A DNA stretch of 64,000 nt, taken from Candidatus Staskawiczbacteria bacterium. GTDB lineage: Bacteria > Patescibacteriota > Minisyncoccia > Minisyncoccales > Staskawiczbacteraceae. Location: the NCBI GenBank assembly GCA_023245155.1, contig JAHFKV010000001.1, positions 267,034-331,033 of the forward strand. Reading direction: 5' to 3'. The notes beneath the pieces are model-generated. The model saw nothing but the letters and a program-made list of their open reading frames with translations, made no database searches and was not told where the DNA came from. Positions 1 to 64,000 of the stretch are shown piece by piece. The translations under genes were made by a program, and so were the position numbers. Numbering within the stretch: position 1 is the first letter of the stretch; each line of letters starts with the position of its first letter.

Positions 1-768
1 GTGGTGGATATTGTCCAGGGCAGGCATCCCATTTCAAATGTTTTAAATATTGCCGATAAGGCATCTTACCTTGGAGTTGATGCAGGTGTATATTTGAGTC
101 GTTATGGTAAAAAAGGCCCCGTGGCCTATCCCTCCGACAAAGAAAACCCAATACATAAGATTGTAAAAAATGACCCTAATATTTGCGGTCTATGGGATAG
201 TGTTACTCTGGAGGGCGATAGGGTTGTTATTGAAGATGCTGATCGCCTGGGAAATTTTTTGAAACTTCGTGCCCTAATGTCTCGAGAGCTTTATACTCAT
301 CCGGGAGCCCGGTTTATGGAAGTGTTGATTGGAAAGATAATTATTCCATATCTTATAAAAGAAAAAGTTATTGATCCAGAAAGGCTACTAGAACAAACTG
401 ATGAAGAATTAAATTACATGGTATCTATGGTTATAGATGAACAAGGTGCAATTAATGCTTCTCGGGTTGAAACATTTTTGACTATAGAAGAAGCAAAAGA
501 AGCCCAAGAAAGACTTGCTAGTCAAGGAGTGAAGATATCTTTTATTGAAAATTTGGCCCCGAGAACAACGGGGGGAAGTTACTTTGTTCGGCCCCGCGAT
601 GGGGGTGACCCAGTTGCTTTTGAAAAAGCGTATCCAAGAAAAACTAGCGAGATTAATAAAATTATGAACTCGGCCAATCCATGCCGGCTCTATTACTTGG
701 ATAAAAGTTTTTCCGTCAGCGATGAGCTCCAAAAAGCAATGGAACAGTTTGACAAGATAGATATTTAG
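1..768 (+). CDS. hypothetical protein, 5'-truncated by the window edge (possibly the C-terminal part of an HD/dNTPase-like phosphohydrolase)
   Basis: Frame is open from base 1 to TAG at 766-768 and no start is visible. Family resemblance is weak (LRALMSRELYTHPGARFMEVLIG). Confidence 0.5.
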   Translation: MVDIVQGRHPISNVLNIADKASYLGVDAGVYLSRYGKKGPVAYPSDKENPIHKIVKNDPNICGLWDSVTLEGDRVVIEDADRLGNFLKLRALMSRELYTHPGARFMEVLIGKIIIPYLIKEKVIDPERLLEQTDEELNYMVSMVIDEQGAINASRVETFLTIEEAKEAQERLASQGVKISFIENLAPRTTGGSYFVRPRDGGDPVAFEKAYPRKTSEINKIMNSANPCRLYYLDKSFSVSDELQKAMEQFDKIDI

Positions 769-776
769 ACTATAAT
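749..776 (+). promoter_or_regulatory. sigma70-type promoter TTGACA-N16-TATAAT
   Basis: TTGACA at 749-754, 16-nt spacer, TATAAT at 771-776. It overlaps the stop codon of the upstream gene. Confidence 0.6.
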
Positions 777-782
777 CAAACT

Positions 783-940
783 AACTATGAATCAAACACT
801 TTGCACATCTTGTTTATATTATTATCTAAACCTTCCCAAGAGGACAGTTTTTAGGTTTAGAAATAATGGTGCAAAAAAATAATCCGCATATTAATATTTC
901 AAACTTTAAAACTGGTCTCTTGGGAGACCAGTTTTTGTTC
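783..940 (+). ncRNA. candidate small transcript: sRNA, or near-leaderless mRNA for a 31-aa micro-ORF (787..882, MNQTLCTSCLYYYLNLPKRTVFRFRNNGAKK)
   Basis: Bounded by a consensus promoter and an intrinsic terminator. Nested helices at 800-806/869-875 and 826-833/853-860. No ORF of 60 aa or more. Confidence 0.4.
908..940 (+). terminator. rho-independent terminator
   Basis: Stem ACTGGTCTC (911-919) pairs with GAGACCAGT (924-932), loop TTGG, followed by a T-run. Confidence 0.8.
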
Positions 941-961
941 TTTTAACCATGGGAGAATCGT

Positions 962-1489
962 ATGTGTAAAATGGTTTGTGTTTCGGGTAATGTCGGATCG
1001 GGCAAATCAACTTGTGCGCGCAAGATTGTGCAAAAGGTTGGTGGCTTGGTGTTTGACATCGACGTCGTCAAAAGGGAGCTTGTTGATCCCAGGCTGGTAA
1101 CAAAGCAAGTGGACCCGCCGGAAATAAGATGGCAGTGCTACTTAGAATCTTTCCGGCGCATTCTTCTGCTTTTTGAAGGGGGTGCGTCCACCGTGGTTGT
1201 GGATGAGGTTTTCCACCTACAAGATTTGCGGACTAGGCTGGAAGATTGTTGCATTACGGCTGGGGTCGAAGTTTTCTGGGTCCACATGCAGTGTTCCTAT
1301 GCGCAAGTCGAGAGACGGCTTCAGGCGAGGGCTCGTGAAGGCCACATCTTGTCAACAGCAGAGGCCCTGAAGATGTATTTGCTCTTTGAGGGCATCTTTG
1401 AGCCGTTTCCTGCTGATAAGCCAAACCACATCGTCTACAATAATGACGGAGACGGTGACATTGACGCCCTTGTTTTGGCTCTTGGCTGA
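962..1489 (+). CDS. P-loop NTPase / AAA_33-like kinase
   Basis: Walker A motif GNVGSGKST near the N-terminus; 175 aa; visibly more G+C-rich than its neighbours. Confidence 0.7.
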   Translation: MCKMVCVSGNVGSGKSTCARKIVQKVGGLVFDIDVVKRELVDPRLVTKQVDPPEIRWQCYLESFRRILLLFEGGASTVVVDEVFHLQDLRTRLEDCCITAGVEVFWVHMQCSYAQVERRLQARAREGHILSTAEALKMYLLFEGIFEPFPADKPNHIVYNNDGDGDIDALVLALG

Positions 1490-1569
1490 GTGTGGGTTTG
1501 GGGGGCTGGCGTATAGTTTTACTAACGCCAGCCCTTTCTTTGATTGATAAAGTAAAATATAATAAATTT

Positions 1570-2289
1570 ATGAACAAAAAAAATACATTAAAAAAAATAA
1601 AGGCGCTTGCATTAAATATAGACCACAATATTGCCTTTAAAGGTAAATCAAAGGGGAATAAACACTTGATGAGGGTTGTTCGTGTGGCAGAATTTTTGGC
1701 GCAAAAAACCGGGGCAGACCAATTTATTACCACAGCCGGAGCATTTTTACACGACACGGCGCTACCTTCCGGTAATGATTACAATTATTTGCAAAATAAG
1801 AAAATAGTAAAGCGCTTACTTAAAACATTTCACCTTAATCAAAATGAATTAGACTCCATTGCCGAGTGCGTGGCATCTCACGAGGGTACGGTCAAACCAA
1901 AAACCTTGGAAGCAAAAATTGTTCACGACGCTGATGTTCTTGAAAAGGCGGGATTGTTGGGAATTATCCGTCATACCTGGAAATTGACCAATTCGGGTAA
2001 GATTAACCACAACATGGTAAAAGATGAGGATGTTAAAAAAGTTTTGGATCACATAGTTTGGCGCAGTAAGAGATTGCAGACGCCGATGGCAAAAAAAATA
2101 CAAAAATATGTCACGGTATCCATAGATAGGCGGCGGGCAAAAGTGATAGTTTCATTGACGGCTGGTATGGCGTTTAAGGGCATTATTACCGAAAAAATAG
2201 CTGTAGCGATTCGAAAACATCTTACCAAACAACAAAATAAAAAGCTAAAAGAGCAGCTAAGTCTTAGTTACTTTTCTAGGTTTAAGTAG
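1570..2289 (+). CDS. HD-domain phosphohydrolase
   Basis: H...HD signature (KHLMRVVRVAEF...AFLHDTA) and a second HDADVLEK. I prefer ATG 1570 to the GTG at 1492 because 1492-1569 is an AT-rich spacer. Confidence 0.8.
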   Translation: MNKKNTLKKIKALALNIDHNIAFKGKSKGNKHLMRVVRVAEFLAQKTGADQFITTAGAFLHDTALPSGNDYNYLQNKKIVKRLLKTFHLNQNELDSIAECVASHEGTVKPKTLEAKIVHDADVLEKAGLLGIIRHTWKLTNSGKINHNMVKDEDVKKVLDHIVWRSKRLQTPMAKKIQKYVTVSIDRRRAKVIVSLTAGMAFKGIITEKIAVAIRKHLTKQQNKKLKEQLSLSYFSRFK

Positions 2290-2298
2290 CCCAAAGGC

Positions 2299-2327
2299 TT
2301 GACATGGTTACTTTACTTTGCTAAAGT
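2299..2327 (+). promoter_or_regulatory. promoter TTGACA-N17-TAAAGT with an embedded TACTTTACTTT box, 6 nt upstream of the ATG
   Basis: TTGACA at 2299-2304, TGc-TAAAGT ending at 2327, ATG at 2334. A near-identical copy lies at 3733-3761 on the minus strand. Confidence 0.6.
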
Positions 2328-2333
2328 GGTTGT

Positions 2334-2654
2334 ATGGACTTCAATAGTAAAGAAAGTAGACAATTAATCAGCGCCATTTTGACGCTTAAGACCTATGACG
2401 AAACCAAGCGTTTTTTGCGTGATTTAATGACGGAAAAGGAAATTACCGAGTTTACCAAACGTTTCACCGCTGCCCAAATGCTGGCTGAAAAAGTGCCTTA
2501 TTCTGTGATTGAGAAAAAGACCGGTTTAAGTTCCACTACCGTGGCCCGTGTTTCCAAATGGCTGAATGGAAAAGAAGGCGGTTACAAAAAAGCTATTCAA
2601 AAACTGCATCATCATACATTCCATCCAAAAAAGGAGGGGATTGCCTTGATGTAA
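2334..2654 (+). CDS. YerC/YecD-family TrpR-like DNA-binding protein
   Basis: 106 aa. FLRDLMTEKEITEFTKRFTAAQML...KTGLSSTTVARVSKWL matches the Trp-repressor-like YerC family pattern. Confidence 0.85.
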   Translation: MDFNSKESRQLISAILTLKTYDETKRFLRDLMTEKEITEFTKRFTAAQMLAEKVPYSVIEKKTGLSSTTVARVSKWLNGKEGGYKKAIQKLHHHTFHPKKEGIALM

Positions 2655-2673
2655 TACAGAACAACATAAAGCC

Positions 2674-2708
2674 AACCCTCTCCTTGTTTGGAGAGGGTTT
2701 TTGTTTTC
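2674..2708 (+). terminator. rho-independent terminator
   Basis: AACCCTCTCC (2674-2683) pairs with GGAGAGGGTT (2690-2699), followed by TTTGTTTT. Confidence 0.75.
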
Positions 2709-2751
2709 CGTACCCTGAACGGCGAACAAATGTCTTTTAGGAGACCGTGTC

Positions 2752-2853
2752 ATGAAATGTTCTTTGCACAAAGGTGGCGAACACACTCGTGAGGGTGGCG
2801 AACATCGCCGGCAGGGTGGTGAGCACCTCCGCCAAGGAGGTGAGCATCGCTAA
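2752..2853 (+). CDS. 33-aa repeat microprotein MKCSLHKGGEHTREGGEHRRQGGEHLRQGGEHR
   Basis: AGGAG at 2739-2743 sits 8 nt before the ATG. Four GGEHxRx units whose GGEH cores differ only at synonymous third positions. A strong + strand terminator follows. Confidence 0.6.
   Translation: MKCSLHKGGEHTREGGEHRRQGGEHLRQGGEHR
2773..2850 (+). repeat. 21-bp tandem repeat (3.7 copies), coding
   Basis: GGTGGCGAACACACTCGTGAG / GGTGGCGAACATCGCCGGCAG / GGTGGTGAGCACCTCCGCCAA / GGAGGTGAGCATCGC. Confidence 0.9.
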
Positions 2854-2878
2854 CAGTGACCGCTAGGTCACTATGCGT

Positions 2879-2919
2879 GGGTAGTTTGGGGCTTGTCCTC
2901 AAACTACCCTTTTTATTTT
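2879..2919 (+). terminator. rho-independent terminator (+ polarity) overlapping the 3' end of the convergent gene
   Basis: 13-bp stem GGGTAGTTTGGGG (2879-2891) pairs with CCTCAAACTACCC (2897-2909), followed by TTTTTATTTT. A smaller hairpin lies at 2855-2872. Confidence 0.8.
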
Positions 2920-3726
2920 CTGTGCCAGGAGAAAGGCTTCTTGTCCTGGTTGATTCTCATTGCCAGAAAAAAGAATTACACTGTTTCTTTTTGCACCCAC
3001 TTTTATTTTTCCGTCAGTGCCGATAATCTGGCCTCTGCGTACTTTTTCAAAATCTTGAAAATACTTTGTAAGAGTGAAAATGGGATTTTTTGTCACATAC
3101 ATATGATATACATTCATGTAAGATTGTTTTTTAGTTTTTAGATTATTGGCAATGTGCCCACGAGCCTTAAGAAAAGCGATAATAGCATCTTCCGCCTTTT
3201 TTAGAGACCGCGGGTCGTTGTGTTGGCCGCATTCAATACAAATTCCTATTTTGCTGATTTGGTTCATGTAATAATCCGTACCACCAGGTTGCACATTGTC
3301 AAAACCCGATACAACTAGCTTAACCGGTAGGTACTTTGCAATATCAAAGCCATTAGCTTGGCAGATGACAAATGCCTTGTTTTTCACTTTACGGCTTGAA
3401 TGTAGATCAAGAAGTGCATCAACCTTATTGAGATACTTTTTTAAAAACTGGGCACGTTGATATTCGTAACTCCTTCTATCTTTTTTTGGAATTCCAGTGC
3501 GATATTTAAACATCCGGTTTAAATCAGCCTCGGTAAACCGCACCTTTCTCTTTATAGCTTCGGGATTTCCATAACCAAAAAACACCCTGCCCTTTTGTAT
3601 GGTAAGAGAGGGGAGTAGTCTTTTGAAAGCTTCTACGCCACATGGTTCATTGCCATGAACTCCCGCTAGAATCATGCTAGTTGGCCCCCCATTCCTCCCC
3701 TTTATTTGAATGATTTTTTCTAGCAT
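2899..3726 (-). CDS. succinylglutamate desuccinylase/aspartoacylase (AstE/AspA) family zinc hydrolase
   Basis: Contains AGVHGNEPCG, DLNRMF and LDLHSS motifs; 275 aa. Confidence 0.85.
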   Translation of the reverse strand: MLEKIIQIKGRNGGPTSMILAGVHGNEPCGVEAFKRLLPSLTIQKGRVFFGYGNPEAIKRKVRFTEADLNRMFKYRTGIPKKDRRSYEYQRAQFLKKYLNKVDALLDLHSSRKVKNKAFVICQANGFDIAKYLPVKLVVSGFDNVQPGGTDYYMNQISKIGICIECGQHNDPRSLKKAEDAIIAFLKARGHIANNLKTKKQSYMNVYHMYVTKNPIFTLTKYFQDFEKVRRGQIIGTDGKIKVGAKRNSVILFSGNENQPGQEAFLLAQKIKRVV

Positions 3727-3731
3727 GATAT

Positions 3732-3761
3732 TACTTTACTAAAGTAAAGTAGCAAAGTCAA
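3732..3761 (-). promoter_or_regulatory. promoter TTGACT-N17-TAAAGT with palindrome TACTTTACT-TT-AGTAAAGTA, 6 nt upstream of the ATG
   Basis: On the minus strand: -35 at 3761-3756, -10 at 3738-3733, start codon at 3726. Perfect 9-bp inverted repeat at 3732-3751. Confidence 0.6.
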
Positions 3762-3771
3762 ATAGAAAAGC

Positions 3772-3799
3772 TTGACAGGAATTTTATAGCTGCTAGACT
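3772..3799 (+). promoter_or_regulatory. promoter TTGACA-N16-TGcTAGACT
   Basis: TTGACA at 3772-3777; extended -10 at 3791-3799. Confidence 0.55.
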
Positions 3800-3805
3800 T
3801 AAACC

Positions 3806-4004
3806 AAGTTCATTTTCAATTGCAATATCCATGACTTCGGTCCCTTTAGCAATAAAGGGGTGGGCCAAGGTCGTCCTTCAATGGACAGGATGGTTTGTGC
3901 AAAAGTGCAAGCCCGGCTTCCTCCGTAACCATAGGATAATTGATGAAACCCAAGAGGGCAGAGTTAATGAGAAAACAACGGCGCTGTTTGAGCGTTTTTT
4001 GTTT
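3806..4004 (+). ncRNA. candidate structured leader RNA or sRNA upstream of the 4145 gene
   Basis: cUUCGg hairpin at 3833-3842. GCAA-capped 6-7-bp hairpin at 3842-3859. Hairpin at 3867-3878. These are enclosed by 3828-3832/3881-3885. Helix 3890-3895/3927-3932. Weak stem plus T6 at 3982-4004. Confidence 0.4.
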
Positions 4005-4144
4005 AAACAAGGGTGGTACCACGAGTAAAAACTTCTCGTCCCTGTGCGTAATTTAGTTATGCATAGAGATGGGAAGTTTTTTTGTACACGGATAATCTGT
4101 GTACGCTTCCTAAACAGTTCTTTACAACACGGAAAGGAGCACCC

Positions 4145-4939
4145 ATGCCCCCATTGATTGATTGGGATCGGCTGACAAGCTTCGTTGCAAAGGAGGCAAA
4201 AACCAGAGGTCGGCCGGACAGATCAACCGTAGTCTTGGACGGCCTCAAGGGCATTGCACAGCAGGCTGGCGATTTTTCCTGCAATCGGCAAATGTTGGTC
4301 AAAATCGCCAAAGTGCTGTTTTCCGACCAGCCGGTCTTGATTGCGCCTTGCTGTCCTGACTACGGTCACCGGGATGGCCGCTACACGTTCAAAGGCCTGG
4401 GCGGCGGAGTTTCTCTACTGGCCCAAAAGCAGATTGCCTTTTTGGATCTGGTGTGTGCCGCCATCCCAAAAATTTCCATCATGCTGATGATGGCGGATCA
4501 CGAAGCGGATGATGAGGAAATTTGCCGAGCCGTGAAAACGCCGCGGGCAGATTTTCTGAAGCTCATTGACCAGTCCATTGAGGCGACCAGAGCCGTTGTC
4601 GCGCCAAGGGGATGGCAAGTTGAGTGCATGACACACGTGATTAAAGGCTTGGTGGCGCGTGAACAAGAAGCCGCTTGCTGGATTGCTGGTCAGGATGGTT
4701 TTCGCTGCCGGCTGACGCTTGATACGATCAATCGTTCACAGATGTATCGTAACATTAATGCTTCCCTTACCAAGGAGGAGATGCTACAGAGAACCATCAG
4801 GACGGCCGCCCAGTACGTGGCTTTGGGTAGGTATGCCACAGAGCAAGAGTGGCTGGTCTGCAATCATACTACGGTCAATTTGTCGTGGTATTTGCAGGTG
4901 CAAACGGCGGTGTTGCACAATCCCGTTTGCGTGTATTAA
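4145..4939 (+). CDS. hypothetical protein (G+C-rich orphan)
   Basis: AAAGGAG at 4133-4139 precedes ATG 4145. 264 aa; contains LIAPCCPDYGHRDGRYTF. I do not recognise the family. Confidence 0.65.
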   Translation: MPPLIDWDRLTSFVAKEAKTRGRPDRSTVVLDGLKGIAQQAGDFSCNRQMLVKIAKVLFSDQPVLIAPCCPDYGHRDGRYTFKGLGGGVSLLAQKQIAFLDLVCAAIPKISIMLMMADHEADDEEICRAVKTPRADFLKLIDQSIEATRAVVAPRGWQVECMTHVIKGLVAREQEAACWIAGQDGFRCRLTLDTINRSQMYRNINASLTKEEMLQRTIRTAAQYVALGRYATEQEWLVCNHTTVNLSWYLQVQTAVLHNPVCVY

Positions 4940-4941
4940 TC

Positions 4942-4985
4942 GTTGCCGCCTAAACTTGTACAAGTTTAGGCGGCAACATCTTTTC
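4942..4985 (+). terminator. terminator-like perfect palindrome
   Basis: GTTGCCGCCTAAACTTGT pairs with ACAAGTTTAGGCGGCAAC (4942-4977), followed by ATCTTTTC. Confidence 0.65.
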
Positions 4986-5576
4986 ATGATTACTTTTATT
5001 AAAACGTTGCGCTATGAGACAAATCCCAAAGAAACGGATGTGTTTGAATATCTTACGCTTTTAGGTTTGCAAAAAATAGATCCTGCCAGTACTGCAAACT
5101 CTTTTTTAACTCTTGACGCAGATGTTATTTTTTATTCACCATTAAAAAGAGTTGCAACCACGATACGTTTGCCCAAACATAAAAAAATCACGGCCGTAAA
5201 AAAAGATGCCCTTAAAGAAATTGTGTTTGATCTTGAAAAATTATGTTCAAAACAAGAGTATCAAAAGTACAAAAGCAAGATTGTCAGAAGAAGATTTAAA
5301 GAAGCTTTTATCCAAGATGCGCTGCCCGTTAAAAGAGCATTTATTTTTAGAGAAATAAAAGATATATTACGTTTATGTTTAATCTATCAAGAGGCAACCG
5401 TTGCCATTGTTTCGCATTCTTTTCGTTTAAAAATTATGGAAGCGTTTATTAAAACAAAAGGTAAAATTATATCTAACCCGGCATTGATTCATACCTATAT
5501 TTTTGACGATCAAAAGACCTATGAATTCGGTGAAGGTTTTACAATAGATACTAAAGATCTGCAGTTTTTAAGATAA
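4986..5576 (+). CDS. histidine phosphatase (PGAM/SixA-like) family protein
   Basis: Contains YSPLKRVATTI and IVSHSFRLKIMEAF motifs. ATG 4986 follows the terminator. The 4719 extension in the ORF track overlaps the upstream gene. Confidence 0.6.
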   Translation: MITFIKTLRYETNPKETDVFEYLTLLGLQKIDPASTANSFLTLDADVIFYSPLKRVATTIRLPKHKKITAVKKDALKEIVFDLEKLCSKQEYQKYKSKIVRRRFKEAFIQDALPVKRAFIFREIKDILRLCLIYQEATVAIVSHSFRLKIMEAFIKTKGKIISNPALIHTYIFDDQKTYEFGEGFTIDTKDLQFLR

Positions 5577-5581
5577 CAAAA

Positions 5582-5611
5582 AGCGGGTGGGGGCGAGCTG
5601 CCCGTTTATTT
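5582..5611 (+). terminator. weak terminator-like hairpin
   Basis: AGCGGG (5582-5587) pairs with CCCGTT (5601-5606), followed by TATTT. Confidence 0.4.
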
Positions 5612-5681
5612 GGACTAGATTGAGCAGTTGTGTTTTGTATTTAGAAATAAAGATTAAAACACTAAAGTCAAAAGTTAATAG

Positions 5682-5708
5682 TTAGCACTCCCTCTTGCAC
5701 TCTGCTAA
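5682..5708 (+). promoter_or_regulatory. CIRCE-like (HrcA-type) operator, degenerate right arm
   Basis: TTAGCACTC-N9-CTCTGCTAA versus consensus TTAGCACTC-N9-GAGTGCTAA. It lies 54 nt upstream of clpB. Confidence 0.5.
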
Positions 5709-5723
5709 GTTTTGATATACAAT
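5695..5723 (+). promoter_or_regulatory. putative clpB promoter TTGCAC-N17-TACAAT
   Basis: -35 at 5695-5700 and -10 at 5718-5723; overlaps the CIRCE-like element. Confidence 0.45.
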
Positions 5724-5761
5724 TGAAACCAAATACGTCATAATAAACGTAATAATTATAT

Positions 5762-8425
5762 ATGAATCCAACCGGAGCGAATTTTACTAATAAAGCACAA
5801 GAGGCCATTATGGCCGCCCAGGAAATTGCCCAGCAGCGCGGGCAGCAGCAAATTGATGCCCTGCATTTATTGTTAGCGTTGATGACTCAGGAAGGGTCAT
5901 TGGTTTTAACTATTATGCAAAAAATGGGTGTTGATGTTGATGCGCTCAAGCGCAAAACCGAAAGCCAAATCGCAAGGGTTTCTTCTATGCTCAATCCCAC
6001 TGCCTTTGGCCAGTTTTATTTAACGCAAGACATGGCTAAGGTGCTGGACAAGGCCCGGCAAGAATCGCTGAAAATGCAAGACGAATTTATTTCTGTTGAA
6101 CATTTGTTTTTGGCGCTTTTGGATGTGAAAAGCATGGCCCGCGAACTGTTAGAAAAGGCTTCGCTAAAATATGAAGAGGCTTTGAAGGCGTTGGCCCCCA
6201 TTCGCGGTGGTCAACGGATTACCGATCCAGAGCCCGAATCAAAATACCAGGTGATTGAAAAATACACCCAAAACTTAACCGATATGGCCGCGGCCGGAAA
6301 AATTGACCCGATTATTGGCCGGGATAATGAGATTAGGCGTTTGATGCAAATTATTTCCCGCCGGACTAAGAATAATCCGGTGTTGATCGGGGAAGCCGGG
6401 GTGGGAAAAACCGCCATTGTAGAAGGTTTTGCCCAGCGGGTGGCCCGGGGAAATGTACCGGAATTTTTAAAAAACAAAGAAGTGGTTTCGCTGGATTTGG
6501 GGCAGATTATTGCCGGCACCAAGTACCGAGGTGAATTTGAAACCCGGATTAAGGCTCTGTTAAAAGAAATCAACCGCGCTTCCAATAAATATATTTTGTT
6601 TATTGATGAACTGCACACCTTAGTTGGTGCAGGGGCAGCCGAGGGAGCCATTGATGCTTCAAATTTATTGAAGCCGGCCCTGGCCCGCGGGGAATTGCGT
6701 GCCATTGGAGCTACCACCTTAAAAGAATACCAAAAATATATTGAGAAAGATCCGGCATTGGAGCGCCGCTTCCAGCCGATTTTTGTACAAGAACCAAACG
6801 TGGAAGATGCCACCGCTATTTTGCGTGGCATCAAAGAAAAGTATGAAGTGCACCACGGGGTGCGCATTAAAGACTCGGCTATTAAAGCGGCGGTGGAGCT
6901 TTCCAGCCGTTATATCGCCGATCGTTTTTTACCGGACAAAGCCGTAGATTTAATGGACGAAGCGGCCAGTGCTTTAAGATTGGAAATTGAATCTGAGCCC
7001 CAGGAACTGGAAAAGTTTGAAGAAGAAATTACTAAATTAGAAATTGAAAAACAGGCTTTGAAAAAAGAGAAAGATTCTGAGCGGAGGCTGAAAGTGATTG
7101 CTAAAGAGCTCTCTGAAATGAAAGAAAAGGTCAAAGAATTAAGCGCTAAATGGGGGGCAGAAAAAGAGCTGATTAACAAAATCAAAGCTATTCGCGAAAA
7201 GATTGATGCCCTATATAATCAAACGGAAATCGCCCAGCGGGAGGCTGATTTGGAAAAAGTGGCAGAAATAAAATACGGAAAAATTCCTCAACTGGTAAAA
7301 GAACAAAAACAGATTGAGCAAAAACTGGTCAAGTTACAAAAAACCCACCACTTTTTGAAAGAAGAAGTAACCGAAGAAGAGGTAGCCAAAGTGGTTTCGC
7401 GGTGGACGGGGGTTCCGGTTATGCGCCTGATTACCGAAGAAGCCAAAAAGCTAGAATTAATGGAAGCTACTCTTAATCGGCGTGTGATTGGCCAAGAAGA
7501 GGCCATTTCAGCCATTAGTCGCGCTATCCGCCGTGCCCGCGCGGGCATTTCTGAAGCGAATAAACCGCTGGGAAGCTTCTTATTTTTAGGGCCCACGGGC
7601 GTGGGTAAAACCGAAACGGCACGGGCCTTGGCTGAATTTTTGTTTGACGATGAAAAGGCTATGATTCGGCTGGATATGTCCGAATACATGGAACGGCACA
7701 CGGTGTCAAAAATTATCGGATCACCGCCAGGATATGTGGGTTATGAAGAAGCCGGACAGTTAACCGAAAAGGTGCGGCGCAGGCCCTACTCGGTGATTTT
7801 ATTAGACGAAATTGAAAAAGCCCACCCCGAAGTATTCAACATTTTACTGCAAATTTTTGAAGATGGCCGTCTGACTGACAGCAAGGGCCGGATGGTTTCA
7901 TTTAAGAACACTATTATTATTTTAACCAGCAATCTGGGCTCAGACTACATTAACAAAATGTCTTCGATTGGGTTCACCTCAGCTCGTGACGTAGCCCAGC
8001 GCGAAAGCATGAAAGATAAAGTTATGGAATCATTGAAAGAACAATTCCGGCCTGAGTTTATTAATAGAATTGATGAAATTGTGATATTTAATTATCTGAA
8101 AGCTTTGGAAATTAAGAAAATTGTTGATTTGGAAATGTCAAAGGTTCAAAAGCGTTTAGCGGCCAAAGAAATCAGCATTACTATTTCTGAAAAAGCCAAG
8201 GAGTTGTTGCTGAAAGAAGGGTATGATGCCAATTTGGGCGCCCGCCCATTAAAACGGGTAATTCAACGATTAATTTTAGATCCCCTAAGTATTAAAATTG
8301 TTACCAGTGAAATCGCGGAAGGTAGTAGAGTGTTTATTGATGAGCAGGGTGGAAAAATAACGTTTGAAATCCCAAAACTACTGCCTAAAATGAGTTCACC
8401 GGAAAAAGTTTCTTCACGCAAATAA
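5762..8425 (+). CDS. clpB: ATP-dependent chaperone ClpB
   Basis: 887 aa. Two AAA+ modules (GEAGVGKT and GPTGVGKT Walker A motifs) with a long coiled-coil middle domain. Confidence 0.97.
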   Translation: MNPTGANFTNKAQEAIMAAQEIAQQRGQQQIDALHLLLALMTQEGSLVLTIMQKMGVDVDALKRKTESQIARVSSMLNPTAFGQFYLTQDMAKVLDKARQESLKMQDEFISVEHLFLALLDVKSMARELLEKASLKYEEALKALAPIRGGQRITDPEPESKYQVIEKYTQNLTDMAAAGKIDPIIGRDNEIRRLMQIISRRTKNNPVLIGEAGVGKTAIVEGFAQRVARGNVPEFLKNKEVVSLDLGQIIAGTKYRGEFETRIKALLKEINRASNKYILFIDELHTLVGAGAAEGAIDASNLLKPALARGELRAIGATTLKEYQKYIEKDPALERRFQPIFVQEPNVEDATAILRGIKEKYEVHHGVRIKDSAIKAAVELSSRYIADRFLPDKAVDLMDEAASALRLEIESEPQELEKFEEEITKLEIEKQALKKEKDSERRLKVIAKELSEMKEKVKELSAKWGAEKELINKIKAIREKIDALYNQTEIAQREADLEKVAEIKYGKIPQLVKEQKQIEQKLVKLQKTHHFLKEEVTEEEVAKVVSRWTGVPVMRLITEEAKKLELMEATLNRRVIGQEEAISAISRAIRRARAGISEANKPLGSFLFLGPTGVGKTETARALAEFLFDDEKAMIRLDMSEYMERHTVSKIIGSPPGYVGYEEAGQLTEKVRRRPYSVILLDEIEKAHPEVFNILLQIFEDGRLTDSKGRMVSFKNTIIILTSNLGSDYINKMSSIGFTSARDVAQRESMKDKVMESLKEQFRPEFINRIDEIVIFNYLKALEIKKIVDLEMSKVQKRLAAKEISITISEKAKELLLKEGYDANLGARPLKRVIQRLILDPLSIKIVTSEIAEGSRVFIDEQGGKITFEIPKLLPKMSSPEKVSSRK

Positions 8426-8442
8426 TTTTTGCGGCAAAAGTT

Positions 8443-8470
8443 ATCCACTACATGAGAGTGGATTTTTTGT
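8443..8470 (+). terminator. rho-independent terminator
   Basis: ATCCACT (8443-8449) pairs with AGTGGAT (8457-8463), followed by TTTTTT. Confidence 0.7.
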
Positions 8471-8499
8471 TTTACAATTATTGCATAAGGTTTTAGATT

Positions 8500-9774
8500 A
8501 TGGAAAGGAAATTGCTTTGTCTCTATGGTTCTCTGGCGCTGGTAGTAGTAGTTTTTTGTTTAGTGGGATTTGTTTTCCGTGCAAACTTATACAAAGTCTA
8601 TCAGGCTGCCAGCTTAGAAAACTCGCTATCAAAAGTGGCTCCTAAGGCGGCGGCAGTTTCTGTTCCAAAACTAAAGCCAGCACGAAAATCGGTTTCCTCG
8701 GCACCCTTACCCGCTCCAAACTTGGTACCTGCGACAATATCGCTGGCGCCATTGCCAACTCCCACCTCCGCTCAAGCTCCTTTAATAATGGCGCCAAGTA
8801 AGCCTTTATTATCGCCCGTGCCCAGTCCTAGTCCAACACCAACTCCCATTTCTCTCGAAAAAATTTTAATCCACCAAGTCCAAGCCGAAGGCCAAACGGT
8901 AAATGATGAGTTTATTACGTTGTACAATCCTAATGATTTGGCCGTGAACTTGGCAGGTTTTGTTCTAAAAAAGAAAACCGCCAGCGGAACCGAAAGCAAC
9001 CTGATTTCCGCTGAAGCATTTTCAGGAACCGTTGCCGCCCGGGGATACTTTTTAATAGCTCCACAAGATAACGATGATGCTACGAAAAATTATACCGGTT
9101 CGCTGGTACCTGATGCGCGATATTCGGGTAAAACGTTTTCCATTGCCTATGGTAATACGATTTTATTGTATGACGCTGAAAATGTATTGCAGGATCAATT
9201 TTTGATTCCAGAGCCCCTCTCAACTCCCACTCCACCGCCACCGCCACCAGCACCATCTCCTGAGCCAACTCCCGCGCCATCACCCTCGCCCCTACCTACA
9301 GAAACACTGCCCCCAGCACCACCTCCACCTCCGCCACCACCTTTGCCCCAGCCTTCAGTTGCGATAAATGAAATCGCCTGGATGGGCACCACCGTATCGG
9401 CAAACAACGAATGGCTGGAACTATTTAATCATGGTGATCAGACAGTAGACCTGGCGGGCTGGAAATTACAAGCAGCTGATGGCACGCCCAATATTACATT
9501 GTCTGGTAGTATTAGTCCCCACGGATTTTATCTATTAGAAAGAACTGATGATAACTCTGTTCCCACGGTTGTCGCTGATCAAATTTACACCGGGGCGCTG
9601 GGTAATAGCGGAGAAAATATTTCATTAACTAATGCTTCCGGCAGTGTGATTGATCAGGTAAATTGCGCTGCGGGTTGGTTCGCAGGCGATAATACTTCTA
9701 AAAAAACTATGCAACGGACCACAGATGGTGGTTGGCAAACTAGCGAAACGCCTGGCGGAACTCCAAAAGTATAA
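8500..9774 (+). CDS. membrane-anchored protein with two lamin-tail domains (LTD) and Pro-rich linkers
   Basis: N-terminal TM segment. Two LTD-like units (NDEFITLYNPNDLAVNLAGFVL... and NEWLELFNHGDQTVDLAGWKL...GNSGENISL). Poly-Pro tract. Confidence 0.8.
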   Translation: MERKLLCLYGSLALVVVVFCLVGFVFRANLYKVYQAASLENSLSKVAPKAAAVSVPKLKPARKSVSSAPLPAPNLVPATISLAPLPTPTSAQAPLIMAPSKPLLSPVPSPSPTPTPISLEKILIHQVQAEGQTVNDEFITLYNPNDLAVNLAGFVLKKKTASGTESNLISAEAFSGTVAARGYFLIAPQDNDDATKNYTGSLVPDARYSGKTFSIAYGNTILLYDAENVLQDQFLIPEPLSTPTPPPPPPAPSPEPTPAPSPSPLPTETLPPAPPPPPPPPLPQPSVAINEIAWMGTTVSANNEWLELFNHGDQTVDLAGWKLQAADGTPNITLSGSISPHGFYLLERTDDNSVPTVVADQIYTGALGNSGENISLTNASGSVIDQVNCAAGWFAGDNTSKKTMQRTTDGGWQTSETPGGTPKV

Positions 9775-9788
9775 TAAAGTATCTCCTG

Positions 9789-9826
9789 CCACCTTTTAAT
9801 AATCTTTGACTTTAGGTGGTTTTTTT
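9789..9826 (+). terminator. possible terminator
   Basis: CCACCT (9789-9794) pairs with AGGTGG (9814-9819) across a long loop, followed by T7. Confidence 0.35.
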
Positions 9827-9836
9827 GTTAGATTTA

Positions 9837-10352
9837 ATGGAAATTATGCAGGAAAATTTCGTAAAAATTATTAACGCTATTTACAAAGTTTTAGAATTTT
9901 TTCCAGAGGGAGACCCGTTGAAAAACAAGGCCAAAGAAAAAGCATTGGCGATTTTAGAAAATCCAGAATCTAAGGATATTGAAGTTTTAGAAAAATATTT
10001 GGAATTAGCAAAATGGCAAGGCTGGATAGATTCTATGAATTTTCTGATTATCATTAAAGAATTAGAAAAAATAAAAAATGGTATTATTGCCAAACCTGAA
10101 ATATCTGTCTTCGAATTACGTCATAAGGAGATTGCGCCCGCTAGCAGGGGGGAATTTTCTGTCCGCCAAAAAAGAATATTACAGTTCTTGGAAAAAACGG
10201 AAAAAGTACAGGTGCAAGATATCATCAAAGAAATGCCTAACGTGACCAAGAGAACAATACGCAGAGATTTGGATGATTTATTGAAAAAGGGGGAAATAAC
10301 TAGAATTGGCGATTTTAACCAAGTTTTTTACCAAAAATATGATAGGACATGA
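9837..10352 (+). CDS. transcriptional regulator with C-terminal DeoR-type winged HTH
   Basis: RQKRILQFLEKTEKVQVQDIIKEMPNVTKRTIRRDLDDLLKKGEI. I prefer ATG 9837 to the GTG at 9816. Confidence 0.7.
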   Translation: MEIMQENFVKIINAIYKVLEFFPEGDPLKNKAKEKALAILENPESKDIEVLEKYLELAKWQGWIDSMNFLIIIKELEKIKNGIIAKPEISVFELRHKEIAPASRGEFSVRQKRILQFLEKTEKVQVQDIIKEMPNVTKRTIRRDLDDLLKKGEITRIGDFNQVFYQKYDRT

Positions 10353-10388
10353 TAGGACAATATAAAAAGCTTGAAAATGTCCTATCAT
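10339..10388 (+). promoter_or_regulatory. operator-like repeat set: ATGATAGGAC x2 (direct) plus one inverted copy
   Basis: Direct copies at 10339-10348 and 10349-10358. ATGTCCTATCAT at 10377-10388 is the exact reverse complement of 10339-10350. The set flanks and overlaps the sigma-factor promoter. Confidence 0.55.
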
Positions 10389-10399
10389 TGTGATATATT
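10371..10399 (+). promoter_or_regulatory. promoter TTGAAA-N17-TATATT (or TGtGATATA) immediately upstream of ATG 10403
   Basis: -35 at 10371-10376, -10 at 10392-10399. Only 3-5 nt separate it from the start codon and there is no SD. Confidence 0.5.
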
Positions 10400-10402
10400 A
10401 TT

Positions 10403-10912
10403 ATGAATAACCCAAGAGAACAATTTAGTCTTATCTACGACCAATATATTAATGCAATATATCGGTTTGTTTATTTGAAGGTAAGTTTGCAAGAAACAGC
10501 TGAAGATATTACCTCTAGGGTTTTTATTAAAGCTTGGCAATCCTATCAAAAAGACGCTCAATCAATCCAGAACATGAACGCTTTTTTGTATAGAATTGCC
10601 GGTAATTTAGTAATTGACCACTATAGGGAAAAAGACAAAAAAAGCACTATTTCCACAGAAAGTTTAGCCCAGCTGGCTGATGATAGGACAAGCATCCATG
10701 AAAGAGCCATGATAAACGCAGATATTGATAAGATGAAAGCGGCTTTAGTTGGGGTGAAAAAAGAATACCAAGACGTGATTATTTGGTATTACTTAGAAGA
10801 TATGTCTGCGGAAGAAATTACATTGCTAACTGGAAAACCGCCTGGAACCGTTCGGGTAATGATTCATCGTGGTCTAGAAATGCTCAGAGAGAAATTGATA
10901 GAGGAAGTCTAA
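10403..10912 (+). CDS. RNA polymerase sigma-70 family, ECF-type sigma factor
   Basis: Region 2 (YRFVYLKV...AEDITSRVFIKAW...LVIDHYR) and region 4 (YYLEDMSAEEITLLTGKPPGTVRVMIHRGL). Confidence 0.9.
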   Translation: MNNPREQFSLIYDQYINAIYRFVYLKVSLQETAEDITSRVFIKAWQSYQKDAQSIQNMNAFLYRIAGNLVIDHYREKDKKSTISTESLAQLADDRTSIHERAMINADIDKMKAALVGVKKEYQDVIIWYYLEDMSAEEITLLTGKPPGTVRVMIHRGLEMLREKLIEEV

Positions 10913-10957
10913 ATTAATAAAATTGTAACAATAATTGCTCTTTATCGTCATAACGGT

Positions 10958-11653
10958 ATGGAAGAAGTGCAGCTTATCGCAAAGTTAAAAGAGTTAAAAA
11001 GCATCAGCCCCAGGAAAGAGTGGGTGCTTTTAACTAAGGCGCAATTATTTAAAGCTGAGGTTTTCCCTCAAGAAAAAGCCATCTTTACCAGCTTGTGGAG
11101 TAATATCGTCAATGTGGTTTCCAGGAAGCAGGTTGTGTATTCCTTGGCGGCATTAGCGGTGGTTATTGCCGGAACATATGGAATCATGAAATTTCCGTTA
11201 CCTTTTGCCATGGATGCAGCCAAAAGCTCAACTGCTTCTTTAGCTATTGAGACTAATCTAAAGAATAATGTTCAGACATTCATTACAAAATCACAAAATT
11301 TATCAGACGCTTCAAGGAATAAGTCGGGGGTTTTGGTAGCCCTAAAGGAGGTAAAGGAAGCTGCAAAAAGCGTTACAGAAACTATTAAAAAAGACCCGCA
11401 ATTGGCCAGCAAGGTAGCTTTAGAGATCAATAATAATAAAACCTATTTGGATGTTGCGGGCGGGAATACTTCCAATGAGGTTTCTGGCATGTATGAAGCT
11501 GTAGTAGTGCCACTGATTAAAGATTTGGTTGCTAGGACATTGAATTCAGACCAAGCAAAAGAGTTGAAGAGAATTAAGGATGACTTAGCCGCCAATGGCG
11601 ACTACGCTGTTGCATTGCGGGATATTTTAATTGGATTTGGGACTAACAAATAA
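10958..11653 (+). CDS. single-pass membrane protein, putative anti-sigma factor
   Basis: Located directly downstream of the ECF sigma factor. One TM segment (VVYSLAALAVVIAGTYGIM). No recognisable zinc motif. Confidence 0.5.
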   Translation: MEEVQLIAKLKELKSISPRKEWVLLTKAQLFKAEVFPQEKAIFTSLWSNIVNVVSRKQVVYSLAALAVVIAGTYGIMKFPLPFAMDAAKSSTASLAIETNLKNNVQTFITKSQNLSDASRNKSGVLVALKEVKEAAKSVTETIKKDPQLASKVALEINNNKTYLDVAGGNTSNEVSGMYEAVVVPLIKDLVARTLNSDQAKELKRIKDDLAANGDYAVALRDILIGFGTNK

Positions 11654-11671
11654 CCGGGTTAAGCCCTTCAT

Positions 11672-11859
11672 TCTGGCCAGCATGACTATGGCGGCCAGAT
11701 CAAGGATTTAACATTTGACGAGTCGTTATAGGAAGTTACATTATTCGCGGAGTGAGGTTTAACAAGATTAACTTCGTTGTTAATACGTAAAACCGCGAGG
11801 GTTAAAATGCGTTAAAGCTCGCTTTGCGAGCTCCCAACGAATATCTCTGGGATGTAACT
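11672..11859 (+). other. structured non-coding spacer (nested helices) upstream of the S-layer-like gene
   Basis: Helices at 11672-78/11693-99, 11734-41/11852-59, 11745-50/11793-98, 11759-65/11777-83 and 11816-22/11826-32. Confidence 0.35.
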
Positions 11860-11923
11860 GATTATTGGTCGATGCGACGAGAAATATAGTCCAAAAAAAT
11901 TAAAGACACAAAAAAATAATAAA

Positions 11924-14900
11924 ATGAATATAACAAAAACAATTATTACAGCCACAGTCGCATTGACTATGGTTGCCATGATTGCTCCTGTAATGACTTC
12001 TGCCGCCACCGTGCCTTCAGCATGTGCTGGCATCACTCTCACCAGAAATTTGAGAGTGGGATCGGTAGGATCTGATGTAAGATGCTTGCAAGCAAGTATG
12101 AACGCATTAGGTTATACAGTTGCAGTATCAGGAGCAGGCTCAATGGGCATGGAGACAACCCACTTTGGTCCAAAAACCTTAGTAGCTGTTAACCACTGGC
12201 AACAAGCTGTATTACATACATCAGCGACTCAGGTTGGTCCTATGTCAAGGGCAAACTTGAATGCATGGTTGACCGGCTCTCCGAGCCCAACCCCTTCACC
12301 GACTCCAAATCCTAATCCAACCGGACCGGTGAGCGTTATGCTTTCACCAGCAACTCCAGCAGCTGGAAACATTGTTGGAGGACAAGCTACTGCTGATTTG
12401 TTGCACGTAACCTTTACGGGAAGCGGCACGGTCACTTCAGTAGTTTTGACACGTTCTGGTATCTCAGATTCAAACACACTTACCAATGTGTATTTGTTTG
12501 ACGGAAATACCCGCATTACTGATGGATATAGCTTCAGTGCTACCACCAGCATGTTGACTATTAATGGCCTTAATATCGCCGTCAATGGATCACATGAAAT
12601 CTCCGCAAGGGCAGATGTTCTATCAACTGCTCCAACTACGGCTTCAACCATTGCCGTTTCACTTACTGGCTACACAGCCAATGGAACCACCAACACAGCT
12701 AGCGTTATGGGTAACACCATGTCAGTTGTAGTTGGAAACTTGGCTTCAGCTACGATTACCGCAGCTGCCAGCGCCGCTGTTCCAACAGCTAACGTGAATG
12801 CCGGTACTACTGGCTACACTTTCTGGTCAGCCCCTATTCAGATTAATACCAGGGCTGTCTGGCTGAAGATGGCAAACTTCCGCATGATCGGATCTGCACC
12901 TTCAGACGCGCTTTCCAACATCAAATTATTTATTGATGGTGTTGATACTGGAAAAGTTGGCATGGTTATGGCTATTAACGGTTCAAACTATGTAGTGTTT
13001 GATTTGACATCAGCGCCTATTAGCTTGATGACCGGATCACACGCCGTTGACATGAGGGCTGATATCCAGAAAGGTACCAATAGGACCATTCAGGTATCAA
13101 TCCAAAATGCATCTGACTTGACCATTTATGATCCTCAAGTTGGCGTAAATGTTGCTGTAAGCAGCACTACTGCCGGATCATTCAGCGCTAATAACGCCGG
13201 AACAATCTCTATTTTGACCGGTTCAGTGACGATTGTTACTGATCCTACCTTCACCGCTCAGACTACTGTTTCTGGAGGTGCAGCCAACGTAGTGGTTGCT
13301 AGATTCAAAGTTCATGCATATGGTGAAGATGTTAAAATCAGCACCTTGAAGATTATTCCTTCAATCCTTGGAGCAACTTCAACCGGATCTACTTGTACCA
13401 CTAACGCCACAACTGGAGTTATCGGTACTGCCGTGGGAACTTGCGGACTTAACAACGTAACTTTGTACTTCAATGGTTCACAAGTTGGTTCTCAGGTAAA
13501 TTACGTGGGAGCGACCTACACCATGGGTACTGTAACAACGGGTAGTGTTATTACCTATACGTTGGGTTCTCAGGTGATTGCTCCAGCCGGACAAGATAGC
13601 TGGTTGGAAGTAAGAACTGATCTTCAAACAGAAGCTAACGTTGCTTACACCGGAGGTACGGTAAAAGTAGGATTGCCTGCTGACACCGTTAATTACGGAC
13701 AAGGTATGAGCTCACAAGCTTCTATCACCGTTCCAACTGCGGCTATTGCTACCAGCGGTTTGACGATTTCAACCAATGGATTAGCCGTATCAAAGAACAG
13801 CGCTTACTTGAATCAATCAATTGCTCCAAACATGTCAGGTGTGAAAATCGGTTCTTACGTTTTACAGAACCAGAGCACCTCACAGTCAATCAGGTTGACT
13901 TCATTGAGCATTGCTACCACTATTACAACTACAACGGTAAGCAACTTCTCTAACTTGTGCGTTGCGGTAAATTCATCCAGCTGCAATACTTCTCCTATCC
14001 AGTTCTCAGGAACTCAAAGTGGCACTACATCAACTGATGTGTTCTCGGTAACCAATTCATTGGCGCAGGGAGCATCTATCTTGGTTGATTTGTATGCCCA
14101 GACAGGAGCAGCAACCAGCGGAACCATTGCGACAACCTTAAACGTTTCGTCAATCGGTGCTATGGATAACATTGCAGCCGCTAGCGGAGCCAAGACCGGA
14201 CAAACTATGACCTTAGGTACTGGAGCTGTTCCTACACCTACGTTAGTAGTGTCCGCTGCTTCAACTACTCCTGCTCAATTTGTTGCAGGTGCAATGCCAA
14301 CAGGAATGACCAATGCATCATCGCAAGCTACGTTTAACTTCCAGTCAACCAGTGGCGCTTCAACTATTACCGAACTTAAGTTTACGGTATCTGGTTCAGA
14401 CGCAAGCACCAGCAACATGGTAAGCAATATCTGTGTTGGCTCAATTTGCGCTCAGCCGGTTTCTGGTACAGCTTACTTAACTGGTCTTAACTTGAATGTT
14501 CCGCAAGGAAGTGGAGGTTTGACCCAGCCAGTTGCCATCTGGTATTCACCAGTTGGAACCAACGCTATCGTGCCTAACAACTTGGCCGCCGTTTCGCTTG
14601 CGTACTACAAGTACATTTCAGGCGGAACAACTACCACTAAGACTGGAACGACCCTTTCTGGAAGTGACTTCACTTCAGTAGCGGCTCCAACCCAGACTTT
14701 GGTTGGTTCACGGCCTGTCGTTGCAGTTACCAATGCTAGCGTTTCAGGACTTAACATTGGAACAGTTCAGAACAAGATTGGTGAAATCACGGTTATGGCT
14801 GACTCAAGAGGTGATCTTAAACTTAACGATATTAAGTTCACCGCGGTTAGCACCGGATTCGCAACCACCGTGCCTACCTTCACGAGCGCCTTTATCTCTG

Positions 14901-15301
14901 ATAACAGCAGCGCTACGGCAGTTACCGGTTCAAGTTGCGGTCAAGGTTCAGCTGCAGCAACTTCTCAGACCATCTTCTGCGAGTTTGCTACTTCAGGCGA
15001 TACTATGACTACGACTACTGGAGTTACCAACTCTGAAGACAACAACGACTTCGATGGTTACATTGTCCAAGCTGGAAAATCAGTTACTTTCAGCTTGTAC
15101 GCTATAGTTGCGGGAGCAACCACATCTACCAGCCCAGCCTCAATTTCAACCTCATTGGTTGCTGCAGGCTTTAACTGGGATGATGCTTCATATGCTGTAT
15201 TCAGCAGCAATGCAGTTACTGCAAATCCAAACAATGGAACGAACCTCACTGGTTCTAACATTTATGGATTCCCAACTAACAGCTACACCATCAAACAGTA
15301 A
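11924..15301 (+). CDS. giant cell-surface (S-layer-like) protein with N-terminal PG-binding domain
   Basis: 1125 aa. Signal/TM segment, PG_binding_1-like segment (GSVGSDVRCLQASMNALGY...FGPKTLVAVNHWQ), PSPTPSPTPNPNP linker, then about 1000 aa of T/S/A/G/N/V-rich repeated beta-type modules nearly devoid of charged residues. Confidence 0.8.
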   Translation: MNITKTIITATVALTMVAMIAPVMTSAATVPSACAGITLTRNLRVGSVGSDVRCLQASMNALGYTVAVSGAGSMGMETTHFGPKTLVAVNHWQQAVLHTSATQVGPMSRANLNAWLTGSPSPTPSPTPNPNPTGPVSVMLSPATPAAGNIVGGQATADLLHVTFTGSGTVTSVVLTRSGISDSNTLTNVYLFDGNTRITDGYSFSATTSMLTINGLNIAVNGSHEISARADVLSTAPTTASTIAVSLTGYTANGTTNTASVMGNTMSVVVGNLASATITAAASAAVPTANVNAGTTGYTFWSAPIQINTRAVWLKMANFRMIGSAPSDALSNIKLFIDGVDTGKVGMVMAINGSNYVVFDLTSAPISLMTGSHAVDMRADIQKGTNRTIQVSIQNASDLTIYDPQVGVNVAVSSTTAGSFSANNAGTISILTGSVTIVTDPTFTAQTTVSGGAANVVVARFKVHAYGEDVKISTLKIIPSILGATSTGSTCTTNATTGVIGTAVGTCGLNNVTLYFNGSQVGSQVNYVGATYTMGTVTTGSVITYTLGSQVIAPAGQDSWLEVRTDLQTEANVAYTGGTVKVGLPADTVNYGQGMSSQASITVPTAAIATSGLTISTNGLAVSKNSAYLNQSIAPNMSGVKIGSYVLQNQSTSQSIRLTSLSIATTITTTTVSNFSNLCVAVNSSSCNTSPIQFSGTQSGTTSTDVFSVTNSLAQGASILVDLYAQTGAATSGTIATTLNVSSIGAMDNIAAASGAKTGQTMTLGTGAVPTPTLVVSAASTTPAQFVAGAMPTGMTNASSQATFNFQSTSGASTITELKFTVSGSDASTSNMVSNICVGSICAQPVSGTAYLTGLNLNVPQGSGGLTQPVAIWYSPVGTNAIVPNNLAAVSLAYYKYISGGTTTTKTGTTLSGSDFTSVAAPTQTLVGSRPVVAVTNASVSGLNIGTVQNKIGEITVMADSRGDLKLNDIKFTAVSTGFATTVPTFTSAFISDNSSATAVTGSSCGQGSAAATSQTIFCEFATSGDTMTTTTGVTNSEDNNDFDGYIVQAGKSVTFSLYAIVAGATTSTSPASISTSLVAAGFNWDDASYAVFSSNAVTANPNNGTNLTGSNIYGFPTNSYTIKQ

Positions 15302-15317
15302 TTTCACGTTGACACGC

Positions 15318-15346
15318 AAAAAAGCCCCTTATGGGGCTTTTTTGTT
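15318..15346 (+). terminator. rho-independent terminator
   Basis: AAAAAGCCCC (15319-15328), loop TTAT, GGGGCTTTTT (15333-15342). Confidence 0.9.
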
Positions 15347-15363
15347 GTATAATGTATTATTAT

Positions 15364-16383
15364 ATGAATTATAAAAAATACGCGGTAAAAGTAGTCTTGG
15401 CAACATTACTATTGGGAGTAGGCGTTGGGCTGGGTTATCAGTGGGGCTTTAATCATGAGCATGATATTTTAGTAAAAAGCCTAAATGTTATCCACCCATT
15501 GAGAGATCATAACCCCTCATATAAGTTCGTCTCTCCACTCTTGGCCTATATTGTTCCAAGTGCCGATCAGGATGCTGGGCTGACGGCCTTGAAAAATAAG
15601 GTGGCTGATTTTATTGATGTCCAAAAAAAGAGCAATAACCTTTCAGATGCCTCCGTGTATTTGTCTGACCTGAACAGAGGCCGTTGGATTGGGGTGAATG
15701 AACGCCAAAAATATAATCCTGCCAGCATGTTAAAAGTGGTGGTGATGGTTTCTTATTTTAAGGAAGCGGAGATTCGTCCAGATATTTTACGAAAGAATTT
15801 GATGTACACAGCTAGTGCACAAGAGGCTATTAAAAAAGATTTTTTTAATTCTTCATCTCAGCTTGAGATTGGACAATGGTATACCATCCAAGATTTAATT
15901 GAAAAAATGATTGTTGACTCCGACAATGGAGCTGAGCTATTGCTTTTTGGCAATATTAATAAAGATAATTTAGACGCCATTTATAACGTCTTGAACATTA
16001 CTAGTCCCGACAAGATGGCTGATAATTTTGTTATTTCCCCGCGCGCCTATTCATTATTTTTCAGAGTGATTTATTCTGCCACTTATCTTAACGAAGACTT
16101 GTCGGAAAAAGCCCTGAGTATCCTTTCGAAAACAACGTTTGATGATGGGATTGTAGCCGGTTTGTCTACCAATTTGGTGGTTTCTCACAAATTTGGAGAG
16201 CATGTGGAAAGCAGTAATAACCAAGTTACGAGTGTAGAATTACACGATTGCGGGATTGTGTATTATCCGGTTAATCCCTATTTTTTGTGCGTTATGACCA
16301 AGGGCAAAGATATCGATCAATTAAAAAGCGTGATAAAGAATATTTCTTCCATGGTCTATCAAGCCTATGGAAGCCAGCAGTGA
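15364..16383 (+). CDS. serine hydrolase (class A beta-lactamase / DD-peptidase-like)
   Basis: SxxK (ASMLK), SDN (VDSDNG) and KTG-like (HKFG) motifs. ATG 15364 lies after the terminator. Confidence 0.8.
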   Translation: MNYKKYAVKVVLATLLLGVGVGLGYQWGFNHEHDILVKSLNVIHPLRDHNPSYKFVSPLLAYIVPSADQDAGLTALKNKVADFIDVQKKSNNLSDASVYLSDLNRGRWIGVNERQKYNPASMLKVVVMVSYFKEAEIRPDILRKNLMYTASAQEAIKKDFFNSSSQLEIGQWYTIQDLIEKMIVDSDNGAELLLFGNINKDNLDAIYNVLNITSPDKMADNFVISPRAYSLFFRVIYSATYLNEDLSEKALSILSKTTFDDGIVAGLSTNLVVSHKFGEHVESSNNQVTSVELHDCGIVYYPVNPYFLCVMTKGKDIDQLKSVIKNISSMVYQAYGSQQ

Positions 16384-16384
16384 G

Positions 16385-18613
16385 TTAGTTGGGCAGGGTT
16401 TTTAAAAACGCTTCCACATTGGATTTTGATTCGGGGGAGAGTTTTAAAACAATCAGTGCCTCTTGCCTGGCTTCATAATAATTGCCAGCTTGCCCATAGA
16501 AAAAAGCCAAGGAAGAGTGGTACTGGGCCACTTCTGGGCGTATGCCCGCAAGTTTTTGATAGATGGGCAACAATTCGCGGTAATCCATCAGGGAACCATA
16601 GGCATTAGCCAGCTGGAGTAAATTTACTTCAGAGGTAATATCGGTTCCTTTTTGGTGGGCGATGTCAATATTTATTTTAGCCCCGGGGATATCTTTTTCA
16701 TATATTTGCGTCAGTCCAAGGTAAAAATGGCAATCACCCAATTTAGGATTCGCGTTGATGCAAGTTTGAGCATAGCGGTGCGCTAGGGCAAATTCTTTGG
16801 CCGTCATGGCGATTTGTATGTATTGGGCAAGTATTTCTTGGTGACCCGGAGCTAAGGTGAGGGCTTGGTCTAAATATTGGTAAGCTTGTTTAATGAGTTC
16901 ATTTTTTTTTGAGGAGTTTTGTTCTTGATTTGCCAGTTCATTGGCGGCGTTTCCCATGAAAATCCAATAACGGGTATAGGTTGGCTGGATGACAACCGCT
17001 TGCTTGATTAATTCCAACCCACGCTGTTTGTAAAATAGAGTATTCTGCGGATAAAACTCAGCGCAGGTTTTTGCCATCTCAACGTATTGAAGCCTGGCAT
17101 ATGAATCTAAAAAGCTGTGCTGAACCAGGGCTTTTTCCAACACTGCGATCCCTTGGCCGCAGTTGCCTTGGTTGACTAAGGCTTGAGCAGTGTTAATCTC
17201 TGCATTCAGGGAAAGGGGGACAAGGTTGTATTGCCATATGAACACCGCTGCTAAACCAGCTAAGCCTATTGCCATGGCGGTTTTCCAAATCTTTTTCTTG
17301 GGTATGAGTGGCGGAGCTTCTTGGGTTGGTGTTAACAAAGCCAGGTGGAGCGAATAACCAGCTAGGAAAAAGAAGAGCAGGTAAGAAGAAAACGAATCAA
17401 AACTGAACAAGTTGGCAACCAGGTAGGCCAGTAACGTTGCCTTACTGCCATGGGCTGTTAAGGTTTTTACTTTGCTCAGTTGCCAGAATAGGGCAGCTAT
17501 GAGTCCCAGATACGCCAGCAGGCCAAGGATGCCCGCGTCGTTCATGGTTTGGATAAAAATGTTGTGGGCCCGATCCCACCAGGATAAAATTCCTTCCAGC
17601 GAGGGACTGGGCTGGTAGTAATGGTCAAAACCAACAGAAAAATTTTCCGGTCCATACCCCAAGAATGGCTTGGCTTTTACGGCTTTTAATTCAATCCCCA
17701 GAGTGGACAAGCGAGTATCCTCTAGCAGATTTTTGACCATGAATCGGGGGGTTAGGGTGGTAAAGAGCCGGTTTTGTTGCAGAAACCGGGGCAGCGGGGC
17801 AAGGTTAATATAAGCAATGCCGGCAATTGCTATGAGAAGCAATATCACCGCGGCTCTTTTGAAAATTCGTATTTTTTTGAATCCCGCCTGTTCGGTGATA
17901 GGGTACCAAATAAGAAAATAGGTGGCTCCCACCCCAATTCCCAGGTAAGCTGCTCGGGTACCGCTGAGTAATATAGCTAATAAGCATACTGCGCCACATA
18001 CCCCATAGAATATTTTTTTTGTTCGGCACGGTTCTTTCAGGAATCTTACTGCTATCATGAAAACTAATAATAAAAGATACACCGCTAAAAGAATGGCGTT
18101 TCCCATGGTTCCCGTGGGGCGACTTTGCGGCGCACCGAAGATGCCATAGTATTGAGAAATGGCCACCAGGGAGATCAAAGCTCCTATGAGAATAGAAAAA
18201 TCCCAAAGTTTTTCCCATTCTTGGCGCGTTAAGGTAAGATAGGCAACCATAGCCACGACGATATAACCAGCAAAGGTGACAAAGCCACCGCCCCGGTAAG
18301 GGCTTGACCATAAGCTGGTTTGGGGATCAACAGAAAAGAGCGTAGCTAGCCCATAGGCTCCTAATAGGATTGCCAAGAACCAGGCAGTGTAAGCTTTTTT
18401 TAAATGCAGGGAGTTAAACCTTGCCAAATTCTGCGGCCATTGGAAGGCAAGGCCGACGCATAAAATCGTTAGAATGATTCTAAAAATAACCGTTTTGCCA
18501 AAATCCGGCGGGAAAAACCAGGGTTGCCATAATAAGAGGGGCAGAGCCAATATTACAAAAAATCCGGCCAAATACAGCCAATGAGATTGATAAAAAAACG
18601 CGTTGTTTTTCAT
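16385..18613 (-). CDS. O-antigen ligase/Wzy_C-domain polytopic membrane protein fused to a C-terminal TPR domain
   Basis: 742 aa. About 10-12 TM segments with LSGTRAAYLG. The C-terminal ~300 aa has TPR-like repeats (AYQYLDQALTLAPGH..., YYEARQEALIVLKLSPES). Confidence 0.8.
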   Translation of the reverse strand: MKNNAFFYQSHWLYLAGFFVILALPLLLWQPWFFPPDFGKTVIFRIILTILCVGLAFQWPQNLARFNSLHLKKAYTAWFLAILLGAYGLATLFSVDPQTSLWSSPYRGGGFVTFAGYIVVAMVAYLTLTRQEWEKLWDFSILIGALISLVAISQYYGIFGAPQSRPTGTMGNAILLAVYLLLLVFMIAVRFLKEPCRTKKIFYGVCGAVCLLAILLSGTRAAYLGIGVGATYFLIWYPITEQAGFKKIRIFKRAAVILLLIAIAGIAYINLAPLPRFLQQNRLFTTLTPRFMVKNLLEDTRLSTLGIELKAVKAKPFLGYGPENFSVGFDHYYQPSPSLEGILSWWDRAHNIFIQTMNDAGILGLLAYLGLIAALFWQLSKVKTLTAHGSKATLLAYLVANLFSFDSFSSYLLFFFLAGYSLHLALLTPTQEAPPLIPKKKIWKTAMAIGLAGLAAVFIWQYNLVPLSLNAEINTAQALVNQGNCGQGIAVLEKALVQHSFLDSYARLQYVEMAKTCAEFYPQNTLFYKQRGLELIKQAVVIQPTYTRYWIFMGNAANELANQEQNSSKKNELIKQAYQYLDQALTLAPGHQEILAQYIQIAMTAKEFALAHRYAQTCINANPKLGDCHFYLGLTQIYEKDIPGAKINIDIAHQKGTDITSEVNLLQLANAYGSLMDYRELLPIYQKLAGIRPEVAQYHSSLAFFYGQAGNYYEARQEALIVLKLSPESKSNVEAFLKTLPN

Positions 18614-18665
18614 GTAACTTTATGATATAAGTAAAACATATAAAAATCAACGCGAACTACTGCCC

Positions 18666-20108
18666 TTGAAGATAATACGCCTCCTTTTTACTAATATCGG
18701 CATCAAACAAACTCTCTTGAAAAACACCTTTTGGCTGGTTTTGGCGGAAGCGGTGATTAAAATTTTGAGTTTGGTACTGATCATTTATATGGTCAGGGTG
18801 TTGGGGGTGACTCAATATGGTAAGTTTACCTTTGCGTTTTCGTTCGTTTCCATTATGGCCATTTTTTCTGATTTGGGAGTGGTGGATTTTTCCACCCGGG
18901 GGTTAGCTCGTAATAAAAACAACGAAGAAAGGTTTTCGGGTATTTTTACCCTTGAAGCGCTCTTGTGTGTGTTCATGCTTGGAGTTTCCGTTGTGGGATC
19001 TTTTTTTATTACTCCCGATTCAGAAATTAGGAAAATCATTTGGATCCTAAGTATCTTTTTTATCAGCAATAGCTTGTTCGGGATTATTTTTTCTTTCTTG
19101 CGGGCGCGGCAAAATATGGAATACGAAGCCTTGATTCGGATTGCCCAGTCTTTGGCAAACACCTTGGTGGTTTTTTTCGTTATTCTTTACCTCCCCTCTA
19201 TCGGTAATGTTAGCTATGGTTACCTGATTTCAAATTTAATCATACTCTTCTTCTTGTTATTGTTGTTCCGGGCCCGTTTCCAGCCTATTCACTTGCACTT
19301 GGAGAAGCATTCCTTAGATGTTCTTAAAATGTCTTGGCCCATGAGCCTTGGGTTTGTGGCAAGCTGGACCTATCTTTCCATTAATTCAGTGATGCTGGGG
19401 TATTTTAATTTGATCACTGAAAACGGCTGGTATAATGCTGCTTCTCGGATTGCTCTGGTGGCCATTATCCCCGCCACTCTGATTTTGAAAACTTTTTATC
19501 CCATGCTGAGTAACTTCTATGTCTCATCAGCAGAAAAACTCCAGAAATCCTGGGATTATCTGGCACAATCAATGCTCTGGCTGGCTCTGCCCATGGTAAC
19601 GGGAATGATTGTGATAGCTCCAAAAATTATCTACGCGTTTTATGGTCCCGGTTTTTCTCCTTCTATCTTGGCTCTTCAGCTTCTCATCATCGTCATTGGC
19701 ATCAGTTTTATCACCATTCCTTACAGTGTCATTTTGGTGGTGGCCGACCAGCAGAAAAAAAACTTTAGTTTAATTGTGGTGGGCGCCGTAATGACCATTG
19801 GGTTGAATGTTATCTTAGTGCCTTGGTTCGGTTTTTACGGCAGTATTATTTCTGCCCTGATTGCTTCTAGCGCGGTATTTTTTGGCACCGTGGCAGTTGC
19901 CCATTATACCACCGCCATCCGCATTGTTAATAAAAATTTGCTTTTGGCAACGGTAATATCGGCCTTTTCCAGTGCTGTTATGTATGGGTTGATACATAAT
20001 CAGTTCATGGATCATGCTCCCTTGGTGATCATCTGCTTCACGGGAGCGCTGGTTTATTGTTTACTATCACTCGTTTTATATAGAATATCCTATGTCCGAA
20101 GCAAGTAA
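18666..20108 (+). CDS. Wzx-like oligosaccharide flippase (MOP superfamily)
   Basis: 480 aa, polytopic, with a typical N-terminus (LLKNTFWLVLAEAVIKILS). The start at 18666 is TTG. Confidence 0.8.
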   Translation: MKIIRLLFTNIGIKQTLLKNTFWLVLAEAVIKILSLVLIIYMVRVLGVTQYGKFTFAFSFVSIMAIFSDLGVVDFSTRGLARNKNNEERFSGIFTLEALLCVFMLGVSVVGSFFITPDSEIRKIIWILSIFFISNSLFGIIFSFLRARQNMEYEALIRIAQSLANTLVVFFVILYLPSIGNVSYGYLISNLIILFFLLLLFRARFQPIHLHLEKHSLDVLKMSWPMSLGFVASWTYLSINSVMLGYFNLITENGWYNAASRIALVAIIPATLILKTFYPMLSNFYVSSAEKLQKSWDYLAQSMLWLALPMVTGMIVIAPKIIYAFYGPGFSPSILALQLLIIVIGISFITIPYSVILVVADQQKKNFSLIVVGAVMTIGLNVILVPWFGFYGSIISALIASSAVFFGTVAVAHYTTAIRIVNKNLLLATVISAFSSAVMYGLIHNQFMDHAPLVIICFTGALVYCLLSLVLYRISYVRSK

Positions 20109-20964
20109 CCCCATTGTGAGCGTGGTCATCCCCACATATAATCGGAAAAAAACCGTGGGCAGGGCCATTCAAAGTGCCCTTAATCAGAGTTTTAAAAACT
20201 TAGAAATTGTTGTTTTAGATGACGGTTCAACCGATGGAACGAATGAGGTAGTGGCAGGCTATTTGCATCATCCTAACATTCGCTATATCTATCAAAATAA
20301 TCAGGGCAGCTTGGACAAAACCATGAATAATCTGGTGCGAGCGACTCGGGGTAAATACATCGCCCCGTTAGATGATGATGATTTTTGGTGTGATGCAGAT
20401 AAAATCAAGAAACAGGTTGAATTCTTGGAAAAAAATCCTGCCTATGTATTGGTGGGCGGTGGAGCCATTAAAATAGACCAAAACGGCAAGGAAATTGTGC
20501 GGTATCTGGTAACCGAACGGGATCAGGATATTCGCCAGAAAATTCTGATGAATAATGCCTTTGTCCATGTATCAACCCTTTATAAAAAAGATGCCTGGGA
20601 AAAGGTGGGCGGCTATGATGAAGATTTGGATGGCGGAGGAGATTGGGATTTATGGATGAAGTTAGGACAGGTGGGGAAGTTCTACAATATGCAAGAATTT
20701 TTCGTAAAATACTCCGGGCACCAGCAAGATAACCCGGGCTATTGCGAAACAAGATACGGAAGGCAAGGATGGTTCCAGCTTAACGTGCGCTTAAGAAAAA
20801 AACACCGCCATCAGTACCCCCATTACTCTCAAGCGTTGGTATTATGCTGGCTGGGGTACGGGTACTCTTTTTTGCCATTCAAGCGTCGCCTCTGGCCCCT
20901 GGTTTTTAAAATAAGAAGTTTTTTATTTAGAAATTCTCCTTACCGCTATTACAAGAGCCAATAA
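20092..20964 (+). CDS. glycosyltransferase family 2
   Basis: VSVVIPTYNRKKTVGRAIQSALNQSFKNLEIVVLDDGSTDGT and DDDD motif. Confidence 0.9.
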   Translation: MSEASNPIVSVVIPTYNRKKTVGRAIQSALNQSFKNLEIVVLDDGSTDGTNEVVAGYLHHPNIRYIYQNNQGSLDKTMNNLVRATRGKYIAPLDDDDFWCDADKIKKQVEFLEKNPAYVLVGGGAIKIDQNGKEIVRYLVTERDQDIRQKILMNNAFVHVSTLYKKDAWEKVGGYDEDLDGGGDWDLWMKLGQVGKFYNMQEFFVKYSGHQQDNPGYCETRYGRQGWFQLNVRLRKKHRHQYPHYSQALVLCWLGYGYSFLPFKRRLWPLVFKIRSFLFRNSPYRYYKSQ

Positions 20965-20967
20965 TCT

Positions 20968-21912
20968 ATGGATGTTATTATCGTTTGTCATACCGAATTT
21001 GGTTTTGTGCGTAACAAAAAAGTTATTTACGAAAAAAAAGCCACCCAAGGCGTTACCAAGGGGGTGCTGAATTTAATGGGGGTGGCAAAAAGGTATAAAG
21101 CTAAAGTAACCTTCGCGGTTATGCCCGAGGTGGCTGAATATTTTCCTAAAGACACCGGTCAGGAAATTGGTTTGCATGTCCACGCGGGCTGGGAAACGTT
21201 TGGGCAAGGCAAAGATGCTTATGAGGTAGGGGATGCCTATTTACGAGTGCATTCCAAGCAATCAAGCGCTTCTACCGTGTTGCGGGATTATTCTTATGAT
21301 GAGCAATTTGATATGATTTGCCGAGGGAAAAAATATCTAGCAGAAATCTTGGGGAGTGCGCCAACCACCTTTGTGGCTGGCCGATGGTCGCTTAACAATG
21401 ACACCGTTAAGGCTTTGGTGGCCAACGGTTTCACCCATGATTGTTCAGCCCAGCCTGGTGCAAAACCTGCCCATCATGATTGGTCGCGGCTTCCCAGAAT
21501 CTGCATGCCGTACCATCCTCATGAACATGACTATCAAAAAAAAGGGGCCGCGCCCCTCTTAATGGTTCCCGGAGCCCAGTATTTTCCGGGTGGCGGTGTT
21601 AACCCGGAAATGGTTCCTTGGGTGGGGCTGGCGTGGCTCAAAGCCTGTTTTTCTGAATATTACCGGCAAGGCGCACCATTGTTCCATATCTGTTTACATT
21701 CGCCCTGCATGACCGATGATTATTTTATTTCAGCCATGGATCGCCTGTTAGAATTCATCGCCGGGCATGAACAGGTTCATTTCAAATGCGCCCGAGAGAT
21801 CCAAGAATACCCCAATCGGCATGTTGCCGCAACTATGTTGCCTTACCTAGCCGGCCTTAATCTGGCCATCATTAAAAGTTATTTTTTAAGTTCTTTTAAG
21901 ATTTTTTTATAA
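20968..21912 (+). CDS. hypothetical protein, possibly a divergent polysaccharide deacetylase-like enzyme
   Basis: 314 aa and His-rich (CHTEFG, GLHVHAGW, HICLHSP). The assignment is weak. Confidence 0.45.
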   Translation: MDVIIVCHTEFGFVRNKKVIYEKKATQGVTKGVLNLMGVAKRYKAKVTFAVMPEVAEYFPKDTGQEIGLHVHAGWETFGQGKDAYEVGDAYLRVHSKQSSASTVLRDYSYDEQFDMICRGKKYLAEILGSAPTTFVAGRWSLNNDTVKALVANGFTHDCSAQPGAKPAHHDWSRLPRICMPYHPHEHDYQKKGAAPLLMVPGAQYFPGGGVNPEMVPWVGLAWLKACFSEYYRQGAPLFHICLHSPCMTDDYFISAMDRLLEFIAGHEQVHFKCAREIQEYPNRHVAATMLPYLAGLNLAIIKSYFLSSFKIFL

Positions 21913-22796
21913 ATAGTTGCCTTGCCAAGTCCGTGGCGTTCCGCCAAATACTGCTGGTGGCCGGTAATTTTTTGGTAGCTATCGTCTATGCCTAAAGTGG
22001 TTAACTTGCCACCCAGGCGGTGTTTTAAGAGTTGTTCGGCGATGAGACTGCCCAAACCTCCGATGGTTCGGTGCTCTTCAATGGTGAAAATGTGTTTCTG
22101 TCCTTTGATTGCTTTCACTAGCGCTGGTTCATTGATTTGGCTTAAGGTGTGCAGGCTGATAACGGTAAGGTGTTTTTTTGATTCTTTCATGGTATCAGCT
22201 ACCGCCAAGCCGGTTTGTAAGCAAGCGCCGGTGGTGATGATGGCGCCGTCATTCCCATTCCGAATTACCGATGGTTTACCTAAAATCGTTTTGACTTTTG
22301 CGGGCATGAGAACGACTTCCGGTTTTAATAGCCGCAGGTAACAAGGGCCGGGTTTTTTGTATGATTGCAGAGTTAATTCTCGGGTTTGAATGGAATCAGC
22401 CGGGGAAATAACCGTGATGTTGGGCAGCGGCCGAAGAATAGAAATATCTTCAATGGCGTAGTGGGTGCTTCCAAAAGCTCCATAGGCAAACCCCGCGCCC
22501 ACGCCCACAATTTTCACATTGAGATTTTGGTAGCAAATGTCGTTGCGGATTTGTTCAAAGGGTCGCATGGTGGCAAAGGGAATAATGGAATAGACGTAAG
22601 GTTTTTTCCCTTCCAAAGCTAAGCCGGCGGCGATAGAGAGCATGCTTTGTTCCATTACCCCGCAGTTAATGAAGCGCCCGGGAAATTCTTTCGCGAAATC
22701 TTCAAAGACGGAAAATCCTAAATCGCCGGTTAGCAACATGATTTGCGTATCCTGGCGAGCCAGTTGGGTTAAGGTATCAATAAATGTTTTTCTCAC
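21879..22796 (-). CDS. transketolase, C-terminal (pyrimidine-binding) subunit
   Basis: 305 aa. MRKTFIDTLTQLARQD...DLGFSV...MEQSMLSIAAGLA. GTG start overlaps the upstream stop (GTGA). Confidence 0.85.
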   Translation of the reverse strand: MRKTFIDTLTQLARQDTQIMLLTGDLGFSVFEDFAKEFPGRFINCGVMEQSMLSIAAGLALEGKKPYVYSIIPFATMRPFEQIRNDICYQNLNVKIVGVGAGFAYGAFGSTHYAIEDISILRPLPNITVISPADSIQTRELTLQSYKKPGPCYLRLLKPEVVLMPAKVKTILGKPSVIRNGNDGAIITTGACLQTGLAVADTMKESKKHLTVISLHTLSQINEPALVKAIKGQKHIFTIEEHRTIGGLGSLIAEQLLKHRLGGKLTTLGIDDSYQKITGHQQYLAERHGLGKATIYKKILKELKK

Positions 22797-23599
22797 AGAA
22801 GTTCTTTGAGGGCTGAATGATATTGCTCTTGATTAGGATTTTTATAATGCCAGGTTAGGGGATCTTTTTCCATGAAAGAAATACCCTTGCCTTTTTTGGT
22901 TTTGGCAATAATTACCCTTGGGCGTTTAATACCCATGGAAGTTAGGGCTTTTTCAATTTGATGATAGTTGTGACCATTGATTTGTGTTGCCTTCCAGCCA
23001 AAAGCCTTCCACTTTTGTAAGAAGGGTTTATTTTTCATAATTTTTTCACTTTCACCTAAACCCTGTTGGCCGTTGTAGTCTATAATAACGGTAAGGTTGT
23101 CTAATTGGTGGTGGGCGGCGAACAAGGCGCTTTCCCAGGTGGTGCCTTCATTGCATTCTCCGTCAGACATTAATACTACCACTTTGAATTTTTTGTTGTC
23201 CTGCTTGGCTGCTAAAGCCATGCCAATGCCCATGGGAAGGCCGTGGCCAAGTCCACCCGTGGAAACTTCAACGCCGGGAGTAAAGCCTTTGGTTGAATGA
23301 CCTGGCAGCAAGCTGTCATTTTGGCAAAAAGTTTCCAGCATTTTTTTCGGGAAAAATCCTTTTTCAGCCAAAATGGCATACAGGGCGGCCACCGCATGTC
23401 CTTTGCTTAAAATAAAGCGATCTCGGCCAGGAGCTTGCGGTTTTTTTGGGGTTACTTTTAAAAAACCAAAATAAAGCACCGTTAAAATATCGGCGCAGGA
23501 AAGAGCCGATCCCACGTGAGATTCTTTAGACAAAAAATGCTGGAGCAAAATGCTTCGACGGATTTCTCTGGAAATTTCTTGGTAGTTACTCTTTTTCAT
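22793..23599 (-). CDS. transketolase, N-terminal (ThDP-binding) subunit
   Basis: HVGSALSCADIL...SKGHAVAALYA...MSDGECNEG. I prefer ATG 23599; the ORF-track start at 23620 is TTG. Confidence 0.85.
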   Translation of the reverse strand: MKKSNYQEISREIRRSILLQHFLSKESHVGSALSCADILTVLYFGFLKVTPKKPQAPGRDRFILSKGHAVAALYAILAEKGFFPKKMLETFCQNDSLLPGHSTKGFTPGVEVSTGGLGHGLPMGIGMALAAKQDNKKFKVVVLMSDGECNEGTTWESALFAAHHQLDNLTVIIDYNGQQGLGESEKIMKNKPFLQKWKAFGWKATQINGHNYHQIEKALTSMGIKRPRVIIAKTKKGKGISFMEKDPLTWHYKNPNQEQYHSALKELL

Positions 23600-24539
23600 A
23601 TAAAGACAGATTTTTTTCAAACCAGGCGATAGTTTTTTTTAAGCCTTGTTCTAGGGTGTAGCGGGGTTGCCAGCCCAGGAGTTTTTTGGCTTTAGAAATG
23701 TCATGCGCCCAGGTTTGAGCTTCGGGTTGGGCTAAACGTATTTTACCATACTGGGGCATGGTTTTAGCTTTAGTGATTTTTTTGGCTACGGTTACCACTT
23801 CTTCAATGGTAAAGGGTCTCTTTAAGCCGATATTAATAATCTGGCCTTTGATTTTGCTGATATTTTCTATGGCCAAAATATAGGCATTGATGACATCTTC
23901 AATAAACATGAACGGCCGGGCAATCTTTGGCTGAGAAAGATGGATCGGCCGATTTTGCAAGCAGCCCATAACTACCGAAGGCACCAAGCGTTCTTTTTCT
24001 TCAAAATATCCATAGGCGGCAAAGGGCCTGATGGTGACGGCTGGAAAGCCGGTTTGGCGCGCTATCATTTGGCAATACATGGTGGCTGCTCCCTTGGTAA
24101 TGCCATACAGATTTTCGGGTTCTAACACGTCAGTTTCTTTCATGGGTCTTTCTTTGATACCGTATTCTGAATTGGTGCCGGTGTTAATGAAAGCTTGCAC
24201 TCCGATTTTTTGACAGGCGTTGATCAGGTTAATGGTGCCTTTCAAGTTTGTATCAATGGTTAAGTTAATGTCTTGCTGGAAACGCTGATAGGCGCCATAG
24301 GTGGCAAAATGGAGAACAATATCGGGCCGGACTTTTCTAATCAGGGCTTTGACATCGGTGGCGTTTGATAAATCTATTGTTTTTATGGCAACGCCAGCGT
24401 TTTTGATGCGCCACAGGTTAGCACTTTTTCGTTCTGCAACAGTAACGCTGGCGCCTAGTTCTAAAAATTTGTACACAAAATTGGCACCGATAAACCCCGC
24501 CCCGCCCGTAATCAGAACTTTTTTATTTTTTACGTCCAT
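23586..24539 (-). CDS. NAD-dependent epimerase/dehydratase (SDR)
   Basis: KVLITGGAGFIGANF and YGITKGAATMY (YxxxK). Confidence 0.85.
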   Translation of the reverse strand: MDVKNKKVLITGGAGFIGANFVYKFLELGASVTVAERKSANLWRIKNAGVAIKTIDLSNATDVKALIRKVRPDIVLHFATYGAYQRFQQDINLTIDTNLKGTINLINACQKIGVQAFINTGTNSEYGIKERPMKETDVLEPENLYGITKGAATMYCQMIARQTGFPAVTIRPFAAYGYFEEKERLVPSVVMGCLQNRPIHLSQPKIARPFMFIEDVINAYILAIENISKIKGQIINIGLKRPFTIEEVVTVAKKITKAKTMPQYGKIRLAQPEAQTWAHDISKAKKLLGWQPRYTLEQGLKKTIAWFEKNLSLYEKE

Positions 24540-24663
24540 ACATTGGCCTATTCTAGCACAAATCTGCCAGGGGAGAAAATCATTGACAAATCTTAAAAAG
24601 AATGTAATATATAGATATCGCTCGTTGACATTTCTATATTCTTTTCGAGAAAGGTGGTGTGGC

Positions 24664-25176
24664 GTGGCTCAGGGTAGTCTTGAACTTTTGGCGGCGTTGG
24701 CGTTAATCGATCCACGCCAGCCCTATGGCACAGAGCTCTTTGACGCTCTGATTCGCCTTGGTGTTACTCCCTCTATTGAGGCGGTTTGTCTCCGGTTGAA
24801 TTCCGAGCGACAAATCGAAGTCTACCTGACTCGGCGGGCAGAGGATGACACTGCATATCCGGGGATGTATCACTGTCCCGGAACGGTCAGGCGACCACAT
24901 GAAACGATTGGGATGGGGTTTGAACGCCTCTCAAAAAAGGAATTTGGCGTTCCGTTACTATCCTACCGTTTCGTAGGCGAAGTTGATCATCCTGATGAGG
25001 CTCGCGCGCACCTGGTTTCCCAGGTGTATCTGTGTATTCCTCAAGATGGTCCGGGCAAGGGGCAATGGTTTCCGGTCGTGGGGCTACCACAGCCCATGGT
25101 CGAGACCCATGAGAAGCGAATCATACCGGCGGCGCTAGGAGTTTTCGTGGCCGGGAACACTGAATACTGTTGGTAA
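24664..25176 (+). CDS. Nudix-fold-like protein with a degenerate Nudix box (G+C-rich)
   Basis: GAAAGGTGG precedes GTG 24664. GTVRRPHETIGMGFERLSKKEFGV versus GX5EX7REUXEEXGU. The ORF-track N-terminal extension overlaps the minus-strand epimerase. Confidence 0.5.
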   Translation: MAQGSLELLAALALIDPRQPYGTELFDALIRLGVTPSIEAVCLRLNSERQIEVYLTRRAEDDTAYPGMYHCPGTVRRPHETIGMGFERLSKKEFGVPLLSYRFVGEVDHPDEARAHLVSQVYLCIPQDGPGKGQWFPVVGLPQPMVETHEKRIIPAALGVFVAGNTEYCW

Positions 25177-25194
25177 TTCCTTCGCGAATTACGG

Positions 25195-25222
25195 GGCCCA
25201 TCTTTTCAGGATGGGCCTTTTT
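25195..25222 (+). terminator. rho-independent terminator between convergent genes
   Basis: GGCCCATC (25195-25202) pairs with GATGGGCC (25210-25217), followed by TTTTT. Confidence 0.75.
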
Positions 25223-25224
25223 CA

Positions 25225-26169
25225 TTACGAAATCTTTCGATGCCAATCTAGGGTTTCTTCGATTCCTTCTTTAAAGCTGGTAGTAGGCTGCCAGCCAAGT
25301 TTTTCTTTGGCTTTGGACCAGTCTAGGTATTGGGCGGGGATTTCGTTTTTGGCAATATTTAAAATTTTATAGTTAACTTTTGTGCCTAAAATTTCTTGTA
25401 TTTTTTCCACCCCCTCAATAACGCTAAAAATATTTTTACTGCCGAAGTTAAAAGCTTCACCCTGCAATTCTTTGGCGCGCGCAGCCAGGGTAATGCAGCC
25501 TTTGGTGATGTCTTTTACATAGGTGTATTCGCGGATCATTTTGCCGTCGCTGCGAATTAAAAATTCTTCGTTGTGCAATATGGCTTTTACGACCCCGGGA
25601 ATGAGGCGTGAAAAATTGGTGTCGCCCGGGCCGTACACATTTGAAAAACGGGTGATGACAATGGGCATGTGATAGGTTTTCACATAGGTGGTGGTCAGTA
25701 AATCCGCTGCTGATTTTGAGGCGTCATAGGGGTGGCTGCCTCGCAACGCCGTGCTTTCGGTGTAGGGTAACGTTTGGGCGGTGCCATACGCCTTGTCAGA
25801 AGAAACCATTACTACCGAGGGGATCGTTGGCATGGTTCGGCAGATTTCTAATAGATTAACCGTTCCCATCACATTGGTTTCAATGGTTTTTAAGGGATTT
25901 TTATAGGCCACATCCACCAGTGGCTGGGCGGCCAAATGGAAAACCACAGAGGGTTTTTCCTTTTTGAAAATAGCCGCCATCTTTTTATAATCACGCACGT
26001 CAGTTTTATAGAACTTGGCTTTCGGGTGGATATTTTTTTTCAATCCCGAAGAGAGGTTATCAATCACCACTACCGTATTTTTTAACTCTGCCAAATCGGC
26101 CACCAAATGGCTGCCAATAAACCCCGCCCCGCCCGTTACCACGATTTTTTTTCTGGTTAGTCTTTCCAT
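25225..26169 (-). CDS. NDP-sugar 4,6-dehydratase/epimerase (SDR), probably the CDP-glucose 4,6-dehydratase partner of RfbF
   Basis: KIVVTGGAGFIGSHL, SSDKAYG, YDASKSAADLL. Overlaps rfbF by 13 nt. I prefer ATG 26169 to the TTG at 26196. Confidence 0.7.
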   Translation of the reverse strand: MERLTRKKIVVTGGAGFIGSHLVADLAELKNTVVVIDNLSSGLKKNIHPKAKFYKTDVRDYKKMAAIFKKEKPSVVFHLAAQPLVDVAYKNPLKTIETNVMGTVNLLEICRTMPTIPSVVMVSSDKAYGTAQTLPYTESTALRGSHPYDASKSAADLLTTTYVKTYHMPIVITRFSNVYGPGDTNFSRLIPGVVKAILHNEEFLIRSDGKMIREYTYVKDITKGCITLAARAKELQGEAFNFGSKNIFSVIEGVEKIQEILGTKVNYKILNIAKNEIPAQYLDWSKAKEKLGWQPTTSFKEGIEETLDWHRKIS

Positions 26170-26870
26170 AATTTCCACTTGGGATCTTTTTCCCAAAGCT
26201 CATTTAAATACAAAAAATCTTTATAGGTGTCCATGCCGTACCAAAAGCCTTCGTGCTTGTATAAGGCAGCTTGCTTCATTGGGATAAGCAGTTTCAGCGG
26301 GTCTTCAATCATGTCTCCCGGCTTTAAGTAGTTGAAAAATTCTTTGTTGAGCACCATGAAACCTCCGTTCACGTAGTCATAGAGCATAGGCTTTTGGGCA
26401 AATTCGGTAATGAGATTATCTTTGTCGGTATTTACCAATCCCCAGCGGGATTCCGGGTGCACCCCGGTGATGGTGGCAATTTTTCCGTGGCTTTTATGGA
26501 AGGCCACCAGCTTGGCAATATCAATGTCAGCCACCCCGTCTCCATAGGTGACCATGAACATATCTTCGGTAATGTGGGGCTTCATTTTTAACACCCGTTC
26601 GCCGTGGGGGGTTTCTAGGCCCGTGTCAATCGGCGTAACGGCAAATCCATGGTTGTTTTTGGAAAAATAGTCTTGAATCACTTCTCCCCTAAAGCCCAGA
26701 GCCGGCAGAAAGTGGTTATAGCCGTAGTGGTGATAAATTTTCATGATATGCCAAAGCATCGGCTTGCCGCCAATTTCCACCATCGGTTTGGGCTTGAATT
26801 CAGTTTCTTCTTTTAAGCGGGTGCCCGTACCTCCGCACAAGATAATCGTTTTGATTTTAGGGGAATCCAT
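26157..26870 (-). CDS. rfbF: glucose-1-phosphate cytidylyltransferase
   Basis: KTIILCGGTGTRLKEETEFKPKPMVEIGGKPMLWHIMKIY, typical of RfbF/DdhA. Confidence 0.9.
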   Translation of the reverse strand: MDSPKIKTIILCGGTGTRLKEETEFKPKPMVEIGGKPMLWHIMKIYHHYGYNHFLPALGFRGEVIQDYFSKNNHGFAVTPIDTGLETPHGERVLKMKPHITEDMFMVTYGDGVADIDIAKLVAFHKSHGKIATITGVHPESRWGLVNTDKDNLITEFAQKPMLYDYVNGGFMVLNKEFFNYLKPGDMIEDPLKLLIPMKQAALYKHEGFWYGMDTYKDFLYLNELWEKDPKWKLWKD

Positions 26871-26896
26871 AGTATAATAATATATTATAAAATAGC

Positions 26897-27904
26897 ATGG
26901 AAAAGGTAAAAAGACAACCTAAAATCAGCGTGATGCTGCTCACCTATAATCGAGATAAGCTGCTGCCCCGCGCCATTAAAAGCGCGTTAAACCAGACTTT
27001 CGGAAATTTTGAATTGGTGATTGTTAATAATGCCGCCACCGATACCACTGAGGCCGTGATCCAATCTTTTTTGGGAGACCCGCGGATTGTCTATAGAAAG
27101 CATGAAAAAAATACCGGCCCCTTCGGAGGATTGAATACCTGCTTAGATCTGGTAACCGGTGAATATGTGCTGAATTTGGCCGACGATGATGAACTGGTGC
27201 CAAATGCTTTGGAAACTATTTCTGACGCCATTGACCGGCTTTCGCCCCGGGGCATCCAGATTATCTATTTTGATTCTATTGACGCGGAAGTTCAGCAGTA
27301 CAGCGGTTCTGGTATTAAAAAAGAAGGGCCGGTAGCCTATGAGGATTATCTATGCAATCGTTTCAATGGCGACTACCAGGTGGTAATGGCCCGGTCAGTT
27401 ATTGGTAACAACCGTTTTGATCAAAATGCCTGGGGCGGTATGACCACCACCTATGGGTTGCGCTGTCACCGCGGAAATTTGGCCTATTATGTGCCAAAAA
27501 TCATTGCAAAATTATACCGATTGCACGGGGAAAGCCGGATTACCCGGGCTGAAACCACTCTGTATCACCATTTGCCAAAAATGTTGGGAACCCTGGAATC
27601 ATTTTTGGGAGAATTTGGCGAAGAAATTAAAAAAGCCTGCCCGGCTAATTATGGAGAGCGCTTAGCTTCTCTGGGGTTTTACCAAATCTTAAATGGCCGC
27701 TCCAAAGAAGGCCGAGTTCATTTGGCCACGGCTTTGAAATTCCGTTTTTCAGTTTTTCATGCCTTTGTTTATGTGGCTTCTTTTGCTTTAACTGCCCAGC
27801 AAATCAAATCCCTCTGCCTGATTTTTTTCAATATCCGCGAACGCTTGGTTAATCTTATTAAAAAATTCAAAAAACCAGTCGCCCTTACCAATGTCAGAGC
27901 ATAG
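26897..27904 (+). CDS. glycosyltransferase family 2
   Basis: ISVMLLTYNRDKLLPRAIKSALNQTFGNFELVIVNNAATD and ADDDE. Confidence 0.88.
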   Translation: MEKVKRQPKISVMLLTYNRDKLLPRAIKSALNQTFGNFELVIVNNAATDTTEAVIQSFLGDPRIVYRKHEKNTGPFGGLNTCLDLVTGEYVLNLADDDELVPNALETISDAIDRLSPRGIQIIYFDSIDAEVQQYSGSGIKKEGPVAYEDYLCNRFNGDYQVVMARSVIGNNRFDQNAWGGMTTTYGLRCHRGNLAYYVPKIIAKLYRLHGESRITRAETTLYHHLPKMLGTLESFLGEFGEEIKKACPANYGERLASLGFYQILNGRSKEGRVHLATALKFRFSVFHAFVYVASFALTAQQIKSLCLIFFNIRERLVNLIKKFKKPVALTNVRA

Positions 27905-29366
27905 AATCTTTTTTAAACGAATCGCTTCCATTGGGGTGGTCAAAATTTTTACCAGTTTCCGGGGTTTAATTATCTTGCCACTGCTGACGAAAACTCTGGG
28001 GGTGGCTTACTATGGGGTATGGGCCCAGATTTTAATTACCATTGGGTTATTAACCCCCCTGCTCACCCTGAACTTGGCCACGCCCATGGTCAGATTTTTA
28101 GCAGCTGAAAAAGATACCAAAAAAACCGCCCAAGGAATTTTTACTGTCATTTTCACGGTGTTGGCAGCAGCCGGTTTTTTTAGCTTAATTCTATTTTTAT
28201 TTTCAGATTCCACTGCCCTCCTGCTGTTGCAAGACCGGTCATACGCCCCATTCATTCAATTGGCCGCGGCGGTACTGATTTTTGAAGTGGTGAGCCAGAT
28301 TAGCATGGATTCATTTCGGATTTTCGGTCAGATTACCACCTATTCTTTCTTAAGCATTTTTCAAACTATCTTAGAAGTCAGCTTAATTATGGCAGCCATT
28401 TTTCTTGGCTGGGGCTTACCAGGAGCGCTGCTGGCCTTATTGATTACCAGAGCGGCGGTTTCTGGTATCGCTTTGGTATACATTTTTTGGCACACGGGAT
28501 TTGCCTTGCCCCGTCTTTCAATTTTAAAACCATACCTGGCCTTCGCCTTGCCATTGCTGCCATTGGGTTTATTTGATATATTAATTAATTCTGGCGACCG
28601 CTTTGTGATAGGATTTTTCAAGGGAGCCGTGGCCGTGGGCGTATATTCGGCCACTTATAGCATTGGGTTTTTAACCGTCATTTTCATTTTTCCCATTGCT
28701 TACATTCTATCTCCCACTATTTTTAAACTCTTTGACGAAGGCCAAATTGAGAAAGTTACCATGTATTTATCATATTCATTAAAATACTTTTTAGTATTTG
28801 CCATTCCTTCGGTATTCGGCTTAACCGTCTTGGCTAAAACCTTGCTCAGAACGCTAGCCACCTCTGAATTCGTGGCATTTAACAGTATGATAATTGTGCT
28901 AATGATTGCTTTGGGGGCGCTGTTATACGGGGTGCAGGCCGTGTATGGCCAAGTTATCATGCTGAAGAAAAAAACCAGCTTTTTCATTTTGGCATTTGGC
29001 ATCGGAGTTCTTTCCAATATGGTGTTAAATGTGATATTGATTCCTTACTGGGGCCCTTTAGCCGCCGCCGCCAGTACCCTGGTAGCCTACTTGTTAGTAG
29101 CGGCTTTGATTATTGGAAAATCCCGGCAGTATGTAAGGTTTGAGTTTAATACCGTTTTTGTCGCCAAAAGTATTTTTGCTTCCTGTCTGATGGCTTTAGC
29201 CATTGCTACTTTTAATCCGATTGGCTCTATCCAGATTTTACTAGCGGTGGGAGGGGGCGCTCTAGTCTATTTTTCCTTACTCTTGTTCAGCCGCGCATTC
29301 AGCTCACAAGAAATCGCTTTCTTTTCTTCAGCCTTACATATTCGTCATATCTTTGAAATACTATGA
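27891..29366 (+). CDS. Wzx-like flippase (second copy; MOP superfamily)
   Basis: 491 aa polytopic membrane protein. Confidence 0.75.
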   Translation: MSEHRIFFKRIASIGVVKIFTSFRGLIILPLLTKTLGVAYYGVWAQILITIGLLTPLLTLNLATPMVRFLAAEKDTKKTAQGIFTVIFTVLAAAGFFSLILFLFSDSTALLLLQDRSYAPFIQLAAAVLIFEVVSQISMDSFRIFGQITTYSFLSIFQTILEVSLIMAAIFLGWGLPGALLALLITRAAVSGIALVYIFWHTGFALPRLSILKPYLAFALPLLPLGLFDILINSGDRFVIGFFKGAVAVGVYSATYSIGFLTVIFIFPIAYILSPTIFKLFDEGQIEKVTMYLSYSLKYFLVFAIPSVFGLTVLAKTLLRTLATSEFVAFNSMIIVLMIALGALLYGVQAVYGQVIMLKKKTSFFILAFGIGVLSNMVLNVILIPYWGPLAAAASTLVAYLLVAALIIGKSRQYVRFEFNTVFVAKSIFASCLMALAIATFNPIGSIQILLAVGGGALVYFSLLLFSRAFSSQEIAFFSSALHIRHIFEIL

Positions 29367-30577
29367 AATCACCTTATAAAGTAACCTATGCAAAAGCGGT
29401 GCATGGCCCAGAAGAGTTACGAGCGGTGACTGATGTTATAAATAGTCATGCCACGGCCATGGGAAAGAATGTGCGCGGTTTTGAGATGGGGGTGGCCAAG
29501 CTGTTTGGAAAAAAGTTTGGAATCATGGTGAATTCCGGTTCTTCGGCCAATTTGTTAGCCGCCCGGATTTTTAACTTGCCGCCCGGTTCTGAATTTATTA
29601 CCCCGGTTCTGACGTTTTCTACTACCATTGCGCCTTTTTTACAGCAGGGTTTGGTGCCTGCATTTGTTGATGTACAAGCAGGCACGTACCAAATTGATGT
29701 TGAAAAAATTGAAGCCATGATTACCAAGAAAACCAAGGCTCTGGTGGTGCCGCTGTTGTTGGGAAATGTGCCAGATCTGGGGCGCCTGCGAGCCATTGCC
29801 AAAAAACATAAGTTGCTTTTTCTGGAAGATTCTTGCGATACGCTTGGGGCAACGTTTTATGGTAAGCCAACCGGCCGGTTTTCTGACGCTTCAATTACCA
29901 GTTTTTACGGCTCCCACGTGATTACGGCCGGGGGCAGCGGCGGGATGCTGTGTATTGATCGCCAGGCTTGGCGCCGCAAAGCTTTGATGCTCCGGGGCTG
30001 GGGCCGGACTTCTTCGGTGATTGATTCAGAAGATATTAAAAAACGTTTTGGCGCGCGCATTGCCGGCAAGCCTTATGATGCCAAATTTTTGTTTGAAGAA
30101 GTGGGTTACAATTTTGTTCCCAATGAAATGGAGGCGGCCTTTGGCTTGGCCCAGCTGAAAAAATTAGCATCGTTCCGAAAGATTCGTCAGCAGAATTTCA
30201 AGGCCCTCAAAACCTATTTTAAGCAGTATGAAAACCTGTTTGTGTTACCCGAAGAATTGCCCGGTACCAATACCGCCTGGCTGGCATTTCCCCTAACCAT
30301 CAAACCTGGCGCACCCTTTTCGCGTTACGACCTAGTGGCTTATTTGGAAACCCATGGCGTGCAAACGCGGCCGGTGTTTACGGGCAATGTGTTGCGTCAG
30401 CCTGCTTTTAAAAACCTGCGGGCCTCACGTAGTCGCCAGGGCTACCCGATAGCCGATAAGATCATGCAACAGGGTTTTCTGATCGGTTGCCATCATGGGA
30501 TGGACAAAGCCCAGCTAGATTTCCTGAAGGGGTTATTTGAAACCTTCCTTACACCATGGAAAAAAAGCCGCTCTTAA
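29363..30577 (+). CDS. DegT-family NDP-hexose 3-dehydratase-like enzyme (RfbH/E1 or ColD type)
   Basis: DegT/DnrJ/EryC1 fold (MVNSGSSANLLA). The PLP-Lys position reads His (SFYGSHVITAGG; His codon 29915-29917), whereas the paralog at 48384 has AFYPNKQITTGEGG. Confidence 0.7.
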   Translation: MKSPYKVTYAKAVHGPEELRAVTDVINSHATAMGKNVRGFEMGVAKLFGKKFGIMVNSGSSANLLAARIFNLPPGSEFITPVLTFSTTIAPFLQQGLVPAFVDVQAGTYQIDVEKIEAMITKKTKALVVPLLLGNVPDLGRLRAIAKKHKLLFLEDSCDTLGATFYGKPTGRFSDASITSFYGSHVITAGGSGGMLCIDRQAWRRKALMLRGWGRTSSVIDSEDIKKRFGARIAGKPYDAKFLFEEVGYNFVPNEMEAAFGLAQLKKLASFRKIRQQNFKALKTYFKQYENLFVLPEELPGTNTAWLAFPLTIKPGAPFSRYDLVAYLETHGVQTRPVFTGNVLRQPAFKNLRASRSRQGYPIADKIMQQGFLIGCHHGMDKAQLDFLKGLFETFLTPWKKSRS

Positions 30578-31647
30578 GCATTGCCATTCCTACATACAAT
30601 CGGGCGGCTCACTTGCAGGATCTGTTGCGCCAAATTGCGCCCTACGCGTACCAATCACAAGGGTTGGTGGAAATATGTATTTCCAGTAACGGTTCAACTG
30701 ATCATACCCGCCAAATGGTTGCTAATTTCCAGCAAGAGTATCCTCAGGTCATTACCTACCATGAACATAAAACCAATTTAGGCTTTGACAGGAATGTGCT
30801 GAAGGTCATAGAAATTTCTCGCGGAGATTATATTTGGACCTTTGGGGATGACGATTCATTTGCAAACGACGGCCTGGCGGCGGTGGTGAATTTGCTTAAA
30901 ACCTTAGATCAAAAAACCACCGGCGTGGTAGTTGCCAGAATGGATTTATATTTTACTGATGTTACTACCAATCAAAAAGTATTCTATGGCAGTTTTTTGA
31001 GTAACGACACGGTGGGGATGTCATTTGGGGACGCCGGATCAATGACTCCGCTGATTTTTAACAGCTATTTTTTAAAGCGCATCATTTCTGAGGAATCTGA
31101 AATGATAGAACAAGCTGTTGGGATTGTGTTTATGCACGTGGTTTTGAGAAGCTTGATGTTGTTACGGTATCCTCAGTTGCAGGCGGTGATGATGAATCGC
31201 CCGGTCATTTTCATGGTGGTGAACCCATGCAAGTTTTTTGTAGAAGATAAGTTTTTGTTAAACTACCAGGGCCAGAAAAAGTTAAATCGCATGCTGCTGG
31301 GGTACCAATATATGGATAGCAAGCATACGGCAACTATTACCAAGAATAATGCCATGTTGCGGTGGGGGTTTACGATGAACATGGTGATGATGAGAATCTT
31401 TAATGGCCTTAACTGTTTTTCGTATCCGGGTGCTCTGCGTCTGTTTTTTACACAGGCAAATGTTGCCGACGCCCTGTTATTTGCAAGTGTTTTTTTAACC
31501 CTTTCTCTCACTCCGCGTAGCATATTAATCTGGCTCTACCAGCTTTTGTTGATGAAGCGATACGGCAAACAGTGGAAGCAGCGGTGGTTTTTAATCCGTA
31601 ATTTTAACGCTATGATGGGCCAAGGCACCCGCCGACAGCCGACATGA
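30556..31647 (+). CDS. glycosyltransferase family 2 with hydrophobic C-terminal region
   Basis: LLSIAIPTYNRAAHLQDLL...SSNGSTDHT...FGDDD. Confidence 0.8.
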   Translation: MEKKPLLSIAIPTYNRAAHLQDLLRQIAPYAYQSQGLVEICISSNGSTDHTRQMVANFQQEYPQVITYHEHKTNLGFDRNVLKVIEISRGDYIWTFGDDDSFANDGLAAVVNLLKTLDQKTTGVVVARMDLYFTDVTTNQKVFYGSFLSNDTVGMSFGDAGSMTPLIFNSYFLKRIISEESEMIEQAVGIVFMHVVLRSLMLLRYPQLQAVMMNRPVIFMVVNPCKFFVEDKFLLNYQGQKKLNRMLLGYQYMDSKHTATITKNNAMLRWGFTMNMVMMRIFNGLNCFSYPGALRLFFTQANVADALLFASVFLTLSLTPRSILIWLYQLLLMKRYGKQWKQRWFLIRNFNAMMGQGTRRQPT

Positions 31648-31650
31648 TAT

Positions 31651-32787
31651 ATGATTGAAAAAAAACCATTATTAAGCATTGCCATCCCCACCTATAATCG
31701 GGCGAAGTTCCTCAAAAACCTGCTTGGCATGATTCTGCCCCAAGTTTTGGAACTGCCCGGCCTGGTCCAGGTGTGCATTTCTAATAATAAATCCACCGAT
31801 GAAACTGGAGATCTGGTGGCAGGCTTCCAACAGCAATATCCCGAGTTGATAAAATACCAAGAACAGGAAAGGAACTTTGGGGCGCATACGAATTTTTTAA
31901 AAGTCATGGAAATGTCAGACGGCCAGTTTGTTTGGTTGCTGGGAGATGATGACACCGTTGTTGCAGGCGGGATTAAAAAAGTTATTGATGCGCTTGCAGC
32001 TTGCAATCCCAAGGAAACCGGCTTATTGGCTTTAGCTTGCCAGTCGTATTTTGTTGAATCTTCCAGCGGACGTGAAATTACCTATTCTTCTACCCTTCAA
32101 AAAAACAAACCAGTCCGATATGCCATAGACCGAAACGAGGTGATTGGGCAATCGTTTCCGGCCGCGGTGTTTATTTCCATTTTGCTGTTGAATAATGATT
32201 TTTTAAAAAAAATCTTCCAAGAAGAAAAAGATTTGGTGAAAAAAGCGGTGGAAGCCAAAGAATTTATCCATACCTTTTTATATCGCCTGATGTTTTTGAA
32301 GTATCGTCAATTGCAAGCGCTGTGGGTAAATGAAATTATCGTTCGTGACGAAGCTCATCGCTACAAATTTTATGTTGAAGATATTTTCCAGATTCATTAT
32401 ATCACCTGGGTCAGGCTGTGCGATTTGTTACTTTCTTCAGGGTACGCTGCAGGTTATGAATCAATGATTGCAAAGGATAAGCGGCGGGTGGTAAAAATGG
32501 TGATGATGGAAATGGCCATGATGAAATGTTTTGGGGGATTTAATTACACTTCGTTTAGTAAGTGCATCCAGCGGTTCTTTCAGGAAGCTCCCGTGAGGCT
32601 GGCTCTGGCGTTTTCATTTTCCTTTGTAGTATGCGCTGTGGTTCCTTCTTTTATGTTAAGAAATTTATATAAAGCGTTTGTCAGGCTCAAGCATGGCGGA
32701 AATTGGAAAAATATCTGGTTATATGTTACCGTCAAAAATGCCAATATGGCTCAAGGTAGTCGCAGGTTATTTGATTATGGAACCTAA
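31651..32787 (+). CDS. glycosyltransferase family 2, tandem paralog of 30556..31647
   Basis: LLSIAIPTYNRAKFLKNLL...SNNKSTDET...LGDDD. Collinear with the upstream gene along its whole length. Confidence 0.8.
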   Translation: MIEKKPLLSIAIPTYNRAKFLKNLLGMILPQVLELPGLVQVCISNNKSTDETGDLVAGFQQQYPELIKYQEQERNFGAHTNFLKVMEMSDGQFVWLLGDDDTVVAGGIKKVIDALAACNPKETGLLALACQSYFVESSSGREITYSSTLQKNKPVRYAIDRNEVIGQSFPAAVFISILLLNNDFLKKIFQEEKDLVKKAVEAKEFIHTFLYRLMFLKYRQLQALWVNEIIVRDEAHRYKFYVEDIFQIHYITWVRLCDLLLSSGYAAGYESMIAKDKRRVVKMVMMEMAMMKCFGGFNYTSFSKCIQRFFQEAPVRLALAFSFSFVVCAVVPSFMLRNLYKAFVRLKHGGNWKNIWLYVTVKNANMAQGSRRLFDYGT

Positions 32788-33490
32788 TATTTACGAACAG
32801 ATAGATCCTGATGTGTATCGCCAGCGTGGTCAGGCAAATGAAATTGAGAGCTATCAATTTCAACACTGGCGCCCAAGGATTTTAGATGCCATTGCCAAGT
32901 ATGCAAAAAATGCCGTGGTGCTGGATTTGGGCTGCGGACCAGGCGCGGATTGTTTTGAAATGAAAAAGTATGCCGCCAAAGTGTATGGAGTTGATTCTTC
33001 GCAAAAGATGATTGAGTATGCCAAAGCAACCTATCCGGGGATTGATTTTATCCATGCTGACGCGGCGGCCACAACCTTGCAAACCGGTTCTATCGATACC
33101 GTACTTTCCATTGGGCTTTTTGAATATGCCGCTGACAAACAACGGGTCATGCAAGAAATTTCACGGGTAGTGAAGCCGGGCGGCATGGCGGTTATTTTAG
33201 CTCCCAATAAATATAGCATGCCACGCGGTTTCTATGCCTTAGCTTGCGCGGTTATCGGCAAAAAAAGGGTGTGCAGCGAACCTTCATTTGGCCAAATGCT
33301 TCGCATGTTTAAAGCCGCCGGTTTCTTGCTGGTTGAATCTGCTATGGATGACGGACTCTTTTTCTTGCCGCGCCCGTTTGAAAAGTTGCTGGGACGCCGC
33401 ACTTGGTTGGTTATTGAAAAATGCTTTAAGCCTTTCGGCCGTAATCCCTTGAGCATGAATATGTTATTTATCATTAAAAAGAATGTATGA
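32777..33490 (+). CDS. class I SAM-dependent methyltransferase
   Basis: VLDLGCGPGADC motif. ATG 32777 overlaps the upstream gene by 11 nt. Confidence 0.8.
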   Translation: MEPNIYEQIDPDVYRQRGQANEIESYQFQHWRPRILDAIAKYAKNAVVLDLGCGPGADCFEMKKYAAKVYGVDSSQKMIEYAKATYPGIDFIHADAAATTLQTGSIDTVLSIGLFEYAADKQRVMQEISRVVKPGGMAVILAPNKYSMPRGFYALACAVIGKKRVCSEPSFGQMLRMFKAAGFLLVESAMDDGLFFLPRPFEKLLGRRTWLVIEKCFKPFGRNPLSMNMLFIIKKNV

Positions 33491-34197
33491 AACATAATTA
33501 TTTTTTACGCCAGCTTTACTACGTAAACGTCAGCCTTACCAATACCTTTGCGGCATGGTACGTGAGGCTGGGCAACGCCGGCCGGGTCGCTCATTATTTG
33601 ACAACCCATCCGATTAAAAAACTCCATCTTGGGGCCGGGGGGAATCTGTTGCCCGGCTGGTGTAATACTGATATTGTTCCGGATTTAAAAACCGGCGTGT
33701 ACCTTAACATTACCAGGCACTTTCCTTTTGCATCTGGCAGTTTTGAATATGTGTTTAGCGAACATACCATAGAACACATATCACTGCGGCAGGGGATTGC
33801 TATGTTGCAAGAATGCTTCCGGGTCCTAAAGCCCAAAGGCAGGGTGCGCATTGCCACGCCGGATTTGAAATTTTTAATAGAAATGTATAACCAAGAAAAA
33901 ACTGATTTGCAAAAACGGGAAATTACCAGAATCGTTGATATGGTTTTTCCCGATGTCAACTTGTATTACGACTCGTTTGTGATTAATAACTTTTTTAGGA
34001 ATTGGGGCCATCAGTTTATCTATGACTATAAAGTGCTGAAAGCACTGTTGGAGCGGGTTGGTTTTACCCAGGTGACCTTATGCCAGGTGGCAGAGTCCGC
34101 AGACGAGAATTTACGGGGCTTGGAAGCCCACGGCAAGTTCATATCGCCAGAAAGCAACAAACTGCAAACCTTTGTGGTTGAAGCGGTAAAACCGTAA
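33487..34197 (+). CDS. SAM-dependent methyltransferase (type 11-like)
   Basis: LHLGAGGNLLPGW...SEHTIEHI...RVLKPKGRVRIATPD. Confidence 0.75.
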   Translation: MKHNYFLRQLYYVNVSLTNTFAAWYVRLGNAGRVAHYLTTHPIKKLHLGAGGNLLPGWCNTDIVPDLKTGVYLNITRHFPFASGSFEYVFSEHTIEHISLRQGIAMLQECFRVLKPKGRVRIATPDLKFLIEMYNQEKTDLQKREITRIVDMVFPDVNLYYDSFVINNFFRNWGHQFIYDYKVLKALLERVGFTQVTLCQVAESADENLRGLEAHGKFISPESNKLQTFVVEAVKP

Positions 34198-34198
34198 C

Positions 34199-35326
34199 AT
34201 GAAAAAACCCATTACCATTGCCATTATCGCCGCCCGCTTTCCGCCTCATGGAGAAATTGGCGGTATTGAAATTGCCACTCAACATATTGTAACTGGCTTG
34301 GCGCGCCGAGGAAACCGGGTTTTTGTTGTTGCCTCTGGGCCTGAAAAAAGTTTAGAAACATTGCATAGTGGCGCAACGATATATCGTCTGCCGATTCGCA
34401 AAATAAAATGGTTAGGGGGCCTGATATTTTGGCTGGATATTTTTTGGACCTTGGGAAAGATTAAGCCCGATATTGTTCATGTCCAAACGATACAGATGGC
34501 TCTGCCAGCTTTTTTTTATAAGAAAATCTGTCATCGGCCGTATGTGGTTTGGTGTCATGGATTTGATGTATATTTTCCCTGGAAAGGCAAAGCCATCATA
34601 GCCCCGGTTACGTTAACGGCCTCGGGGGCAGTGGTTGTCCTCACCAATCACATGGCGGAAGCAGTCAAGGCATATTACTTGAAAAAAAGCATCGTTTTGC
34701 CCAATGGCATTGATACTAATACCTTCAAAGGGTTTTCAAAACAAGCAATTCGTGATACCTTAAACGTACCCGTAGGCGGTAAAATAGTTATCTTTACCGG
34801 CAGGTTTTATCCGGTTAAGGGCCTGGGGTATTTAGTTGAAGCTTTTAGAACGGTCAGTCAAAAAATCCCCGAAGCAGAACTTTGGTTGGTGGGCAATGGC
34901 GCTGACCGGGAATCTCTGACGCAAGCGGTTGCGAAAAATGGTTTAACCGGGCGTGTGCGTTTTACAGGCGAAGTTTTGCACCAAAAAATCCCCGAGTATT
35001 TAGCCATGGCCGATGTATTTGCATTACCCAGTCTGTCTGAAGGATTTCCCCTGGTTATTTTAGAAGCTATGGCCCTGGGTCTGCCGATTGTGGCCAGTCG
35101 TGTTCGGGGGTTGCCTGAAATTATTACCGATGGGGAAAATGGATTTCTTGTTGAGCCGAAAAATTCGGCCCAGCTGGCTCAAAAAATTATTCAGCTGTTG
35201 GAAAACCCTGCCCTGCGCCAAAATATTTCTGATGCCAACAAAAAAAAATCACAACAGTATGATTGGGAGCGCGTTATTGATGCAATGGAAACTATCTATT
35301 CACAAGTGTTAACTGCTGTTACATGA
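34199..35326 (+). CDS. glycosyltransferase family 4 (GT-B)
   Basis: Has the C-terminal EGFPLVILEAMALGLPIVAS...G..G motif. Confidence 0.88.
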   Translation: MKKPITIAIIAARFPPHGEIGGIEIATQHIVTGLARRGNRVFVVASGPEKSLETLHSGATIYRLPIRKIKWLGGLIFWLDIFWTLGKIKPDIVHVQTIQMALPAFFYKKICHRPYVVWCHGFDVYFPWKGKAIIAPVTLTASGAVVVLTNHMAEAVKAYYLKKSIVLPNGIDTNTFKGFSKQAIRDTLNVPVGGKIVIFTGRFYPVKGLGYLVEAFRTVSQKIPEAELWLVGNGADRESLTQAVAKNGLTGRVRFTGEVLHQKIPEYLAMADVFALPSLSEGFPLVILEAMALGLPIVASRVRGLPEIITDGENGFLVEPKNSAQLAQKIIQLLENPALRQNISDANKKKSQQYDWERVIDAMETIYSQVLTAVT

Positions 35327-36234
35327 AAACTTACTTAGTTACCGGGGGAGCGGGTTTTATCGGGAGCCACTTAGTGGACGCGCTTGTCAAGCGTGGCCAC
35401 AGGGTTTTGGTGGTTGATAATTTGTCCGGGGGCCGTAAAGAAAACCTCAATCCCAAAGCTCGTTTTTACAAAGCCGACATTTGTGAATTTAAAACCATCA
35501 AACCTTTGTTTGCCGGCGTTGACGTGGTATTCCACTTGGCGGCTATTCCCAGAGTCCCGGTTTCCATGAAAGATCCGGTTGGAACTTCACGGGTTAATAT
35601 TTTAGGAACCATTAACGTATTCAAAGCTGCGGCCGAAGCCAAGGTGAAAAAAGTGATCTTTGCTTCTTCGTCATCGGTGTATGGCAATCAGAAAACCTCT
35701 CCCTTACAAGAAAGCATGGTTCCTGGCCCCCTGAGCCCCTATGCCCTTCAAAAACTGGTAGGCGAGCAGACTGCCAAGTTATTTACTGCCATATACAGGG
35801 TACCGATTATTTCCCTGCGTTATTTTAACGTGTATGGTCCGCGGATTGATTTTGATTCTGACTACAGCTTGGTGATGGGTAAATTTTTAAAATTAAAAAG
35901 TTTGAAAAAACCGCTCACGATTTTTGGGGATGGCAAGCAAACCCGCGGTTTCTGTTACATTGATGACGTGGTGTCAGCAAATATGAAAGCGGCGCAATCG
36001 GGTAAGGTTCAAGGAGGTGATATTATCAATGTTGGCAGCGCCAAATCGTATTCGGTTAACTTTCTGGCCCAATTAATGGGAGGGAAGGTGTTGCATCTGC
36101 CAAAGCGCGCGGGCGACGTGCTTCACACCAAAGCCGATATTTCCAAAGCTAAAAAACTCCTGGGCTGGCAGCCCCGGGTGCCTTTGGAAGAAGGATTGAA
36201 AAAAGTTCAAGCGTGGTTTGATAGTATTAAGTAA
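35323..36234 (+). CDS. NAD-dependent NDP-sugar epimerase/dehydratase (SDR)
   Basis: YLVTGGAGFIGSHLVDAL and YALQKLVGE. ATGA overlap with the upstream gene. Confidence 0.85.
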   Translation: MKTYLVTGGAGFIGSHLVDALVKRGHRVLVVDNLSGGRKENLNPKARFYKADICEFKTIKPLFAGVDVVFHLAAIPRVPVSMKDPVGTSRVNILGTINVFKAAAEAKVKKVIFASSSSVYGNQKTSPLQESMVPGPLSPYALQKLVGEQTAKLFTAIYRVPIISLRYFNVYGPRIDFDSDYSLVMGKFLKLKSLKKPLTIFGDGKQTRGFCYIDDVVSANMKAAQSGKVQGGDIINVGSAKSYSVNFLAQLMGGKVLHLPKRAGDVLHTKADISKAKKLLGWQPRVPLEEGLKKVQAWFDSIK

Positions 36235-36242
36235 TTTTTATC

Positions 36243-37076
36243 ATGCAAGAAAAGTTATTAAAACAGATAAGCGTGGGGATTGCGGGCACGGGTATGGTGG
36301 GCGGAGCCTTAAAAACCTATTTTGAAAAAAAGGGCATTACCCCGTTTTTGTATGACAAGGGAAAAAATATAGGTTCCATGGACGAGGTGAATAAAGCCGA
36401 TATGATTTTTATCTGCGTGCCCACTCCTTTTGACGCAAAAACCGGCGGCTTTGATTTGTCCTACGTACGTGAAGTCTGTGGCCAGATTATGGGGGGGAAA
36501 ATCATTGTCATTAAATCTACGGTGGTTCCGGGAAGCACTGAACAGTTGCAAAAAGAATACCCCCAGCATCGGTTTTTATTTAACCCGGAATTTTTAACTG
36601 AATTAACTGCCGATCAGGATATGAGTTACCCAGACCGCCAGATTGTTGGCTATACCAAAGAAAGTTTTACGGTCGCCGCTGATTTGCTGTTGCTGTTGCC
36701 ACTGGCTCCCTTCGAAAAAATCATCCCAGCTACCGAAGCCGAATTAGTCAAATACTTTGGCAATACCTGGTTTGCCACGAAAGTGGTGTTTGCCAATCAA
36801 ATGTATGACTTGTGCCAAAAAATCGGGGCTGATTATGAGATGATTATGGAAAGCGCCGCCGCCGACAAGCGGATCGGCCGCAGCCACCTGGAAGTGATAC
36901 ATAAAGGGTATCGGGGCTACGGTGGCAAGTGCCTGCCCAAAGATATCCGGGCTCTGATCCAATTTGCCACAGTCAAAGGAGTTGATTTGAAATTGCATAA
37001 AACCGTTGAAGACATCAACAATCAGTTGCTCAAAGACCAAAGCATTGAAGATGCTGAAAGTTTTTCAAAGCGATGA
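36243..37076 (+). CDS. UDP-glucose/GDP-mannose dehydrogenase family protein, short form
   Basis: GIAGTGMVGGAL, IFICVPTP and catalytic GGKCLPKD. Only 277 aa, so it appears to lack the C-terminal UDP-binding domain. Confidence 0.7.
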   Translation: MQEKLLKQISVGIAGTGMVGGALKTYFEKKGITPFLYDKGKNIGSMDEVNKADMIFICVPTPFDAKTGGFDLSYVREVCGQIMGGKIIVIKSTVVPGSTEQLQKEYPQHRFLFNPEFLTELTADQDMSYPDRQIVGYTKESFTVAADLLLLLPLAPFEKIIPATEAELVKYFGNTWFATKVVFANQMYDLCQKIGADYEMIMESAAADKRIGRSHLEVIHKGYRGYGGKCLPKDIRALIQFATVKGVDLKLHKTVEDINNQLLKDQSIEDAESFSKR

Positions 37077-38242
37077 AGGTTTTGTACTTAACGTTTGACG
37101 GTATTACCGATCCCTTGGGTCAGTCCCAAGTGCTGCCCTATGTGGAAGGTTTGGCTAAGCAGGGTGTTCAGTTCCAATTGGTGAGCCTAGAAAAGAATCT
37201 GAAAAAAGCCCGGGAGTTTTTACCGCAGATACAAAATCCAAATATTCATTGGTATCGGTTGCGCTATGTGAAGGTCCGTTTTCTGGGAGCGGTGATAAAT
37301 GAAGCCCAAGTGTTTTTTCGGGTTTTTTTTGTGCTTTTATCTAAGTCAATAGATATCTTTCATTGCCGGTCATATTTGCCCTTGGTGCCAGCGTTAGTTT
37401 TTCAAAAGTTCTTTGGGTACAAGATTATTTTTGATATGCGCGGCTTTTGGCCTGAAGGCCTGGTGGAAGTTGGCCGTATCAAGAAAGATTCGGCGGCCTT
37501 TACGGTTTTAAAAATGCTTGAGCGATGGGGGGTTTTATGCTCAGATCATATCGTAGTTCTTACGCCTGAAGCTCAAGAAATGTTAGTTTCTCAATATCCC
37601 AAAAAAGCCGGCCAAATTACTTGGATGCCCACCTGTGTTGATGAGGAAAAGTTTGGTAATGTTCCTCCCATTTCTTTTGCCCAAAAGTTTGTGATAGTGT
37701 ATTCAGGCAGCCTCTGGAATTATTGTGATACCCCTGCCATGCTTGATTTCTTTGTAGCAGTGAAAAAAATGGTTCCAGAAGCCCATTTTTTGTTATTGGG
37801 AAATAATCAGCCAGAAAAAATCCTTCCATTGTTTGCTGAACGTAATATTTCAGAAAAAGCGTACACGGTGCTCACCGTTCCCCCAAGTCAAGTGCCTGCT
37901 TACTTGGCGGGCAGTCAGGTGGGGATTTCGTTCCGGAAAGATTTTTATTCTGAAAAAGCCGCTTTTCCCACCAAGCTAGCAGAATACTTAATGAGTGGCC
38001 TGCCGGTAGTGGCCAACACTGCCTCGCCCCATATTACTCATTTGATAACTTCGCAAAAAGTGGGTATTATAGTAGAAGCTTTTAATTCAGAATCTTTTCA
38101 GAAAGCCGCCACCGACTTGTTGGCGTTAATGAAAGATCCCAATTTGCCAAAACGTTGCCAAGAGACTGCCAAAAAGTATTTGGAAAACCGGGTATGCATT
38201 AACGCCTACGCGAATATATATCATGAATTGCAGAAATTGTAA
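37073..38242 (+). CDS. glycosyltransferase family 4-like (GT-B)
   Basis: 389 aa, MKVLYLTFDGITDPLGQSQV... N-terminus. ATGA overlap with the upstream gene. Confidence 0.75.
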   Translation: MKVLYLTFDGITDPLGQSQVLPYVEGLAKQGVQFQLVSLEKNLKKAREFLPQIQNPNIHWYRLRYVKVRFLGAVINEAQVFFRVFFVLLSKSIDIFHCRSYLPLVPALVFQKFFGYKIIFDMRGFWPEGLVEVGRIKKDSAAFTVLKMLERWGVLCSDHIVVLTPEAQEMLVSQYPKKAGQITWMPTCVDEEKFGNVPPISFAQKFVIVYSGSLWNYCDTPAMLDFFVAVKKMVPEAHFLLLGNNQPEKILPLFAERNISEKAYTVLTVPPSQVPAYLAGSQVGISFRKDFYSEKAAFPTKLAEYLMSGLPVVANTASPHITHLITSQKVGIIVEAFNSESFQKAATDLLALMKDPNLPKRCQETAKKYLENRVCINAYANIYHELQKL

Positions 38243-39437
38243 AAAATCTATTACAGAATTTTTTTCTCTGGGGCAGATGCCTTCGGTGAATACATTTCTT
38301 AAACAAGAAGAAATCGCCACGGAAAAAAAGTATGATTTGAGTGTTGGGTTTTGCCCTCATTGCTTTTTAGTCCAGCTGATCAATAACATACCACCCGAAG
38401 ATATTTTTACTCATTATGTTTATTTCTCATCAGTTTCCCAATACTTTTTGGAACATTGTAAAAAAACAGCAAAGTACTTAACTGAAAAGTTACATTTGAA
38501 TAAAGAGAGTTTGGTTTTAGAAATTGCCAGCAATGACGGCGCCCAGCTGCAATATTTTCAAGAATTAGGAATACCGGTCCTGGGTGTAGATCCGGCCCAA
38601 AATATCACCAGAATTGCCGAAGCAAAAGGGATAAAAACCATCACGGCATTTTTTAATCATCATCTTGCCAAGCAGCTACGAGAAAAAAATATACGGGCAG
38701 ATTTGGTTTTTGGTTCTAACGTATTAGCCCATGTTCCAGAAATCGTAGATTTTTTACATGGAGTAAAACAAGTGTTAAAGCCCAAAGGGACGGCAGTTTT
38801 TGAATTTCCCTATATGAAAGGTTTGTTGGAAAACAAGTTTGACACCATTTATCACGAACATGTTTTTTATTATTCTCTGATTGCATTGGTAAATCTCTTT
38901 AAAACTGCGGGATTAGAAATTTATGATGTTGAAATGACGCCCATGCAAGGAGGTTCTTTAATGATTTACGCCAGCTGCCCCGGGGTTTTCCCTATCCATA
39001 ACCATGTGAAAGATCTTGTGGCAGAGGAAATAAAGAGCGGTTTTAACTTGCTTGGAACATATCAAAAAATGGGTCAAAATGTGCTGGCCTTAAAGTATTC
39101 GTTAGTTGATGTCTTAAAAAGTATTAAACGTGAAGGAAAAAAAATAGTTGCTTACTCGGCTCCAGCAAAGGGGAATACGTTATTAAACTATTTTAATATC
39201 AACAAGAATTATTTAGATTTTATCGTTGATAAATCAAAAGCAAAACAAGGATTATATACTCCCGGAACACACTTATTAGTTGAACCCGTAGAGAAAATAT
39301 ACGAGACTAGGCCAGATTATTTATTGATATTATGCTGGAATATTGTTGATGAAGTGGTAGTCATGGAAGAATTACAAGAATGGCGCCGGGGTGGTGGAAA
39401 ATTTATCATTGCCGTACCAAGCATAAAAATTTTATAA
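38223..39437 (+). CDS. NDP-hexose C-methyltransferase (TylCIII/NovU-like)
   Basis: N-terminal Zn ribbon CRNC...CPHC, SAM-binding core (LEIASNDG) and a C-terminal C-methyltransferase-type domain. Confidence 0.8.
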   Translation: MNCRNCKKSITEFFSLGQMPSVNTFLKQEEIATEKKYDLSVGFCPHCFLVQLINNIPPEDIFTHYVYFSSVSQYFLEHCKKTAKYLTEKLHLNKESLVLEIASNDGAQLQYFQELGIPVLGVDPAQNITRIAEAKGIKTITAFFNHHLAKQLREKNIRADLVFGSNVLAHVPEIVDFLHGVKQVLKPKGTAVFEFPYMKGLLENKFDTIYHEHVFYYSLIALVNLFKTAGLEIYDVEMTPMQGGSLMIYASCPGVFPIHNHVKDLVAEEIKSGFNLLGTYQKMGQNVLALKYSLVDVLKSIKREGKKIVAYSAPAKGNTLLNYFNINKNYLDFIVDKSKAKQGLYTPGTHLLVEPVEKIYETRPDYLLILCWNIVDEVVVMEELQEWRRGGGKFIIAVPSIKIL

Positions 39438-39460
39438 AAAGCGGGCAGCAAAATTCAGTA

Positions 39461-39988
39461 ATGCAATTTACTAAAACAAAATTAGAGGGGCTCTATATCT
39501 TAGAACCTGAGTTAAAAACTGATGAACGCGGATTTTTTGCCAGAACTTTTTGCAAAGATGAATTATTAAAGTTAGGGATTGTATTTGATATTGTGCAAGC
39601 AAATATGTCTTTTAATATAAAAAAAGGCACGTTGCGGGGAATGCATTTTCAGGCATCTCCCAAAGCTGAAGATAAGATCGTGCAATGCGCTCGGGGGACA
39701 ATTTACGACGTAGTCATTGATTTACGTGAAAATTCAAGTACGTATGGCCAATGGGTAGGTGAAGAATTATCCGAGAAAAATAAAAGAATGCTTTTAATTC
39801 CAAAGGGGTGCGCGCAAGGATTTTTAACGTTGACTGATAATTGTCTGTTGCAGTATTTAATGTCAGAATTTTACGATCCTAAATATGCCAATGGAGTACG
39901 TTTTGACGATCCTTATTTTCACATTACTTGGCCGATAAAAAATCCCATTGTTTTGGAAAGAGATATGCATTGGCCCCTCATGAAATGA
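39461..39988 (+). CDS. rfbC: dTDP-4-dehydrorhamnose 3,5-epimerase family (RmlC-like)
   Basis: GLYILEPELKTDERGFFARTF...LRGMHFQ...KIVQCARGTIYDVVIDLR. Confidence 0.9.
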   Translation: MQFTKTKLEGLYILEPELKTDERGFFARTFCKDELLKLGIVFDIVQANMSFNIKKGTLRGMHFQASPKAEDKIVQCARGTIYDVVIDLRENSSTYGQWVGEELSEKNKRMLLIPKGCAQGFLTLTDNCLLQYLMSEFYDPKYANGVRFDDPYFHITWPIKNPIVLERDMHWPLMK

Positions 39989-40851
39989 AAAAGATATTAC
40001 TGATTGGTAAAACCGGCCAACTGGGAGCAGAGCTGATGAAGGATGCAGCCGCTCGTGGATTTAAAATTGCAGGATATGAAAAAGACCAATTGGATATTAC
40101 CAATGTTAATGAAGTGCGGGAAAAAATAGCGCAAGAGAAGCCCTCTATTGTTATCAATACTGCAGCTTACCATGTGCTACCCTTGTGTGAAAAAAATCCT
40201 CTCCTGGCCATGGCGATAAATTTTGTCGCCGTTAATAATTTGGCCAGAATATGCAAAGAACATAATATTCTTTTTGTTACTTATAGTACCGATTATGTGT
40301 TTGATGGCCAAAAGGGGTCTCCCTATCAAGAAGATGATCTAACTAGCCCTCTTCAAGTGTATGGGATGTCTAAGCTGGCGGGAGAATATGCAGCTTTACA
40401 TTCTCATCCTGGCGGGACGTTTATTATTAGGACGTGCGGGCTTTATGGGGGCGAGAATGGCAGTCTTCAAAAGGGAGGGAATTTTGTTTTAAATATTATC
40501 AAACAAGCAACTTCTCAAAAAACAATTGAGGTGGGTTCTGAGCAGGTGGTTAGTCCCACCTATGCGGGAGATCTTAGCAAGGCAACCCTAGATTTATTCA
40601 AATTTGCCGCGGTGCCAGGAATCTATCACCTTGTTAATGAGGGGCAATGTAGTTGGTACGAACTGGCGCGGGAAACTTTTGCGTTAGCTAACATAGATGC
40701 AAAAATAATCCCAGTCAATCGGAGTGGCCAAGGCGCACAGATGAAGCGCCCGCTCTTTTCTGCCCTCCAGAATACGAAGGCCAAAGCCCTGGGAATCCAG
40801 TTACCCTCTTGGCAAGAAGGCTTAAAATCGTACATAATGAAAAGAATATGA
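39985..40851 (+). CDS. rfbD: dTDP-4-dehydrorhamnose reductase family (RmlD-like)
   Basis: MKKILLIGKTGQLG...YGMSKLAGE. ATGA overlap with rfbC. Confidence 0.88.
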   Translation: MKKILLIGKTGQLGAELMKDAAARGFKIAGYEKDQLDITNVNEVREKIAQEKPSIVINTAAYHVLPLCEKNPLLAMAINFVAVNNLARICKEHNILFVTYSTDYVFDGQKGSPYQEDDLTSPLQVYGMSKLAGEYAALHSHPGGTFIIRTCGLYGGENGSLQKGGNFVLNIIKQATSQKTIEVGSEQVVSPTYAGDLSKATLDLFKFAAVPGIYHLVNEGQCSWYELARETFALANIDAKIIPVNRSGQGAQMKRPLFSALQNTKAKALGIQLPSWQEGLKSYIMKRI

Positions 40852-41936
40852 AAATACTATTTCTTGCTGCCTACTCAGAGTTGGGCGCTGCAAGTAGAAT
40901 TAAGGTATATCAATTTCTGCCATTACTGGAAAAAAGGGGCGTAACATGCAAAACGATTTGTTTTACACCTTCTTTTTTATATCGGATGAGGCTGGCTTCA
41001 ACAGTTCATAGAAATTTATTACTGGTATATTATCCATTATCTTATATTGCCAAGGTGTATAAAGCGCTCCAGGCAATTGTGATTGCTCCCAGGTTTGATA
41101 TTGTCTTTATTAATGAGCCGATTATCCCCCTTGGCCTGGAGAAGTGGTTGAGGTTTGCCAATCAGAATATTGTTTTTCAATTCTCAGACGCAGTATTCTT
41201 GGATATGCAAGAAGGGGCGACTCTTTTTGAGAGATTAAAATTACGAACCTTGTCTCAAGTTTGGAAAAGAACGGTTATGATTGCTAAGGCATGTTTAGTT
41301 GATAACAGCTATACTAAATCAGCTGTTTTACCGTTTTGCCCGAACATAGAAGAAATGCCGGGTCCGGTGGACACCGTTAAATATTTTTTCAAAGAAAATA
41401 CCAAAAAAGACAAGGCGGTTATTATTGGATGGATTGGCACTCCCTTTAACGCAAAATATTTACAGGTTGTCAAAAATGCTTTTCAGGAGTTACAGAAAAA
41501 CCACCATATTATCTTGCGGCTGGTAGGCCCGGAGAAATATTTTAAGATGGAGGGTGTCAATTTTGAGTTGCCCGAATGGAGACTTGATGCTGAAGTTTCG
41601 TGGCTTTCTACTTTTGACATTGGTATTATGCCGCTTACCGATGATCCTTGGACCCGGGGCAAAGCAGGTTATAAACTGTTGCAATACATGTCAATGGGTA
41701 TTCCTCCGGTAGCTTCTCCGGTTGGGTTTAACCAAGAATTAATTCAAGACGGGGTGAATGGTTTTTTAGCAAATAGCCAAGAAGATTGGGTTAAAAAACT
41801 TTCGTTGTTAATTGAAAACGCTCAATTGCGAAAAACCATAGGGGAACAGGCCCGGGCTACGATTGAACAGAAATATTCATTACATAAGGCCGAGGAAAAG
41901 TTGTTAACGATATTTAAGCATATCATCAGCGCATAA
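40848..41936 (+). CDS. glycosyltransferase family 4-like (GT-B)
   Basis: 363 aa with C-terminal KLLQYMSMGIPPVASPVG...G.NGFL. ATGA overlap with the upstream gene. Confidence 0.75.
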   Translation: MKILFLAAYSELGAASRIKVYQFLPLLEKRGVTCKTICFTPSFLYRMRLASTVHRNLLLVYYPLSYIAKVYKALQAIVIAPRFDIVFINEPIIPLGLEKWLRFANQNIVFQFSDAVFLDMQEGATLFERLKLRTLSQVWKRTVMIAKACLVDNSYTKSAVLPFCPNIEEMPGPVDTVKYFFKENTKKDKAVIIGWIGTPFNAKYLQVVKNAFQELQKNHHIILRLVGPEKYFKMEGVNFELPEWRLDAEVSWLSTFDIGIMPLTDDPWTRGKAGYKLLQYMSMGIPPVASPVGFNQELIQDGVNGFLANSQEDWVKKLSLLIENAQLRKTIGEQARATIEQKYSLHKAEEKLLTIFKHIISA

Positions 41937-41937
41937 C

Positions 41938-43482
41938 ATGATGAATCTATTACCTAAAAAACTCTTGGTATCTTTTACGGTGGCATTGATGGGGATTCTT
42001 TTAGTTGCGCGCTACTTTGACCGGGCGCTTTTTTTCGGCATAGCCTTAGTGGCAGTCTTAACCTTGATTACCTTGGGTATTTTTTACGTGTGCGGGATCA
42101 GAGACAAAAGGTTATACGGGCTGTTTTTCCTTACCTTGGTCATCCACGCGGCGGCGGTACTTTTTTTCTACTATGCTAAGTTTCAGCCGTTTGGCGAAGG
42201 CGACTTTATTCATTACCAGCAAACCGCTGAACAAATTGCCCAGCGTTTTGGCCATGGGATTTTTTCTTGGGATGGGCTATGGGTGCCCCATGGGTATCCG
42301 GTTCTCATCGGTATTATCTATACCCTGACGGTCCCCAGTATGCTGGTTGGGCAACTATTTTCCGCTTGGCTGGCGGCGTTATCGGTGGCTCTGGTTTTTC
42401 TGCTCATTATGGAAATGAGTTCTTCAAAAGAGTGGCCGGTTGCCATCGGGCTGATTATGGCGGTGTATCCCAGCTATCTTTTTTTTGGGGGCTTATTGCT
42501 CAAAGACACGGTTATTATCCCATTGGTAATATCGGGAATTTTGGTTTCGTTAAAAATGTTTAAAAGTTTTTCCTGGCCCAAGTTCATGCTGTTCTTTGCG
42601 ATTCTAACGGCGTTAATCCATTTGCGGTTTTACGTGGGGTTTGCATTAATGTTCAGTTTTATCATAAGTTGGTTTTTGATTTCAAATTTCACGGCCAAGC
42701 AACGCTTGGGTTATGGAGCGATTATGGTGTTTTTGTTGGGTTTTTCTCCCTGGCTTTTACATTACGGTTATTTTGGCTCAATCCCGCTGAAAGGTTATCT
42801 AAATGAAAAAACCATTGTCAGTTATCGGGAGGTGGTGTATGCCCCTAATCCGGTGGCGCCTCCGCCCGCCCCCGCCCCGCCGCCGGTTGTGGCAAAGCCC
42901 GTTTTACTGCCAACTGCCACGGTTGTTACTCCTGCTCCGCCGCCCTCGCCAAGCCCTGAACCGCCAAAAAAAAATTACTGTGAAGATTGCCCCCTAAAAG
43001 ACCAGGGCGTGGGCTCTTCCTTTGTGGTGCATACTGATTTTCATAATCCGATAAAATTCGCTTACAATTATTTTGTTTCGTTTACATACAGCTTGCTTGG
43101 CCCCTTTCCCTGGCAGATACGGCATGCCCGGCAAATCTTAGCTCTGGTAGAAACCATTCCCTGGTATTTTCTCATTGGGCTTTTTATCTATGGTTTAGCC
43201 AAGTCATTTGCAGCCGAAGGTTTTTTGAAAACTGCCAAGCGCTATACGGTTGGCATCCCTTTATTTCTGTTTGCGCTCATGTCGTTGGGGGCGCTATCCT
43301 TGTTTATTGCAAATTTTGGAATTATCGCCCGGATTCGCATGCCGAGCTTAATTATTCTTTTATGCCTCATTTCCCTTGACCAGTGGTCGTCTGGTATTCT
43401 GAAAAAAGTATTTCATTCTTATGCGACAACGTTTACTGGATTTCATCGTGTGTCCCTTGTGCGGAAAAGATCTGAGCAGTAG
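41938..43482 (+). CDS. polytopic membrane protein, GT-C-like glycosyltransferase or polymerase candidate
   Basis: 514 aa, more than 10 TM segments. Acidic motif FGEGDF after the early TM segments. A ~45-aa Pro-rich loop (PNPVAPPPAPAPPPVV...PPPSPSPEPP). Confidence 0.45.
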   Translation: MMNLLPKKLLVSFTVALMGILLVARYFDRALFFGIALVAVLTLITLGIFYVCGIRDKRLYGLFFLTLVIHAAAVLFFYYAKFQPFGEGDFIHYQQTAEQIAQRFGHGIFSWDGLWVPHGYPVLIGIIYTLTVPSMLVGQLFSAWLAALSVALVFLLIMEMSSSKEWPVAIGLIMAVYPSYLFFGGLLLKDTVIIPLVISGILVSLKMFKSFSWPKFMLFFAILTALIHLRFYVGFALMFSFIISWFLISNFTAKQRLGYGAIMVFLLGFSPWLLHYGYFGSIPLKGYLNEKTIVSYREVVYAPNPVAPPPAPAPPPVVAKPVLLPTATVVTPAPPPSPSPEPPKKNYCEDCPLKDQGVGSSFVVHTDFHNPIKFAYNYFVSFTYSLLGPFPWQIRHARQILALVETIPWYFLIGLFIYGLAKSFAAEGFLKTAKRYTVGIPLFLFALMSLGALSLFIANFGIIARIRMPSLIILLCLISLDQWSSGILKKVFHSYATTFTGFHRVSLVRKRSEQ

Positions 43483-44389
43483 AGCTCATAAAGAATATGG
43501 CGGCAATATTGAAGAAGGTGAACTGGTTTGTCCGTCTGGCCATATTTTCCCCATTACCAACAGCATTCCTCGGATGCTGGTGGGCCCGTTATCAGAGGTT
43601 AAGAAAAAAACCGCTGAAAGTTTTGGATTTGAGTGGGAAGCCTTTTCTGACATGCGGAGTGAATGGAAACAGAACTTTGATTTTTATTTTGAACCCGCAG
43701 AAAAAGTGGCTTTCCCAGAAATGGTGGCTCTTGAGGTTGGTTGCGGCAACGGCAGGCATACCCGTTATGCCGCCCAGCGTTTCAAGGAATTGATATCCGT
43801 TGACTTAGGTGGGGCGGTTGATGTGGCCTTTAAAAATAATAACAATGCAACCAATCTCCATTTTATCCAAGCCGATCTTGACCACTTACCGTTCAAGCAA
43901 AACCGGTTTGATTTTATTTTTTGCATTGGTGTGTTGCATCACCTTCCAAATCCCGAAGGTGGTTTTAAAAAGTTAGTTGGGTTGGTCAAGAGCGGAGGTA
44001 ATTTGTTGATTTACGTTTACCATAGCTTTCCGGTAACGCACATCAATTTTTATCTGTTGCACATAGTAAACTTTTTCCGGCGCATCACTACCAAGTTGCC
44101 CCATCCAGTTTTGTATGCTCTCTGCTATCCCTTGGCTGCTGCTTCATATCTGTTTTTGGTGTTGCCGTATAAAGTTTTTTTTAAACACGTTGTCAAGCAA
44201 GGCTGGCCCCTGGGCGCGTACGTAAATTACTCTTTTTTTGTCATGCTCAATGACACCTTCGACCGCTTTTCAGCTCCCATTGAAAACCGTTATTCAAAAG
44301 AACAAATTACCGCCTGGTATGCCCGCGCCCAATTACAAGAGGTGCAAGTTTTAGGGGGCAGCGGCTGGCGGGTGTTTGGAAAAAAATAA
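43421..44389 (+). CDS. SAM-dependent methyltransferase with N-terminal Trm112-like zinc ribbon
   Basis: CPLCGKDL...CPSGHIFPITNSIPRML followed by ALEVGCGNGRHT. Confidence 0.8.
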   Translation: MRQRLLDFIVCPLCGKDLSSRAHKEYGGNIEEGELVCPSGHIFPITNSIPRMLVGPLSEVKKKTAESFGFEWEAFSDMRSEWKQNFDFYFEPAEKVAFPEMVALEVGCGNGRHTRYAAQRFKELISVDLGGAVDVAFKNNNNATNLHFIQADLDHLPFKQNRFDFIFCIGVLHHLPNPEGGFKKLVGLVKSGGNLLIYVYHSFPVTHINFYLLHIVNFFRRITTKLPHPVLYALCYPLAAASYLFLVLPYKVFFKHVVKQGWPLGAYVNYSFFVMLNDTFDRFSAPIENRYSKEQITAWYARAQLQEVQVLGGSGWRVFGKK

Positions 44390-44393
44390 TCGT

Positions 44394-46238
44394 ATGTGTG
44401 GAATTGCCGGAATATATCGTATTGATCGAAAGCCTGTTGACCAGAAAACCTTGCAGGCGATGGTGGAAAAGCTCAAGCATCGGGGTCCCGATGACACTGG
44501 TATTTTTTTGCGCCAACACGTGGGTTTAGGTCACAGTCGGCTTTCCATCATTGACCTTTCGCCAGCCGGGCATCAGCCCATGCAAGATGCCACCGGAAAT
44601 TTCCAGATTGTTTTTAACGGGGAAATTTATAACTTCAAAGAATTACGGAGTCAGCTGGAATTATTGGGCCACACATTTGTTTCCAAAACAGACACAGAGG
44701 TTATTTTGGCCGCCTACCAAACGTGGGGCTTAGCTTGTCTGGATAAATTGCGCGGCATGTTTGCGTTTGCCATTTATGACGCGCGCCAAAATGAAATATT
44801 TCTCGCCCGCGATCGGATGGGTGAAAAACCATTATATTATTATCATGATGCAAAAAAGCTGGTATTTGCTTCAGAAATAAAAGCTATCTTAGAAGACGCA
44901 ACTATTCCCCGAGAAATTGATCGGCAGGGCCTGGTGAATTATTTTACTTTCGGCCATTCCGTAGCTCCCGATACCATGTATCAAGGCATTAAAAAGTTGC
45001 TGCCGGGGAACTATTTGAAACTGAAAAACGGAGCGGTTACTACGCAAGCATATTGGGCTATATCGTTTGCTCGCCAAGAGGACCGGGGCAAAACCTATTA
45101 TCGGCAAGAAATCCAAAGGCGGTTTGAAGATTCGGTAGCTGAGCGGTTGATTTCTGACGTTCCCCTGGGAGTTTTTTTAAGCGGGGGAGTTGATTCAAGT
45201 GCGGTGGTAGCCATGATGGCCAAGCTGGGAGTCTCGCCCATAAAAACCTTTTCCGTGGGATTTAATATCCCCGGGCAGGAGTTTAATGAATTAACCAATG
45301 CCAAGGTTGTAGCTGATTACTTTGCAACAGACCATCATGAATTATTGCTCCAAGAAAATGATCTGGTTGGCACCTTGGAAAAATTAGTCTATCACTTTGA
45401 TGAACCGTTTGGAGACGCCGCCAATTTCCCCGTTTTTTACATGAGCCAGTTTGCTAAAAACCAGGTGAGTGTGGCATTGACGGGCGATGGCGGAGATGAA
45501 ATTTTTGGTGGATACCGGCGCTATGCCGCAGAGAAAAATCGTTCTTTATTGCTGCCATTGAGCTGGTTGGTTCCTGGCAACCTGGGAGGGTTTCGCAAAA
45601 CGCAAAAATTGGCGGCCGCTTTGCCCTTGGCTGATAATTTATTGCGCCACACCCGCTGGATATCTTTTTTTTCTCCAGCCATGCTGCAGCAACTTTTTTT
45701 GAAACCCATCCAGGCTAATCCCTTGAAAATGTACCAGCAGTATTTTAACGGTGCTTCGTTTGCCAGCCAAGCCGATGCGATGATGTATTTGGATCAAAAG
45801 ATTTTACTGCCAGACGCTTATCTGGAAAAAGTGGACAAGGCCAGTATGGCGGTGGGATTAGAAACTCGGCCGCCGCTACTTGACCATCGTTTGGTGGAGC
45901 TTGCCAATACCATACCGGTCAAATATAAAATCAGGGGATTTGAAGGCAAGCTGATTTTTAAAGAAGCCATGGCCGGCTTGTTGCCCAAGTCAGTGTTACG
46001 CAAAAAGAAACATGGCTTTGCGGTTCCCACTAATCGCTGGTTCCGGGGGAAATTGCAGCGCTACCTTGCTGAAGTTTTGTTTGACCCAAAAACTAAAAGC
46101 CGCGGCTATTTTAATTATGAGTATATTGAAAAACTTTACCAAGCATATCAGAACCAAAACCAACCTTTTGATTCCCAGCTTTGGCTCTTGTTAAATTTCG
46201 AACTCTGGCACCGCCAGTATTTAGACAAATCATTATGA
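44394..46238 (+). CDS. asnB: asparagine synthase (glutamine-hydrolysing) family amidotransferase
   Basis: MCGIAGIY Ntn-Cys start at 44394; SGGVDSS PP-loop motif. Confidence 0.9.
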   Translation: MCGIAGIYRIDRKPVDQKTLQAMVEKLKHRGPDDTGIFLRQHVGLGHSRLSIIDLSPAGHQPMQDATGNFQIVFNGEIYNFKELRSQLELLGHTFVSKTDTEVILAAYQTWGLACLDKLRGMFAFAIYDARQNEIFLARDRMGEKPLYYYHDAKKLVFASEIKAILEDATIPREIDRQGLVNYFTFGHSVAPDTMYQGIKKLLPGNYLKLKNGAVTTQAYWAISFARQEDRGKTYYRQEIQRRFEDSVAERLISDVPLGVFLSGGVDSSAVVAMMAKLGVSPIKTFSVGFNIPGQEFNELTNAKVVADYFATDHHELLLQENDLVGTLEKLVYHFDEPFGDAANFPVFYMSQFAKNQVSVALTGDGGDEIFGGYRRYAAEKNRSLLLPLSWLVPGNLGGFRKTQKLAAALPLADNLLRHTRWISFFSPAMLQQLFLKPIQANPLKMYQQYFNGASFASQADAMMYLDQKILLPDAYLEKVDKASMAVGLETRPPLLDHRLVELANTIPVKYKIRGFEGKLIFKEAMAGLLPKSVLRKKKHGFAVPTNRWFRGKLQRYLAEVLFDPKTKSRGYFNYEYIEKLYQAYQNQNQPFDSQLWLLLNFELWHRQYLDKSL

Positions 46239-47401
46239 AAAATCCAAACTTAAAAATTTGTCATATTGCCAGCGTTGATATTACGGTAAAGTATTTACTC
46301 ATGCCTCAGTTAAAGTTTTTGGCTGGCCATGGGTATCAGGTGTATGCGGTTTGTTCTCCGGGGATGTTGACAGAAGAAATTAAAAAAGAAGGGATCAGGC
46401 TCCACCATATTCCTATTCCCAGGAAGTTATTTACCCCAGTAGCTGACATTTTGGCGTTAGTGAAACTATACTGGTATTTTAAAAAAGAAAAATTTGATGT
46501 GGTGCATACCCATGCGCCCAAACCCGGATTCCTCGGCCAGTTAGCTGCCAAGATGGCGGGGGTTCCCGTGATTATTAACACCATTCATGGCTTATATTTT
46601 ACCGAACATTCTTCCTGGCTGAGAAGAGCCGCCTTTATTGCCATTGAAAGAGTTTCCGCCAAATGCTCTACCCTGATTTTTTCCCAGAATCAAGAAGATA
46701 TGGAAACCATAGTCAAAGAGGGAATCGCCACAAGAGAAAAACTGCGGTATCTGGGGAACGGGATTAATATGCGACGCTTTGATCCTGAAAAATTCAGCCA
46801 ACGGTTTATTGAAGAGAAGAAAAAAACCTTAGGCATTCCAAAGGGCAAGGTGGTGATTGGTACCACGGGGCGTTTGGTTTGGGAAAAAGGGTATCGGGAA
46901 ATATTTTTAGCTTTGCAGGAGGTGATTAAACGGTATCCGAATATATTTTTTGTGGCCGTGGGGCCCCAAGATAAAGAAAAGCGTGATGGTTTTGGCTCCG
47001 ATGCGATTACCGCATACGGGTTGGAAAACTACACCCTCTTTTTGGGAGAACGCAAAGATATGGAAGAGTTGTATCCTTGCATCGATCTTTTTGTGTTTGC
47101 TTCGCATCGGGAAGGGTTTCCTCGGTCTGTCTTGGAAGCCATGGCTATGGAGCGACCCATTATTGCCACCAACATTCGTGGTTGCCGGGAAGAAATTACT
47201 GACCGTCAGCACGGATTGTTAGTACCTCCCAAAAATTCGTCGGCCTTGGCCCAAGCTATTATCTCCTTATTACAAGATGTACCCAACGCACGGATGTTGG
47301 CAAAAAATGCTAGAATAAGGGCATTGGCGGAGTTTGACGAAATGACGGTTTTTAACCGGTTATTGAAAGGATATGAAACATGTTTTGAAAAGAATCATTG
47401 A
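46235..47401 (+). CDS. glycosyltransferase family 4 (GT-B)
   Basis: REGFPRSVLEAMAMERPIIATNIRG. ATGA overlap with asnB. Confidence 0.88.
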   Translation: MKNPNLKICHIASVDITVKYLLMPQLKFLAGHGYQVYAVCSPGMLTEEIKKEGIRLHHIPIPRKLFTPVADILALVKLYWYFKKEKFDVVHTHAPKPGFLGQLAAKMAGVPVIINTIHGLYFTEHSSWLRRAAFIAIERVSAKCSTLIFSQNQEDMETIVKEGIATREKLRYLGNGINMRRFDPEKFSQRFIEEKKKTLGIPKGKVVIGTTGRLVWEKGYREIFLALQEVIKRYPNIFFVAVGPQDKEKRDGFGSDAITAYGLENYTLFLGERKDMEELYPCIDLFVFASHREGFPRSVLEAMAMERPIIATNIRGCREEITDRQHGLLVPPKNSSALAQAIISLLQDVPNARMLAKNARIRALAEFDEMTVFNRLLKGYETCFEKNH

Positions 47402-47975
47402 TGTGGCAGGAGCTTCTCTGGGCCTGGTAATACTTTCGCCGGTATTTTTAGTGGCAGCGCTTTGGATTGTGTTTGATTCTTCCGGTCCCATTTTCTTTTT
47501 ACAAGAGCGGATCGGTAAAAACGGTAAACTATTTTATCCTTTCAAATTCAGAACCATGGTTCAGGGAGCGGCTCAAAAAGGTTTGGGCAACACGGTTTCC
47601 CATGATGACGAGCGTATCACTGCCGCGGGCGCGTTTTTGCGTAAGTGGGGGATTGATGAGTTACCTCAACTATTGAACGTGGTAAAAGGGGAAATGAGTC
47701 TGGTTGGGCCACGGCCAACCCTGCGCTATCAGGTTGAAAAGTATAATGACTTCCAGAAAAAAAGGTTGTTAGTTAAGCCAGGTTTGGCGGGCTGGGCGTT
47801 GATTCACGGCCGGAACGCACTTGCCTGGAACCAGCGTATTGAGTATGATGTTTGGTATGTTGAACACTGGTCCCTTGGCCTGGATCTGTATATTATGATG
47901 AAAACGTTTTATATTATTTTAATCAAACAAGATGGCGTTTATGGCCAGGATGGTATAAACGATTCTTTTGTATAA
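47373..47975 (+). CDS. small phosphoglycosyl transferase (bacterial sugar transferase, PglC/WbaP-C-like)
   Basis: KRIIDVAGASLGLVILSPVFL...KFRTM...DELPQLLNVVKGEMSLVGPRP. Confidence 0.92.
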   Translation: MKHVLKRIIDVAGASLGLVILSPVFLVAALWIVFDSSGPIFFLQERIGKNGKLFYPFKFRTMVQGAAQKGLGNTVSHDDERITAAGAFLRKWGIDELPQLLNVVKGEMSLVGPRPTLRYQVEKYNDFQKKRLLVKPGLAGWALIHGRNALAWNQRIEYDVWYVEHWSLGLDLYIMMKTFYIILIKQDGVYGQDGINDSFV

Positions 47976-47978
47976 CGT

Positions 47979-48377
47979 ATGCAAGAAAGATTTAAAAATT
48001 GGCAAATGCCCGAAATAGAAGACAATAAACCAACCAAGTATAATTGGGTGGTTTGGAATGCGAAAAATCTTGAATTGGGTAAATATACCGATATCGGCGC
48101 TTTCACCTATGTTAACGCAAAACATGGGGTGGTGATTGAAGATGAAGTTCAAATCGGTTCACACTGTTCAATTTATTCCGTTTCCACCATAGACAATAAA
48201 CAGGGCAAAGTGGTTTTGAAAAAAAACTGCAAAATCGGCAGCCATTCAGTTATTATGCCTGGCGTGACGGTTGGTGAAAATTCCGTGGTCGGCGCTTTCA
48301 GCTTCGTTACTAAAGATATTCCTGACAACGTGGTGGCATTTGGAATCCCCGCAAAATTGATAAGAAAGTTATCGTAA
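47979..48377 (+). CDS. hexapeptide-repeat (left-handed beta-helix) acetyltransferase
   Basis: 132 aa with repeated [LIV]G-x4 hexapeptides (IGSHCSI, IGSHSVIMPGVTVGENSVVG). Confidence 0.8.
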   Translation: MQERFKNWQMPEIEDNKPTKYNWVVWNAKNLELGKYTDIGAFTYVNAKHGVVIEDEVQIGSHCSIYSVSTIDNKQGKVVLKKNCKIGSHSVIMPGVTVGENSVVGAFSFVTKDIPDNVVAFGIPAKLIRKLS

Positions 48378-48383
48378 CTTTTT

Positions 48384-49523
48384 ATGACTAAGCGTACAAA
48401 ATCTATTCCACTTTCGGGAGCGGATATTGGTCAAAAAGAGATTGACGCTGTTTTGGAAGTTCTTCAAAGTAAGCGTTTGGCCCTAGGGCCGACGTTAACT
48501 GCGTTTGAAAACGCGGCGGCAAGCTTTGTTGGCGTAAAACACGCCGTGGGGGTAAACAGCGCTACCAGTGGCTTGCATCTTATTATCAGGGCCCTGAGAA
48601 TAACCAAGGGTGATGAAGTAATTACCACCCCATTTTCTTTTGTTGCTTCATCAAACTGTATCTTATACGAAGGTGCCACTCCCGTTTTCGTGGATATTGA
48701 ACCGCATACGTTTAACATTGATGTTTCAAAAATAGAAGCAAAAATTACTAAAAAAACCAAAGCCATTTTGGCAGTGGACGTATTCAGTCATCCCGCTGAT
48801 TGGGATGCTTTACAAAAAATTGCTAAAAAACACAATTTATTTTTAATTGAAGATGCTGCTGAATCGTTAGGTTCAACCTATAAAGGCAAGCCCTGCGGCA
48901 GTTTTGGTGACGCGGCGGTGTTCGCCTTTTATCCCAACAAGCAAATTACCACAGGCGAAGGCGGCATGATTCTGACCAACAACAAAAAAATCGCAGACCT
49001 TTGCCGTAGCTTGTCTAACCAGGGCAGGGAGATTAAACATGGAGCTTGGTTAGCGCACGTGAGATTGGGTTACAATTATCGGCTTGATGAAATGTCTTCG
49101 GCCGTGGGCTTGGTCCAATTAACAAGGATCAAAGAAATTTTGGCCAAGCGTAAAAAGGTGGCAGCCTGGTATAGTAAAAAGTTGCAACAGGTTAAAGGGT
49201 TGAGGATTCCGCAAACTGCGCCAAATGCCACAATGAGCTGGTTTGTGTATGTGGTGTTACTGGACCAGAAATTGGCAGGAGTTAAACGCGATATGATACT
49301 GCAGAAGATGGTAAAAAAGGGAATTGCCTGCAGTAATTATTTTCAACCCATTCATTTGCAGCCCTTCTATAAAAAAGAATTTGGTTTTACGGCCGGAGAC
49401 TTTCCGGTTGCCGAAAACATTGGTTCTCGCACTCTGGCTCTGCCATTTTTCAACAATCTTACCCAAAGAGAAGTTGATTACGTGGTAAAAAGTGTAACGG
49501 AAATACTCCATGAATTTGTTTAA
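48384..49523 (+). CDS. DegT/DnrJ/EryC1/StrS-family sugar aminotransferase (PglE-like)
   Basis: AVNSATSGLHL and AFYPNKQITTGEGG (PLP Lys present). Confidence 0.9.
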   Translation: MTKRTKSIPLSGADIGQKEIDAVLEVLQSKRLALGPTLTAFENAAASFVGVKHAVGVNSATSGLHLIIRALRITKGDEVITTPFSFVASSNCILYEGATPVFVDIEPHTFNIDVSKIEAKITKKTKAILAVDVFSHPADWDALQKIAKKHNLFLIEDAAESLGSTYKGKPCGSFGDAAVFAFYPNKQITTGEGGMILTNNKKIADLCRSLSNQGREIKHGAWLAHVRLGYNYRLDEMSSAVGLVQLTRIKEILAKRKKVAAWYSKKLQQVKGLRIPQTAPNATMSWFVYVVLLDQKLAGVKRDMILQKMVKKGIACSNYFQPIHLQPFYKKEFGFTAGDFPVAENIGSRTLALPFFNNLTQREVDYVVKSVTEILHEFV

Positions 49524-51363
49524 AAAAACCGCTGCCAAACGGATGGTATTTTTTATTGTTTCAGACATGGTGCTCATTGCTCTGGCCGTGTGGCTTTCTT
49601 TTTTATTTCGTTTTGACGGTGCTATTCCCGAACTGTATTACCCCTTTATTATTCGGCTCATCATGCTGGCGGTGGTATTTGCAATACCGGTGTTTTATTT
49701 TCAGCGGTTATATTCGTTTTCCTGGTCGTATGTTTCTGCCAGCGAACTCGTGGCTCTATTCAAAGCCACTAGTGTGACTTTTGCCTTCTTGAGCATTACT
49801 ATTTTTTTCTCAAATTATTTTCCGCATTTTTCCAATTTTCCCCGCTCCACTCTGTTTATGAGTTATATCCTGGTGTTTATTTTTACCAGTGCCAGCCGTT
49901 TTTCCAAGCGCTTATATTCTTCAAGGATGCGTTTTTCTAAGGCCTCTGATGGGGATCGGACCTTAATTGCCGGCGCTGGAGACGCGGGCGAACAAATTTT
50001 GCGGGGCATTCTTTCTTCAAAATCCAATTCGTATTTCCCGATTGGCTTTGTTGATGATAATCCCATCAAACGTGGGATAAAAATCCACGGCCTAAGTGTA
50101 TTGGGGAAGATTTCTGACATTCCTGCGCTTGCCAAGGAGCACCAGGTTAAGCAATTGATTGTGGCTTTGCCCTCGGCTGCCAATGCCACTATTAGGAGTA
50201 CGGTGGAACTGGGAAAGAGCGCGGGCATCCGGAAAATTAAAATTGCCCCGGGGCTTAACGAAATTATGCGCGGGGAAGTTTCCTTAAAAAATTTAAAAGA
50301 TGTGGATGTGGAGGATTTACTGGGGCGTGACCCGGTGGTGTTAGATAAAAAAGAAATAGAACAGTTTATAAAAAATAACATCGTGGTCATTACCGGGGCG
50401 GCCGGCTCTATTGGTTCTGAACTTTCCCGCCAAGTAGCGAAATTCAAACCATCAATGCTCATGTTACTTGACCAGGACGAGACGGGGATATTTAATATTA
50501 CCGGGGAAATAAAAAGCAAGTTTCCAGCCCTGCCCATCGTTTCCCGGGTAGTAAATATTACAGACCGGGAAAACATAGAAGCTATATTCAACGAGTATGA
50601 ACCCCAAATTGTTTTTCACGCGGCTGCCTATAAACACGTTCCATTAATGGAAGAGCAGCCCGACCAGGCAATAAAGAACAATATTTTTGGCACCAAAGTG
50701 TTGTTAGATGCCAGTATTAACAGTGGCGTGGAAAAATTTATTTTCATTTCAACCGATAAGGCGGTTAATCCCACATCAATTATGGGTACTACCAAGCGCA
50801 TAGGTGAAATGATGTGCCAGGCCTATAACCAAAAAAACGGCACCAAGTTTATTTCGGTGCGCTTTGGAAACGTATTGAACAGCCGGGGAAGTGTTATCCC
50901 TATTTTCAAGGAACAGATTAAGAGGGGTGGCCCAGTGGAAGTGACTCATCCTGAAATGAAGCGCTATTTTATGCTCACCAAAGAAGCCTGCCTGCTGGTG
51001 ATGCAGGCAGGGGCGATGGGCCAGGGCGGCGAAGTGTTTGTGCTGGATATGGGCAAGCCTGTAAAAATCGTGGATCTGGCCAAAGAAATGATACGTTTAT
51101 CCGGCTTTGAACCAGATAAAGACATTGCCATTATTTTTATTGGTACCCGGCCCGGGGAAAAGCTGTTTGAAGAAATATTAACGGCAGAAGAAGGAATTGT
51201 AAGTACCCAAAACCAGAAAATTTTTATAGCCAAGATGAGTCAGGTGGATGTAACATACCTGGATCAGGTACTGGAATATTTACAGGATATCATCTATAAA
51301 AAAGAATCGGTTCTCTTGGCGCTGTCGCTTAAAAAAATAATCAACCGCGAGTCAGTTATGTAA
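49510..51363 (+). CDS. membrane-bound UDP-N-acetylglucosamine 4,6-dehydratase (CapD/PglF-like)
   Basis: 617 aa. Four N-terminal TM segments, VVITGAAGSIGSEL, YKHVPLME. Confidence 0.9.
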   Translation: MNLFKKTAAKRMVFFIVSDMVLIALAVWLSFLFRFDGAIPELYYPFIIRLIMLAVVFAIPVFYFQRLYSFSWSYVSASELVALFKATSVTFAFLSITIFFSNYFPHFSNFPRSTLFMSYILVFIFTSASRFSKRLYSSRMRFSKASDGDRTLIAGAGDAGEQILRGILSSKSNSYFPIGFVDDNPIKRGIKIHGLSVLGKISDIPALAKEHQVKQLIVALPSAANATIRSTVELGKSAGIRKIKIAPGLNEIMRGEVSLKNLKDVDVEDLLGRDPVVLDKKEIEQFIKNNIVVITGAAGSIGSELSRQVAKFKPSMLMLLDQDETGIFNITGEIKSKFPALPIVSRVVNITDRENIEAIFNEYEPQIVFHAAAYKHVPLMEEQPDQAIKNNIFGTKVLLDASINSGVEKFIFISTDKAVNPTSIMGTTKRIGEMMCQAYNQKNGTKFISVRFGNVLNSRGSVIPIFKEQIKRGGPVEVTHPEMKRYFMLTKEACLLVMQAGAMGQGGEVFVLDMGKPVKIVDLAKEMIRLSGFEPDKDIAIIFIGTRPGEKLFEEILTAEEGIVSTQNQKIFIAKMSQVDVTYLDQVLEYLQDIIYKKESVLLALSLKKIINRESVM

Positions 51364-51370
51364 TCTATCT

Positions 51371-53032
51371 ATGTTTGCCAACTCTAAAAAAGTATTCTTC
51401 GCAGCCACACTTTCTCTATTAGTGTGTTTTGCCTTCCAAGTAAAGGCCGCCAGCCCTGCTGCCTTGGATTTTAACGTCAATCAGAATTATGACGCTACCG
51501 ATCGTTCAGCAGTTCCCGCTTCCTTGGTTTTGACCACGCCCCAATTTTATTTTTATCTTGAAACGGATTTCTGGAATACGCAAACCCAAGACCAGAAAAA
51601 TGCCCTTATTGGCAGCATTAATGCTTTGTCTGACGAGTTTGCCAACAACATATACCCTGGCATCACTTCGCTGTTCGGGCAGGAAGCGCGGCCCGGTATT
51701 GATAACGACACCAAGATTACTGTTCTGTTTGAGTCCATGAAAGAGGGGAATGGCGGCTATTTCCGGCAGAATGACGAATATCAAAAGTTACAAGTGCCCG
51801 ATTCCAATCAACGGGAAATGGTTTATCTTTCTTTGGGGTACATTAACCAAATCAGCCAGCTGAAAGTGATTTTGGCCCACGAATTTATGCACCTGGTCAT
51901 TTTTAACCAAAAAAACAATGTGCAGGGCGTTCAGGAAGAAACCTGGTTAGATGAAGCCAGGTCAGACTACACTTCAACTCTGCTAGGATATGATGATCAT
52001 TATGAAGGAAGTAATTTACAATCGCGCGTAAATGATTTTCTGAAAAATCCCACCGATTCGTTGCCCGAATTCTTAAACACAAAATCAGATTTTGCTTCGG
52101 TGAACATTTTCATGCATTACTTGGTGGACCACTATGGCATTAATGTGTTGGCGGATTCGTTAAAATCTAAGTCTGTGGGTATTCTCAGTATTAATGAAGC
52201 GTTGACTAAAAACGGTTTTAAAGAAGATTTCGCTCAAATTTTTACCAATTGGACCATCGCCACTTTGATTAACGATTGTTCGCTGGATGTGAAATACTGT
52301 TACACCAATGAACATCTGGCTAATTTGAAAATAAGCCCTAACCTGGTGTTCTTGCCGCTGGTAGGTGGCAGTTCTTTATCAACCAACAATGTCACTAAAA
52401 ATTGGGCGGGGAATTGGCAAAAGATTATTGGAGGTAATGGTGACCTAACCCTGAAATTTTCTTCCGCGCCCGGAATAGTTTTCAAAGTTCCTTACCTGGT
52501 TTACGACAAGAATAATAATTACACGCTTAACTTCTTGGCTGTTGGGCCACAATCAAAAGGAGAAATTGAGATTAAGGATTTTGGTACCAAATACAGTTCG
52601 TTGGTGTTGATTCCCTCCGCCCAGTCAAAAATAACCGGTTTTAACGGACCGGAAGATTCTTACCCCTATACTTTCACCATTTCCATTAACCAGGCCGAAT
52701 CTTCCAGCCAGCCTGAAACCATCCAAAGCTTAAAGGATCAAATCGCGGCCTTAAAGGCGCAAATTGCAGTACTCTTGGCAGAAAAAAATCAAAGCTGTAA
52801 AGCTTTACAAAGCAATCTTTCGCTTGGAACTTCGGGGGCTGGTGTTACCTGTTTACAGCAATTTTTAAAAGCCCAAGGCACCGATATTTATCCTGAAGCT
52901 ATGGTGACGGGATTTTTCGGAAATCTCACCAAAGCGGCGGTTATCCGTTTTCAGAAAAAGTATGGTATCCCCCAAACCGGTTTTGTGGGAATATTAACCC
53001 GGACAAAAATTAACACGTTGCTTACTCCATGA
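51371..53032 (+). CDS. secreted HExxH metallopeptidase-like protein with C-terminal PG-binding domain
   Basis: Signal peptide (FQVKA/AS), LAHEFMHLV, coiled segment, then GAGVTCLQQFLKAQG...GFFGNLTKAAVIRFQKKYG. Confidence 0.65.
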   Translation: MFANSKKVFFAATLSLLVCFAFQVKAASPAALDFNVNQNYDATDRSAVPASLVLTTPQFYFYLETDFWNTQTQDQKNALIGSINALSDEFANNIYPGITSLFGQEARPGIDNDTKITVLFESMKEGNGGYFRQNDEYQKLQVPDSNQREMVYLSLGYINQISQLKVILAHEFMHLVIFNQKNNVQGVQEETWLDEARSDYTSTLLGYDDHYEGSNLQSRVNDFLKNPTDSLPEFLNTKSDFASVNIFMHYLVDHYGINVLADSLKSKSVGILSINEALTKNGFKEDFAQIFTNWTIATLINDCSLDVKYCYTNEHLANLKISPNLVFLPLVGGSSLSTNNVTKNWAGNWQKIIGGNGDLTLKFSSAPGIVFKVPYLVYDKNNNYTLNFLAVGPQSKGEIEIKDFGTKYSSLVLIPSAQSKITGFNGPEDSYPYTFTISINQAESSSQPETIQSLKDQIAALKAQIAVLLAEKNQSCKALQSNLSLGTSGAGVTCLQQFLKAQGTDIYPEAMVTGFFGNLTKAAVIRFQKKYGIPQTGFVGILTRTKINTLLTP

Positions 53033-53991
53033 TATTTGAAACGTTAAAAAAACAATTGCCCGGAGTTAAGCGCGCCGAATTGATGGCCAAACACACCACG
53101 TTTGAAATTGGCGGGCCGGCTGAATATTTTTATATTGCCCGGGCGCAAAAAAATGTGGTGAAAGCTATTCGTGTTGCCAAAAAACTACAGCTCCCATTAT
53201 TTATTTTTGGCGGCGGCAGTAATTTATTGGTTTCAGATGAGGGAATCAAAGGCTTGGTAGTCAGGATGAAAAGCAATGTTAAAGTTTTTCCCGTGTTTTC
53301 AGGAAATCGCATTAAAGCCTATTCGGGAGTTTCGCTGGGAAACGTGGTTTCCTTTTCCACTAAAAAATCATTGAAAGGTTTGGAATGGGCGGGGGGATTG
53401 CCGGGAACCTATGGCGGCGCGGTGCGCGGAAACGCAGGAGCCTTCGGAGGTGAAATGAAAGATTCTCTGATGCAGGTGCAAGCCCTTGACCACCATTTTG
53501 TTTTGCGCAATTTTACCCATGAGCAATGCGGATTTTCTTACCGCAGTTCGGTTTTTAAAGAAAAAAACTGGACCATTTTATCAGCTACCGTAAAATTACA
53601 AAAAGGCCATAAAAAAGAATTACAGGCGATTGCCAGTTCGCGCGTGCAATACCGTAAAGACAAGCATCCCTTAGAATATCCTTCGGCGGGCAGCGTGTTT
53701 AAAAATGTGCCGGTTGAACAGATCACAGAAACATTCAAACAGGAATTTTGGGACAAGGTAAAGCAAGATCCCTTTCCCATTGTGCCGGCCGCTTGGTTTA
53801 TTATTGGCGCGGGTTTAGCGGGCAAAAAAATCGGTAATGCCCAGATTTCTAAAAAACATTCCAATTACATCGTAAACCTTGGGGGCGCCAAAGCGAAAGA
53901 TGTGTTAGCTTTAATTGACGTTGTTAAGAAAAAAGTCAAAGAAAAATATGGTATACTGTTAGAAGTAGAGGTGCAATATATTGGTAAATAA
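53029..53991 (+). CDS. murB: UDP-N-acetylenolpyruvoylglucosamine reductase
   Basis: TTFEIGGPAEYF...FIFGGGSNLLVSD...GSVFKN. ATGA overlap with the upstream gene. Confidence 0.93.
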   Translation: MIFETLKKQLPGVKRAELMAKHTTFEIGGPAEYFYIARAQKNVVKAIRVAKKLQLPLFIFGGGSNLLVSDEGIKGLVVRMKSNVKVFPVFSGNRIKAYSGVSLGNVVSFSTKKSLKGLEWAGGLPGTYGGAVRGNAGAFGGEMKDSLMQVQALDHHFVLRNFTHEQCGFSYRSSVFKEKNWTILSATVKLQKGHKKELQAIASSRVQYRKDKHPLEYPSAGSVFKNVPVEQITETFKQEFWDKVKQDPFPIVPAAWFIIGAGLAGKKIGNAQISKKHSNYIVNLGGAKAKDVLALIDVVKKKVKEKYGILLEVEVQYIGK

Positions 53992-53999
53992 TAACCTAT

Positions 54000-54347
54000 A
54001 TGCAAATAATAATTAAAACTAAGAATTTTGAACTAAGCAGCGCGTTGGAAAAATTTGTAAATGATAAAGTGCAGAAGTTGGAAAAGTTTTCCCATGCGCA
54101 AAGCCAAGAGTTGTTTGTTGAACTGGAAAAAGAAACTAACCATCATCGCAAGGGAGATTTATTTCTTGCCATCATCCAGTTGCAATTGCCGGGGAAGATG
54201 TTAATAGCTCGCTCCCACGGCGAAGATTTGAATAAAGCTATTATTGACGCTAAAGACGAGTTAGAAATAGAAATTAAAAAGTATAAAACCAAAACCATTG
54301 AAACTCCTCGCCGGAAGATACGGAAATCCGGCGCCCAAAACCTTTAA
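54000..54347 (+). CDS. hpf: ribosome hibernation-promoting factor (short HPF/RaiA)
   Basis: MQIIIKTKNFELSSALEKFVNDKVQKLEKF; 115 aa. Confidence 0.88.
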   Translation: MQIIIKTKNFELSSALEKFVNDKVQKLEKFSHAQSQELFVELEKETNHHRKGDLFLAIIQLQLPGKMLIARSHGEDLNKAIIDAKDELEIEIKKYKTKTIETPRRKIRKSGAQNL

Positions 54348-54355
54348 AACCAGAG

Positions 54356-54378
54356 CCCGCCTCACTGGCGGGTTTTTC
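54356..54378 (+). terminator. rho-independent terminator
   Basis: CCCGCC (54356-54361), loop TCACT, GGCGGG (54367-54372), followed by TTTTT. Confidence 0.8.
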
Positions 54379-54422
54379 ATTGCTAAAAAGGCCATTTTTA
54401 GGTAGAGTGAAGTATAAAATAT

Positions 54423-56879
54423 ATGTCTATCATTACTAAAATTTTCGGGGATCCGCATGAAAGGTTCGCTAAAAAGCTGCAGCCGGTGGTTGAAAAAATA
54501 AATGCTTTAGAGCCCGTCATGCAAGGCCTTACCGACACTGAGCTAAAAGAAAAAACAGTTGAATTTAAGCGGCGCCGCGCCGCAGGCGCGGCGCTTGATG
54601 AGCTGCTTCCCGAAGCTTTTGCGGCGGTGCGGGAAGCAGGAAAACGCAAGCTGAATCAGCGTCACTTTGACGTGCAATTAATCGGGGGCATGGCGCTTTG
54701 CCAAGGCAACATTGCCGAAATGCGCACCGGGGAAGGTAAAACCTTAACCGCCACCCTGGCGGTGTACTTGAATGCGTTAGAGAGTAAAGGCGTGCACGTG
54801 GTGACTGTGAATGACTACTTGGCTAAACGCGATATGGTGTGGATGGGGCAGATTTACGCAGCACTTGGCATGAGCACGGGGTGCATTACCGGCCAAGGCG
54901 GTTACGTGTATGATGCTGATTTTAAAAATGCGGACCAAGAAGACCTTGAACGCGATGCATTGGGCGGTTTTAAAGTGGTTGAAGATTTTCTTAAACCAGT
55001 TACAAAAAAAGAAGCTTACGCTGCTGACATTACTTATGGCACCAACCACGAATTCGGTTTTGATTATTTACGGGACAATATGGTCTATGATTTTGCCCAA
55101 CAAGTTCAGCGCGGCCATCATTTTTGTATTGTGGACGAAGTTGACTCAATTTTGATTGATGAAGCCCGCGTTCCTTTAATTATTTCCGGTCCGGCTGAAG
55201 ATGCTTCGGAAAAATACAAGCAGTTTACCAAGGTGATAGCTCCCTTGCAACAAGATGCCGATTACACCATTGATGAAAAATTAAAAACGGTCAGTTTCAC
55301 CGAAGAAGGGCAGGAAAAGGTGGTAAAACGCTTGGGCCAAGACCCATGGGGCGAAAATGACATCATCACCGCTCACCAATTAGAGTCAGCCTTGCGGGCC
55401 AAAACCCTGTTTTTGAAAGACCGCGATTACGTGGTAAAAAATAATGAAATTGTGATTATTGATGAGTTTACTGGCAGGATGCTGCAGGGGCGGCGTTGGA
55501 GCGCGGGTTTACACCAGGCCGTGGAAGCTAAAGAGGGCGTTAACATCCAGGCGGAATCGGTAACCATGGCCACCATTACGTTTCAAAATTATTTCCGGCT
55601 CTACCAAAAGATTTCCGGCATGACCGGCACCGCCTTAACTTCCGCCGAAGAGTTCGATAAGGTTTATAAATTGCAAGTGGTAGTGGTGCCAACTCACCGG
55701 CCCATCGCCCGCCAAGATTCACCGGATAAAGTCTATAAGACTGAAGCGGGAAAGTTACAATCGGTTGTTTCTCAAATTAAAACGTTGCATGCAAAGGGGC
55801 AGCCGGTGCTGGTAGGGACCCGGTCTGTGGAAAAAAACGAATATTTGGGAAAATTGCTAGAGGCCAGCGGTGTGCCATTCCAAATGTTAAATGCCAAAAA
55901 CCATGAACGGGAAGGGGAAATTATTGCTCAAGCGGGGAAACTGGGAGCAGTGACTATTGCTACCAACATGGCTGGCCGCGGCGTGGACATTATCCTTGGT
56001 GGGAACCCTAAGAATCCTGAGGAAGCTCGGGGGGTTACCGAATTGGGCGGCCTTTTCGTGCTGGGCACCGAACGTCATGATGCCCGCCGAATTGATAACC
56101 AGCTGCGCGGCCGGGCAGGTAGACAGGGGGATCCTGGTGCTTCGCAATTTTTTGTTTCCCTAGATGATGATTTAATGCGCATTTTCGGGGGCGACAGGAT
56201 TAAGTCAATGATGAACACGTTGAACGTGCCTGAAGACGAGCCCATAGAATCTAGAATGATTTCTTCAGCCTTGGAATCTGCCCAGGGGAAAATTGAAGGG
56301 TTTAACTTTGACGCCCGGAACCATTTGCTTGAATATGACGACGTGATGAACAGGCATCGGGAAATCATGTATAAAAAACGGCAGGAGATTCTTGAGACTA
56401 ACCAAGATACAAAATACAACAACCAAATTTTTGATGCCAAGAAGAAGGAGTTGGGCGAAGAAAATTTCAGTCAGCTGGCTCGGGTGGTGAGTTTGCGGGT
56501 GATTGACCAACTTTGGCAAGAACATTTAAGCAACATGGAACACATGCGGGATTCAGTGAAACTGCGCGCTTACGGCGGTCAGGATCCGTTGGTTGAGTAT
56601 AAGAACGAAGGCCACCGATTATTCGCGGGGTTGTTGGAAGAAATTGATGCGACCATTGCTAATAATCTGTTGAAGGCCAATATACAGGTCCAATCGCAGG
56701 TTAGCCAGGTGCCAAATTTTGTCCAAAATTTGGCACAGTCGGGCGCCCCGATGTCCATCGGAGCGCATGAAAAAGAAATTGGCCGTAATGATCTTTGTAA
56801 TTGCGGTAGTGGCAAAAAGTTCAAAAAGTGCGGGGCGTTAAATTCAGTTGAGCATCAGCAACTAATGACTAAAAAATAA
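54423..56879 (+). CDS. secA: preprotein translocase ATPase SecA
   Basis: 818 aa. MRTGEGKTL Walker A, DEVDSILIDEARVPLIISG, C-terminal zinc motif CNCGSGKKFKKCG. Confidence 0.97.
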   Translation: MSIITKIFGDPHERFAKKLQPVVEKINALEPVMQGLTDTELKEKTVEFKRRRAAGAALDELLPEAFAAVREAGKRKLNQRHFDVQLIGGMALCQGNIAEMRTGEGKTLTATLAVYLNALESKGVHVVTVNDYLAKRDMVWMGQIYAALGMSTGCITGQGGYVYDADFKNADQEDLERDALGGFKVVEDFLKPVTKKEAYAADITYGTNHEFGFDYLRDNMVYDFAQQVQRGHHFCIVDEVDSILIDEARVPLIISGPAEDASEKYKQFTKVIAPLQQDADYTIDEKLKTVSFTEEGQEKVVKRLGQDPWGENDIITAHQLESALRAKTLFLKDRDYVVKNNEIVIIDEFTGRMLQGRRWSAGLHQAVEAKEGVNIQAESVTMATITFQNYFRLYQKISGMTGTALTSAEEFDKVYKLQVVVVPTHRPIARQDSPDKVYKTEAGKLQSVVSQIKTLHAKGQPVLVGTRSVEKNEYLGKLLEASGVPFQMLNAKNHEREGEIIAQAGKLGAVTIATNMAGRGVDIILGGNPKNPEEARGVTELGGLFVLGTERHDARRIDNQLRGRAGRQGDPGASQFFVSLDDDLMRIFGGDRIKSMMNTLNVPEDEPIESRMISSALESAQGKIEGFNFDARNHLLEYDDVMNRHREIMYKKRQEILETNQDTKYNNQIFDAKKKELGEENFSQLARVVSLRVIDQLWQEHLSNMEHMRDSVKLRAYGGQDPLVEYKNEGHRLFAGLLEEIDATIANNLLKANIQVQSQVSQVPNFVQNLAQSGAPMSIGAHEKEIGRNDLCNCGSGKKFKKCGALNSVEHQQLMTKK

Positions 56880-56881
56880 AG

Positions 56882-57151
56882 ATGGAGAATAGAGAAGAAA
56901 TAAAAATGAAACTTCAGAAAGGTGGGTATCTGACTATACATGAGTATAATGATTTGCCGAATGAAGAATTTCCAGATCATACGCACGACACAGAAGAATT
57001 GGCAGTTATTGTAAGTGGAAGTCTTAACGTTAAAATGGATGGCCTCAATTATTTACTGAAAGCGGGAAATGAGTTTGTGTTCCCTGCAAAAAGAGTACAC
57101 AGCGCGAAAGTGGGGCCAGGGGGCTGTGTGTACATCGTTGGTGAAAAATAA
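56882..57151 (+). CDS. small cupin-domain protein
   Basis: 89 aa. PDHTHDTEE...RVHSAKVG metal-site pattern. Confidence 0.75.
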   Translation: MENREEIKMKLQKGGYLTIHEYNDLPNEEFPDHTHDTEELAVIVSGSLNVKMDGLNYLLKAGNEFVFPAKRVHSAKVGPGGCVYIVGEK

Positions 57152-57155
57152 AATT

Positions 57156-57662
57156 ATGAGCAAAGAAATTCTACCAGTCAAACCATTTCAAGAAACACTG
57201 CACAAAAGCATGTGTGGTCCGGCAAGTCTGAAAATGGTTTTGGATTACTATGGCGTTGAAAAATCAGAAGAGGATTTGGCGGCGCTTTGTAAAACCACTG
57301 ATGAGTTGGGAACCGATGATATTGGTATCCAGCAAGCCGCGCAAAGTTTGGGATTTATAGCAGAAATAAAAAATAATAGCACCTTTGAAGATATTCAAAC
57401 CTGGCTGAATAAAAAAGTTCCGGTAATTGTCAATTGGATTACGACAGGCAGAAAAGATTATAGCGAATCGGAAGTTGCTGATGGGCATTATTCAGTGGTG
57501 GTTGGGCTGGATGATGAACTAATTTACCTGCAAGACCCAGAAATTGGAAAGGTAAGAGAAATTGCGAGAGGTGATTTCATGAAAGTCTGGTACGATTTTA
57601 CGGGGAAAGTCATAAAACCGGAGGAGTTAATTATCAGGCAGATTATTGCAATATATAAATAA
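57156..57662 (+). CDS. standalone C39-like (papain-fold) cysteine peptidase domain protein
   Basis: Q...CGPASLKMVLDYYG and DGHYSVVVG (Cys/His dyad). Confidence 0.75.
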   Translation: MSKEILPVKPFQETLHKSMCGPASLKMVLDYYGVEKSEEDLAALCKTTDELGTDDIGIQQAAQSLGFIAEIKNNSTFEDIQTWLNKKVPVIVNWITTGRKDYSESEVADGHYSVVVGLDDELIYLQDPEIGKVREIARGDFMKVWYDFTGKVIKPEELIIRQIIAIYK

Positions 57663-57925
57663 TGGAAAATAAAATTGAGGATTTAAAGAAATTGGGATAC
57701 TCTCCGGTTTGGGTTTATAGTGCCATGCCCAACGAAGATGACCCTGATCATGCGCACCAGTACGACACTCATTTATTTATTTTGGAAGGCGAAATTTCAA
57801 TTAAAATGAATGGGAAAGTTGTGATTTTAAAACCTGGCGATAAAATAGATATTCCCCGTGAAAAAGTGCATGCCGGCAAAGCTGGTGCGGCGGGATGCAA
57901 ATATATTGTGGCTGAAAAACATTAA
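57662..57925 (+). CDS. small cupin-domain protein (paralog of 56882..57151)
   Basis: 87 aa. PDHAHQYDTH...KVHAGKAG. Collinear with the first cupin. Confidence 0.75.
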   Translation: MENKIEDLKKLGYSPVWVYSAMPNEDDPDHAHQYDTHLFILEGEISIKMNGKVVILKPGDKIDIPREKVHAGKAGAAGCKYIVAEKH

Positions 57926-57944
57926 TGTATGGAAAATAAACCTA

Positions 57945-58100
57945 AAGAAAAAGCCACAGGGTAGTGTCGGGCTTTGTGTACAAGGAAGTTGTGCTTCCCC
58001 CGACCCCTGTGGCAGCCTTGAGGCTTCCTCCAATGAGCTTTCTTGCCGGTTAGGCAAGATTGGAGGTTTGGGCGTGGGAACACGGCTACATCCCCGCCTT
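57945..58100 (-). ncRNA. candidate ~155-nt sRNA, antisense orientation relative to all flanking genes
   Basis: Minus-strand extended -10 promoter directly upstream. Three G+C-rich hairpins. The last (58013-57953) is followed by U5CUUU. No plausible ORF. Confidence 0.55.
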
Positions 58101-58106
58101 ATGATA

Positions 58107-58134
58107 ATTGTAACAAAGCTCGAAAAATAGTCAA
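58107..58134 (-). promoter_or_regulatory. promoter TTGACT-N16-TGtTACAAT (minus strand)
   Basis: The reverse complement of 58107-58134 reads TTGACTATTTTTCGAGCTTTGTTACAAT. Confidence 0.6.
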
Positions 58135-58140
58135 ACGTTT

Positions 58141-58581
58141 ATGGAAGATATTAAGCAATTAATAAAAGAAGTTTTAGAAAAAGGATATTTGATGTCACTG
58201 GCAACAGTGGACGATGGGGGAGTTTGGGTAAGTGATGTTATTTTTGTGCACGACGATGATTTGAATATGTATTGGATGTCAAAATTACACCGCCGGCATT
58301 CTTTGGCAATTTTGAAAAATAACAAAGTAGCGGCGACAATTACGGTTACCCTTGGACCCAAAGAAGATGAATTAGGAATTCAACTTGAGGGCATTGCAGA
58401 AAAAATTGAAGGCGCAAGATATGATTTGGCAAAAAAACATTTTGTAAAGCGTCTTAATCCTGAACCAAAAGAAACTGATGATGTGCTGGATGGCGGCTCG
58501 TGGTATGTGTTAAAACCTGCTAAAATAGAGTTGATCCATAAAAAGTTGTTTGGATTCAACAAACAAACGTTAACTTTTTAA
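58141..58581 (+). CDS. pyridoxamine 5'-phosphate oxidase-family (FMN-binding split-barrel) protein
   Basis: YLMSLATVDDGGVWVSDVIFVHDDDLNMYWMS pattern; 146 aa. Confidence 0.75.
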   Translation: MEDIKQLIKEVLEKGYLMSLATVDDGGVWVSDVIFVHDDDLNMYWMSKLHRRHSLAILKNNKVAATITVTLGPKEDELGIQLEGIAEKIEGARYDLAKKHFVKRLNPEPKETDDVLDGGSWYVLKPAKIELIHKKLFGFNKQTLTF

Positions 58582-58585
58582 ACCC

Positions 58586-59461
58586 ATGAACAAGAAAATT
58601 TTGGTTATTATTGTCTTAGTAATTCTGGTTGCTGGCGGTGGTTGGTATTTTAAAGACAGCCTTTTGAGTTTGTACCATAGTACTGCCAATAATCTGCAGA
58701 GTTTCCAAAAAGGTGATTTGGGCAATGTGCTCAACGAAGTGAAAAGAGAAATTCTGACTTCAAAGCCTTTAAATGTGGGTGGCAAAGAGAACGATGTTGT
58801 ATTAACAAAAGTTAAGGTAATCGCAGAGACTAATTTCCAACGTTACGATAATGGCCAATTGCCGCCACTCATAGAAAATGCAAAGTTGGACGCGGCCGCC
58901 CTGGCAAAAGCCAAAGATCTATTTGCCAAGCAATATTTTGAGCATGTTTCACCCAGCGGCGTTGATCCGGGAACGTTGGTCAAAAAATACGGCTATGAGT
59001 ATATTGTGTCCGGGGAAAATTTGATTCTGGGAAATTTTACCGATGAAAAAGAAGTAGTGCAGGATTGGATGAATAGCCCCGGCCACCGGGCCAATATTTT
59101 AAATACGCGTTTTGCAGACATTGGAGTTGCCATGGTAAAAGGCACGTATGAGGGGCGCACGGTATGGATTGGCGTCCAGGAGTTTGGCTTGCCACTAAGT
59201 GCGTGCCCGGCTCCGTCTAGCACGCTAAAAAACGAAATTGATGCCGGTAAAGCCCAACTGGACCAAATGGCCGCTCAATTGGACGCCAAAAAACAGCAGA
59301 TAGAAAATACCGATAGAAGTTCTCCGGAATATAATCAGTTGGTGGGTGAATATAACGCCATGGCTGACCAATATAACACCCGGGCGCAAGAAATTAAAAA
59401 CTTGATTACAGAGTACAACAAGCAAATTAATACCTTTAACGCGTGCGTGGCAGGCAAATAA
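58586..59461 (+). CDS. membrane-anchored CAP/SCP (YkwD-like) domain protein with C-terminal coiled coil
   Basis: N-terminal TM segment. FEHVSPSG...GENLILGNF...WMNSPGHRANIL...IGVAM. Confidence 0.8.
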   Translation: MNKKILVIIVLVILVAGGGWYFKDSLLSLYHSTANNLQSFQKGDLGNVLNEVKREILTSKPLNVGGKENDVVLTKVKVIAETNFQRYDNGQLPPLIENAKLDAAALAKAKDLFAKQYFEHVSPSGVDPGTLVKKYGYEYIVSGENLILGNFTDEKEVVQDWMNSPGHRANILNTRFADIGVAMVKGTYEGRTVWIGVQEFGLPLSACPAPSSTLKNEIDAGKAQLDQMAAQLDAKKQQIENTDRSSPEYNQLVGEYNAMADQYNTRAQEIKNLITEYNKQINTFNACVAGK

Positions 59462-59462
59462 T

Positions 59463-59729
59463 ATGGCAATAATTAAGAAAAAAACGTGGCCGGAATATTT
59501 TGATTTAATAGCTTCCGGAAAAAAGAAGTTTGACGTGCGCCTTAATGATTTTGACTTACAAGAAGGCGATGTATTGGTGTTTGAGGAATGGGATCCAAAA
59601 ATAAAAAAATATACCGCCAGAAAAGTTGAGAAAAAAGTAACGTACGTTCTGCCATGTAAAATGGACCAGCTATTTTGGCCGGAAGAAGAAATCAAAGAAA
59701 AGGGTTTAAAGATTATTTCCCTGGAATAA
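59463..59729 (+). CDS. DUF3850/ASCH-like (PUA-fold) small protein
   Basis: KTWPEYFDLIASGKKKFDVRLNDFDLQEGDVLVFEEWD. Confidence 0.7.
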   Translation: MAIIKKKTWPEYFDLIASGKKKFDVRLNDFDLQEGDVLVFEEWDPKIKKYTARKVEKKVTYVLPCKMDQLFWPEEEIKEKGLKIISLE

Positions 59730-59785
59730 TATGAAATACAATAAACTGGTCAGAGATAAAAGAAAAATTACCGTCGTGATAAGAT

Positions 59786-59813
59786 TTGGTTGTGGCAAAT
59801 AAAATGCTATAAT
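59786..59813 (+). promoter_or_regulatory. promoter TTGGTT-N16-TGcTATAAT
   Basis: -35 at 59786-59791; extended -10 at 59805-59813; ATG at 59826. Confidence 0.55.
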
Positions 59814-59825
59814 ATACTAATTATC

Positions 59826-60641
59826 ATGAAAAAAATTATTACAAAATTTAATATTGTGCTGGGAGTTATTTTACTGGCAGGGATTACGTTTTCCATTTTT
59901 ACCCTCGTGCATGCAACAGCGCCCAATCCCGGACACAATTTTACGGAGGTTTCTGGCGGTATTGCGCAGGGCGACCTTATTTACGGTTCGGCAGCGGATA
60001 CATTTTCTGCGTTGGCAAAAAATGCCACCGCTTCAAGATATTTATCAAATTCCGGAGCATCTAATAATCCGGCTTGGGCGCAGGTGAACCTTTCCAATGG
60101 TGTAACAGGAAACCTTCCAGTGGGGAACTTAAACAGTGGCACTAGCGCCTCTTCATCAACCTTCTGGCGCGGAGATGGCACATGGGCTGCTCCCGGCGGA
60201 GGTGGCGGTACGTATGTTGCGCTTGGATCTGATGTTGCCAGTACCGCTTCAACATCGTACCAAAACATTACCGGTCTTTCTTGGTCGCTGGCCGCCAGCA
60301 CTAATTATGATATTGAATGTAAAATAACTTTTGATGCTAGTGCCGCCACCATTGGCCTTGGTATTGGCTGGACGGGGCCAGCTTCGCCAACACTAACCAC
60401 CGGTCAAATGGTGGCAGGTATTGGAACTCAGACAGTAGGGGGTACTTTGATACAAGGAAACGACACTGGGTCTACTACCTCCGCTTCAGCTGGAACCACC
60501 AACAACCACGCTGATTTTGAAGGCATTTGGCGCAATGGGAGCAACGCTGGCACCCTCCAGATGCGCTTTAAGCCCGAAACCGCTACCGCCAATGGTATTA
60601 TCATCAAGACCGGTTCCTGGTGCAAATATTCAACGTATTGA
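59826..60641 (+). CDS. secreted protein with tail-fibre-like N-terminal motifs
   Basis: Signal peptide. [16 protein letters not shown]...NNPAWAQV...[17 protein letters not shown], then a beta-rich C-terminal domain. Confidence 0.6.
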
Positions 60642-61210
60642 TGAAAAACGTAAGCTATTTTTTACTCCCCCTACTACTGTTTCCATTGGTGGTTTTTGCT
60701 TCAATAGATTATTCTTATGCGCCCATCGATGCTTTAGACCCCCAATCCCTTATTCTCAATGTCAGTTTTAATGATTATACCAAAGATGTAAACTGCGGAG
60801 GATTGAAATTTTGGGGCATCCAAGCGGTAGAACATATCACCGGAGCCACTTTTTTGGGTCAACCCCGATTTGTCAGTTCTTCAGATACATCACAGACGTT
60901 TACTATGAATCTGCCACCGGCAAATTATGAAGAAATGATGTTCGTTTGTTCAGAAAATGGTGAAGATATAGCATTTCAAATGGGTTCACTGGAAAACGAT
61001 ATATTGGGTGACCAGATTATTTTTTCCACAGAGACTCCGCTATCTCCAGAGCCGGTTTTAGAGCTCACTCCTGAACCTGCCGCTCTGCTGCCTGTTGCCG
61101 ATAGCATTAGCCAGCCATTGGAAGCCCCGCCACCAGAAAGCGAACCTGCTCCATCTTCTCAAACGACGCAGCAGCCTTCGGAGCCGGCGATTACCACTTC
61201 GGAATTTTAA
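60641..61210 (+). CDS. secreted hypothetical protein with Pro/Glu-rich tail
   Basis: Signal peptide [25 protein letters not shown] junction with the upstream gene. Confidence 0.6.
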   Translation: MKNVSYFLLPLLLFPLVVFASIDYSYAPIDALDPQSLILNVSFNDYTKDVNCGGLKFWGIQAVEHITGATFLGQPRFVSSSDTSQTFTMNLPPANYEEMMFVCSENGEDIAFQMGSLENDILGDQIIFSTETPLSPEPVLELTPEPAALLPVADSISQPLEAPPPESEPAPSSQTTQQPSEPAITTSEF

Positions 61211-61214
61211 ACGT

Positions 61215-62171
61215 ATGAAAAAATTTCTTTTTTTGTTTGTCGCTTGTTGTGCGTTTTTTTGTTTGGCAACCGTAACTCAGGCAGGTACGTTAAGTTGCTC
61301 AGTGGCTACCACTTGCCCCAGCGGGACCGTTATCTGGCGCATGGCCAGCACCTCCAATTCACAGTCCGAATTACCAGGCCAGGCGCTCTACACTCAACTG
61401 GTCTGTTGCACAGGGGTTGCGGGGCTTTCGAGTGCATGCAGTGGAACTTTTGCGACCGTGTTAAAAATTTCAGCAACTACCAACGCCCATGCTGAGCAAA
61501 ATACGCAATCAAACTATGCCAACTCAATTTGCATTCAGGCTCCGGCGGGGGGAAGTGTTTCGGTGGGGTACCAAGCATCCAATTGCACGGGTTTTGATAC
61601 GACACTTGGCTCAATGTCAGCTACCACTAACGCCCATGTTGGAAATAGCAGTGCTTACACCACTAAAATATGCGCCTCGGCAGTGGCTGTGCAAAGTTTA
61701 ACCTTTAGTATTTCTGCCAATACCGTTTCTTTTGGAACGCTAGATGCTTCGGCTGCGCGTTTTGCTAACACGTCATCGGGTTCGGCCACCGAAGTGGAGG
61801 CTCATACATTGTCGGCCGCAACCAACGCTTTTAGCGGTTATACGGTTACAGTAAAAGGTGCAACGCTTACGTCTGGAGCAAATACGGTTACTGCTATTGG
61901 TTCAACTAATACGGCTTCAACCGTTGGCGCCGAACAATTTGGTTTGAGGATTAATGCCTCGGGCGGAAGTGGCACGGTCACAGCTCCCTACGCGGCTTCG
62001 GGTTTCGCTTACGCTGGCACGTCTACTACCTCCAGCCAAGTGGCATCATCAAATAATGGCGACAATGTAACCACTATTTATTCTGTCCGCTATATTGCTA
62101 ATGTTGCCGGTTCAACAGAAGCGGGCAATTATGCTACCACGTTAAACTATGTAGCCACGGGGAATTTTTGA
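61215..62171 (+). CDS. secreted surface protein: Cys-rich N-domain plus conserved C-terminal beta-domain (WxL/SCPU-like)
   Basis: Signal peptide ending TQA/GT. The C-terminal 160 aa (61692-62171) are paralogous to 62839-63321 and end in AGNYATTLNYVATGNF. Confidence 0.65.
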   Translation: MKKFLFLFVACCAFFCLATVTQAGTLSCSVATTCPSGTVIWRMASTSNSQSELPGQALYTQLVCCTGVAGLSSACSGTFATVLKISATTNAHAEQNTQSNYANSICIQAPAGGSVSVGYQASNCTGFDTTLGSMSATTNAHVGNSSAYTTKICASAVAVQSLTFSISANTVSFGTLDASAARFANTSSGSATEVEAHTLSAATNAFSGYTVTVKGATLTSGANTVTAIGSTNTASTVGAEQFGLRINASGGSGTVTAPYAASGFAYAGTSTTSSQVASSNNGDNVTTIYSVRYIANVAGSTEAGNYATTLNYVATGNF

Positions 62172-62271
62172 GGCTGTGTATAACCAGTCCCTGTTGCATA
62201 TTTTATAATTTGATATAATTGCGCAACTGGGGGTATTCTAATATTAAAAAATAATAAGTAATACAAAAAGT

Positions 62272-63321
62272 ATGAAACCGTACAAAAATTTGGCGAGTGT
62301 GGGCTTAATTTTATCAATTATAGCCATGTGGTTTGCACCATTTGTGCCAGTAGTTTACGCGGCTAACTTAACCAGTTTATCGGACACGATGTCTACGGTG
62401 AAAGTCAGCACATTATCTAACCATGATATTTCATTTGTCACTCCAACCGGTGTGGCCGCTAGCGCAACTATTATTCTGACTTTCCAATCTGATTTTTCTG
62501 TTGCCGCTGCTATGGACTTTACGGATATGGACGTACTGGATAACGGCACCAACGTAACTTTGGCCTCATCTCCTTCTGGTACTACTTGGGGAGCAGTGAG
62601 AACTTCCTCAACCGTCATTACGCTGACCAATGGCTCCGCTGCAGTTACGGCTGGTCATACCATTAGAATTAAAATTGGAACGAATGCCACCAACCAAAGC
62701 ACCGGCGTCCGCCAAATTACCAATACTACTTCCACGGGAACAAAGACAGTGACTATTAGCGGAACTTTTGGCGACACGGGAACTATTTCAGTAGGTATTA
62801 TTACCGATGATACGGTAGCCGTTTCTGGTACGGTCAATCAAACACTTTCTTTTAGTCTTTCCGCCAACACCATTGCCTTTGGAACATTAGATTCAGCGGC
62901 TGCCAGGTATGCTAACACATCTTCTGGTTCAGCTTCGGATACGGTGGCACACACTTTAGCAGTTGCAACTAATTCGCAAAGCGGGTACACGGTTACCGTC
63001 AAAGGTGCAACTTTAACTTCCGGATCATTTACGATTACTGCGATTGGTTCAAGCCCTGCCACTTCATCAGCTGGAACCGAACAATTTGGTATTTACGCTA
63101 CTAAATCGGGCGGGGTTAATGGAACTATCGCAGCACCCTATGCCACCGGTTCTTCTTTTGGATATGATGCAACAGGCACCACTGCCACCACGTTTGCTTC
63201 CGGTACCAGCGCCACCAACACTGAAACATATTCTTTACATTATTTAGCGAACATTGCTAGCACCACTGAAGCCGGCAGCTATACTACTACGTTAAACTAC
63301 GTGGCCACGGGAAACTTCTAG
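62272..63321 (+). CDS. secreted surface protein, paralog sharing the C-terminal beta-domain (WxL/SCPU-like)
   Basis: Signal peptide ending VYA/AN. The C-terminal domain ends in AGSYTTTLNYVATGNF. Confidence 0.65.
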   Translation: MKPYKNLASVGLILSIIAMWFAPFVPVVYAANLTSLSDTMSTVKVSTLSNHDISFVTPTGVAASATIILTFQSDFSVAAAMDFTDMDVLDNGTNVTLASSPSGTTWGAVRTSSTVITLTNGSAAVTAGHTIRIKIGTNATNQSTGVRQITNTTSTGTKTVTISGTFGDTGTISVGIITDDTVAVSGTVNQTLSFSLSANTIAFGTLDSAAARYANTSSGSASDTVAHTLAVATNSQSGYTVTVKGATLTSGSFTITAIGSSPATSSAGTEQFGIYATKSGGVNGTIAAPYATGSSFGYDATGTTATTFASGTSATNTETYSLHYLANIASTTEAGSYTTTLNYVATGNF

Positions 63322-63339
63322 GGTTATTAGCAAACGAAC

Positions 63340-64000
63340 ATGAAAAAACATATTCTTTTCATATGGCTATTGTTCACAGCAAGCATGTTTTTTGCGACTA
63401 CGGCTTTGGCATTGACGGTTTCACCGGTCAGAGTAGAGTTGACGGGTGATCCTGGTCAAACCGTCAAGGGAGAAATTATTTTGCTTAATGAACAAAAAGA
63501 AGCCAAGACCTTTTACTCTTCGTTTGAGAATTTCGAAGCCAAGGGGGAAACTGGTACCCCTAATTTTGTCCCAGGCAAAGATGGTTTGGCAACGTGGATA
63601 CAGGCTTTAAACCAGGTAACATTAGCAGCTCAAGAAAAAAAGACTATTCCTTTTACGGTTCAAATCCCTAAAAACGCTGACCCCGGAGGTTATTTTGCCG
63701 CCATTTTTTGGAGTACAACGCCAATTACAGCTCAAGGTGGGCAGGTGGCGGTGGGGGCTAAAATTGGTACTTTAGTACTGCTGAAGGTTTCCGGCTATGT
63801 AAAAGAAGGCGGCGGATTATTGGAATTTAAAACCTTAAATAGCCAGCATTTTTTCAGTGCATTGCCCATTTCATTTGTTTGGCGCTTTCAAAACAGTGGT
63901 AACGATCGCATAAACCCCGGTGGTTCAATTGAGGTGCGTAATATATTTGGCTTTGTATCAAAAACTCTTAACGCCAACGAGGGACAGGGCAATGTGTTGC
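63340..64000 (+). CDS. secreted Ig-like beta-sandwich protein (DUF916-like or PapD-like), 3'-truncated by the window edge
   Basis: Not in the ORF track. ATG 63340 is followed by a frame open to base 64000. Signal peptide ATTALA/LT, then VSPVRVELTGDPGQTVKGEIILLNEQKEAKTF. Confidence 0.6.
   Translation, partial: MKKHILFIWLLFTASMFFATTALALTVSPVRVELTGDPGQTVKGEIILLNEQKEAKTFYSSFENFEAKGETGTPNFVPGKDGLATWIQALNQVTLAAQEKKTIPFTVQIPKNADPGGYFAAIFWSTTPITAQGGQVAVGAKIGTLVLLKVSGYVKEGGGLLEFKTLNSQHFFSALPISFVWRFQNSGNDRINPGGSIEVRNIFGFVSKTLNANEGQGNVL

Follow-up and report, generated by a model that had tools for sequence, protein, structure and literature searches.

A divergent T-box leader with probable tRNA-Trp specificity upstream of an uncharacterised gene family in Patescibacteria

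Results

A long structured leader precedes an uncharacterised gene

Near the start of the window, which is the whole 64,000-nucleotide stretch of a Candidatus Staskawiczbacteria contig analysed here, a predicted σ70-type promoter is followed by a leader of about 340 nt, a GGAG Shine-Dalgarno (SD) sequence at positions 4136–4139 and a gene that encodes a 264-amino acid protein (Table 1). This promoter and this long leader ahead of an SD-bearing gene had been described in an initial annotation of the sequence, and both stand. TTGACA/TAnAnT pairs occur at the equivalent relative place upstream of five related leaders (L027, L071, L072, L020 and L009). The leader had also been called G+C-rich; it is indeed richer than its surroundings, but only mildly so (0.42–0.45 vs 0.38–0.40).

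The family of the 264-amino acid protein counts 53 homologues and 459 representative clusters. The protein has no match in Pfam, NCBIfam or PADLOC and no tblastn match in plasmids or phages, its remote superfamily members likewise carry no Pfam domain, and a literature search returned nothing relevant on the family. Its AF2 model has a pLDDT of 96.4, and Foldseek places MjTyrRS variants (TM up to 0.53), CDPSs (target-normalised TM up to 0.58) and PvcA (3e59, 0.50) at the top of its list for this model, with E-values of about 4e-4. This is a resemblance of the modelled fold only and does not imply family membership: the tRNA-synt_1b Pfam domain is absent from the protein, the HIGH and KMSKS motifs are absent from the protein alignment, and a PDB profile search gave no significant match, the best being TrpRS 7el8 (E 0.51) through the local motif RTxxTAAQYxALG. 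Comparisons by hhalign with E. coli TrpRS (E 0.049) and with an MjTyrRS sequence (E 0.051) likewise produced local, non-significant matches. The His_Phos_1-like gene that follows probably comes second in the same regulated operon, and a + strand gene of about 190–217 amino acids lies 5–60 nt downstream in most homologous loci. In Amycolatopsis marina, a homologue is paired with a P450.

Table 1 Features of the leader and of the genes downstream (positions in the window)
Feature	Position	Strand	Remarks
Predicted σ70-type promoter	3772–3799	+	−35 TTGACA 3772–3777, 16-nt spacer, TG-extended −10 TAGACT 3794–3799; 10/12 matches
Stem I domain	3827–3891	+	P1, outer helix, inner hairpin and hp2; hand-registered helix table
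P1 closing helix	AUCC 3827–3830 / GGAU 3888–3891	+	31/32 cells paired; C-G to U-A exchange
Stem I outer helix	3833–3840 / 3865–3872	+	37/40 cells paired; compensatory changes in 5/5 columns
Stem I inner hairpin	3841–3848 / 3853–3860	+	GCAA loop; 40/40 cells paired
Specifier bulge UGGG	3861–3864	+	Candidate Trp codon UGG 3861–3863 and 3′ purine G3864
Second, variable hairpin hp2	3873–3886	+	
Stem II	3892–3913 (3892–3900 / 3905–3913)	+	Invariant U-G / G-U / C-G top below a 4-nt loop
Stem IIA	3914–3916 / 3923–3925	+	
F-box-like CCGUAA	3923–3928	+	Assignment backed by cmscan alignment to the RF00230 F-box
IIA/B pseudoknot	Loop UCCU 3919–3922 / AGGA 3933–3936	+	Whole IIA/B region 3914–3936
Extra helix PX	3939–3972; AUUGAU 3939–3944 / GUUAAU 3963–3968	+	Encloses small hairpin CCC 3949–3951 / GGG 3956–3958
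Stem III	3972–4004	+	From cmscan alignment and fold; contains GGCGCU/AGCGUU stem 3980–3996
T-box sequence AGGGUGGUACCACG	4010–4023	+	13/14 positions match canonical AGGGUGGNACCGCG
Antiterminator	4010–4043	+	−8.1 kcal/mol; textbook A1 / 7-nt bulge / A2
Helix A1	AGGG 4010–4013 / CCCU 4040–4043	+	Covaries across relatives
7-nt bulge UGGUACC	4014–4020	+	UGGU is the predicted partner of the tRNA 3′ NCCA
Helix A2	ACGAG 4021–4025 / CUCGU 4035–4039	+	Covaries across relatives
Intrinsic terminator, long hairpin	4027–4083	+	−32.1 kcal/mol; U7 at 4077–4083
Post-terminator leader	4084–4144	+	Hairpin 4084–4104; conserved GUUCUUU 4117–4123
Regulated gene, 264-aa protein	4145–4939	+	Uncharacterised family; predicted class-I aaRS / CDPS / PvcA-like Rossmann fold
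Downstream partner gene, His_Phos_1-like, 196 aa	4986–5576	+	Catalytic His replaced by invariant Tyr

The leader resembles the T-box model below its curated threshold

The initial annotation had read the leader as a riboswitch or attenuator. The succession of promoter, structured sensor, attenuator and SD-bearing gene is borne out; the class had been left unnamed and most of the helices were mis-drawn. At gathering thresholds, Rfam has no match in the window, and in 20 related loci its matches are all tRNAs. The gathering score of the T-box family RF00230 is 93 bits, and the T-box surfaced only in the E-value mode of cmscan, a search that the annotation had proposed: an alignment at 3822–4046 covers the full model (positions 1–219) with a score of 41.5 bits and an E-value of 6.9e-8. 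Across both strands of the 64-kb window, no other match reaches E ≤ 0.01 (E 8.8e-6 for the T-box in this search). The score does not come to half of the gathering score, so the element would go uncalled at curated thresholds. Shuffled versions of the region fold less well (z −4.67 for the region; 0 of 200 shuffles as good), and the T-box leader spans 3827–4083.

Homologues of the regulated gene are preceded by ten more leaders with the same layout (L024, L027, L071, L072, L020, L011, L017, L018, L035 and L009). Rfam calls seven of them T-box at 29–57 bits (scores in relatives 29.5–57.4 bits; the E-values of window and relatives together, 7e-8 to 8e-3, are significant or borderline), and L027 was recovered with an nhmmer profile built from Stem II and IIA/B.

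Covariation, which the initial annotation had named as a check, is strong. In a MAFFT alignment of ten leaders, the covarying regions (Stem II, the IIA/B pseudoknot and the extra helix PX) have 98.2% of their cells paired vs 36–52% for slid partners, and 12 of the 22 pairs display compensatory changes, a value that none of 500 shuffles reaches. Because loop lengths vary, MAFFT mis-registers the bulge and outer helix of Stem I, and covariation in this domain was therefore tabulated with helices registered by hand; P1, Stem I, A1 and A2 are paired in 179 of 185 cells of this table. The eleven leaders precede proteins that are only 35–53% identical, yet they retain every helix via compensatory changes, and both the UGGG motif and the UGGNACC bulge (UGGCAAC in L027) are unchanged across them. 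This pattern points to purifying selection on the RNA.

Architecture of the sensor domain

Stem I departs most from the T-box model. The distal platform that binds the tRNA elbow (an AG bulge and a distal loop) was not found in it, and in the cmscan alignment 88 model positions are left against 54 nt. The inner hairpin measures 6–10 bp across the leaders, with varying loops (GCAA, GGACAAA or longer) and no conserved AG-bulge/distal-loop motif. A K-turn (GA motif) was not found at the base of Stem I in the window leader, where a three-way junction of P1, Stem I and hp2 takes its place. K-turn-like AAUGA...GA is restricted to L035, in which it occupies the position of the missing hp2, and L009.

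The bulge between the two helices of Stem I reads UGGG in all ten bulge-type leaders, whereas what stands 5′ of it varies between G, U and AA; in L009, GAAAUGGA is displayed in the terminal loop of an ultrashort Stem I. A purine after the codon and directly before a helix is also seen in canonical specifier loops, and by this analogy UGG (Trp) plus purine is the candidate specifier. Here, however, UGG and its G sit in a non-canonical bulge of 4–5 nt. As this bulge lacks the S-turn context, the codon register is put forward on the strength of the analogy and of the indirect evidence for Trp given below.

Stem II was found independently by RNAalifold, with 100% of the cells paired and compensatory changes in five of its nine pairs (ten sequences). 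The IIA/B pseudoknot is 95% paired and three of its four pairs are compensatory (UCCU/AGGA, GCCU/AGGC, UCCC/GGGA and UCUC/GAGA). The stretch that forms PX is an insertion relative to RF00230 in the cmscan alignment; 96.7% of its cells are paired, four of six pairs are compensatory, and a conserved UGAGA lies on its 3′ side. Stem III is present in most relatives and missing from L024.

This helix map differs from the one drawn initially. Its GCAA-capped hairpin is real and forms the inner part of Stem I. A cUUCGg hairpin (3833–3842) and a third hairpin (3867–3878) are not conserved in the ten homologous leaders, where the outer helix of Stem I pairs instead, with hp2 after it; the proposed closing stem (3828–3832/3881–3885) is likewise not conserved and gives way to P1, and helix 3890–3895/3927–3932 finds no support in a region where Stem II covaries.

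A T-box sequence and two mutually exclusive hairpins

The T-box sequence is kept in the ten related leaders, with L027 carrying the variant noted above. The 5′ arm of the terminator (4032–4043) is shared with the 3′ half of the antiterminator and, accordingly, the two structures are mutually exclusive. Related leaders carry equivalent terminators. The weak T6 stem to which a terminator-like role had been assigned lies inside Stem III and does not serve as the terminator; the terminator had been placed about 80 nt too far upstream, and both the T-box sequence and the true terminator had been missed, the switch at 4010–4083 being partly outside the helices drawn.

Between the terminator and the gene, the SD region AAAGGAG (4133–4139) has a possible pairing partner in the GUUCUUU motif, which 19 of 54 loci contain. 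The hairpin that precedes this motif is weak and, in most loci, no better than shuffles.

Four independent observations support specificity for tRNA-Trp

The specificity for Trp is supported by (i) the base opposite the tRNA discriminator, (ii) tandem-Trp leader peptides, (iii) an adjacent tRNA-Trp gene and (iv) recurrent genes of the TrpR family. The base opposite the discriminator is C in seven of the eleven leaders, U in four, and A or G in none, which fits the G73 of the Patescibacteria tRNA-Trp gene at 2887–2962 of locus L006. Trp T-boxes are known to accommodate a G:U pair here; according to TBDB, 46% of them have U opposite G73 (PMC7778990).

In 23 of 40 distinct homologous loci that have no T-box, the gene is preceded by a short ORF that contains two or three Trp codons in a row (WW or WWW); alternative hairpins and a terminator come after this ORF. 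Such ORFs are rare in the controls (3/40 on the reverse strand, 0/31 downstream, and a shuffle mean of 0.6), and a WW-type ORF occurs in none of the T-box loci. Apparent T-box-like matches to “GGUGGAAC” in several of the T-box-less loci were rejected, as they correspond to the UGG-UGG codons of the leader peptides. Furthermore, the tRNA-Trp gene of L006 shares its strand with the homologue and precedes it by 30 nt, and TrpR-family genes recur near homologous loci. The window itself contains no tRNA gene.

Discussion

Judged from the sequence, we put at about 85% the probability that this is a tRNA-Trp-specific T-box riboswitch that acts by transcription attenuation. We propose the following model for its action. 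RNA polymerase would start near position 3806 and transcribe the sensor domain, which consists of Stem I with the UGG specifier bulge, Stem II, the IIA/B pseudoknot, the extra helix and Stem III. The CCA anticodon of tRNA-Trp would pair with UGG (3861–3863) while Stem II and the pseudoknot, by analogy with actinobacterial ileS T-boxes, presumably hold the anticodon stem. An uncharged tRNA would offer a free 3′ end, (G/A)CCA, for pairing with UGGU (4014–4017) in the T-box bulge; this contact would stabilise the weak antiterminator, block the strong terminator and let the polymerase read through into the 264-amino acid protein gene and its partner. Charged Trp-tRNA would make no 3′-end contact, in which case the terminator would form and transcription would end at the U7 run.

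Several other readings of the leader were weighed. That it is a decayed or otherwise non-functional T-box, or else a structured leader blind to tRNA whose termination is constitutive or under protein control, would fit its sub-threshold Rfam score, the missing Stem I platform and K-turn, and the one mismatch in the T-box 14-mer, but is very unlikely given the compensatory retention of all helices and the constancy of UGGG and of the bulge across proteins as divergent as these. Actinobacterial ileS T-boxes function without a Stem I platform. A truncated Stem I class of T-boxes has also been noted (PMC7778990). A functional T-box that reads another tRNA, be it tRNA-Gly via GGG (3862–3864) or GGC, or tRNA-Leu or tRNA-Val via the triplet one base upstream, is conceivable inasmuch as the invariant UGGG also includes GGG, the specifier context is non-canonical and the register is set by analogy. 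We consider it highly improbable. The position just 5′ of UGG is variable, with U in most leaders, A in L027 and G in both L024 and the window, and therefore UUG and GUG are not conserved. A GGG codon would leave no purine between the codon and the helix. Bacterial tRNA-Gly has U73 and would require UGGA; A is opposite the discriminator in 0 of 11 leaders. Moreover, the same gene family is found elsewhere under WW leader peptides and adjoins a tRNA-Trp gene.

A riboswitch for a small molecule, the kind of element that the initial annotation had in view, would have its aptamer at 3828–3932, followed by an expression platform, and might bind, for example, tryptophan or a metabolite related to it. 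The compact domain, with its several helices and a pseudoknot ahead of a terminator, and the absence of any Rfam match at gathering score would fit this reading. We regard it as exceedingly improbable: in Rfam the leader resembles the T-box and nothing else, along the entire model; its UGGNACC bulge, antiterminator, F-box and IIA/B pseudoknot typify that class; and the conservation is explained without any further junction resembling a ligand pocket. The element is best taken as a tRNA-sensing T-box leader and not as a small-molecule aptamer. Almost no weight is given to the proposition that the ATG-initiated ORF at 3831–4028 encodes a 65-amino acid protein or, through its four Trp codons, stalls ribosomes in the manner of the Trp leader peptides used by relatives of the gene. 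The initial annotation had doubted this ORF for want of an SD sequence, and had held that its conservation, or a lack of covariation, would speak against a riboswitch or attenuator; neither objection holds. Covariation is strong, and the ORF is not conserved: the longest ATG-initiated ORFs of the other ten T-box leaders have 2–28 amino acids and none is of the WW type. Its UGG triplets stem from conserved RNA motifs (GGUGGG, GGGUGG), and substitutions track base-pairing rather than codon structure. Its coding potential was accordingly rejected.

T-boxes are known mainly from Firmicutes and Actinobacteria, and the limited literature that we searched contained no paper on T-boxes in the candidate phyla radiation (CPR). 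With the class I transcriptional T-boxes of Firmicutes (Bacillus subtilis tyrS and glyQS; RF00230), the leader described here shares the T-box sequence of 14 nt, an intrinsic terminator that competes with an antiterminator carrying the 7-nt UGGNACC bulge, Stem II and Stem III, the IIA/B pseudoknot and its F-box-like CCGUAA, a candidate specifier triplet with a purine on its 3′ side, and a promoter-proximal position before a gene whose product has a predicted aaRS-like fold. It differs from them in that (i) Stem I has no AG bulge, distal-loop platform or S-turn specifier loop, and the candidate codon sits in a 4–5-nt bulge, (ii) a three-way junction with an extra hairpin replaces the K-turn, of which only L035 and L009 carry a similar motif, (iii) the covarying PX (3939–3968) is inserted between the pseudoknot and Stem III, and (iv) the host belongs to the Patescibacteria (CPR) and the target gene falls outside known families. 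The truncated Stem I without an elbow-binding platform is reminiscent of the actinobacterial class II ileS T-boxes (Mycobacterium tuberculosis ileS), and the codon in the terminal loop of L009 recalls their ultrashort form. Those T-boxes, however, sequester the SD and regulate translation, whereas the window leader has a strong intrinsic terminator with U7, carries its candidate codon in a bulge below a retained hairpin of 6–10 bp, and is probably specific for Trp, not Ile.

The candidate UGG specifier and the mix of C and U opposite G73 are shared with Firmicutes Trp T-boxes (trpS, the trp operon, rtpA and trpXYZ), but Stem I differs and the regulated gene is not a TrpRS, trp biosynthesis or transporter gene. 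Ribosome-mediated trp attenuators (E. coli trpL and the leader of the Streptomyces auxiliary trpRS1) sense charged tRNA-Trp and control terminator read-through, and such a device, a WW/WWW leader peptide with alternative hairpins, stands in for the T-box before most homologues of the gene. Unlike these, the window has no such leader peptide, and its proposed sensor is RNA–tRNA pairing rather than ribosome stalling.

This variant of a known riboswitch class is new and suggests that a new family of Trp-linked enzymes lies downstream. All eleven leaders lie far below the Rfam threshold, so that standard annotation and Rfam-derived resources would miss them. Their bulge specifier, three-way junction in place of the K-turn and extra helix make up a compact alternative design for tRNA decoding, which may be useful in defining minimal requirements for tRNA recognition and in building better covariance models. 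If the model is correct, a T-box without platform and K-turn can work through transcription termination. The riboswitch and the parallel Trp leader peptides provide a functional label that ties an uncharacterised family of aaRS/CDPS-like predicted fold to tryptophanyl-tRNA homeostasis, and this link makes a concrete biochemical question testable for the 264-amino acid protein family.

Considering the T-box, the interchangeable WW-leader attenuators, the co-transcribed tRNA-Trp gene of L006 and the TrpR-like neighbours, we tentatively suggest, at somewhat less than even odds, that they mark an unrecognised two-gene module of Patescibacteria that responds to the charging of tRNA-Trp. Its first gene would encode an enzyme of TyrRS/TrpRS/CDPS-like fold with an invariant Cys after strand 1, and its second the histidine-phosphatase-like partner in which Tyr replaces the catalytic His. 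The family occurs in ultrasmall symbiotic CPR bacteria, which are unable to make tryptophan. If the suggestion is true, the module would represent a new route that restores Trp-tRNA-Trp, whether through a non-canonical enzyme of Trp activation or transfer, through Trp salvage, or through protection against TrpRS inhibitors from actinobacterial hosts.

A probable T-box riboswitch upstream of the 4145 gene

The leader (3772-4144) lies between an AstE/AspA-like gene on the minus strand (2899-3726) and a gene on the plus strand with its ATG at 4145, and its fold is far better than those of shuffled sequences (z = -4.67). The promoter proposed in the initial annotation holds: TTGACA (3772-3777) and a TG-extended TAGACT (3794-3799) are separated by a 16-nt spacer and give 10/12 matches. 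At curated thresholds, Rfam has no match anywhere in the window. With E-value reporting, the full model (1-219) of the T-box leader family RF00230 aligns to 3822-4046 with 41.5 bits (E = 6.9e-8), below the gathering score of 93 bits, and this is the sole Rfam family with E ≤ 0.01 over 64 kb on both strands (E = 8.8e-6 in that search).

The T-box sequence AGGGUGGUACCACG at 4010-4023 agrees with the canonical 14-mer at 13 positions. The antiterminator has a computed energy of -8.1 kcal/mol, and the terminator is a long hairpin (-32.1 kcal/mol) with a U7 tail at 4077-4083; nucleotides 4032-4043 are common to the antiterminator and the 5' arm of the terminator. T-boxes generally set a weak antiterminator against a strong terminator, as this leader does, and it would most likely act by terminating transcription at 4083. 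The general idea of the initial annotation, a riboswitch or attenuator of no named class, is upheld, but it had overlooked both the T-box sequence and the true terminator, and it was wrong on the terminator position and on most structural details. The weak stem with T6 that it called attenuator-like (3980-3996) sits within Stem III. Its GCAA hairpin is conserved among related leaders; no conservation is seen for its closing stem, its UUCG and third hairpins or helix 3890-3895/3927-3932.

The gene at 4145-4939 encodes a 264-aa protein with 53 homologues, nearly all in Patescibacteria/CPR MAGs, plus one in Amycolatopsis marina; about 60 homologue loci were retrieved for comparison. The same leader type lies directly upstream of the homologue in ten loci (L024, L027, L071, L072, L020, L011, which equals L040, L017, L018, L035, which equals L037, and L009), whose proteins share only 35-53% identity with the window protein. 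Rfam names a T-box in seven of these ten leaders (29.5-57.4 bits), none of which attains 93.

In ten leaders, 98.2% of the cells in Stem II, Stem IIA, the pseudoknot and the extra helix PX are paired, against 36-52% with slid partners. Compensatory changes occur in 12 of these 22 pairs, as good a result being reached in 0 of 500 shuffles; the count was also made in an eight-sequence version. Stem II, PX and the helix of the pseudoknot also emerged independently when RNAalifold was run on a plain alignment from MAFFT. Because MAFFT mis-registers Stem I, hand registration was used for the closing helix P1, the Stem I helices and the antiterminator helices A1 and A2; 179 of 185 cells then pair, with compensatory changes in 5/5 outer-helix and 4/5 inner-helix columns. 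We conclude that the leader is a genuine cis-regulatory RNA, and we assign it a probability of about 0.9 of being a T-box-type tRNA sensor.

Features of the leader and of related loci (window positions unless a homologue locus, L, is named)
Feature	Position	Strand	Remark
Closing helix P1	AUCC 3827-3830 / GGAU 3888-3891	+	
Stem I outer helix	3833-3840/3865-3872	+	
Stem I inner hairpin	3841-3848/3853-3860	+	GCAA loop
3' bulge UGGG	3861-3864	+	
Second hairpin hp2	3873-3886	+	variable
Stem II	3892-3900/3905-3913	+	
Stem IIA	3914-3916/3923-3925	+	F-box-like CCGUAA
Pseudoknot	UCCU 3919-3922 with AGGA 3933-3936	+	
Extra helix PX	3939-3944/3963-3968	+	small hairpin inside, then UGAGA
Stem III	about 3972-4004	+	then T-box
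Helix A1	AGGG 4010-4013 / CCCU 4040-4043	+	standard antiterminator
Antiterminator bulge	UGGUACC 4014-4020	+	7 nt
Helix A2	ACGAG 4021-4025 / CUCGU 4035-4039	+	standard antiterminator
Tandem-Trp ORFs	L031 108-158; L019 2808-2882; L025 533-613; L036 2819-2890; L067 1346-1396		about 20 other loci
L006 array	2781-3783		WW leader peptide 2781-2843, terminator-like hairpin, tRNA-Trp 2887-2962, homologue 30 nt on
TrpR-family (PF01371) genes	window 2334-2654; L005 114-392; L006 2474-2761; L022 2416-2706		

Departures from known T-boxes

Canonical T-boxes carry an AG-bulge/distal-loop platform and an S-turn specifier loop, whereas the window-type leaders lack the platform and present the specifier in a 4-5-nt bulge. 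In most of them the K-turn position is taken by a three-way junction of P1, Stem I and hp2; the leader at L035 has no hp2 and displays a K-turn-like GA motif (AAUGA...GA) there. At L009, Stem I is ultrashort with terminal loop GAAAUGGA, and Stem III is absent from L024. Against RF00230, PX aligns as an insertion. At the top of Stem II (3897-3900/3905-3907), an invariant U-G/G-U/C-G stack is capped by a 4-nt loop, often GNRA, in 10/10 leaders; this stack may replace the S-turn, which in other T-boxes touches the codon-anticodon helix. The closest known forms, the actinobacterial ileS T-boxes, also have a truncated Stem I but regulate translation, while the window-type leaders bear strong terminators. 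Judged by its predicted architecture, the leader is an undescribed structural variant of the T-box riboswitch.

Two devices that point to tRNA-Trp

All ten bulge-type leaders have an unchanged UGGG, preceded by G, U or A, a variation that removes UUG and GUG as candidate codons. Canonical specifier geometry, a codon plus a purine immediately before a helix, is matched by UGG plus purine in the bulge; the L009 terminal loop holds UGG+A. tRNA-Gly has U73, and as the ligand it would need an A opposite the discriminator; since seven leaders have C and four have U at that T-box position, and none of the 11 has A, tRNA-Gly is an unlikely ligand. The one Patescibacteria tRNA-Trp seen (in L006) has anticodon CCA and G73; the 64-kb window itself yields no tRNA gene with either ARAGORN or Rfam. 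According to TBDB, 46% of Trp T-boxes place a U opposite G73 (PMC7778990).

Of 40 distinct homologue loci that lack a T-box, 23 have within the upstream 300 nt a short ORF in which Trp codons are adjacent (WW/WWW), compared with 3/40 on the opposite strand, 0/31 in downstream regions and a shuffle mean of 0.6. Examples are MIIQYRTSVWWNSHSV in L031, ...NAWWWLAF... in L025 and ...VVWWWTL... in L036. Alternative hairpins and then a terminator follow; in L031, GGAGCG can pair with upstream sequence or with the CGCUCC arm of the terminator. Such an arrangement is, on its predicted folds, a classical trp-type ribosome-mediated attenuator. The tandem-Trp ORF occurs in none of the T-box loci; the two devices are mutually exclusive, and a rough neighbour-joining tree of the proteins shows them intermingled. 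In L006, one strand carries in order a WW leader, a terminator, a tRNA-Trp gene, the homologue and its partner gene, and the tRNA-Trp gene appears to be co-regulated with the homologue. TrpR-family genes lie directly upstream of the operon on the same strand in L005, L006 and L022, and 1.5 kb upstream in the window.

The gene family would thus be controlled by tRNA-Trp charging, through either a T-box or a WW attenuator. Because two different devices would serve this control, the T-box specificity is fixed with good confidence, and tRNA-Trp is very probably the tRNA sensed by the leader.

The regulated genes

The partner gene (4986-5576), conserved downstream in most loci (about 30), encodes a His_Phos_1-like protein of about 190-217 aa related to the histidine phosphatase superfamily (PF00300), in which the catalytic Arg, Glu and second His are kept and an invariant Tyr (position 10) stands in place of the nucleophilic His. 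It has no obvious SD. A perfect 16-bp hairpin (4942-4977; GTTGCCGCCTAAACTT GTAC AAGTTTAGGCGGCAAC), flagged as terminator-like by a scan, separates the stop codon of the 4145 gene from the partner ATG. In 19 of 54 loci, with both leader types, a conserved GUUCUUU occurs 25-35 nt before the start codon (window 4117-4139 region); this motif complements the SD region AAAGGAG and is paired with it in MFE folds, at energies no better than those of shuffles. The hairpin formed by this pairing could be a weak SD mask, adding a translational layer.

Searches of Pfam, NCBIfam and PADLOC with the 264-aa protein gave no match, and no homologues were found on plasmids or phages. A profile search with the family reached 459 representative clusters (109 at E ≤ 1e-30), and its remote members have no Pfam domains. 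The family is sporadic across Patescibacteria. The gene itself is a local G+C peak (0.50-0.55; neighbouring regions 0.32-0.42), which may stem from horizontal acquisition. The sole homologue from a cultured organism (L012, A. marina NZ_FOKG01000011; locus 2252-5080) shares 14 nt with an overlapping cytochrome P450 gene, which is also matched by models for CDPS-associated P450 and TxtE. With a LysE-type exporter upstream, the locus looks like a small biosynthetic cluster; neither a T-box nor a WW leader is seen there.

The AlphaFold model (pLDDT 96.4) has as its best PDB matches in Foldseek M. jannaschii TyrRS variants, cyclodipeptide synthases, PvcA and archaeal TrpRS (TM-scores about 0.45-0.6, E about 4e-4). 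Sequence-level links are not significant: the RTxxTAAQYxALG segment gives E = 0.51 with TrpRS 7el8 and 0.049 with E. coli TrpRS (hhalign), and LLxADxEA gives 0.051 with the ADLHA strand of MjTyrRS (hhalign, with a provisional MjTyrRS sequence). The protein has neither the HIGH nor the KMSKS motif. Invariant residues include Cys70 (right after strand 1), Glu173, Arg197, Gln223-Tyr224 and His241, and the C-terminal Tyr264 is nearly invariant. The predicted regulation of the gene argues for a role of the protein in restoring or protecting Trp-tRNA-Trp rather than consuming it.

What the first reader, a model, noticed from the sequence alone, without database searches (positions are those of the whole stretch)
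11924..15301. 1125-aa charge-depleted, Thr/Ser-rich, PG-anchored surface protein: S-layer candidate and likely glycosylation target
After a signal/TM segment and a PG_binding_1-type domain, the protein has a PSPTPSPTPNPNP hinge. About 1000 residues of reiterated ~120-aa beta-type modules follow. Recurring patterns include LxNVxLFxxG...GSHxxxxRADx (e.g. LTNVYLFDGN...GSHEISARADV, LSNIKLFIDG...GSHAVDMRADI, LNNVTLYFNG...). These modules have very few K/R/D/E residues. It is preceded by an ECF sigma/anti-sigma pair, ends in the strongest terminator of the window, and is followed within 1.1 kb by the Wzy_C/TPR gene and the glycan locus.
Basis: partly seen in the sequence, partly recalled or inferred. 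Interest (0 to 1): 0.55.

Follow-up and report, generated by a model that had tools for sequence, protein, structure and literature searches.

The report
Abundant wall-anchored surface protein, S-layer candidate
This gene encodes a large, probably very highly expressed surface protein found in one group of ultra-small uncultivated bacteria (Parcubacteria/Paceibacteria); it is tethered to the cell wall and built from six beta-sandwich modules, which makes it the best candidate so far for the unidentified protein of the surface layer seen on these cells by electron microscopy.

Summary
The ORF is real: 11924-15301 (+), 1125 aa. It has a signal peptide, a PG_binding_1 three-helix domain, a Pro/Ser/Thr hinge and about 990 aa of all-beta sequence. 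Charged residues (K, R, D, E) make up 7.1% against a window median of 21.5%. S+T is 27.5%.

The repeats exist, but there are six modules of 138-207 aa, not about 120 aa, and only profile comparison and the AlphaFold model (pLDDT 86) detect them.

The body has no Pfam or NCBIfam model and no close solved fold. It defines a family of at least 950 sequence clusters in Parcubacteria (Staskawicz-, Nomura-, Azambacteria and others). The 59 loci recovered come from 59 different genomes, and length is conserved.

New evidence from this work:
- Codon usage indicates very high expression in 60 of 60 loci and equals that of ribosomal proteins in one locus.
- A winged-helix regulator gene lies upstream in 51 of 56 loci.
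- Long conserved untranslated leaders precede the gene.
- A Wzy_C gene with a glycosyltransferase cluster lies downstream in two independent arrangements (19 of 50 loci).

The ECF sigma/anti-sigma pair is specific to one clade. The "strongest terminator" claim is not supported.

Verdict: an abundant, peptidoglycan-anchored envelope protein. An S-layer role is plausible and glycosylation is possible; neither is shown.

The parts
9816..10352 (+). 178-aa protein with a C-terminal DeoR-type winged helix-turn-helix; the family-wide upstream partner and putative dedicated regulator
   Evidence: The protein matches HTH_DeoR at E 1e-8 (aa 117-164). Iterative search places its homologue upstream of the big gene in 51 of 56 loci, directly adjacent in 37, and in otherwise different gene neighbourhoods.
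10403..10912 (+). ECF-type sigma factor (clade-specific neighbour)
   Evidence: The protein matches Sigma70_r2 and Sigma70_r4_2. It lies between the HTH gene and the big gene in only 15 of 56 loci.
10958..11653 (+). Single-pass membrane protein, putative anti-sigma factor
   Evidence: There is no Pfam or NCBIfam match. It co-occurs with the sigma gene in 14 loci. Its role is inferred from position only.
11715..11726 (+). Leader box 1, TTGACGAGTCGT (also a TTGACG-N16-TACATT promoter-like site)
   Evidence: The box is conserved in 11 of the 13 aligned upstream regions of the sigma-containing clade. One search reports the promoter-like site here.
11773..11799 (+). Leader box 2, TTCGTTGTTAATACGTAAAACCGCGAG; predicted hairpin and/or operator; overlaps a TTAATA-N17-TAAAAT promoter-like site
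   Evidence: The box is nearly invariant: 10 loci match exactly. It is unique in the window, with 0 matches in shuffles. RNAalifold predicts a hairpin with 3 compensatory pairs.
11867..11885 (+). Leader box 3, GGTCGATGCGACGAGAAAT, 57 nt before the ATG
   Evidence: The box is conserved in all 13 aligned upstream regions of the clade, 54-150 nt before the start codon. It is unique in the window.
11924..12004 (+). Signal peptide (aa 1-27)
   Evidence: The sequence is MNITK, then a hydrophobic stretch, then TSA/A. The N-terminus is conserved across homologues. pLDDT is below 50.
12005..12283 (+). PG_binding_1-type three-helix peptidoglycan-binding anchor (aa 28-120, with Cys34/Cys54)
12284..12325 (+). 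Pro/Ser/Thr hinge (aa 121-134)
   Evidence: The sequence shows the hinge directly. pLDDT is below 50 at aa 122-131. It is the least conserved segment (27% mean identity).
12326..12739 (+). Beta-sandwich module D1 (aa 135-272)
   Evidence: Defined from the AlphaFold model and hhalign. Mean identity in the family is 60%.
12740..13195 (+). Beta-sandwich module D2 (aa 273-424)
   Evidence: A separate model has pLDDT 88 and pTM 0.82. It finds only weak fold matches. Mean identity is 60%.
13196..13747 (+). Beta-sandwich module D3 (aa 425-608; Cys491/507)
13748..14233 (+). Beta-sandwich module D4 (aa 609-770; Cys679/687)
14234..14677 (+). Beta-sandwich module D5 (aa 771-918; Cys837/842)
14678..15298 (+). 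Beta-sandwich module D6 (aa 919-1125; Cys1005/1019); the C-terminus has no LPXTG motif and no transmembrane anchor
15318..15343 (+). Intrinsic terminator (A6-GCCCC-TTAT-GGGGC-T6), symmetric and so potentially bidirectional
   Evidence: See (-22.7 kcal/mol, z -5.6).
15331..16383 (+). Beta-lactamase2 / penicillin-binding-protein-like protein. The listed ATG lies in the terminator loop, so the true start is probably 15352 or 15364.
   Evidence: The protein matches Beta-lactamase2 at E 2e-30. It lies downstream of the big gene in 10 of 50 loci. The sequence around the start is shown.
16385..18613 (-). Wzy_C (O-antigen ligase/polymerase/O-oligosaccharyltransferase superfamily) membrane protein with C-terminal TPR repeats
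   Evidence: A Wzy_C gene lies downstream of the big gene in 19 of 50 loci, in two arrangements.
18666..20108 (+). Wzx-type flippase, the first gene of the glycan locus, which runs to about 51 kb
   Evidence: The protein matches Polysacc_synt at E 1e-27. Further glycan genes are listed.

Best explanation
The gene encodes the major envelope structural protein of a Staskawiczbacteria-like member of the Parcubacteria/Paceibacteria (candidate phyla radiation, CPR). The proposed mechanism has these steps.

1. The protein is exported by Sec and its signal peptide is removed (inferred).
2. The N-terminal PG_binding_1 domain attaches it non-covalently to the peptidoglycan (inferred from domain homology).
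3. A flexible Pro/Ser/Thr hinge carries a roughly 100-kDa arm of six disulfide-braced beta-sandwich modules outward.
4. The two anchor-proximal modules are the most constrained and the distal ones the most variable.
5. The arms most likely pack side by side into the regular outer layer (S-layer) that cryo-EM shows on CPR cells, which lack an outer membrane (inferred, not shown).
6. Its many Ser/Thr residues may be O-glycosylated by the neighbouring Wzy_C-type enzyme, using glycans from the adjacent locus (inferred from neighbourhood only).
7. Expression is very high and starts from a long conserved leader. It is probably controlled by the winged-helix protein that is linked to the gene throughout the family, with an ECF sigma/anti-sigma pair added in this clade (inferred).
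For: Architecture
- establish the domain order.
- The full-length model has pLDDT 86.4.
- It contains five conserved-looking Cys pairs.
- The mature protein is about 110.7 kDa with pI 5.5.

Abundance proxy
- In the window the gene uses GGG 0 times out of 106 Gly codons and CCC 0 out of 42 Pro codons, and prefers TTC, TAC, AAC and ATC.
- Its Nc of 45.7 is the second lowest of 48 genes.
- Across the family it has more C-ending two-fold codons than its neighbours in 60 of 60 loci (median +0.21, Wilcoxon p 1.6e-11).
- It has fewer disfavoured codons in 59 of 60 loci.
- In locus L004 its values (0.70 / 0.02) equal those of ribosomal proteins plus EF-P (0.69 / 0.06). Housekeeping genes score 0.56 / 0.13 and unknowns 0.43 / 0.14.

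Structural-protein behaviour rather than adhesin behaviour
- At least 950 clusters at the 50% identity level match, 382 of them at E below 1e-30. Nearly all are 1000-1300 aa and aligned end to end.
- The 59 loci recovered lie in 59 different genome assemblies.
- Invariant residues occur in all six modules.
- The protein is 62% identical to the nearest genome's copy, more than sigma (54%), HTH (51%), Wzy_C (47%) or anti-sigma (30%).
- D1 and D2 average 60% identity; D3-D6 average 43-49%.

Regulation
- HTH linkage holds in 51 of 56 loci.
- Leader boxes are conserved.
- In the other clades a TTGCnn-N16-18-TATAAT site lies 300-600 nt before the ATG.

Glycan link
- A Wzy_C gene lies downstream in 19 of 50 loci.
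- It is either convergent, as here, or co-directional and followed by a TPR gene and GT2/GT1/GT9 genes.
- PglF-like and DegT-like sugar genes lie in the locus.

Context from papers
- CPR cells show an S-layer with 10-nm and 3.8-nm periodicity and no outer membrane (bioRxiv 10.1101/2020.05.14.094862).
- Ca. Nealsonbacteria shows 'an apparent S-layer' and has PG-binding proteins (10.1101/2022.04.20.488981).
Against: - There is no direct evidence of self-assembly, surface exposure, abundance or glycosylation.
- No sequence or fold similarity to any known S-layer protein was found. Fold searches return only generic tandem Ig-like or beta-sandwich arrays.
- S-layer proteins usually evolve fast, whereas this family is well conserved.
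- PG_binding_1 is not, to my knowledge, an established S-layer anchor.
- Charge depletion and S/T richness are shared by other secreted proteins of this organism, so they say nothing specific.
- The Wzy_C gene may simply be the polymerase or ligase of a wall polysaccharide pathway.
- Sequons are not enriched.
- Eight loci carry a second, shorter paralogue downstream.
Confidence: 0.55

Rival explanations
1. The protein is an abundant wall-anchored fibril or adhesin that does not form a lattice. Individual six-module rods would project from the peptidoglycan as a 'fuzzy coat' and bind the host cell or particles, as in the episymbiotic lifestyle of CPR bacteria.
For: - Tandem beta-sandwich arrays on a wall anchor are the standard adhesin design.
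- The best whole-chain fold matches include the PrgB Ig-like domains and integrin legs. The module's best matches include cohesins and Gram-positive pilin domains.
- The distal modules vary most.
Against: - The module number and total length are fixed across at least 950 clusters.
- Residues are invariant in every module.
- Codon bias is at ribosomal-protein level in 60 of 60 loci.
- No lectin or other binding domain is present, and there is no LPXTG motif.
- Adhesins usually vary in repeat number and evolve faster than their neighbours. This protein is more conserved than most of its neighbours.
Confidence: 0.25
2. The protein is an envelope-stress or wall-maintenance protein. It would be made when the ECF sigma factor is released from its anti-sigma partner, and would act with the neighbouring penicillin-binding-protein-like enzyme as a scaffold or shield for peptidoglycan, not as a permanent coat.
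For: - The sigma/anti-sigma pair lies directly upstream and a Beta-lactamase2-like gene directly downstream in this clade.
- The protein has a PG_binding_1 domain.
- An AAC-N16-CGT string, which resembles an ECF promoter, occurs in the window's leader (sequence shown).
Against: - The sigma pair is present in only 15 of 56 loci and the beta-lactamase-like gene in 10 of 50.
- The AAC-N16-CGT string is not conserved in the closest relatives.
- The codon-usage signature indicates constitutively very high expression across all clades.
Confidence: 0.12
3. The protein is a secreted polysaccharide-binding or enzymatic protein, with carbohydrate-binding-module-like beta sandwiches, that works on the glycan made by the adjacent locus or on host polymers.
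For: - Weak fold matches to cohesin or jelly-roll modules and to a glycoside hydrolase accessory domain.
- A glycan locus lies next to the gene.
Against: - No catalytic or CBM family is detected by Pfam or NCBIfam.
- TM-scores are at most 0.42.
- The expression signature and the size fit a structural protein better.
Confidence: 0.05

Closest known systems
S-layer glycoproteins of Geobacillus stearothermophilus (SgsE, SbsB/SbsC) with the slg glycosylation cluster and its Wzy_C-type oligosaccharyltransferase WsaB (from my own knowledge of the literature, not tested here)
   Same: - Both are Sec-exported proteins of about 100 kDa.
- Both have an N-terminal wall-anchoring module followed by a chain of beta-sandwich (Ig-like) domains.
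- Both are weakly acidic and Ser/Thr-rich.
- In both, the structural gene lies next to a cluster containing a Wzy_C-family enzyme, a flippase or transporter, and glycosyltransferases.
   Different: - There is no sequence similarity.
- The anchor here is PG_binding_1, not SLH or a domain that binds secondary cell-wall polymer.
- Lattice formation and glycosylation are unproven here.
- This family is far more conserved than Bacillaceae S-layer proteins.
S-layer proteins built from tandem Ig-like domains in archaea and Deinococcus (Haloferax volcanii csg, Nitrosopumilus SLP, D. radiodurans HPI) (from my own knowledge)
   Same: All are strings of about six beta-sandwich domains. All are rich in Thr/Ser and are heavily glycosylated outermost layers.
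   Different: - Those are anchored by a lipid, a transmembrane segment or another protein, not by a peptidoglycan-binding domain.
- No detectable homology exists; none appeared in the top 50 fold matches.
Gram-positive wall-anchored adhesins and pilins with tandem Ig-like domains (PrgB 8BEG, BcpA 3KPT, EbpB 9M00)
   Same: They share a tandem beta-sandwich architecture on a wall-attached stalk. They appear among the fold matches.
   Different: - This protein has no LPXTG or sortase signal.
- No isopeptide-type or adhesin Pfam domains are detected.
- Identity is 7-14% and TM-scores are at most 0.24 for the pilin matches.
- The module number is fixed, the gene appears once in each of the 59 assemblies recovered, and the codon bias indicates high expression.
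PG_binding_1 (PF01471) wall-targeting domains of peptidoglycan hydrolases (Streptomyces albus Zn D-Ala-D-Ala carboxypeptidase 1LBU, phage endolysin gp144, SleB)
   Same: The anchor is a three-helix bundle. The family profile matches these domains at E 2e-7 to 1e-3.
   Different: In those proteins the domain targets an enzyme. Here it carries a 1000-aa non-enzymatic beta array.

Membership tests
S-layer protein (functional class) | Self-assembles into a two-dimensional paracrystalline lattice that forms the outermost envelope layer | not testable with these tools
   No multimer prediction and no experiment was available. The full-length model has pTM 0.48, so even the relative arrangement of the modules is uncertain.
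S-layer protein (functional class) | Among the most abundant proteins of the cell (tested here only through the codon-usage signature of very high expression) | tested here: met
   This is a proxy only. C-ending codons are enriched in 60 of 60 loci and disfavoured codons depleted in 59 of 60. The values equal those of ribosomal proteins in L004. Nc is the second lowest of 48 window genes.
S-layer protein (functional class) | Secreted, with a dedicated cell-wall anchoring module and no catalytic domain | tested here: met
   A signal peptide and PG_binding_1 are present, with no other family match.
Known S-layer sequence families (SLH, CWB2, SLAP, RsaA-type and others in Pfam/NCBIfam) | Significant match to a family model or to a solved S-layer structure | tested here: not met
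   Pfam and NCBIfam return nothing except PG_binding_1. A profile search of the PDB hits only PG_binding_1 domains. The top 50 fold matches contain no S-layer protein.
PG_binding_1 (PF01471) | Profile match above the curated cut-off; three-helix bundle | tested here: inconclusive
   The window protein scores 15.4 bits, below the cut-off of 23. Homologues score 25-38 bits. The family profile matches 1LBU at E 2e-7. Three helices are modelled at pLDDT of about 90. The feature is therefore met for the family and sub-threshold for this sequence alone.
LPXTG/sortase-anchored adhesins (MSCRAMM type) | C-terminal LPXTG motif followed by a hydrophobic segment and a charged tail | tested here: not met
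   The C-terminus is ...NIYGFPTNSYTIKQ. It is part of the last beta domain and is conserved in the family.
Described bacterial Ig-like/FN3/DUF11/CARDB repeat families | Pfam match of the repeat modules | tested here: not met
   No match at E of 0.1 or less in the window protein, or at 0.01 or less in 8 homologues. Resemblance is at fold level only.
S-layer/protein O-glycosylation system with a Wzy_C-type oligosaccharyltransferase | Target protein gene linked to a Wzy_C-family enzyme and a glycan assembly cluster | tested here: met
   The Wzy_C gene lies 1.1 kb downstream here. It lies downstream in 19 of 50 loci in two arrangements, with GT2/GT1/GT9 genes following in L034.
S-layer/protein O-glycosylation system with a Wzy_C-type oligosaccharyltransferase | Glycan covalently attached to Ser/Thr/Tyr of the protein; the enzyme acts on protein rather than on lipid A core or a growing polymer | not testable with these tools
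   Sequence cannot separate ligase, polymerase and protein oligosaccharyltransferase. The PDB search matched only the TPR part.
ECF sigma / anti-sigma pair | Sigma70 regions 2 and 4 only; a co-transcribed membrane anti-sigma with a recognisable anti-sigma domain | tested here: inconclusive
   The sigma factor is met. The downstream 231-aa membrane protein has no family match and is linked only by co-occurrence in 14 loci.

The most novel reading that the evidence does not exclude
This family is the so far unidentified S-layer protein of Parcubacteria/Paceibacteria. It would be a new, Pfam-less class of S-layer protein whose six beta-sandwich modules are tethered directly to peptidoglycan through a PG_binding_1 domain and O-glycosylated by a linked Wzy_C/TPR enzyme. 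It would be expressed from a long conserved leader under a dedicated winged-helix regulator. If so, it gives the first molecular handle on the cell envelope of a major part of the candidate phyla radiation.
Probability: 0.4. Interest if true: 0.75.

Novelty: new variant of a known kind. Interest (0 to 1): 0.58.

Why it matters
CPR/Patescibacteria make up a large share of bacterial diversity, and their envelope is poorly understood. Papers found here describe a periodic surface layer on these cells but name no protein.

A conserved, apparently very highly expressed, wall-anchored protein family would turn 'what is the CPR surface layer made of?' into a testable question. Possible routes are:
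- peptide searches in existing metaproteomes;
- fitting the model into subtomogram averages;
- recombinant assembly assays.

Such a protein could also serve as an antigen or marker for labelling and sorting these uncultivated cells, and as a likely phage receptor and host-contact surface. The conserved leader and the linked regulator also offer a rare defined promoter/regulator pair in these organisms.

Tried and rejected
1. Self-BLAST for repeats found nothing even at E 100. The repeats appear only in profile comparisons.
2. Pfam, NCBIfam and a PDB sequence search for the 1000-aa body found nothing.
3. Fold searches of the whole chain (PDB, viral) and of module D2 (PDB) returned only generic tandem Ig-like or jelly-roll matches. 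For the module, TM was at most 0.42 and the best E 8.5e-4. No specific family could be assigned.
4. I looked for an ECF-type promoter in the leader. An AAC-N16-CGT string exists in the window but is not conserved in the closest relatives, so it was rejected as evidence.
5. I tested the leader as a known RNA family. Rfam found nothing in the window leader at E up to 10 other than a chance miRNA match, and nothing in 8 related loci.
6. I considered the TTATCCACA box in other clades as an origin of replication. It was rejected because there is a single box in one orientation directly next to a promoter-like site.
7. The 'strongest terminator' claim is not supported by my scan. The consensus scanner missed this terminator altogether.
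8. Literature searches for a named CPR S-layer protein or proteomic evidence found none.
9. N-glycosylation sequons are not enriched.
It was replaced by 8 members.

Full report
**1. The observation**

The window holds an uninterrupted ORF at 11924-15301 (+) of 1125 aa.
- T 15.4%, S 12.1%, A 11.6%, G 9.4%, V 9.4%.
- K+R+D+E is only 7.1%, against a median of 21.5% for the 51 window ORFs of at least 200 aa.

It is not the only such protein. Three further secreted ORFs at 59.8-63.3 kb have 6-9% charged residues and 24-33% S+T. This composition is therefore a trait of the organism's extracellular proteins, not a mark of one function.

The mature chain is about 110.7 kDa with pI 5.5. It carries ten cysteines arranged as five close pairs (34/54, 491/507, 679/687, 837/842, 1005/1019). 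That pattern fits an extracellular protein with a disulfide in the anchor domain and in four of the six modules (D3-D6).

**2. Anatomy**

Pfam finds only a sub-threshold PG_binding_1 match (15.4 bits against a cut-off of 23; aa 49-95). NCBIfam finds nothing.

A profile of 90 full-length homologues (alignment A1) matches the PG_binding_1 domains of solved wall hydrolases (1LBU E 2e-7, 4XXT, 5TV7, 3BKH). Five of eight homologues pass Pfam's cut-off.

The AlphaFold2 model built on A1 is confident (mean pLDDT 86.4):
- aa 1-27 (signal peptide) and aa 122-131 (the PSPTPSPTPNPNP hinge) are disordered.
- aa 50-116 form three helices.
- aa 135-1125 are all beta.
- pTM is 0.48, so the relative placement of the modules is not defined.

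The C-terminus (…YGFPTNSYTIKQ) is a conserved beta strand. It has no LPXTG motif and no membrane anchor.

**3. The repeats**

Self-BLAST gives no internal match at all. Profile-profile self-comparison does, with offsets of about 150 and 335 residues (E 1e-9 to 2e-7).

Cutting the body at the model's domain boundaries gives six modules: aa 135-272, 273-424, 425-608, 609-770, 771-918 and 919-1125. They are linked pairwise at P 8e-7 (2 v 3), 1e-5 (4 v 6) and about 1e-4 (1 v 2, 1 v 5, 3 v 4).

So the repeat is real, ancient and strongly diverged. Its period is about 165 aa, not about 120.

**4. Fold**

- The whole chain matches only generic tandem Ig-like arrays at 7-10% identity: hydin, PrgB Ig-like domains, complement MG domains and integrin legs.
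- In the viral library it matches DUF11, FN3 and Ig proteins.
- Module D2 modelled alone (pLDDT 88, pTM 0.82) finds nothing closer than the receptor-binding domain of diphtheria toxin, cohesins and Gram-positive pilin domains (best E 8.5e-4, TM at most 0.42).

The module is therefore a beta sandwich or jelly roll without a close solved relative.

**5. The family**

A word-indexed search found 469 homologues. The top 120 are 888-1337 aa, mostly aligned over 97-100% of the query at 42-66% identity. Named ones are 'hypothetical protein' or carry evidently spurious names.

An exhaustive phmmer search with the body alone (aa 135-1125) found 950 cluster representatives at E of 1e-3 or less and 382 at 1e-30 or less. 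In most full-length hits the match begins at residue 130-260, that is, after an N-terminal anchor.

A scan of one genome per GTDB species found 59 loci in 59 different assemblies. They are labelled Staskawicz-, Nomura-, Azam-, Doudna- and Uhrbacteria, Paceibacterota/Paceibacteria, and generic labels. The scan used only two peptide patterns, so this is a lower bound on distribution and only a rough indication of one copy per genome. Eight loci carry a second, shorter paralogue downstream. No second copy of the body exists in the 64-kb window.

A few members (L019, L020, L024, L027, L032) have a different N-terminal region in front of the same body.

Conservation falls along the chain:

| Segment | Mean identity |
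|---|---|
| D1, D2 | 60% |
| D3-D6 | 43-49% |
| Hinge | 27% |

Against the nearest genome (L006), identities are as follows:

| Protein | Identity |
|---|---|
| ClpB | 86% |
| This protein | 62% |
| Sigma | 54% |
| HTH | 51% |
| Wzy_C | 47% |
| Anti-sigma | 30% |

**6. Expression signature (new evidence)**

The gene's synonymous codon usage differs sharply from the rest of the window:

| Codon | This gene | Rest of window |
|---|---|---|
| GGG | 0 of 106 | 21% |
| CCC | 0 of 42 | 36% |
| CTG | 2% | 20% |
| ATA | 3% | 15% |
| TTC | 65% | 22% |
| TAC | 59% | 34% |
| AAC | 58% | 37% |

Its Nc of 45.7 is the second lowest of 48 genes.

The same shift is seen in every related locus. C-ending F/Y/N/I/H/D codons are more frequent than in neighbouring genes in 60 of 60 loci (median +0.21, p 1.6e-11). 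Disfavoured codons are rarer in 59 of 60 (median -0.13).

In L004, which happens to carry ribosomal protein genes, the values are:

| Gene set | C-ending | Disfavoured |
|---|---|---|
| Big gene | 0.70 | 0.02 |
| S6, S18, L10, L7/L12, EF-P | 0.69 | 0.06 |
| SSB, RecA, FtsK, PurH | 0.56 | 0.13 |
| Unknowns | 0.43 | 0.14 |

This is the classical signature of translational selection on very highly expressed genes. It is a proxy, not a measurement, and the ribosomal calibration rests on a single locus. It is nonetheless the strongest single argument that the product is a bulk structural protein.

**7. Neighbourhood**

The order in the window is ClpB, an LTD protein, the HTH gene, the ECF sigma gene, a membrane protein, the big gene, a Beta-lactamase2-like gene, and a convergent Wzy_C/TPR gene. 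This order recurs in about 15 Staskawiczbacteria-like loci.

Across the whole family the constant partner is the winged-helix gene (window 9816-10352; HTH_DeoR E 1e-8). It lies upstream in 51 of 56 loci and is directly adjacent in 37, in otherwise unrelated contexts such as FtsK upstream in the Nomurabacteria-like loci. The sigma/anti-sigma pair therefore looks like an insertion into an older HTH-plus-big-gene unit.

A Wzy_C gene lies downstream in 19 of 50 loci, in two arrangements:
- convergent, as in the window;
- co-directional, 55-270 bp after the stop codon. In the one such locus examined in detail (L034), an unassigned ORF and then GT2, GT1, GT2 and GT9 genes follow. In L042 the ORF after Wzy_C is a separate TPR protein, followed by a convergent sugar dehydratase/epimerase gene.

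The window's glycan locus runs to about 51 kb and includes PglF/CapD-like and DegT-like genes. This recurrent linkage supports a functional tie between the protein and a surface glycan. It cannot say whether the protein is glycosylated or merely shares the envelope with a polysaccharide.

**8. Leader**

The 270-nt region before the ATG has three boxes that are nearly invariant in the sigma-containing clade and unique in the window:
- TTGACGAGTCGT at 11715.
- TTCGTTGTTAATACGTAAAAC(CGCGAG) at 11773.
- GGTCGAYGCGAYGAGAAAT at 11867.

Box 2 is predicted to form a hairpin with three compensatory pairs. It overlaps a TTAATA-N17-TAAAAT site, and box 1 overlaps a TTGACG-N16-TACATT site. No Rfam family matches.

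In the 35 loci where the HTH gene is adjacent, the gap is 390-860 bp. It carries, in order:
- a single (G)TTATCCACA box next to a TTGCnn-N16-18-TATAAT/TATACT site;
- a GATCATTGAAAAC box 150-200 nt later;
- another 180-560 nt before the ATG.

In both clades the gene thus has a long, conserved untranslated leader. Long stabilising leaders are known for several S-layer genes (my own knowledge). Here their function is unknown.

**9. Terminator**

A6-GCCCC-TTAT-GGGGC-T6 at 15318-15343 folds at -22.7 kcal/mol (z -5.6). It is a textbook terminator. A hairpin-only scan ranks other sites in the window higher. The ATG at 15331 listed for the next ORF lies in the terminator loop, so that gene more likely starts at 15352 or 15364.

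**10. Interpretation**

Shown:
- a secreted, charge-poor protein of about 110 kDa with a PG_binding_1-type domain, a hinge and six beta-sandwich modules;
- a large Parcubacteria-specific family with fixed architecture;
- a codon signature of very high expression;
- conserved linkage to a winged-helix gene and, often, to a Wzy_C/glycosyltransferase cluster.

Inferred:
- attachment to peptidoglycan through the N-terminus;
- outward projection of the modules, with the most variable ones outermost;
- lateral packing into the periodic layer that cryo-EM shows on CPR cells, which lack an outer membrane;
- O-glycosylation.

I put the S-layer reading at about 0.55. The broader statement, 'abundant peptidoglycan-anchored envelope structural protein', I put at about 0.8. 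The main rival is an abundant adhesin or fibril coat that forms no lattice (0.25). An ECF-controlled wall-stress protein (0.12) and a glycan-binding or enzymatic protein (0.05) fit the family-wide data less well.

**11. Comparison and novelty**

In how it would work, the closest analogues are S-layer glycoproteins made of an anchor plus a chain of Ig-like domains: the Geobacillus SgsE/SbsB/SbsC proteins with the adjacent slg cluster, archaeal csg-type proteins, and Deinococcus HPI.

Membership in any known S-layer sequence family was tested and not met. The PG_binding_1 anchor is unusual for such proteins.

I found no paper that names a CPR S-layer protein. The library is incomplete, so prior description cannot be excluded. 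I rate the finding a new variant of a known kind and of moderate-to-good interest. It does not overturn anything, but it makes an open question about a major bacterial radiation directly testable.

Noticed in passing
window 59790-63321 (+): There are three more secreted, charge-poor (6-9% KRDE), S/T-rich ORFs without any Pfam match: 59790-60641, about 61212-62171, and 62272-63321. The last two share a C-terminal half of about 150 aa ending ...TEAG(N/S)Y(A/T)TTLNYVATGNF. They follow a CAP-domain protein (58586-59461) and may form another surface-protein family or pilus-like set.
   Followed up: partly
loci L015-L060, gap between the HTH gene and the big gene (e.g. L033:6303-6896, L036:6235-6956): A single (G)TTATCCACA box, identical to the E. 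coli DnaA-box consensus, is present exactly in 22 of 35 loci, always in one orientation. It starts 15-19 nt before a TTGCnn-N16-18-TATAAT promoter-like site. A second conserved box, GATCATTGAAAAC, lies 150-200 nt downstream (28 of 35 loci), inside a leader of about 300-600 nt. No Rfam family matches. Whether the box binds DnaA, the linked winged-helix protein or nothing is unknown.
   Followed up: partly
window 11715-11885 (+): Three conserved non-coding boxes lie in the 270-nt leader of the big gene. They are specific to the clade that has the sigma/anti-sigma insertion. Box 2 may form a hairpin with three covarying pairs, or it may be an imperfect inverted-repeat operator (TTCGT-N7-ACGTAA).
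   Followed up: partly
window 8500-9774 (+) and L001:962-5635, L002:2524-4602, L003:2974-5553: A secreted lamin-tail-domain (LTD) protein with long Pro-rich linkers is conserved just upstream of the HTH/sigma cassette in the Staskawiczbacteria-like clade. Its size varies greatly between genomes (424 to 1557 aa), and some copies carry added beta-helix or HHH/Ig-like domains.
   Followed up: no
window 51371-53032 (+): A 553-aa protein carries a strong C-terminal PG_binding_1 domain (45.8 bits) that also matches the anchor part of the big protein's family profile (E 3e-16). The rest of the protein has no Pfam match. It sits between the glycan locus and MurB.
   Followed up: partly
window 48384-51363 (+): A DegT-type aminotransferase and a PglF/CapD-like 4,6-dehydratase (CoA_binding_3 plus Polysacc_synt_2) lie at the far end of the roughly 33-kb glycan locus. 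These are the enzyme types that make bacillosamine-like sugars, which are often used in protein glycosylation pathways.
   Followed up: no
window 15331-15366 (+): The mechanically listed ATG of the Beta-lactamase2-like ORF lies inside the loop of the upstream terminator. In-frame ATGs at 15352 and 15364 are more plausible starts, and a TATAAT hexamer lies at 15347-15352.
   Followed up: partly
L019, L020, L024, L027, L032 (N-termini of the big-gene homologues): A few family members replace the PG_binding_1 region with a different N-terminal segment (e.g. ...GEVYKGTDGTVYFITSDMQKRP...) in front of the same six-module body. This suggests that the anchor can be exchanged.
   Followed up: no
L020, L031, L033, L036, L043, L047, L053, L054 (1-4 kb downstream of the big gene): A second, shorter ORF with similarity to the big protein's modules lies downstream in eight loci. 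It may be a minor or partner envelope protein in those lineages.
   Followed up: no

Follow-up and report, generated by a model that had tools for sequence, protein, structure and literature searches.

A ~35-kb glycan-assembly locus in a Staskawiczbacteria-like bacterium, and its possible role in surface-protein O-glycosylation

Among described systems, close parallels to the locus reported here are found in the slg loci of Firmicutes, represented by wsa of Geobacillus stearothermophilus and wsf of Paenibacillus alvei. Their S-layer O-oligosaccharyltransferases (O-OTases), WsaB and WsfB, contain a Wzy_C domain, a C-terminal TPR domain is present in both WsfB and PglL, the S-layer genes sgsE and sgtA adjoin their slg clusters, and the P. 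alvei locus encodes an AsnB homologue (reviewed in PMC2943079). Our locus shares with these clusters a Wzy_C protein that, like WsfB, ends in a TPR domain, an initiating Bac_transf phosphoglycosyl transferase (PGT), rml genes, methyltransferases, an AsnB homologue, tightly packed and overlapping ORFs, a strain-specific part of lower GC, and a nearby surface-protein gene, whose product is here a presumed target, judged from the genes. It differs in encoding two Wzx flippases rather than a Wzm/Wzt ABC transporter, in being about twice as long (~35 kb), in also carrying a GT-C enzyme, a bacillosamine-type initiation module and a CDP-sugar/transketolase operon, and in its CPR host, where the neighbouring protein is anchored by PG_binding_1 instead of SLH.

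The Neisseria pgl (PglL/PilO-type) systems are likewise comparable: a reducing-end 2,4-diamino-2,4,6-trideoxyhexose made by dehydratase, aminotransferase and acetyltransferase is followed by a PGT, flipping is Wzx-type, and en-bloc transfer relies on a Wzy_C enzyme tolerating variable glycans, as we propose here. PglL/PilO-type acceptors carry Ser/Ala/Pro-rich low-complexity stretches. Unlike pgl, the present island holds a far larger glycan set (9 GTs and 4 methyltransferases) in one place, in a monoderm envelope, and its candidate OTase has a long (~240 aa) TPR domain. Wzx/Wzy O-antigen and capsule loci also combine a PGT, Wzx, GTs and nucleotide-sugar genes with conserved flanks and a variable centre; however, lipid A/core is absent here, as expected for CPR, Wzz/PCP was not found, no separate Wzy was recognised, and the conserved ends would be pathway steps (initiation, acceptor transfer) rather than housekeeping flanks. 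Finally, the TM-bearing GT2s, the extra flippase and a GT-C with an invariant Asp recall GtrA/B/C, CsbB-GtcA-YfhO and GT39 PMT systems, although the flippase is Wzx-type and not GtrA/GtcA-type, and the GT-C is without the large extracytoplasmic domains seen in PMT, PglB and YfhO.

The window analysed, a 64,000-nucleotide stretch of DNA, contains at 16385-51363 a genuine ~35-kb glycan-assembly locus made of known part types. Domain and fold assignments, gene order and synteny across relatives bear out the original prediction of a glycan super-locus, with nearly every gene call confirmed by Pfam and NCBIfam. The host belongs to the CPR/Patescibacteria and is Staskawiczbacteria-like, with SecA at most 73% identical to that of Staskawiczbacteria MAGs; this excludes a large-genome Firmicute or Bacteroidete source and upholds the predicted reduced genome. 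As identical proteins sit on contigs of 429-662 kb (largest 661,750 bp), the locus makes up no more than about 5% of the genome. A chimeric assembly, the other concern raised with the prediction, is excluded because the gene order recurs on about six independent assemblies or contigs.

Across 26897-51363, 23 genes run on the same strand with junctions of -62 to +8 nt, as had been predicted. All seven ATGA overlaps listed earlier (29363, 35323, 37073, 39985, 40848, 46235 and 53029) are present, as is an eighth at 33487; such overlaps are ordinary in compact genomes. A promoter-like site (26851-26878) lies ahead of the array, and terminator-like sites, sought at the locus, showed no enrichment. 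From sequence, a single long translationally coupled operon over this array is plausible; the locus as a whole falls into four transcription units, with both strands used. For the last GT4, public gene calling places the start at 46301, whereas the start at 46235 retains the entire GT4 N-terminal domain (Pfam).

Comparison of relatives revealed that the centre of the locus is variable and both its ends conserved. Next to the left end, the forward strand carries a first Wzx flippase (Polysacc_synt; 18666 or 18717-20108) and a GT2 (20092-20964), both identified by Pfam, and a 314-aa CE4 deacetylase-like protein (20968-21912; weak CE4/PuuE matches). On the reverse strand follow the C and N halves of a split transketolase (21879-22796 and 22793-23620) and an SDR epimerase/dehydratase (23586-24539), all supported by Pfam and NCBIfam, then an NDP-glucose 4,6-dehydratase-like SDR (25225-26196; TIGR02622, 210 bits) and a glucose-1-phosphate cytidylyltransferase-like protein (26157-26870; TIGR02623, 229 bits). 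The last two lie below cut-off; several sugar-pathway enzymes of the locus score below NCBIfam equivalog cut-offs. An apparent gap holds a probable gene absent from the original prediction, a forward-strand, GTG-start ORF of 170 aa (24664-25176) that is weakly NUDIX-like (Pfam E 0.004) and is also called as a gene on a Logan contig.

The forward-strand array begins with a GT2 (26897) and the second Wzx flippase (Polysacc_synt; 27891), both from Pfam, and a DegT protein (29363; Pfam, NCBIfam). Two DegT enzymes had been predicted; the family call stands, but this one is RfbH/E1-dehydrase-like and not a plain aminotransferase. Next come two GT2s with C-terminal TM segments (30556 and 31651; Pfam, TM prediction), two methyltransferases (32777 and 33487) and a GT4 (34199), all three by Pfam, a GalE/TviC-like SDR epimerase (35323) and a short, 277-aa Ugd-like dehydrogenase (36243), each matched by Pfam and NCBIfam, the latter with short-form homologues, and a further Pfam-assigned GT4 (37073, its block ending at 38242). 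A low-GC (0.35-0.38) cassette at 38223-40851 encodes an NDP-hexose C-methyltransferase (Methyltransf_13/14 in Pfam; 38223 or 38277-39437), RmlC (39461-39988) and the SDR RmlD (39985-40851), the two Rml proteins scoring above their NCBIfam equivalog cut-offs. The block at 40848-47401, which recurs in relatives (e.g. L135), consists of a GT4 (40848), the GT-C membrane glycosyltransferase (41941-43482; earlier start 41938), a Trm112-like plus Methyltransf_11 protein (43421), an AsnB-type amidotransferase (44394-46238, also with a start at 44376) and a GT4 (46235-47401), assigned by Pfam except for the GT-C. The predicted inventory thus stands for both flippases, the four GT2, four GT4, four methyltransferases and AsnB (Pfam), and for the split transketolase and five SDRs (23586, 25225, 35323, 39985 and 49510; Pfam, NCBIfam). 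E3 reductase, RmlA and RmlB were not recognised in the locus.

At the right end, still on the forward strand, lie the predicted small PGT, a monotopic Bac_transf protein of 200 aa (47373-47975; Pfam), a hexapeptide acetyltransferase of only 123-132 aa (47979-48377), a PglE/PseC-like DegT aminotransferase (48384-49523) and a membrane-anchored PglF/CapD-like 4,6-dehydratase of the SDR family (49510-51363), the last three assigned by Pfam and NCBIfam. This PglF/E/D/C-like module is conserved in relatives beside PGbind-MurB-HPF-SecA: where 8 kb or more precedes secA (45 relatives), PglF was found in 26, PglE in 16, and the PGT and the adjacent GT4 in 15 each. The dehydratase, aminotransferase and acetyltransferase would yield a UDP-2,4-diamino-2,4,6-trideoxyhexose (bacillosamine/AATGal-type), which the PGT would load onto undecaprenyl phosphate.

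Pfam gives no significant match for the protein at 41938, which scores below the PMT_2 threshold, yet a fold search with its AlphaFold model returned GT-C enzymes only, among them Pmt1/2/4, ArnT and PglB, in agreement with the GT-C-like call made earlier. It has an invariant Asp in its first outer loop, and its homologues carry PMT/PMT_2 matches or GT39 labels, some being fused to GT4. This kinship, the two Wzx genes, the resemblance of the GT2s at 30556 and 31651 to polyprenyl-phosphate sugar synthases in their C-terminal TM segments, and the four transcription units across both strands would all suit the production of two glycoconjugates, an Und-PP-oligosaccharide handled by Wzx and Wzy_C-TPR, and PMT-like glycosylation of the GT39 type, with the GT-C moving single polyprenyl-phosphate sugars straight to secreted proteins or the wall. 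We regard this as rather improbable: the GT-C gene is mid-array, inside the conserved GT4-GT-C-methyltransferase-AsnB-GT4-PGT block, the initiating PGT is single, and the GT4 fusions in relatives suggest that the GT-C acts on the same glycan.

The left end is formed by a reverse-strand Wzy_C membrane protein with a C-terminal TPR domain (16385-18613; PF04932, E 4.6e-16). Its 50 full-length homologues share 31-48% identity. In all 23 informative relatives (at least 4 kb beyond this gene) it abuts a homologue of a ~1,100-aa surface protein; on its other side, glycan genes of varying identity are found in 23/25 loci with at least 6 kb, and L132 has the same layout with other glycan genes. The Wzy_C-TPR gene forms a conserved hinge, with the surface-protein gene on one side and variable glycan genes on the other. 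Wzy polymerases show high divergence and specificity for their repeat unit, with which they normally co-vary, while WaaL and PglL are donor-promiscuous. Conservation of Wzy_C-TPR as the glycan genes change fits an enzyme recognising an acceptor and a reducing-end sugar that both stay constant, and we propose that it is an O-oligosaccharyltransferase or ligase. The TPR part has PDB matches; no sequence-level match to solved OTases was found.

The neighbouring forward-strand gene (11924-15301) encodes 1125 aa, comprising a signal/TM segment, a helical PG_binding_1-like domain (PF01471 is frequent among homologues), a PSPTPSPTPNPNPT linker and some nine beta-sandwich domains. The protein is 27.5% S+T, with 7.1% charged residues and a pI of 5.7; its linker is Thr/Pro/Ser-rich, a composition kept in 56 homologues. 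A fold search returned generic Ig-like arrays only and matched no known S-layer protein; S-layers have been observed in CPR by cryo-EM. Its gene lies just outside the interval 16385-51363 first given for the locus; neither this invariant neighbour nor the layout of conserved ends around a variable centre figured in the original prediction. Upstream, also on the forward strand, are genes for an HTH protein (9816-10352) and an ECF-type sigma factor (10403-10912), both assigned by Pfam, and an anti-sigma-like, 231-aa single-TM protein (10958-11653; TM prediction). This conserved block (9816-11653) is found together with the pair of Wzy_C-TPR and surface protein in 12-18 of the 50 relatives, and in L132. 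Since the transferase gene always adjoins its own, this peptidoglycan-anchored protein is the likely glycosylation target, and an invariant Ser/Thr-rich neighbour points to protein O-glycosylation. Against this, no Wzy_C gene lies within 10 kb of a more distant homologue of the surface protein (P0105, 44% identity).

The adjacency could also arise if a variable island was merely inserted beside a conserved core block, to which the HTH-sigma-surface-protein flank could belong. The product might be a polysaccharide tied to the wall or anchored by lipid, for example a secondary cell-wall polymer or lipoglycan, with Wzy_C-TPR acting as a Wzy-type polymerase or a lipid/peptidoglycan ligase and the surface protein as a bystander or polymer binder. 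The Wzy_C domain is common to polymerases and ligases (Pfam), the polytopic proteins of the window include no other polymerase candidate (TM prediction, Pfam), and the gene content overall is that of O-antigen/CPS loci. We consider this possible but unlikely: the 64 kb yielded no Wzz/PCP, no LCP (LytR-CpsA-Psr) ligase, no export ABC transporter and no outer-membrane machinery, the conserved Wzy_C-TPR does not behave as a co-varying Wzy, and the surface protein has a PG_binding_1 anchor, not a polymer-binding SLH-type one. A released exopolysaccharide or capsule for host-cell attachment or biofilm matrix, suggested by a general likeness to eps/cps clusters and by the best score of AsnB, against an XrtA/PEP-CTERM EPS amidotransferase model (below cut-off), seems very improbable given the conserved ligase-type gene, and neither tyrosine kinase/PCP, Wza-like export protein, exosortase nor PEP-CTERM components were found within 64 kb.

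Functional similarity to an slg or PglL-type system is, by analogy, the best explanation, held with moderate confidence overall. Parts for a lipid-linked pathway are present: PGT, two Wzx, eight GT-A/GT-B, one GT-C and a Wzy_C protein. Which sugars are made, in what order the steps run, how the two flippases share the work and, most of all, what accepts the glycan are our inferences. Starting from the diaminotrideoxyhexose, the four GT4 and up to four GT2 would lengthen the chain, using sugars that the locus itself supplies: a 6-deoxy-L-hexose via RmlC/RmlD, possibly C-methylated; a CDP-derived deoxyhexose via the E1-like dehydrase, an SDR and the split transketolase, possibly branched; and a hexuronic acid converted to its amide by the epimerase, short Ugd-like protein and AsnB. 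Three SAM methyltransferases would add methyl groups, and one Wzx would flip the lipid-linked oligosaccharide to the outer face. There, the GT-C may add one or more residues from a polyprenyl-phosphate sugar that a TM-bearing GT2 would synthesise and the second Wzx would flip, before Wzy_C-TPR transfers the glycan onto Ser/Thr of the surface protein.

The locus had been called a large investment for a reduced genome. Its size is confirmed, but such an investment is shared by other genomes: in two relatives, glycan genes span at least 21 kb at the same site, around the homologous GT-C, and one of these clusters ends, as here, at a PglF-metalloprotease junction. The locus is on this ground typical of its lineage and, with about an even chance in our estimate, would represent a Wzx-dependent, undecaprenyl-linked O-glycosylation island of a monoderm CPR bacterium, whose product may be an O-linked heteroglycan on the ~1,100-aa surface protein.

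The window was split into ORFs, and every gene between 1 and 63 kb was searched against Pfam, the sugar enzymes also against NCBIfam. This bore out, almost item by item, the gene inventory of the original prediction, which had described a ~35-kb glycan locus at 16385-51363. The locus encodes a membrane protein with Wzy_C and TPR domains (Wzy_C-TPR; 16385-18613, minus strand), two Wzx flippases of the Polysacc_synt (MOP) family (18666, E 1.4e-27; 27891, E 2.6e-16), four GT2 (20092, 26897, 30556 and 31651) and four GT4 enzymes (34199, 37073, 40848 and 46235), and a 200-aa Bac_transf phosphoglycosyltransferase of the polyprenyl-phosphate initiating type (PGT; 47373-47975, E 3.5e-63). Also within it are AsnB, two DegT-family proteins, five SDR-fold enzymes, a split transketolase and four methyltransferases, among them a sugar C-methyltransferase of the Methyltransf_13/14 type at 38223. 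Searches against NCBIfam correct one of these assignments, the DegT protein at 29363 being RfbH/E1-dehydrase-like, and the protein at 20968 shows a weak likeness to CE4 deacetylases. The only Wzy-related protein in the window is Wzy_C-TPR, the other polytopic proteins being the two Wzx and a GT-C glycosyltransferase; Pfam/NCBIfam scans of the 64-kb window found no Wzz/PCP, LCP ligase, ABC exporter or separate Wzy, and no tRNA was found there. We are highly confident that the genes here assemble a lipid-linked surface glycan. Every part comes from a known family, and the overall logic is that of known O-glycosylation/slg and O-antigen-type loci; compared with the O-antigen/CPS type, PGT and Wzx are present, whereas a dedicated Wzy with Wzz/PCP is missing from the window.

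The locus is arranged in four transcription units: Wzy_C-TPR alone (minus strand); Wzx1, a GT2 and the CE4-like gene (plus); a sugar operon of glucose-1-phosphate cytidylyltransferase-like, 4,6-dehydratase-like, SDR and split transketolase genes (minus); and an array of 23 genes (plus). The sugar operon is broken by a plus-strand, GTG-start ORF of 170 aa (24664-25176), which lies between two minus-strand sugar genes, occupies an apparent 686-nt gap, has a weak NUDIX match (E 0.004) and is annotated as a gene on one public contig and not on another. As had been predicted, the 23 genes run co-directionally over 26897-51363, with junctions of -62 to +8 nt and all seven ATGA overlaps, and we found an eighth at 33487. 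Immediately ahead of the array lies a promoter-like TTGATT-16-TATAAT (26851-26878); promoter-like and terminator-like counts elsewhere were at shuffle background in our scans, and are little informative. The array continues unbroken into the gene for a secreted, PG-binding metalloprotease of the HExxH kind, then murB and hpf. Judged from this layout, one long operon across the array is plausible. At 26870-26897 the minus-strand sugar operon and the array begin divergently, their start codons only 26 nt apart, and the promoter-like site overlaps the first codons of the opposite-strand gene.

The organism and the assembly both bear on how this locus is read. SecA matches its counterparts in MAGs of Candidatus Staskawiczbacteria and other Parcubacteria/Patescibacteria at no more than 73% identity; the guess of a reduced genome was therefore right, and the organism is a Staskawiczbacteria-like member of the CPR/Patescibacteria rather than a large-genome Firmicute or Bacteroidete. 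Proteins identical to those of the locus are encoded on a contig of 429,282 bp and on others, the longest of 661,750 bp, so that 35 kb represents at most ~5.3% of the genome. A chimeric assembly was ruled out: left-end, middle and right-end proteins keep the same neighbours on several contigs, and identical-protein look-ups found the gene order unchanged on a 429-kb ENA contig, four to five further contigs and a 34-kb Logan contig. The GT2 at 31651 was retrieved from apparently one contig and GT-C from none, reflecting differing start-codon calls (352 vs 378 aa and 513 vs 514 aa, respectively). Base composition is even across the window except for a dip at 38000-40000, where the C-methyltransferase and RmlC genes have a GC of 0.35-0.38 and their surroundings 0.42-0.47, suggesting that this cassette is a more recent acquisition. 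One Logan assembly contig ends inside this low-GC stretch.

Relatives were compared from both ends of the locus. For the right end, 80 loci were anchored on secA, with counts taken from the 45 that have at least 8 kb upstream. Here, murB (43/45), the metalloprotease (35/45) and hpf (32/45) are accompanied by PglF (26/45, 57-72% identity), PglE (16/45), PGT (15/45) and the last GT4 (15/45), and genes further upstream of this right-end module are mostly absent or different. For the left end, 50 metagenomic loci were anchored on Wzy_C-TPR homologs (31-48% identity). Glycan genes lie on one side of Wzy_C-TPR in 23 of the 25 loci with at least 6 kb, and their set differs between loci. On the other side, a homolog of a secreted, Ser/Thr-rich 1125-aa surface protein is genetically linked to Wzy_C-TPR in every informative relative (23/23 loci with at least 4 kb) and in a further relative's locus, L132; it is usually followed by a 231-aa single-TM protein, an ECF sigma factor and an HTH gene. 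The 755-kb contig of this relative carries, in order, ClpB, an LTD protein, HTH, sigma, 263-aa, 1115-aa and beta-lactamase-like proteins, Wzy_C-TPR and Wzx, followed by GT4 and methyltransferase genes, a layout matching that of the window with different glycan genes. Since relatives share both ends while their glycan genes differ, this comparison, which the original prediction had called for, reveals conserved functional ends and a variable centre. Around the GT-C homolog, two relatives hold at least 21 kb of glycan genes, and one relative repeats the order GT4, GT-C, methyltransferase, AsnB, (epimerase), GT4, PGT, acetyltransferase, PglE, PglF, metalloprotease. The large investment that had been remarked upon is thus real but lineage-typical, and not peculiar to this genome.

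Several genes outside the locus were also noted. The metalloprotease-like gene (51371-53032, plus strand) encodes a secreted protein of 553 aa that combines an HExxH motif (HEFMH) and a weak match to MXAN_6640 metalloprotease with PG_binding_1 at its C-terminus; the motif and this match rule out an LCP-like glycan ligase. The gene's stop codon and the start codon of murB overlap (ATGA), and the order metalloprotease, murB, hpf, secA is kept in most relatives. Directly after secA (56882-57925, plus) lie two small cupins, of 89 and 87 aa, with a C39-like cysteine peptidase (168-197 aa) between them, and homologs of these were not detected in the flanks of secA-anchored relatives. Two further predicted surface proteins are encoded on the plus strand, a CAP-domain protein (58586-59461) and a 424-aa Lamin-tail-domain protein (8500-9774), at whose position L132 has a 1557-aa LTD and beta-helix protein (2962-7635). 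At least four consecutive plus-strand ORFs of 196-358 aa (59790-63321) have no Pfam match at E <= 0.01.

The sugar enzymes of the locus fall into four modules. At the right end (47373-51363), a membrane-anchored 4,6-dehydratase, a DegT aminotransferase and a small monotopic PGT are all adjacent, and together with an acetyltransferase are predicted to make and transfer a 2,4-diamino-2,4,6-trideoxyhexose. The PglF-like dehydratase matches Polysacc_synt_2 (PF02719, E 1e-113) and carries CoA_binding_3 and 3 TMs. The PglE-like aminotransferase (E 2.6e-125) has PseC as its best NCBIfam model (352 bits vs a cut-off of 423.5). The hexapeptide acetyltransferase, a PglD/NeuD candidate of 123-132 aa, reaches 69 bits against TIGR03570 (cut-off 160.8) over its C-terminal half only. 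A second module comprises RmlC, RmlD and the C-methyltransferase; the first two pass their equivalog cut-offs (TIGR01221, 176.4 vs 155.75; TIGR01214, 268.4 vs 224.05), and NCBIfam recognised no RmlA or RmlB in the locus. The sole NTP-transferase is best matched by glucose-1-phosphate cytidylyltransferase (229.5 bits vs 300.25), and the 4,6-dehydratase-like gene falls short of the dTDP-glucose dehydratase model (202 bits vs a cut-off of 365). The third module, a CDP-hexose branch, comprises an E1-like dehydrase, an SDR and the transketolase; its best-matching families are CDP-glucose 4,6-dehydratase (209.9 vs 278.45) and E1 dehydrase (325.4 vs 423), both below cut-off; no E3 (RfbI/AscD) reductase was present among the Pfam-annotated genes of the window. 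The split transketolase (21879-23620, minus) lies inside the CDP-hexose operon, and the E1-like 3-dehydrase at 29363-30577 (plus); speculatively, the two may yield a two-carbon-branched deoxyhexose by an undescribed route. In the fourth module, an epimerase, a short Ugd-like dehydrogenase and AsnB suggest a hexuronamide. The 277-aa UDP-glucose/GDP-mannose-dehydrogenase-like protein (36243-37076, plus) keeps GxGxxG and the catalytic-Cys motif GGKCLPKD and is without the entire C-terminal UDP-binding domain. Homologs of equal length occur in relatives at 63-73% identity (L012, 3980-4819; L123, ~3371), so this is a conserved short form and not a truncated pseudogene.

The 514-aa membrane protein at 41941-43482 had been called GT-C-like, and its AlphaFold model (pLDDT 85.3, pTM 0.84) substantiates this: in a Foldseek search against the PDB, the best 30 matches were all GT-C enzymes (probability 1.0), including PglB, STT3, Pmt1/2/4, ArnT, DPY19 and ALG3/9. 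Across 53 homologs the first extracytoplasmic loop keeps an invariant Gly-Asp pair (G87-D88), and several homologs carry PF13231 or PF02366. The fold rules out a Wzy polymerase. The protein does not reach the Pfam PMT/PMT_2 gathering threshold (PMT_2, 17 bits vs 26.1). Matches to Pmt1/2/4 would suit a locus making two separate glycoconjugates with GT-C as a PMT-like enzyme, an arrangement we consider improbable. In several relatives, GT-C is fused to an N-terminal GT4 (P0161, P0162, P0172, P0203, P0207, P0218 and P0223; 826-859 aa), mirroring the adjacency of the two genes here (gap 1 nt).

Wzy_C-TPR scores 59.4 bits against PF04932 (cut-off 31.7), and its residues ~500-735 are covered by TPR_14 and PDB TPR matches. 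A sequence search against the PDB returned TPR matches only, and hydropathy and positive-inside counting place the TPR domain on neither membrane side in particular. The neighbouring 1125-aa protein (11924-15301, plus) consists of a signal/TM segment, a helical PG_binding_1-like domain (PF01471 in many homologs), a PSPTPSPTPNPNPT linker and ~nine beta-sandwich domains (model pLDDT 82.8); S+T make up 27.5% and charged residues 7.1%, with a pI of 5.7. The linker is variable in sequence yet Thr/Pro/Ser/Gly-rich in 56/56 aligned homologs, with frequent poly-Thr runs. Its fold search gave generic Ig-like arrays only, with no specific S-layer match, and no DNA repeats were found in the gene. Among up to 8,000 candidates considered, the family has at least 469 members, of which P0105, a distant one (44% identity), lies in a different context with no Wzy_C gene nearby.

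Ligases and O-oligosaccharyltransferases (O-OTases) recognise an unchanging acceptor and reducing end; each Wzy polymerase is specific to its own repeat unit. That Wzy_C-TPR stays conserved next to differing sets of glycan genes argues for a ligase or OTase role; besides it, what is conserved is the module for the reducing-end sugar. The invariant neighbour would be the obvious acceptor candidate, and the adjacency could also merely mark the border of the variable island. We propose, with about even confidence, Wzx-dependent O-glycosylation with Wzy_C-TPR as the OTase and the surface protein as candidate acceptor, each step being read from domains, folds and synteny. The chain would begin on a conserved bacillosamine-type sugar, be elongated and decorated by cytoplasmic GT4 and GT2 enzymes, and be flipped by a Wzx. 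GT-C might then modify it extracytoplasmically from a polyprenyl-phosphate sugar donor, which would account for the second flippase and two GT2 with C-terminal TM, before Wzy_C-TPR would move the finished glycan. O-OTases of Firmicute S-layer glycosylation have Wzy_C, with WsfB and PglL additionally having TPR, some of these loci adjoin the S-layer gene, and that of P. alvei includes an AsnB homolog (PMC2943079). A wall- or lipid-linked polysaccharide, with Wzy_C-TPR as polymerase or ligase, is a less probable product. A released exopolysaccharide seems very improbable.

The structure of the CPR/Patescibacteria cell envelope "remains unclear" (PMC5220378). S-layers have been observed by cryo-EM on CPR cells, Nealsonbacteria included, and the cryo-EM literature we found gives no molecular identity for them. 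On the O-glycosylation reading, we tentatively suggest that the surface protein and Wzy_C-TPR are the structural protein and dedicated OTase of such a Paceibacteria-type CPR S-layer or coat, with the 30-kb variable island between OTase and initiation module as a strain-variable 'serotype' cassette. A Parcubacterium with 20 glycosyltransferases and rmlABCD was reported previously (PMC5220378), and a search of the accessible literature found no paper treating Patescibacteria together with bacillosamine. Within that literature, three features appear undescribed: the architecture with conserved ends in Staskawiczbacteria-like CPR, the bacillosamine-type module beside murB, and the invariant association between Wzy_C-TPR and a large surface protein rich in Ser/Thr. 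As the enzymology belongs to known families, the advance would be in CPR biology and not in a new mechanism. Because CPR organisms spend their lives attached to host cells, the coat on their surface probably has a central part in their biology. Concrete coat candidates come out of our analysis: a widespread family of surface proteins, the conserved transferase Wzy_C-TPR, the conserved initiation module and the variable glycan cassette, which occupies up to ~5% of a genome no smaller than 0.66 Mb. They make the question of the CPR surface coat testable. If the 'serotype' suggestion is true, this cassette would determine how these episymbionts recognise their hosts and how susceptible they are to phage.
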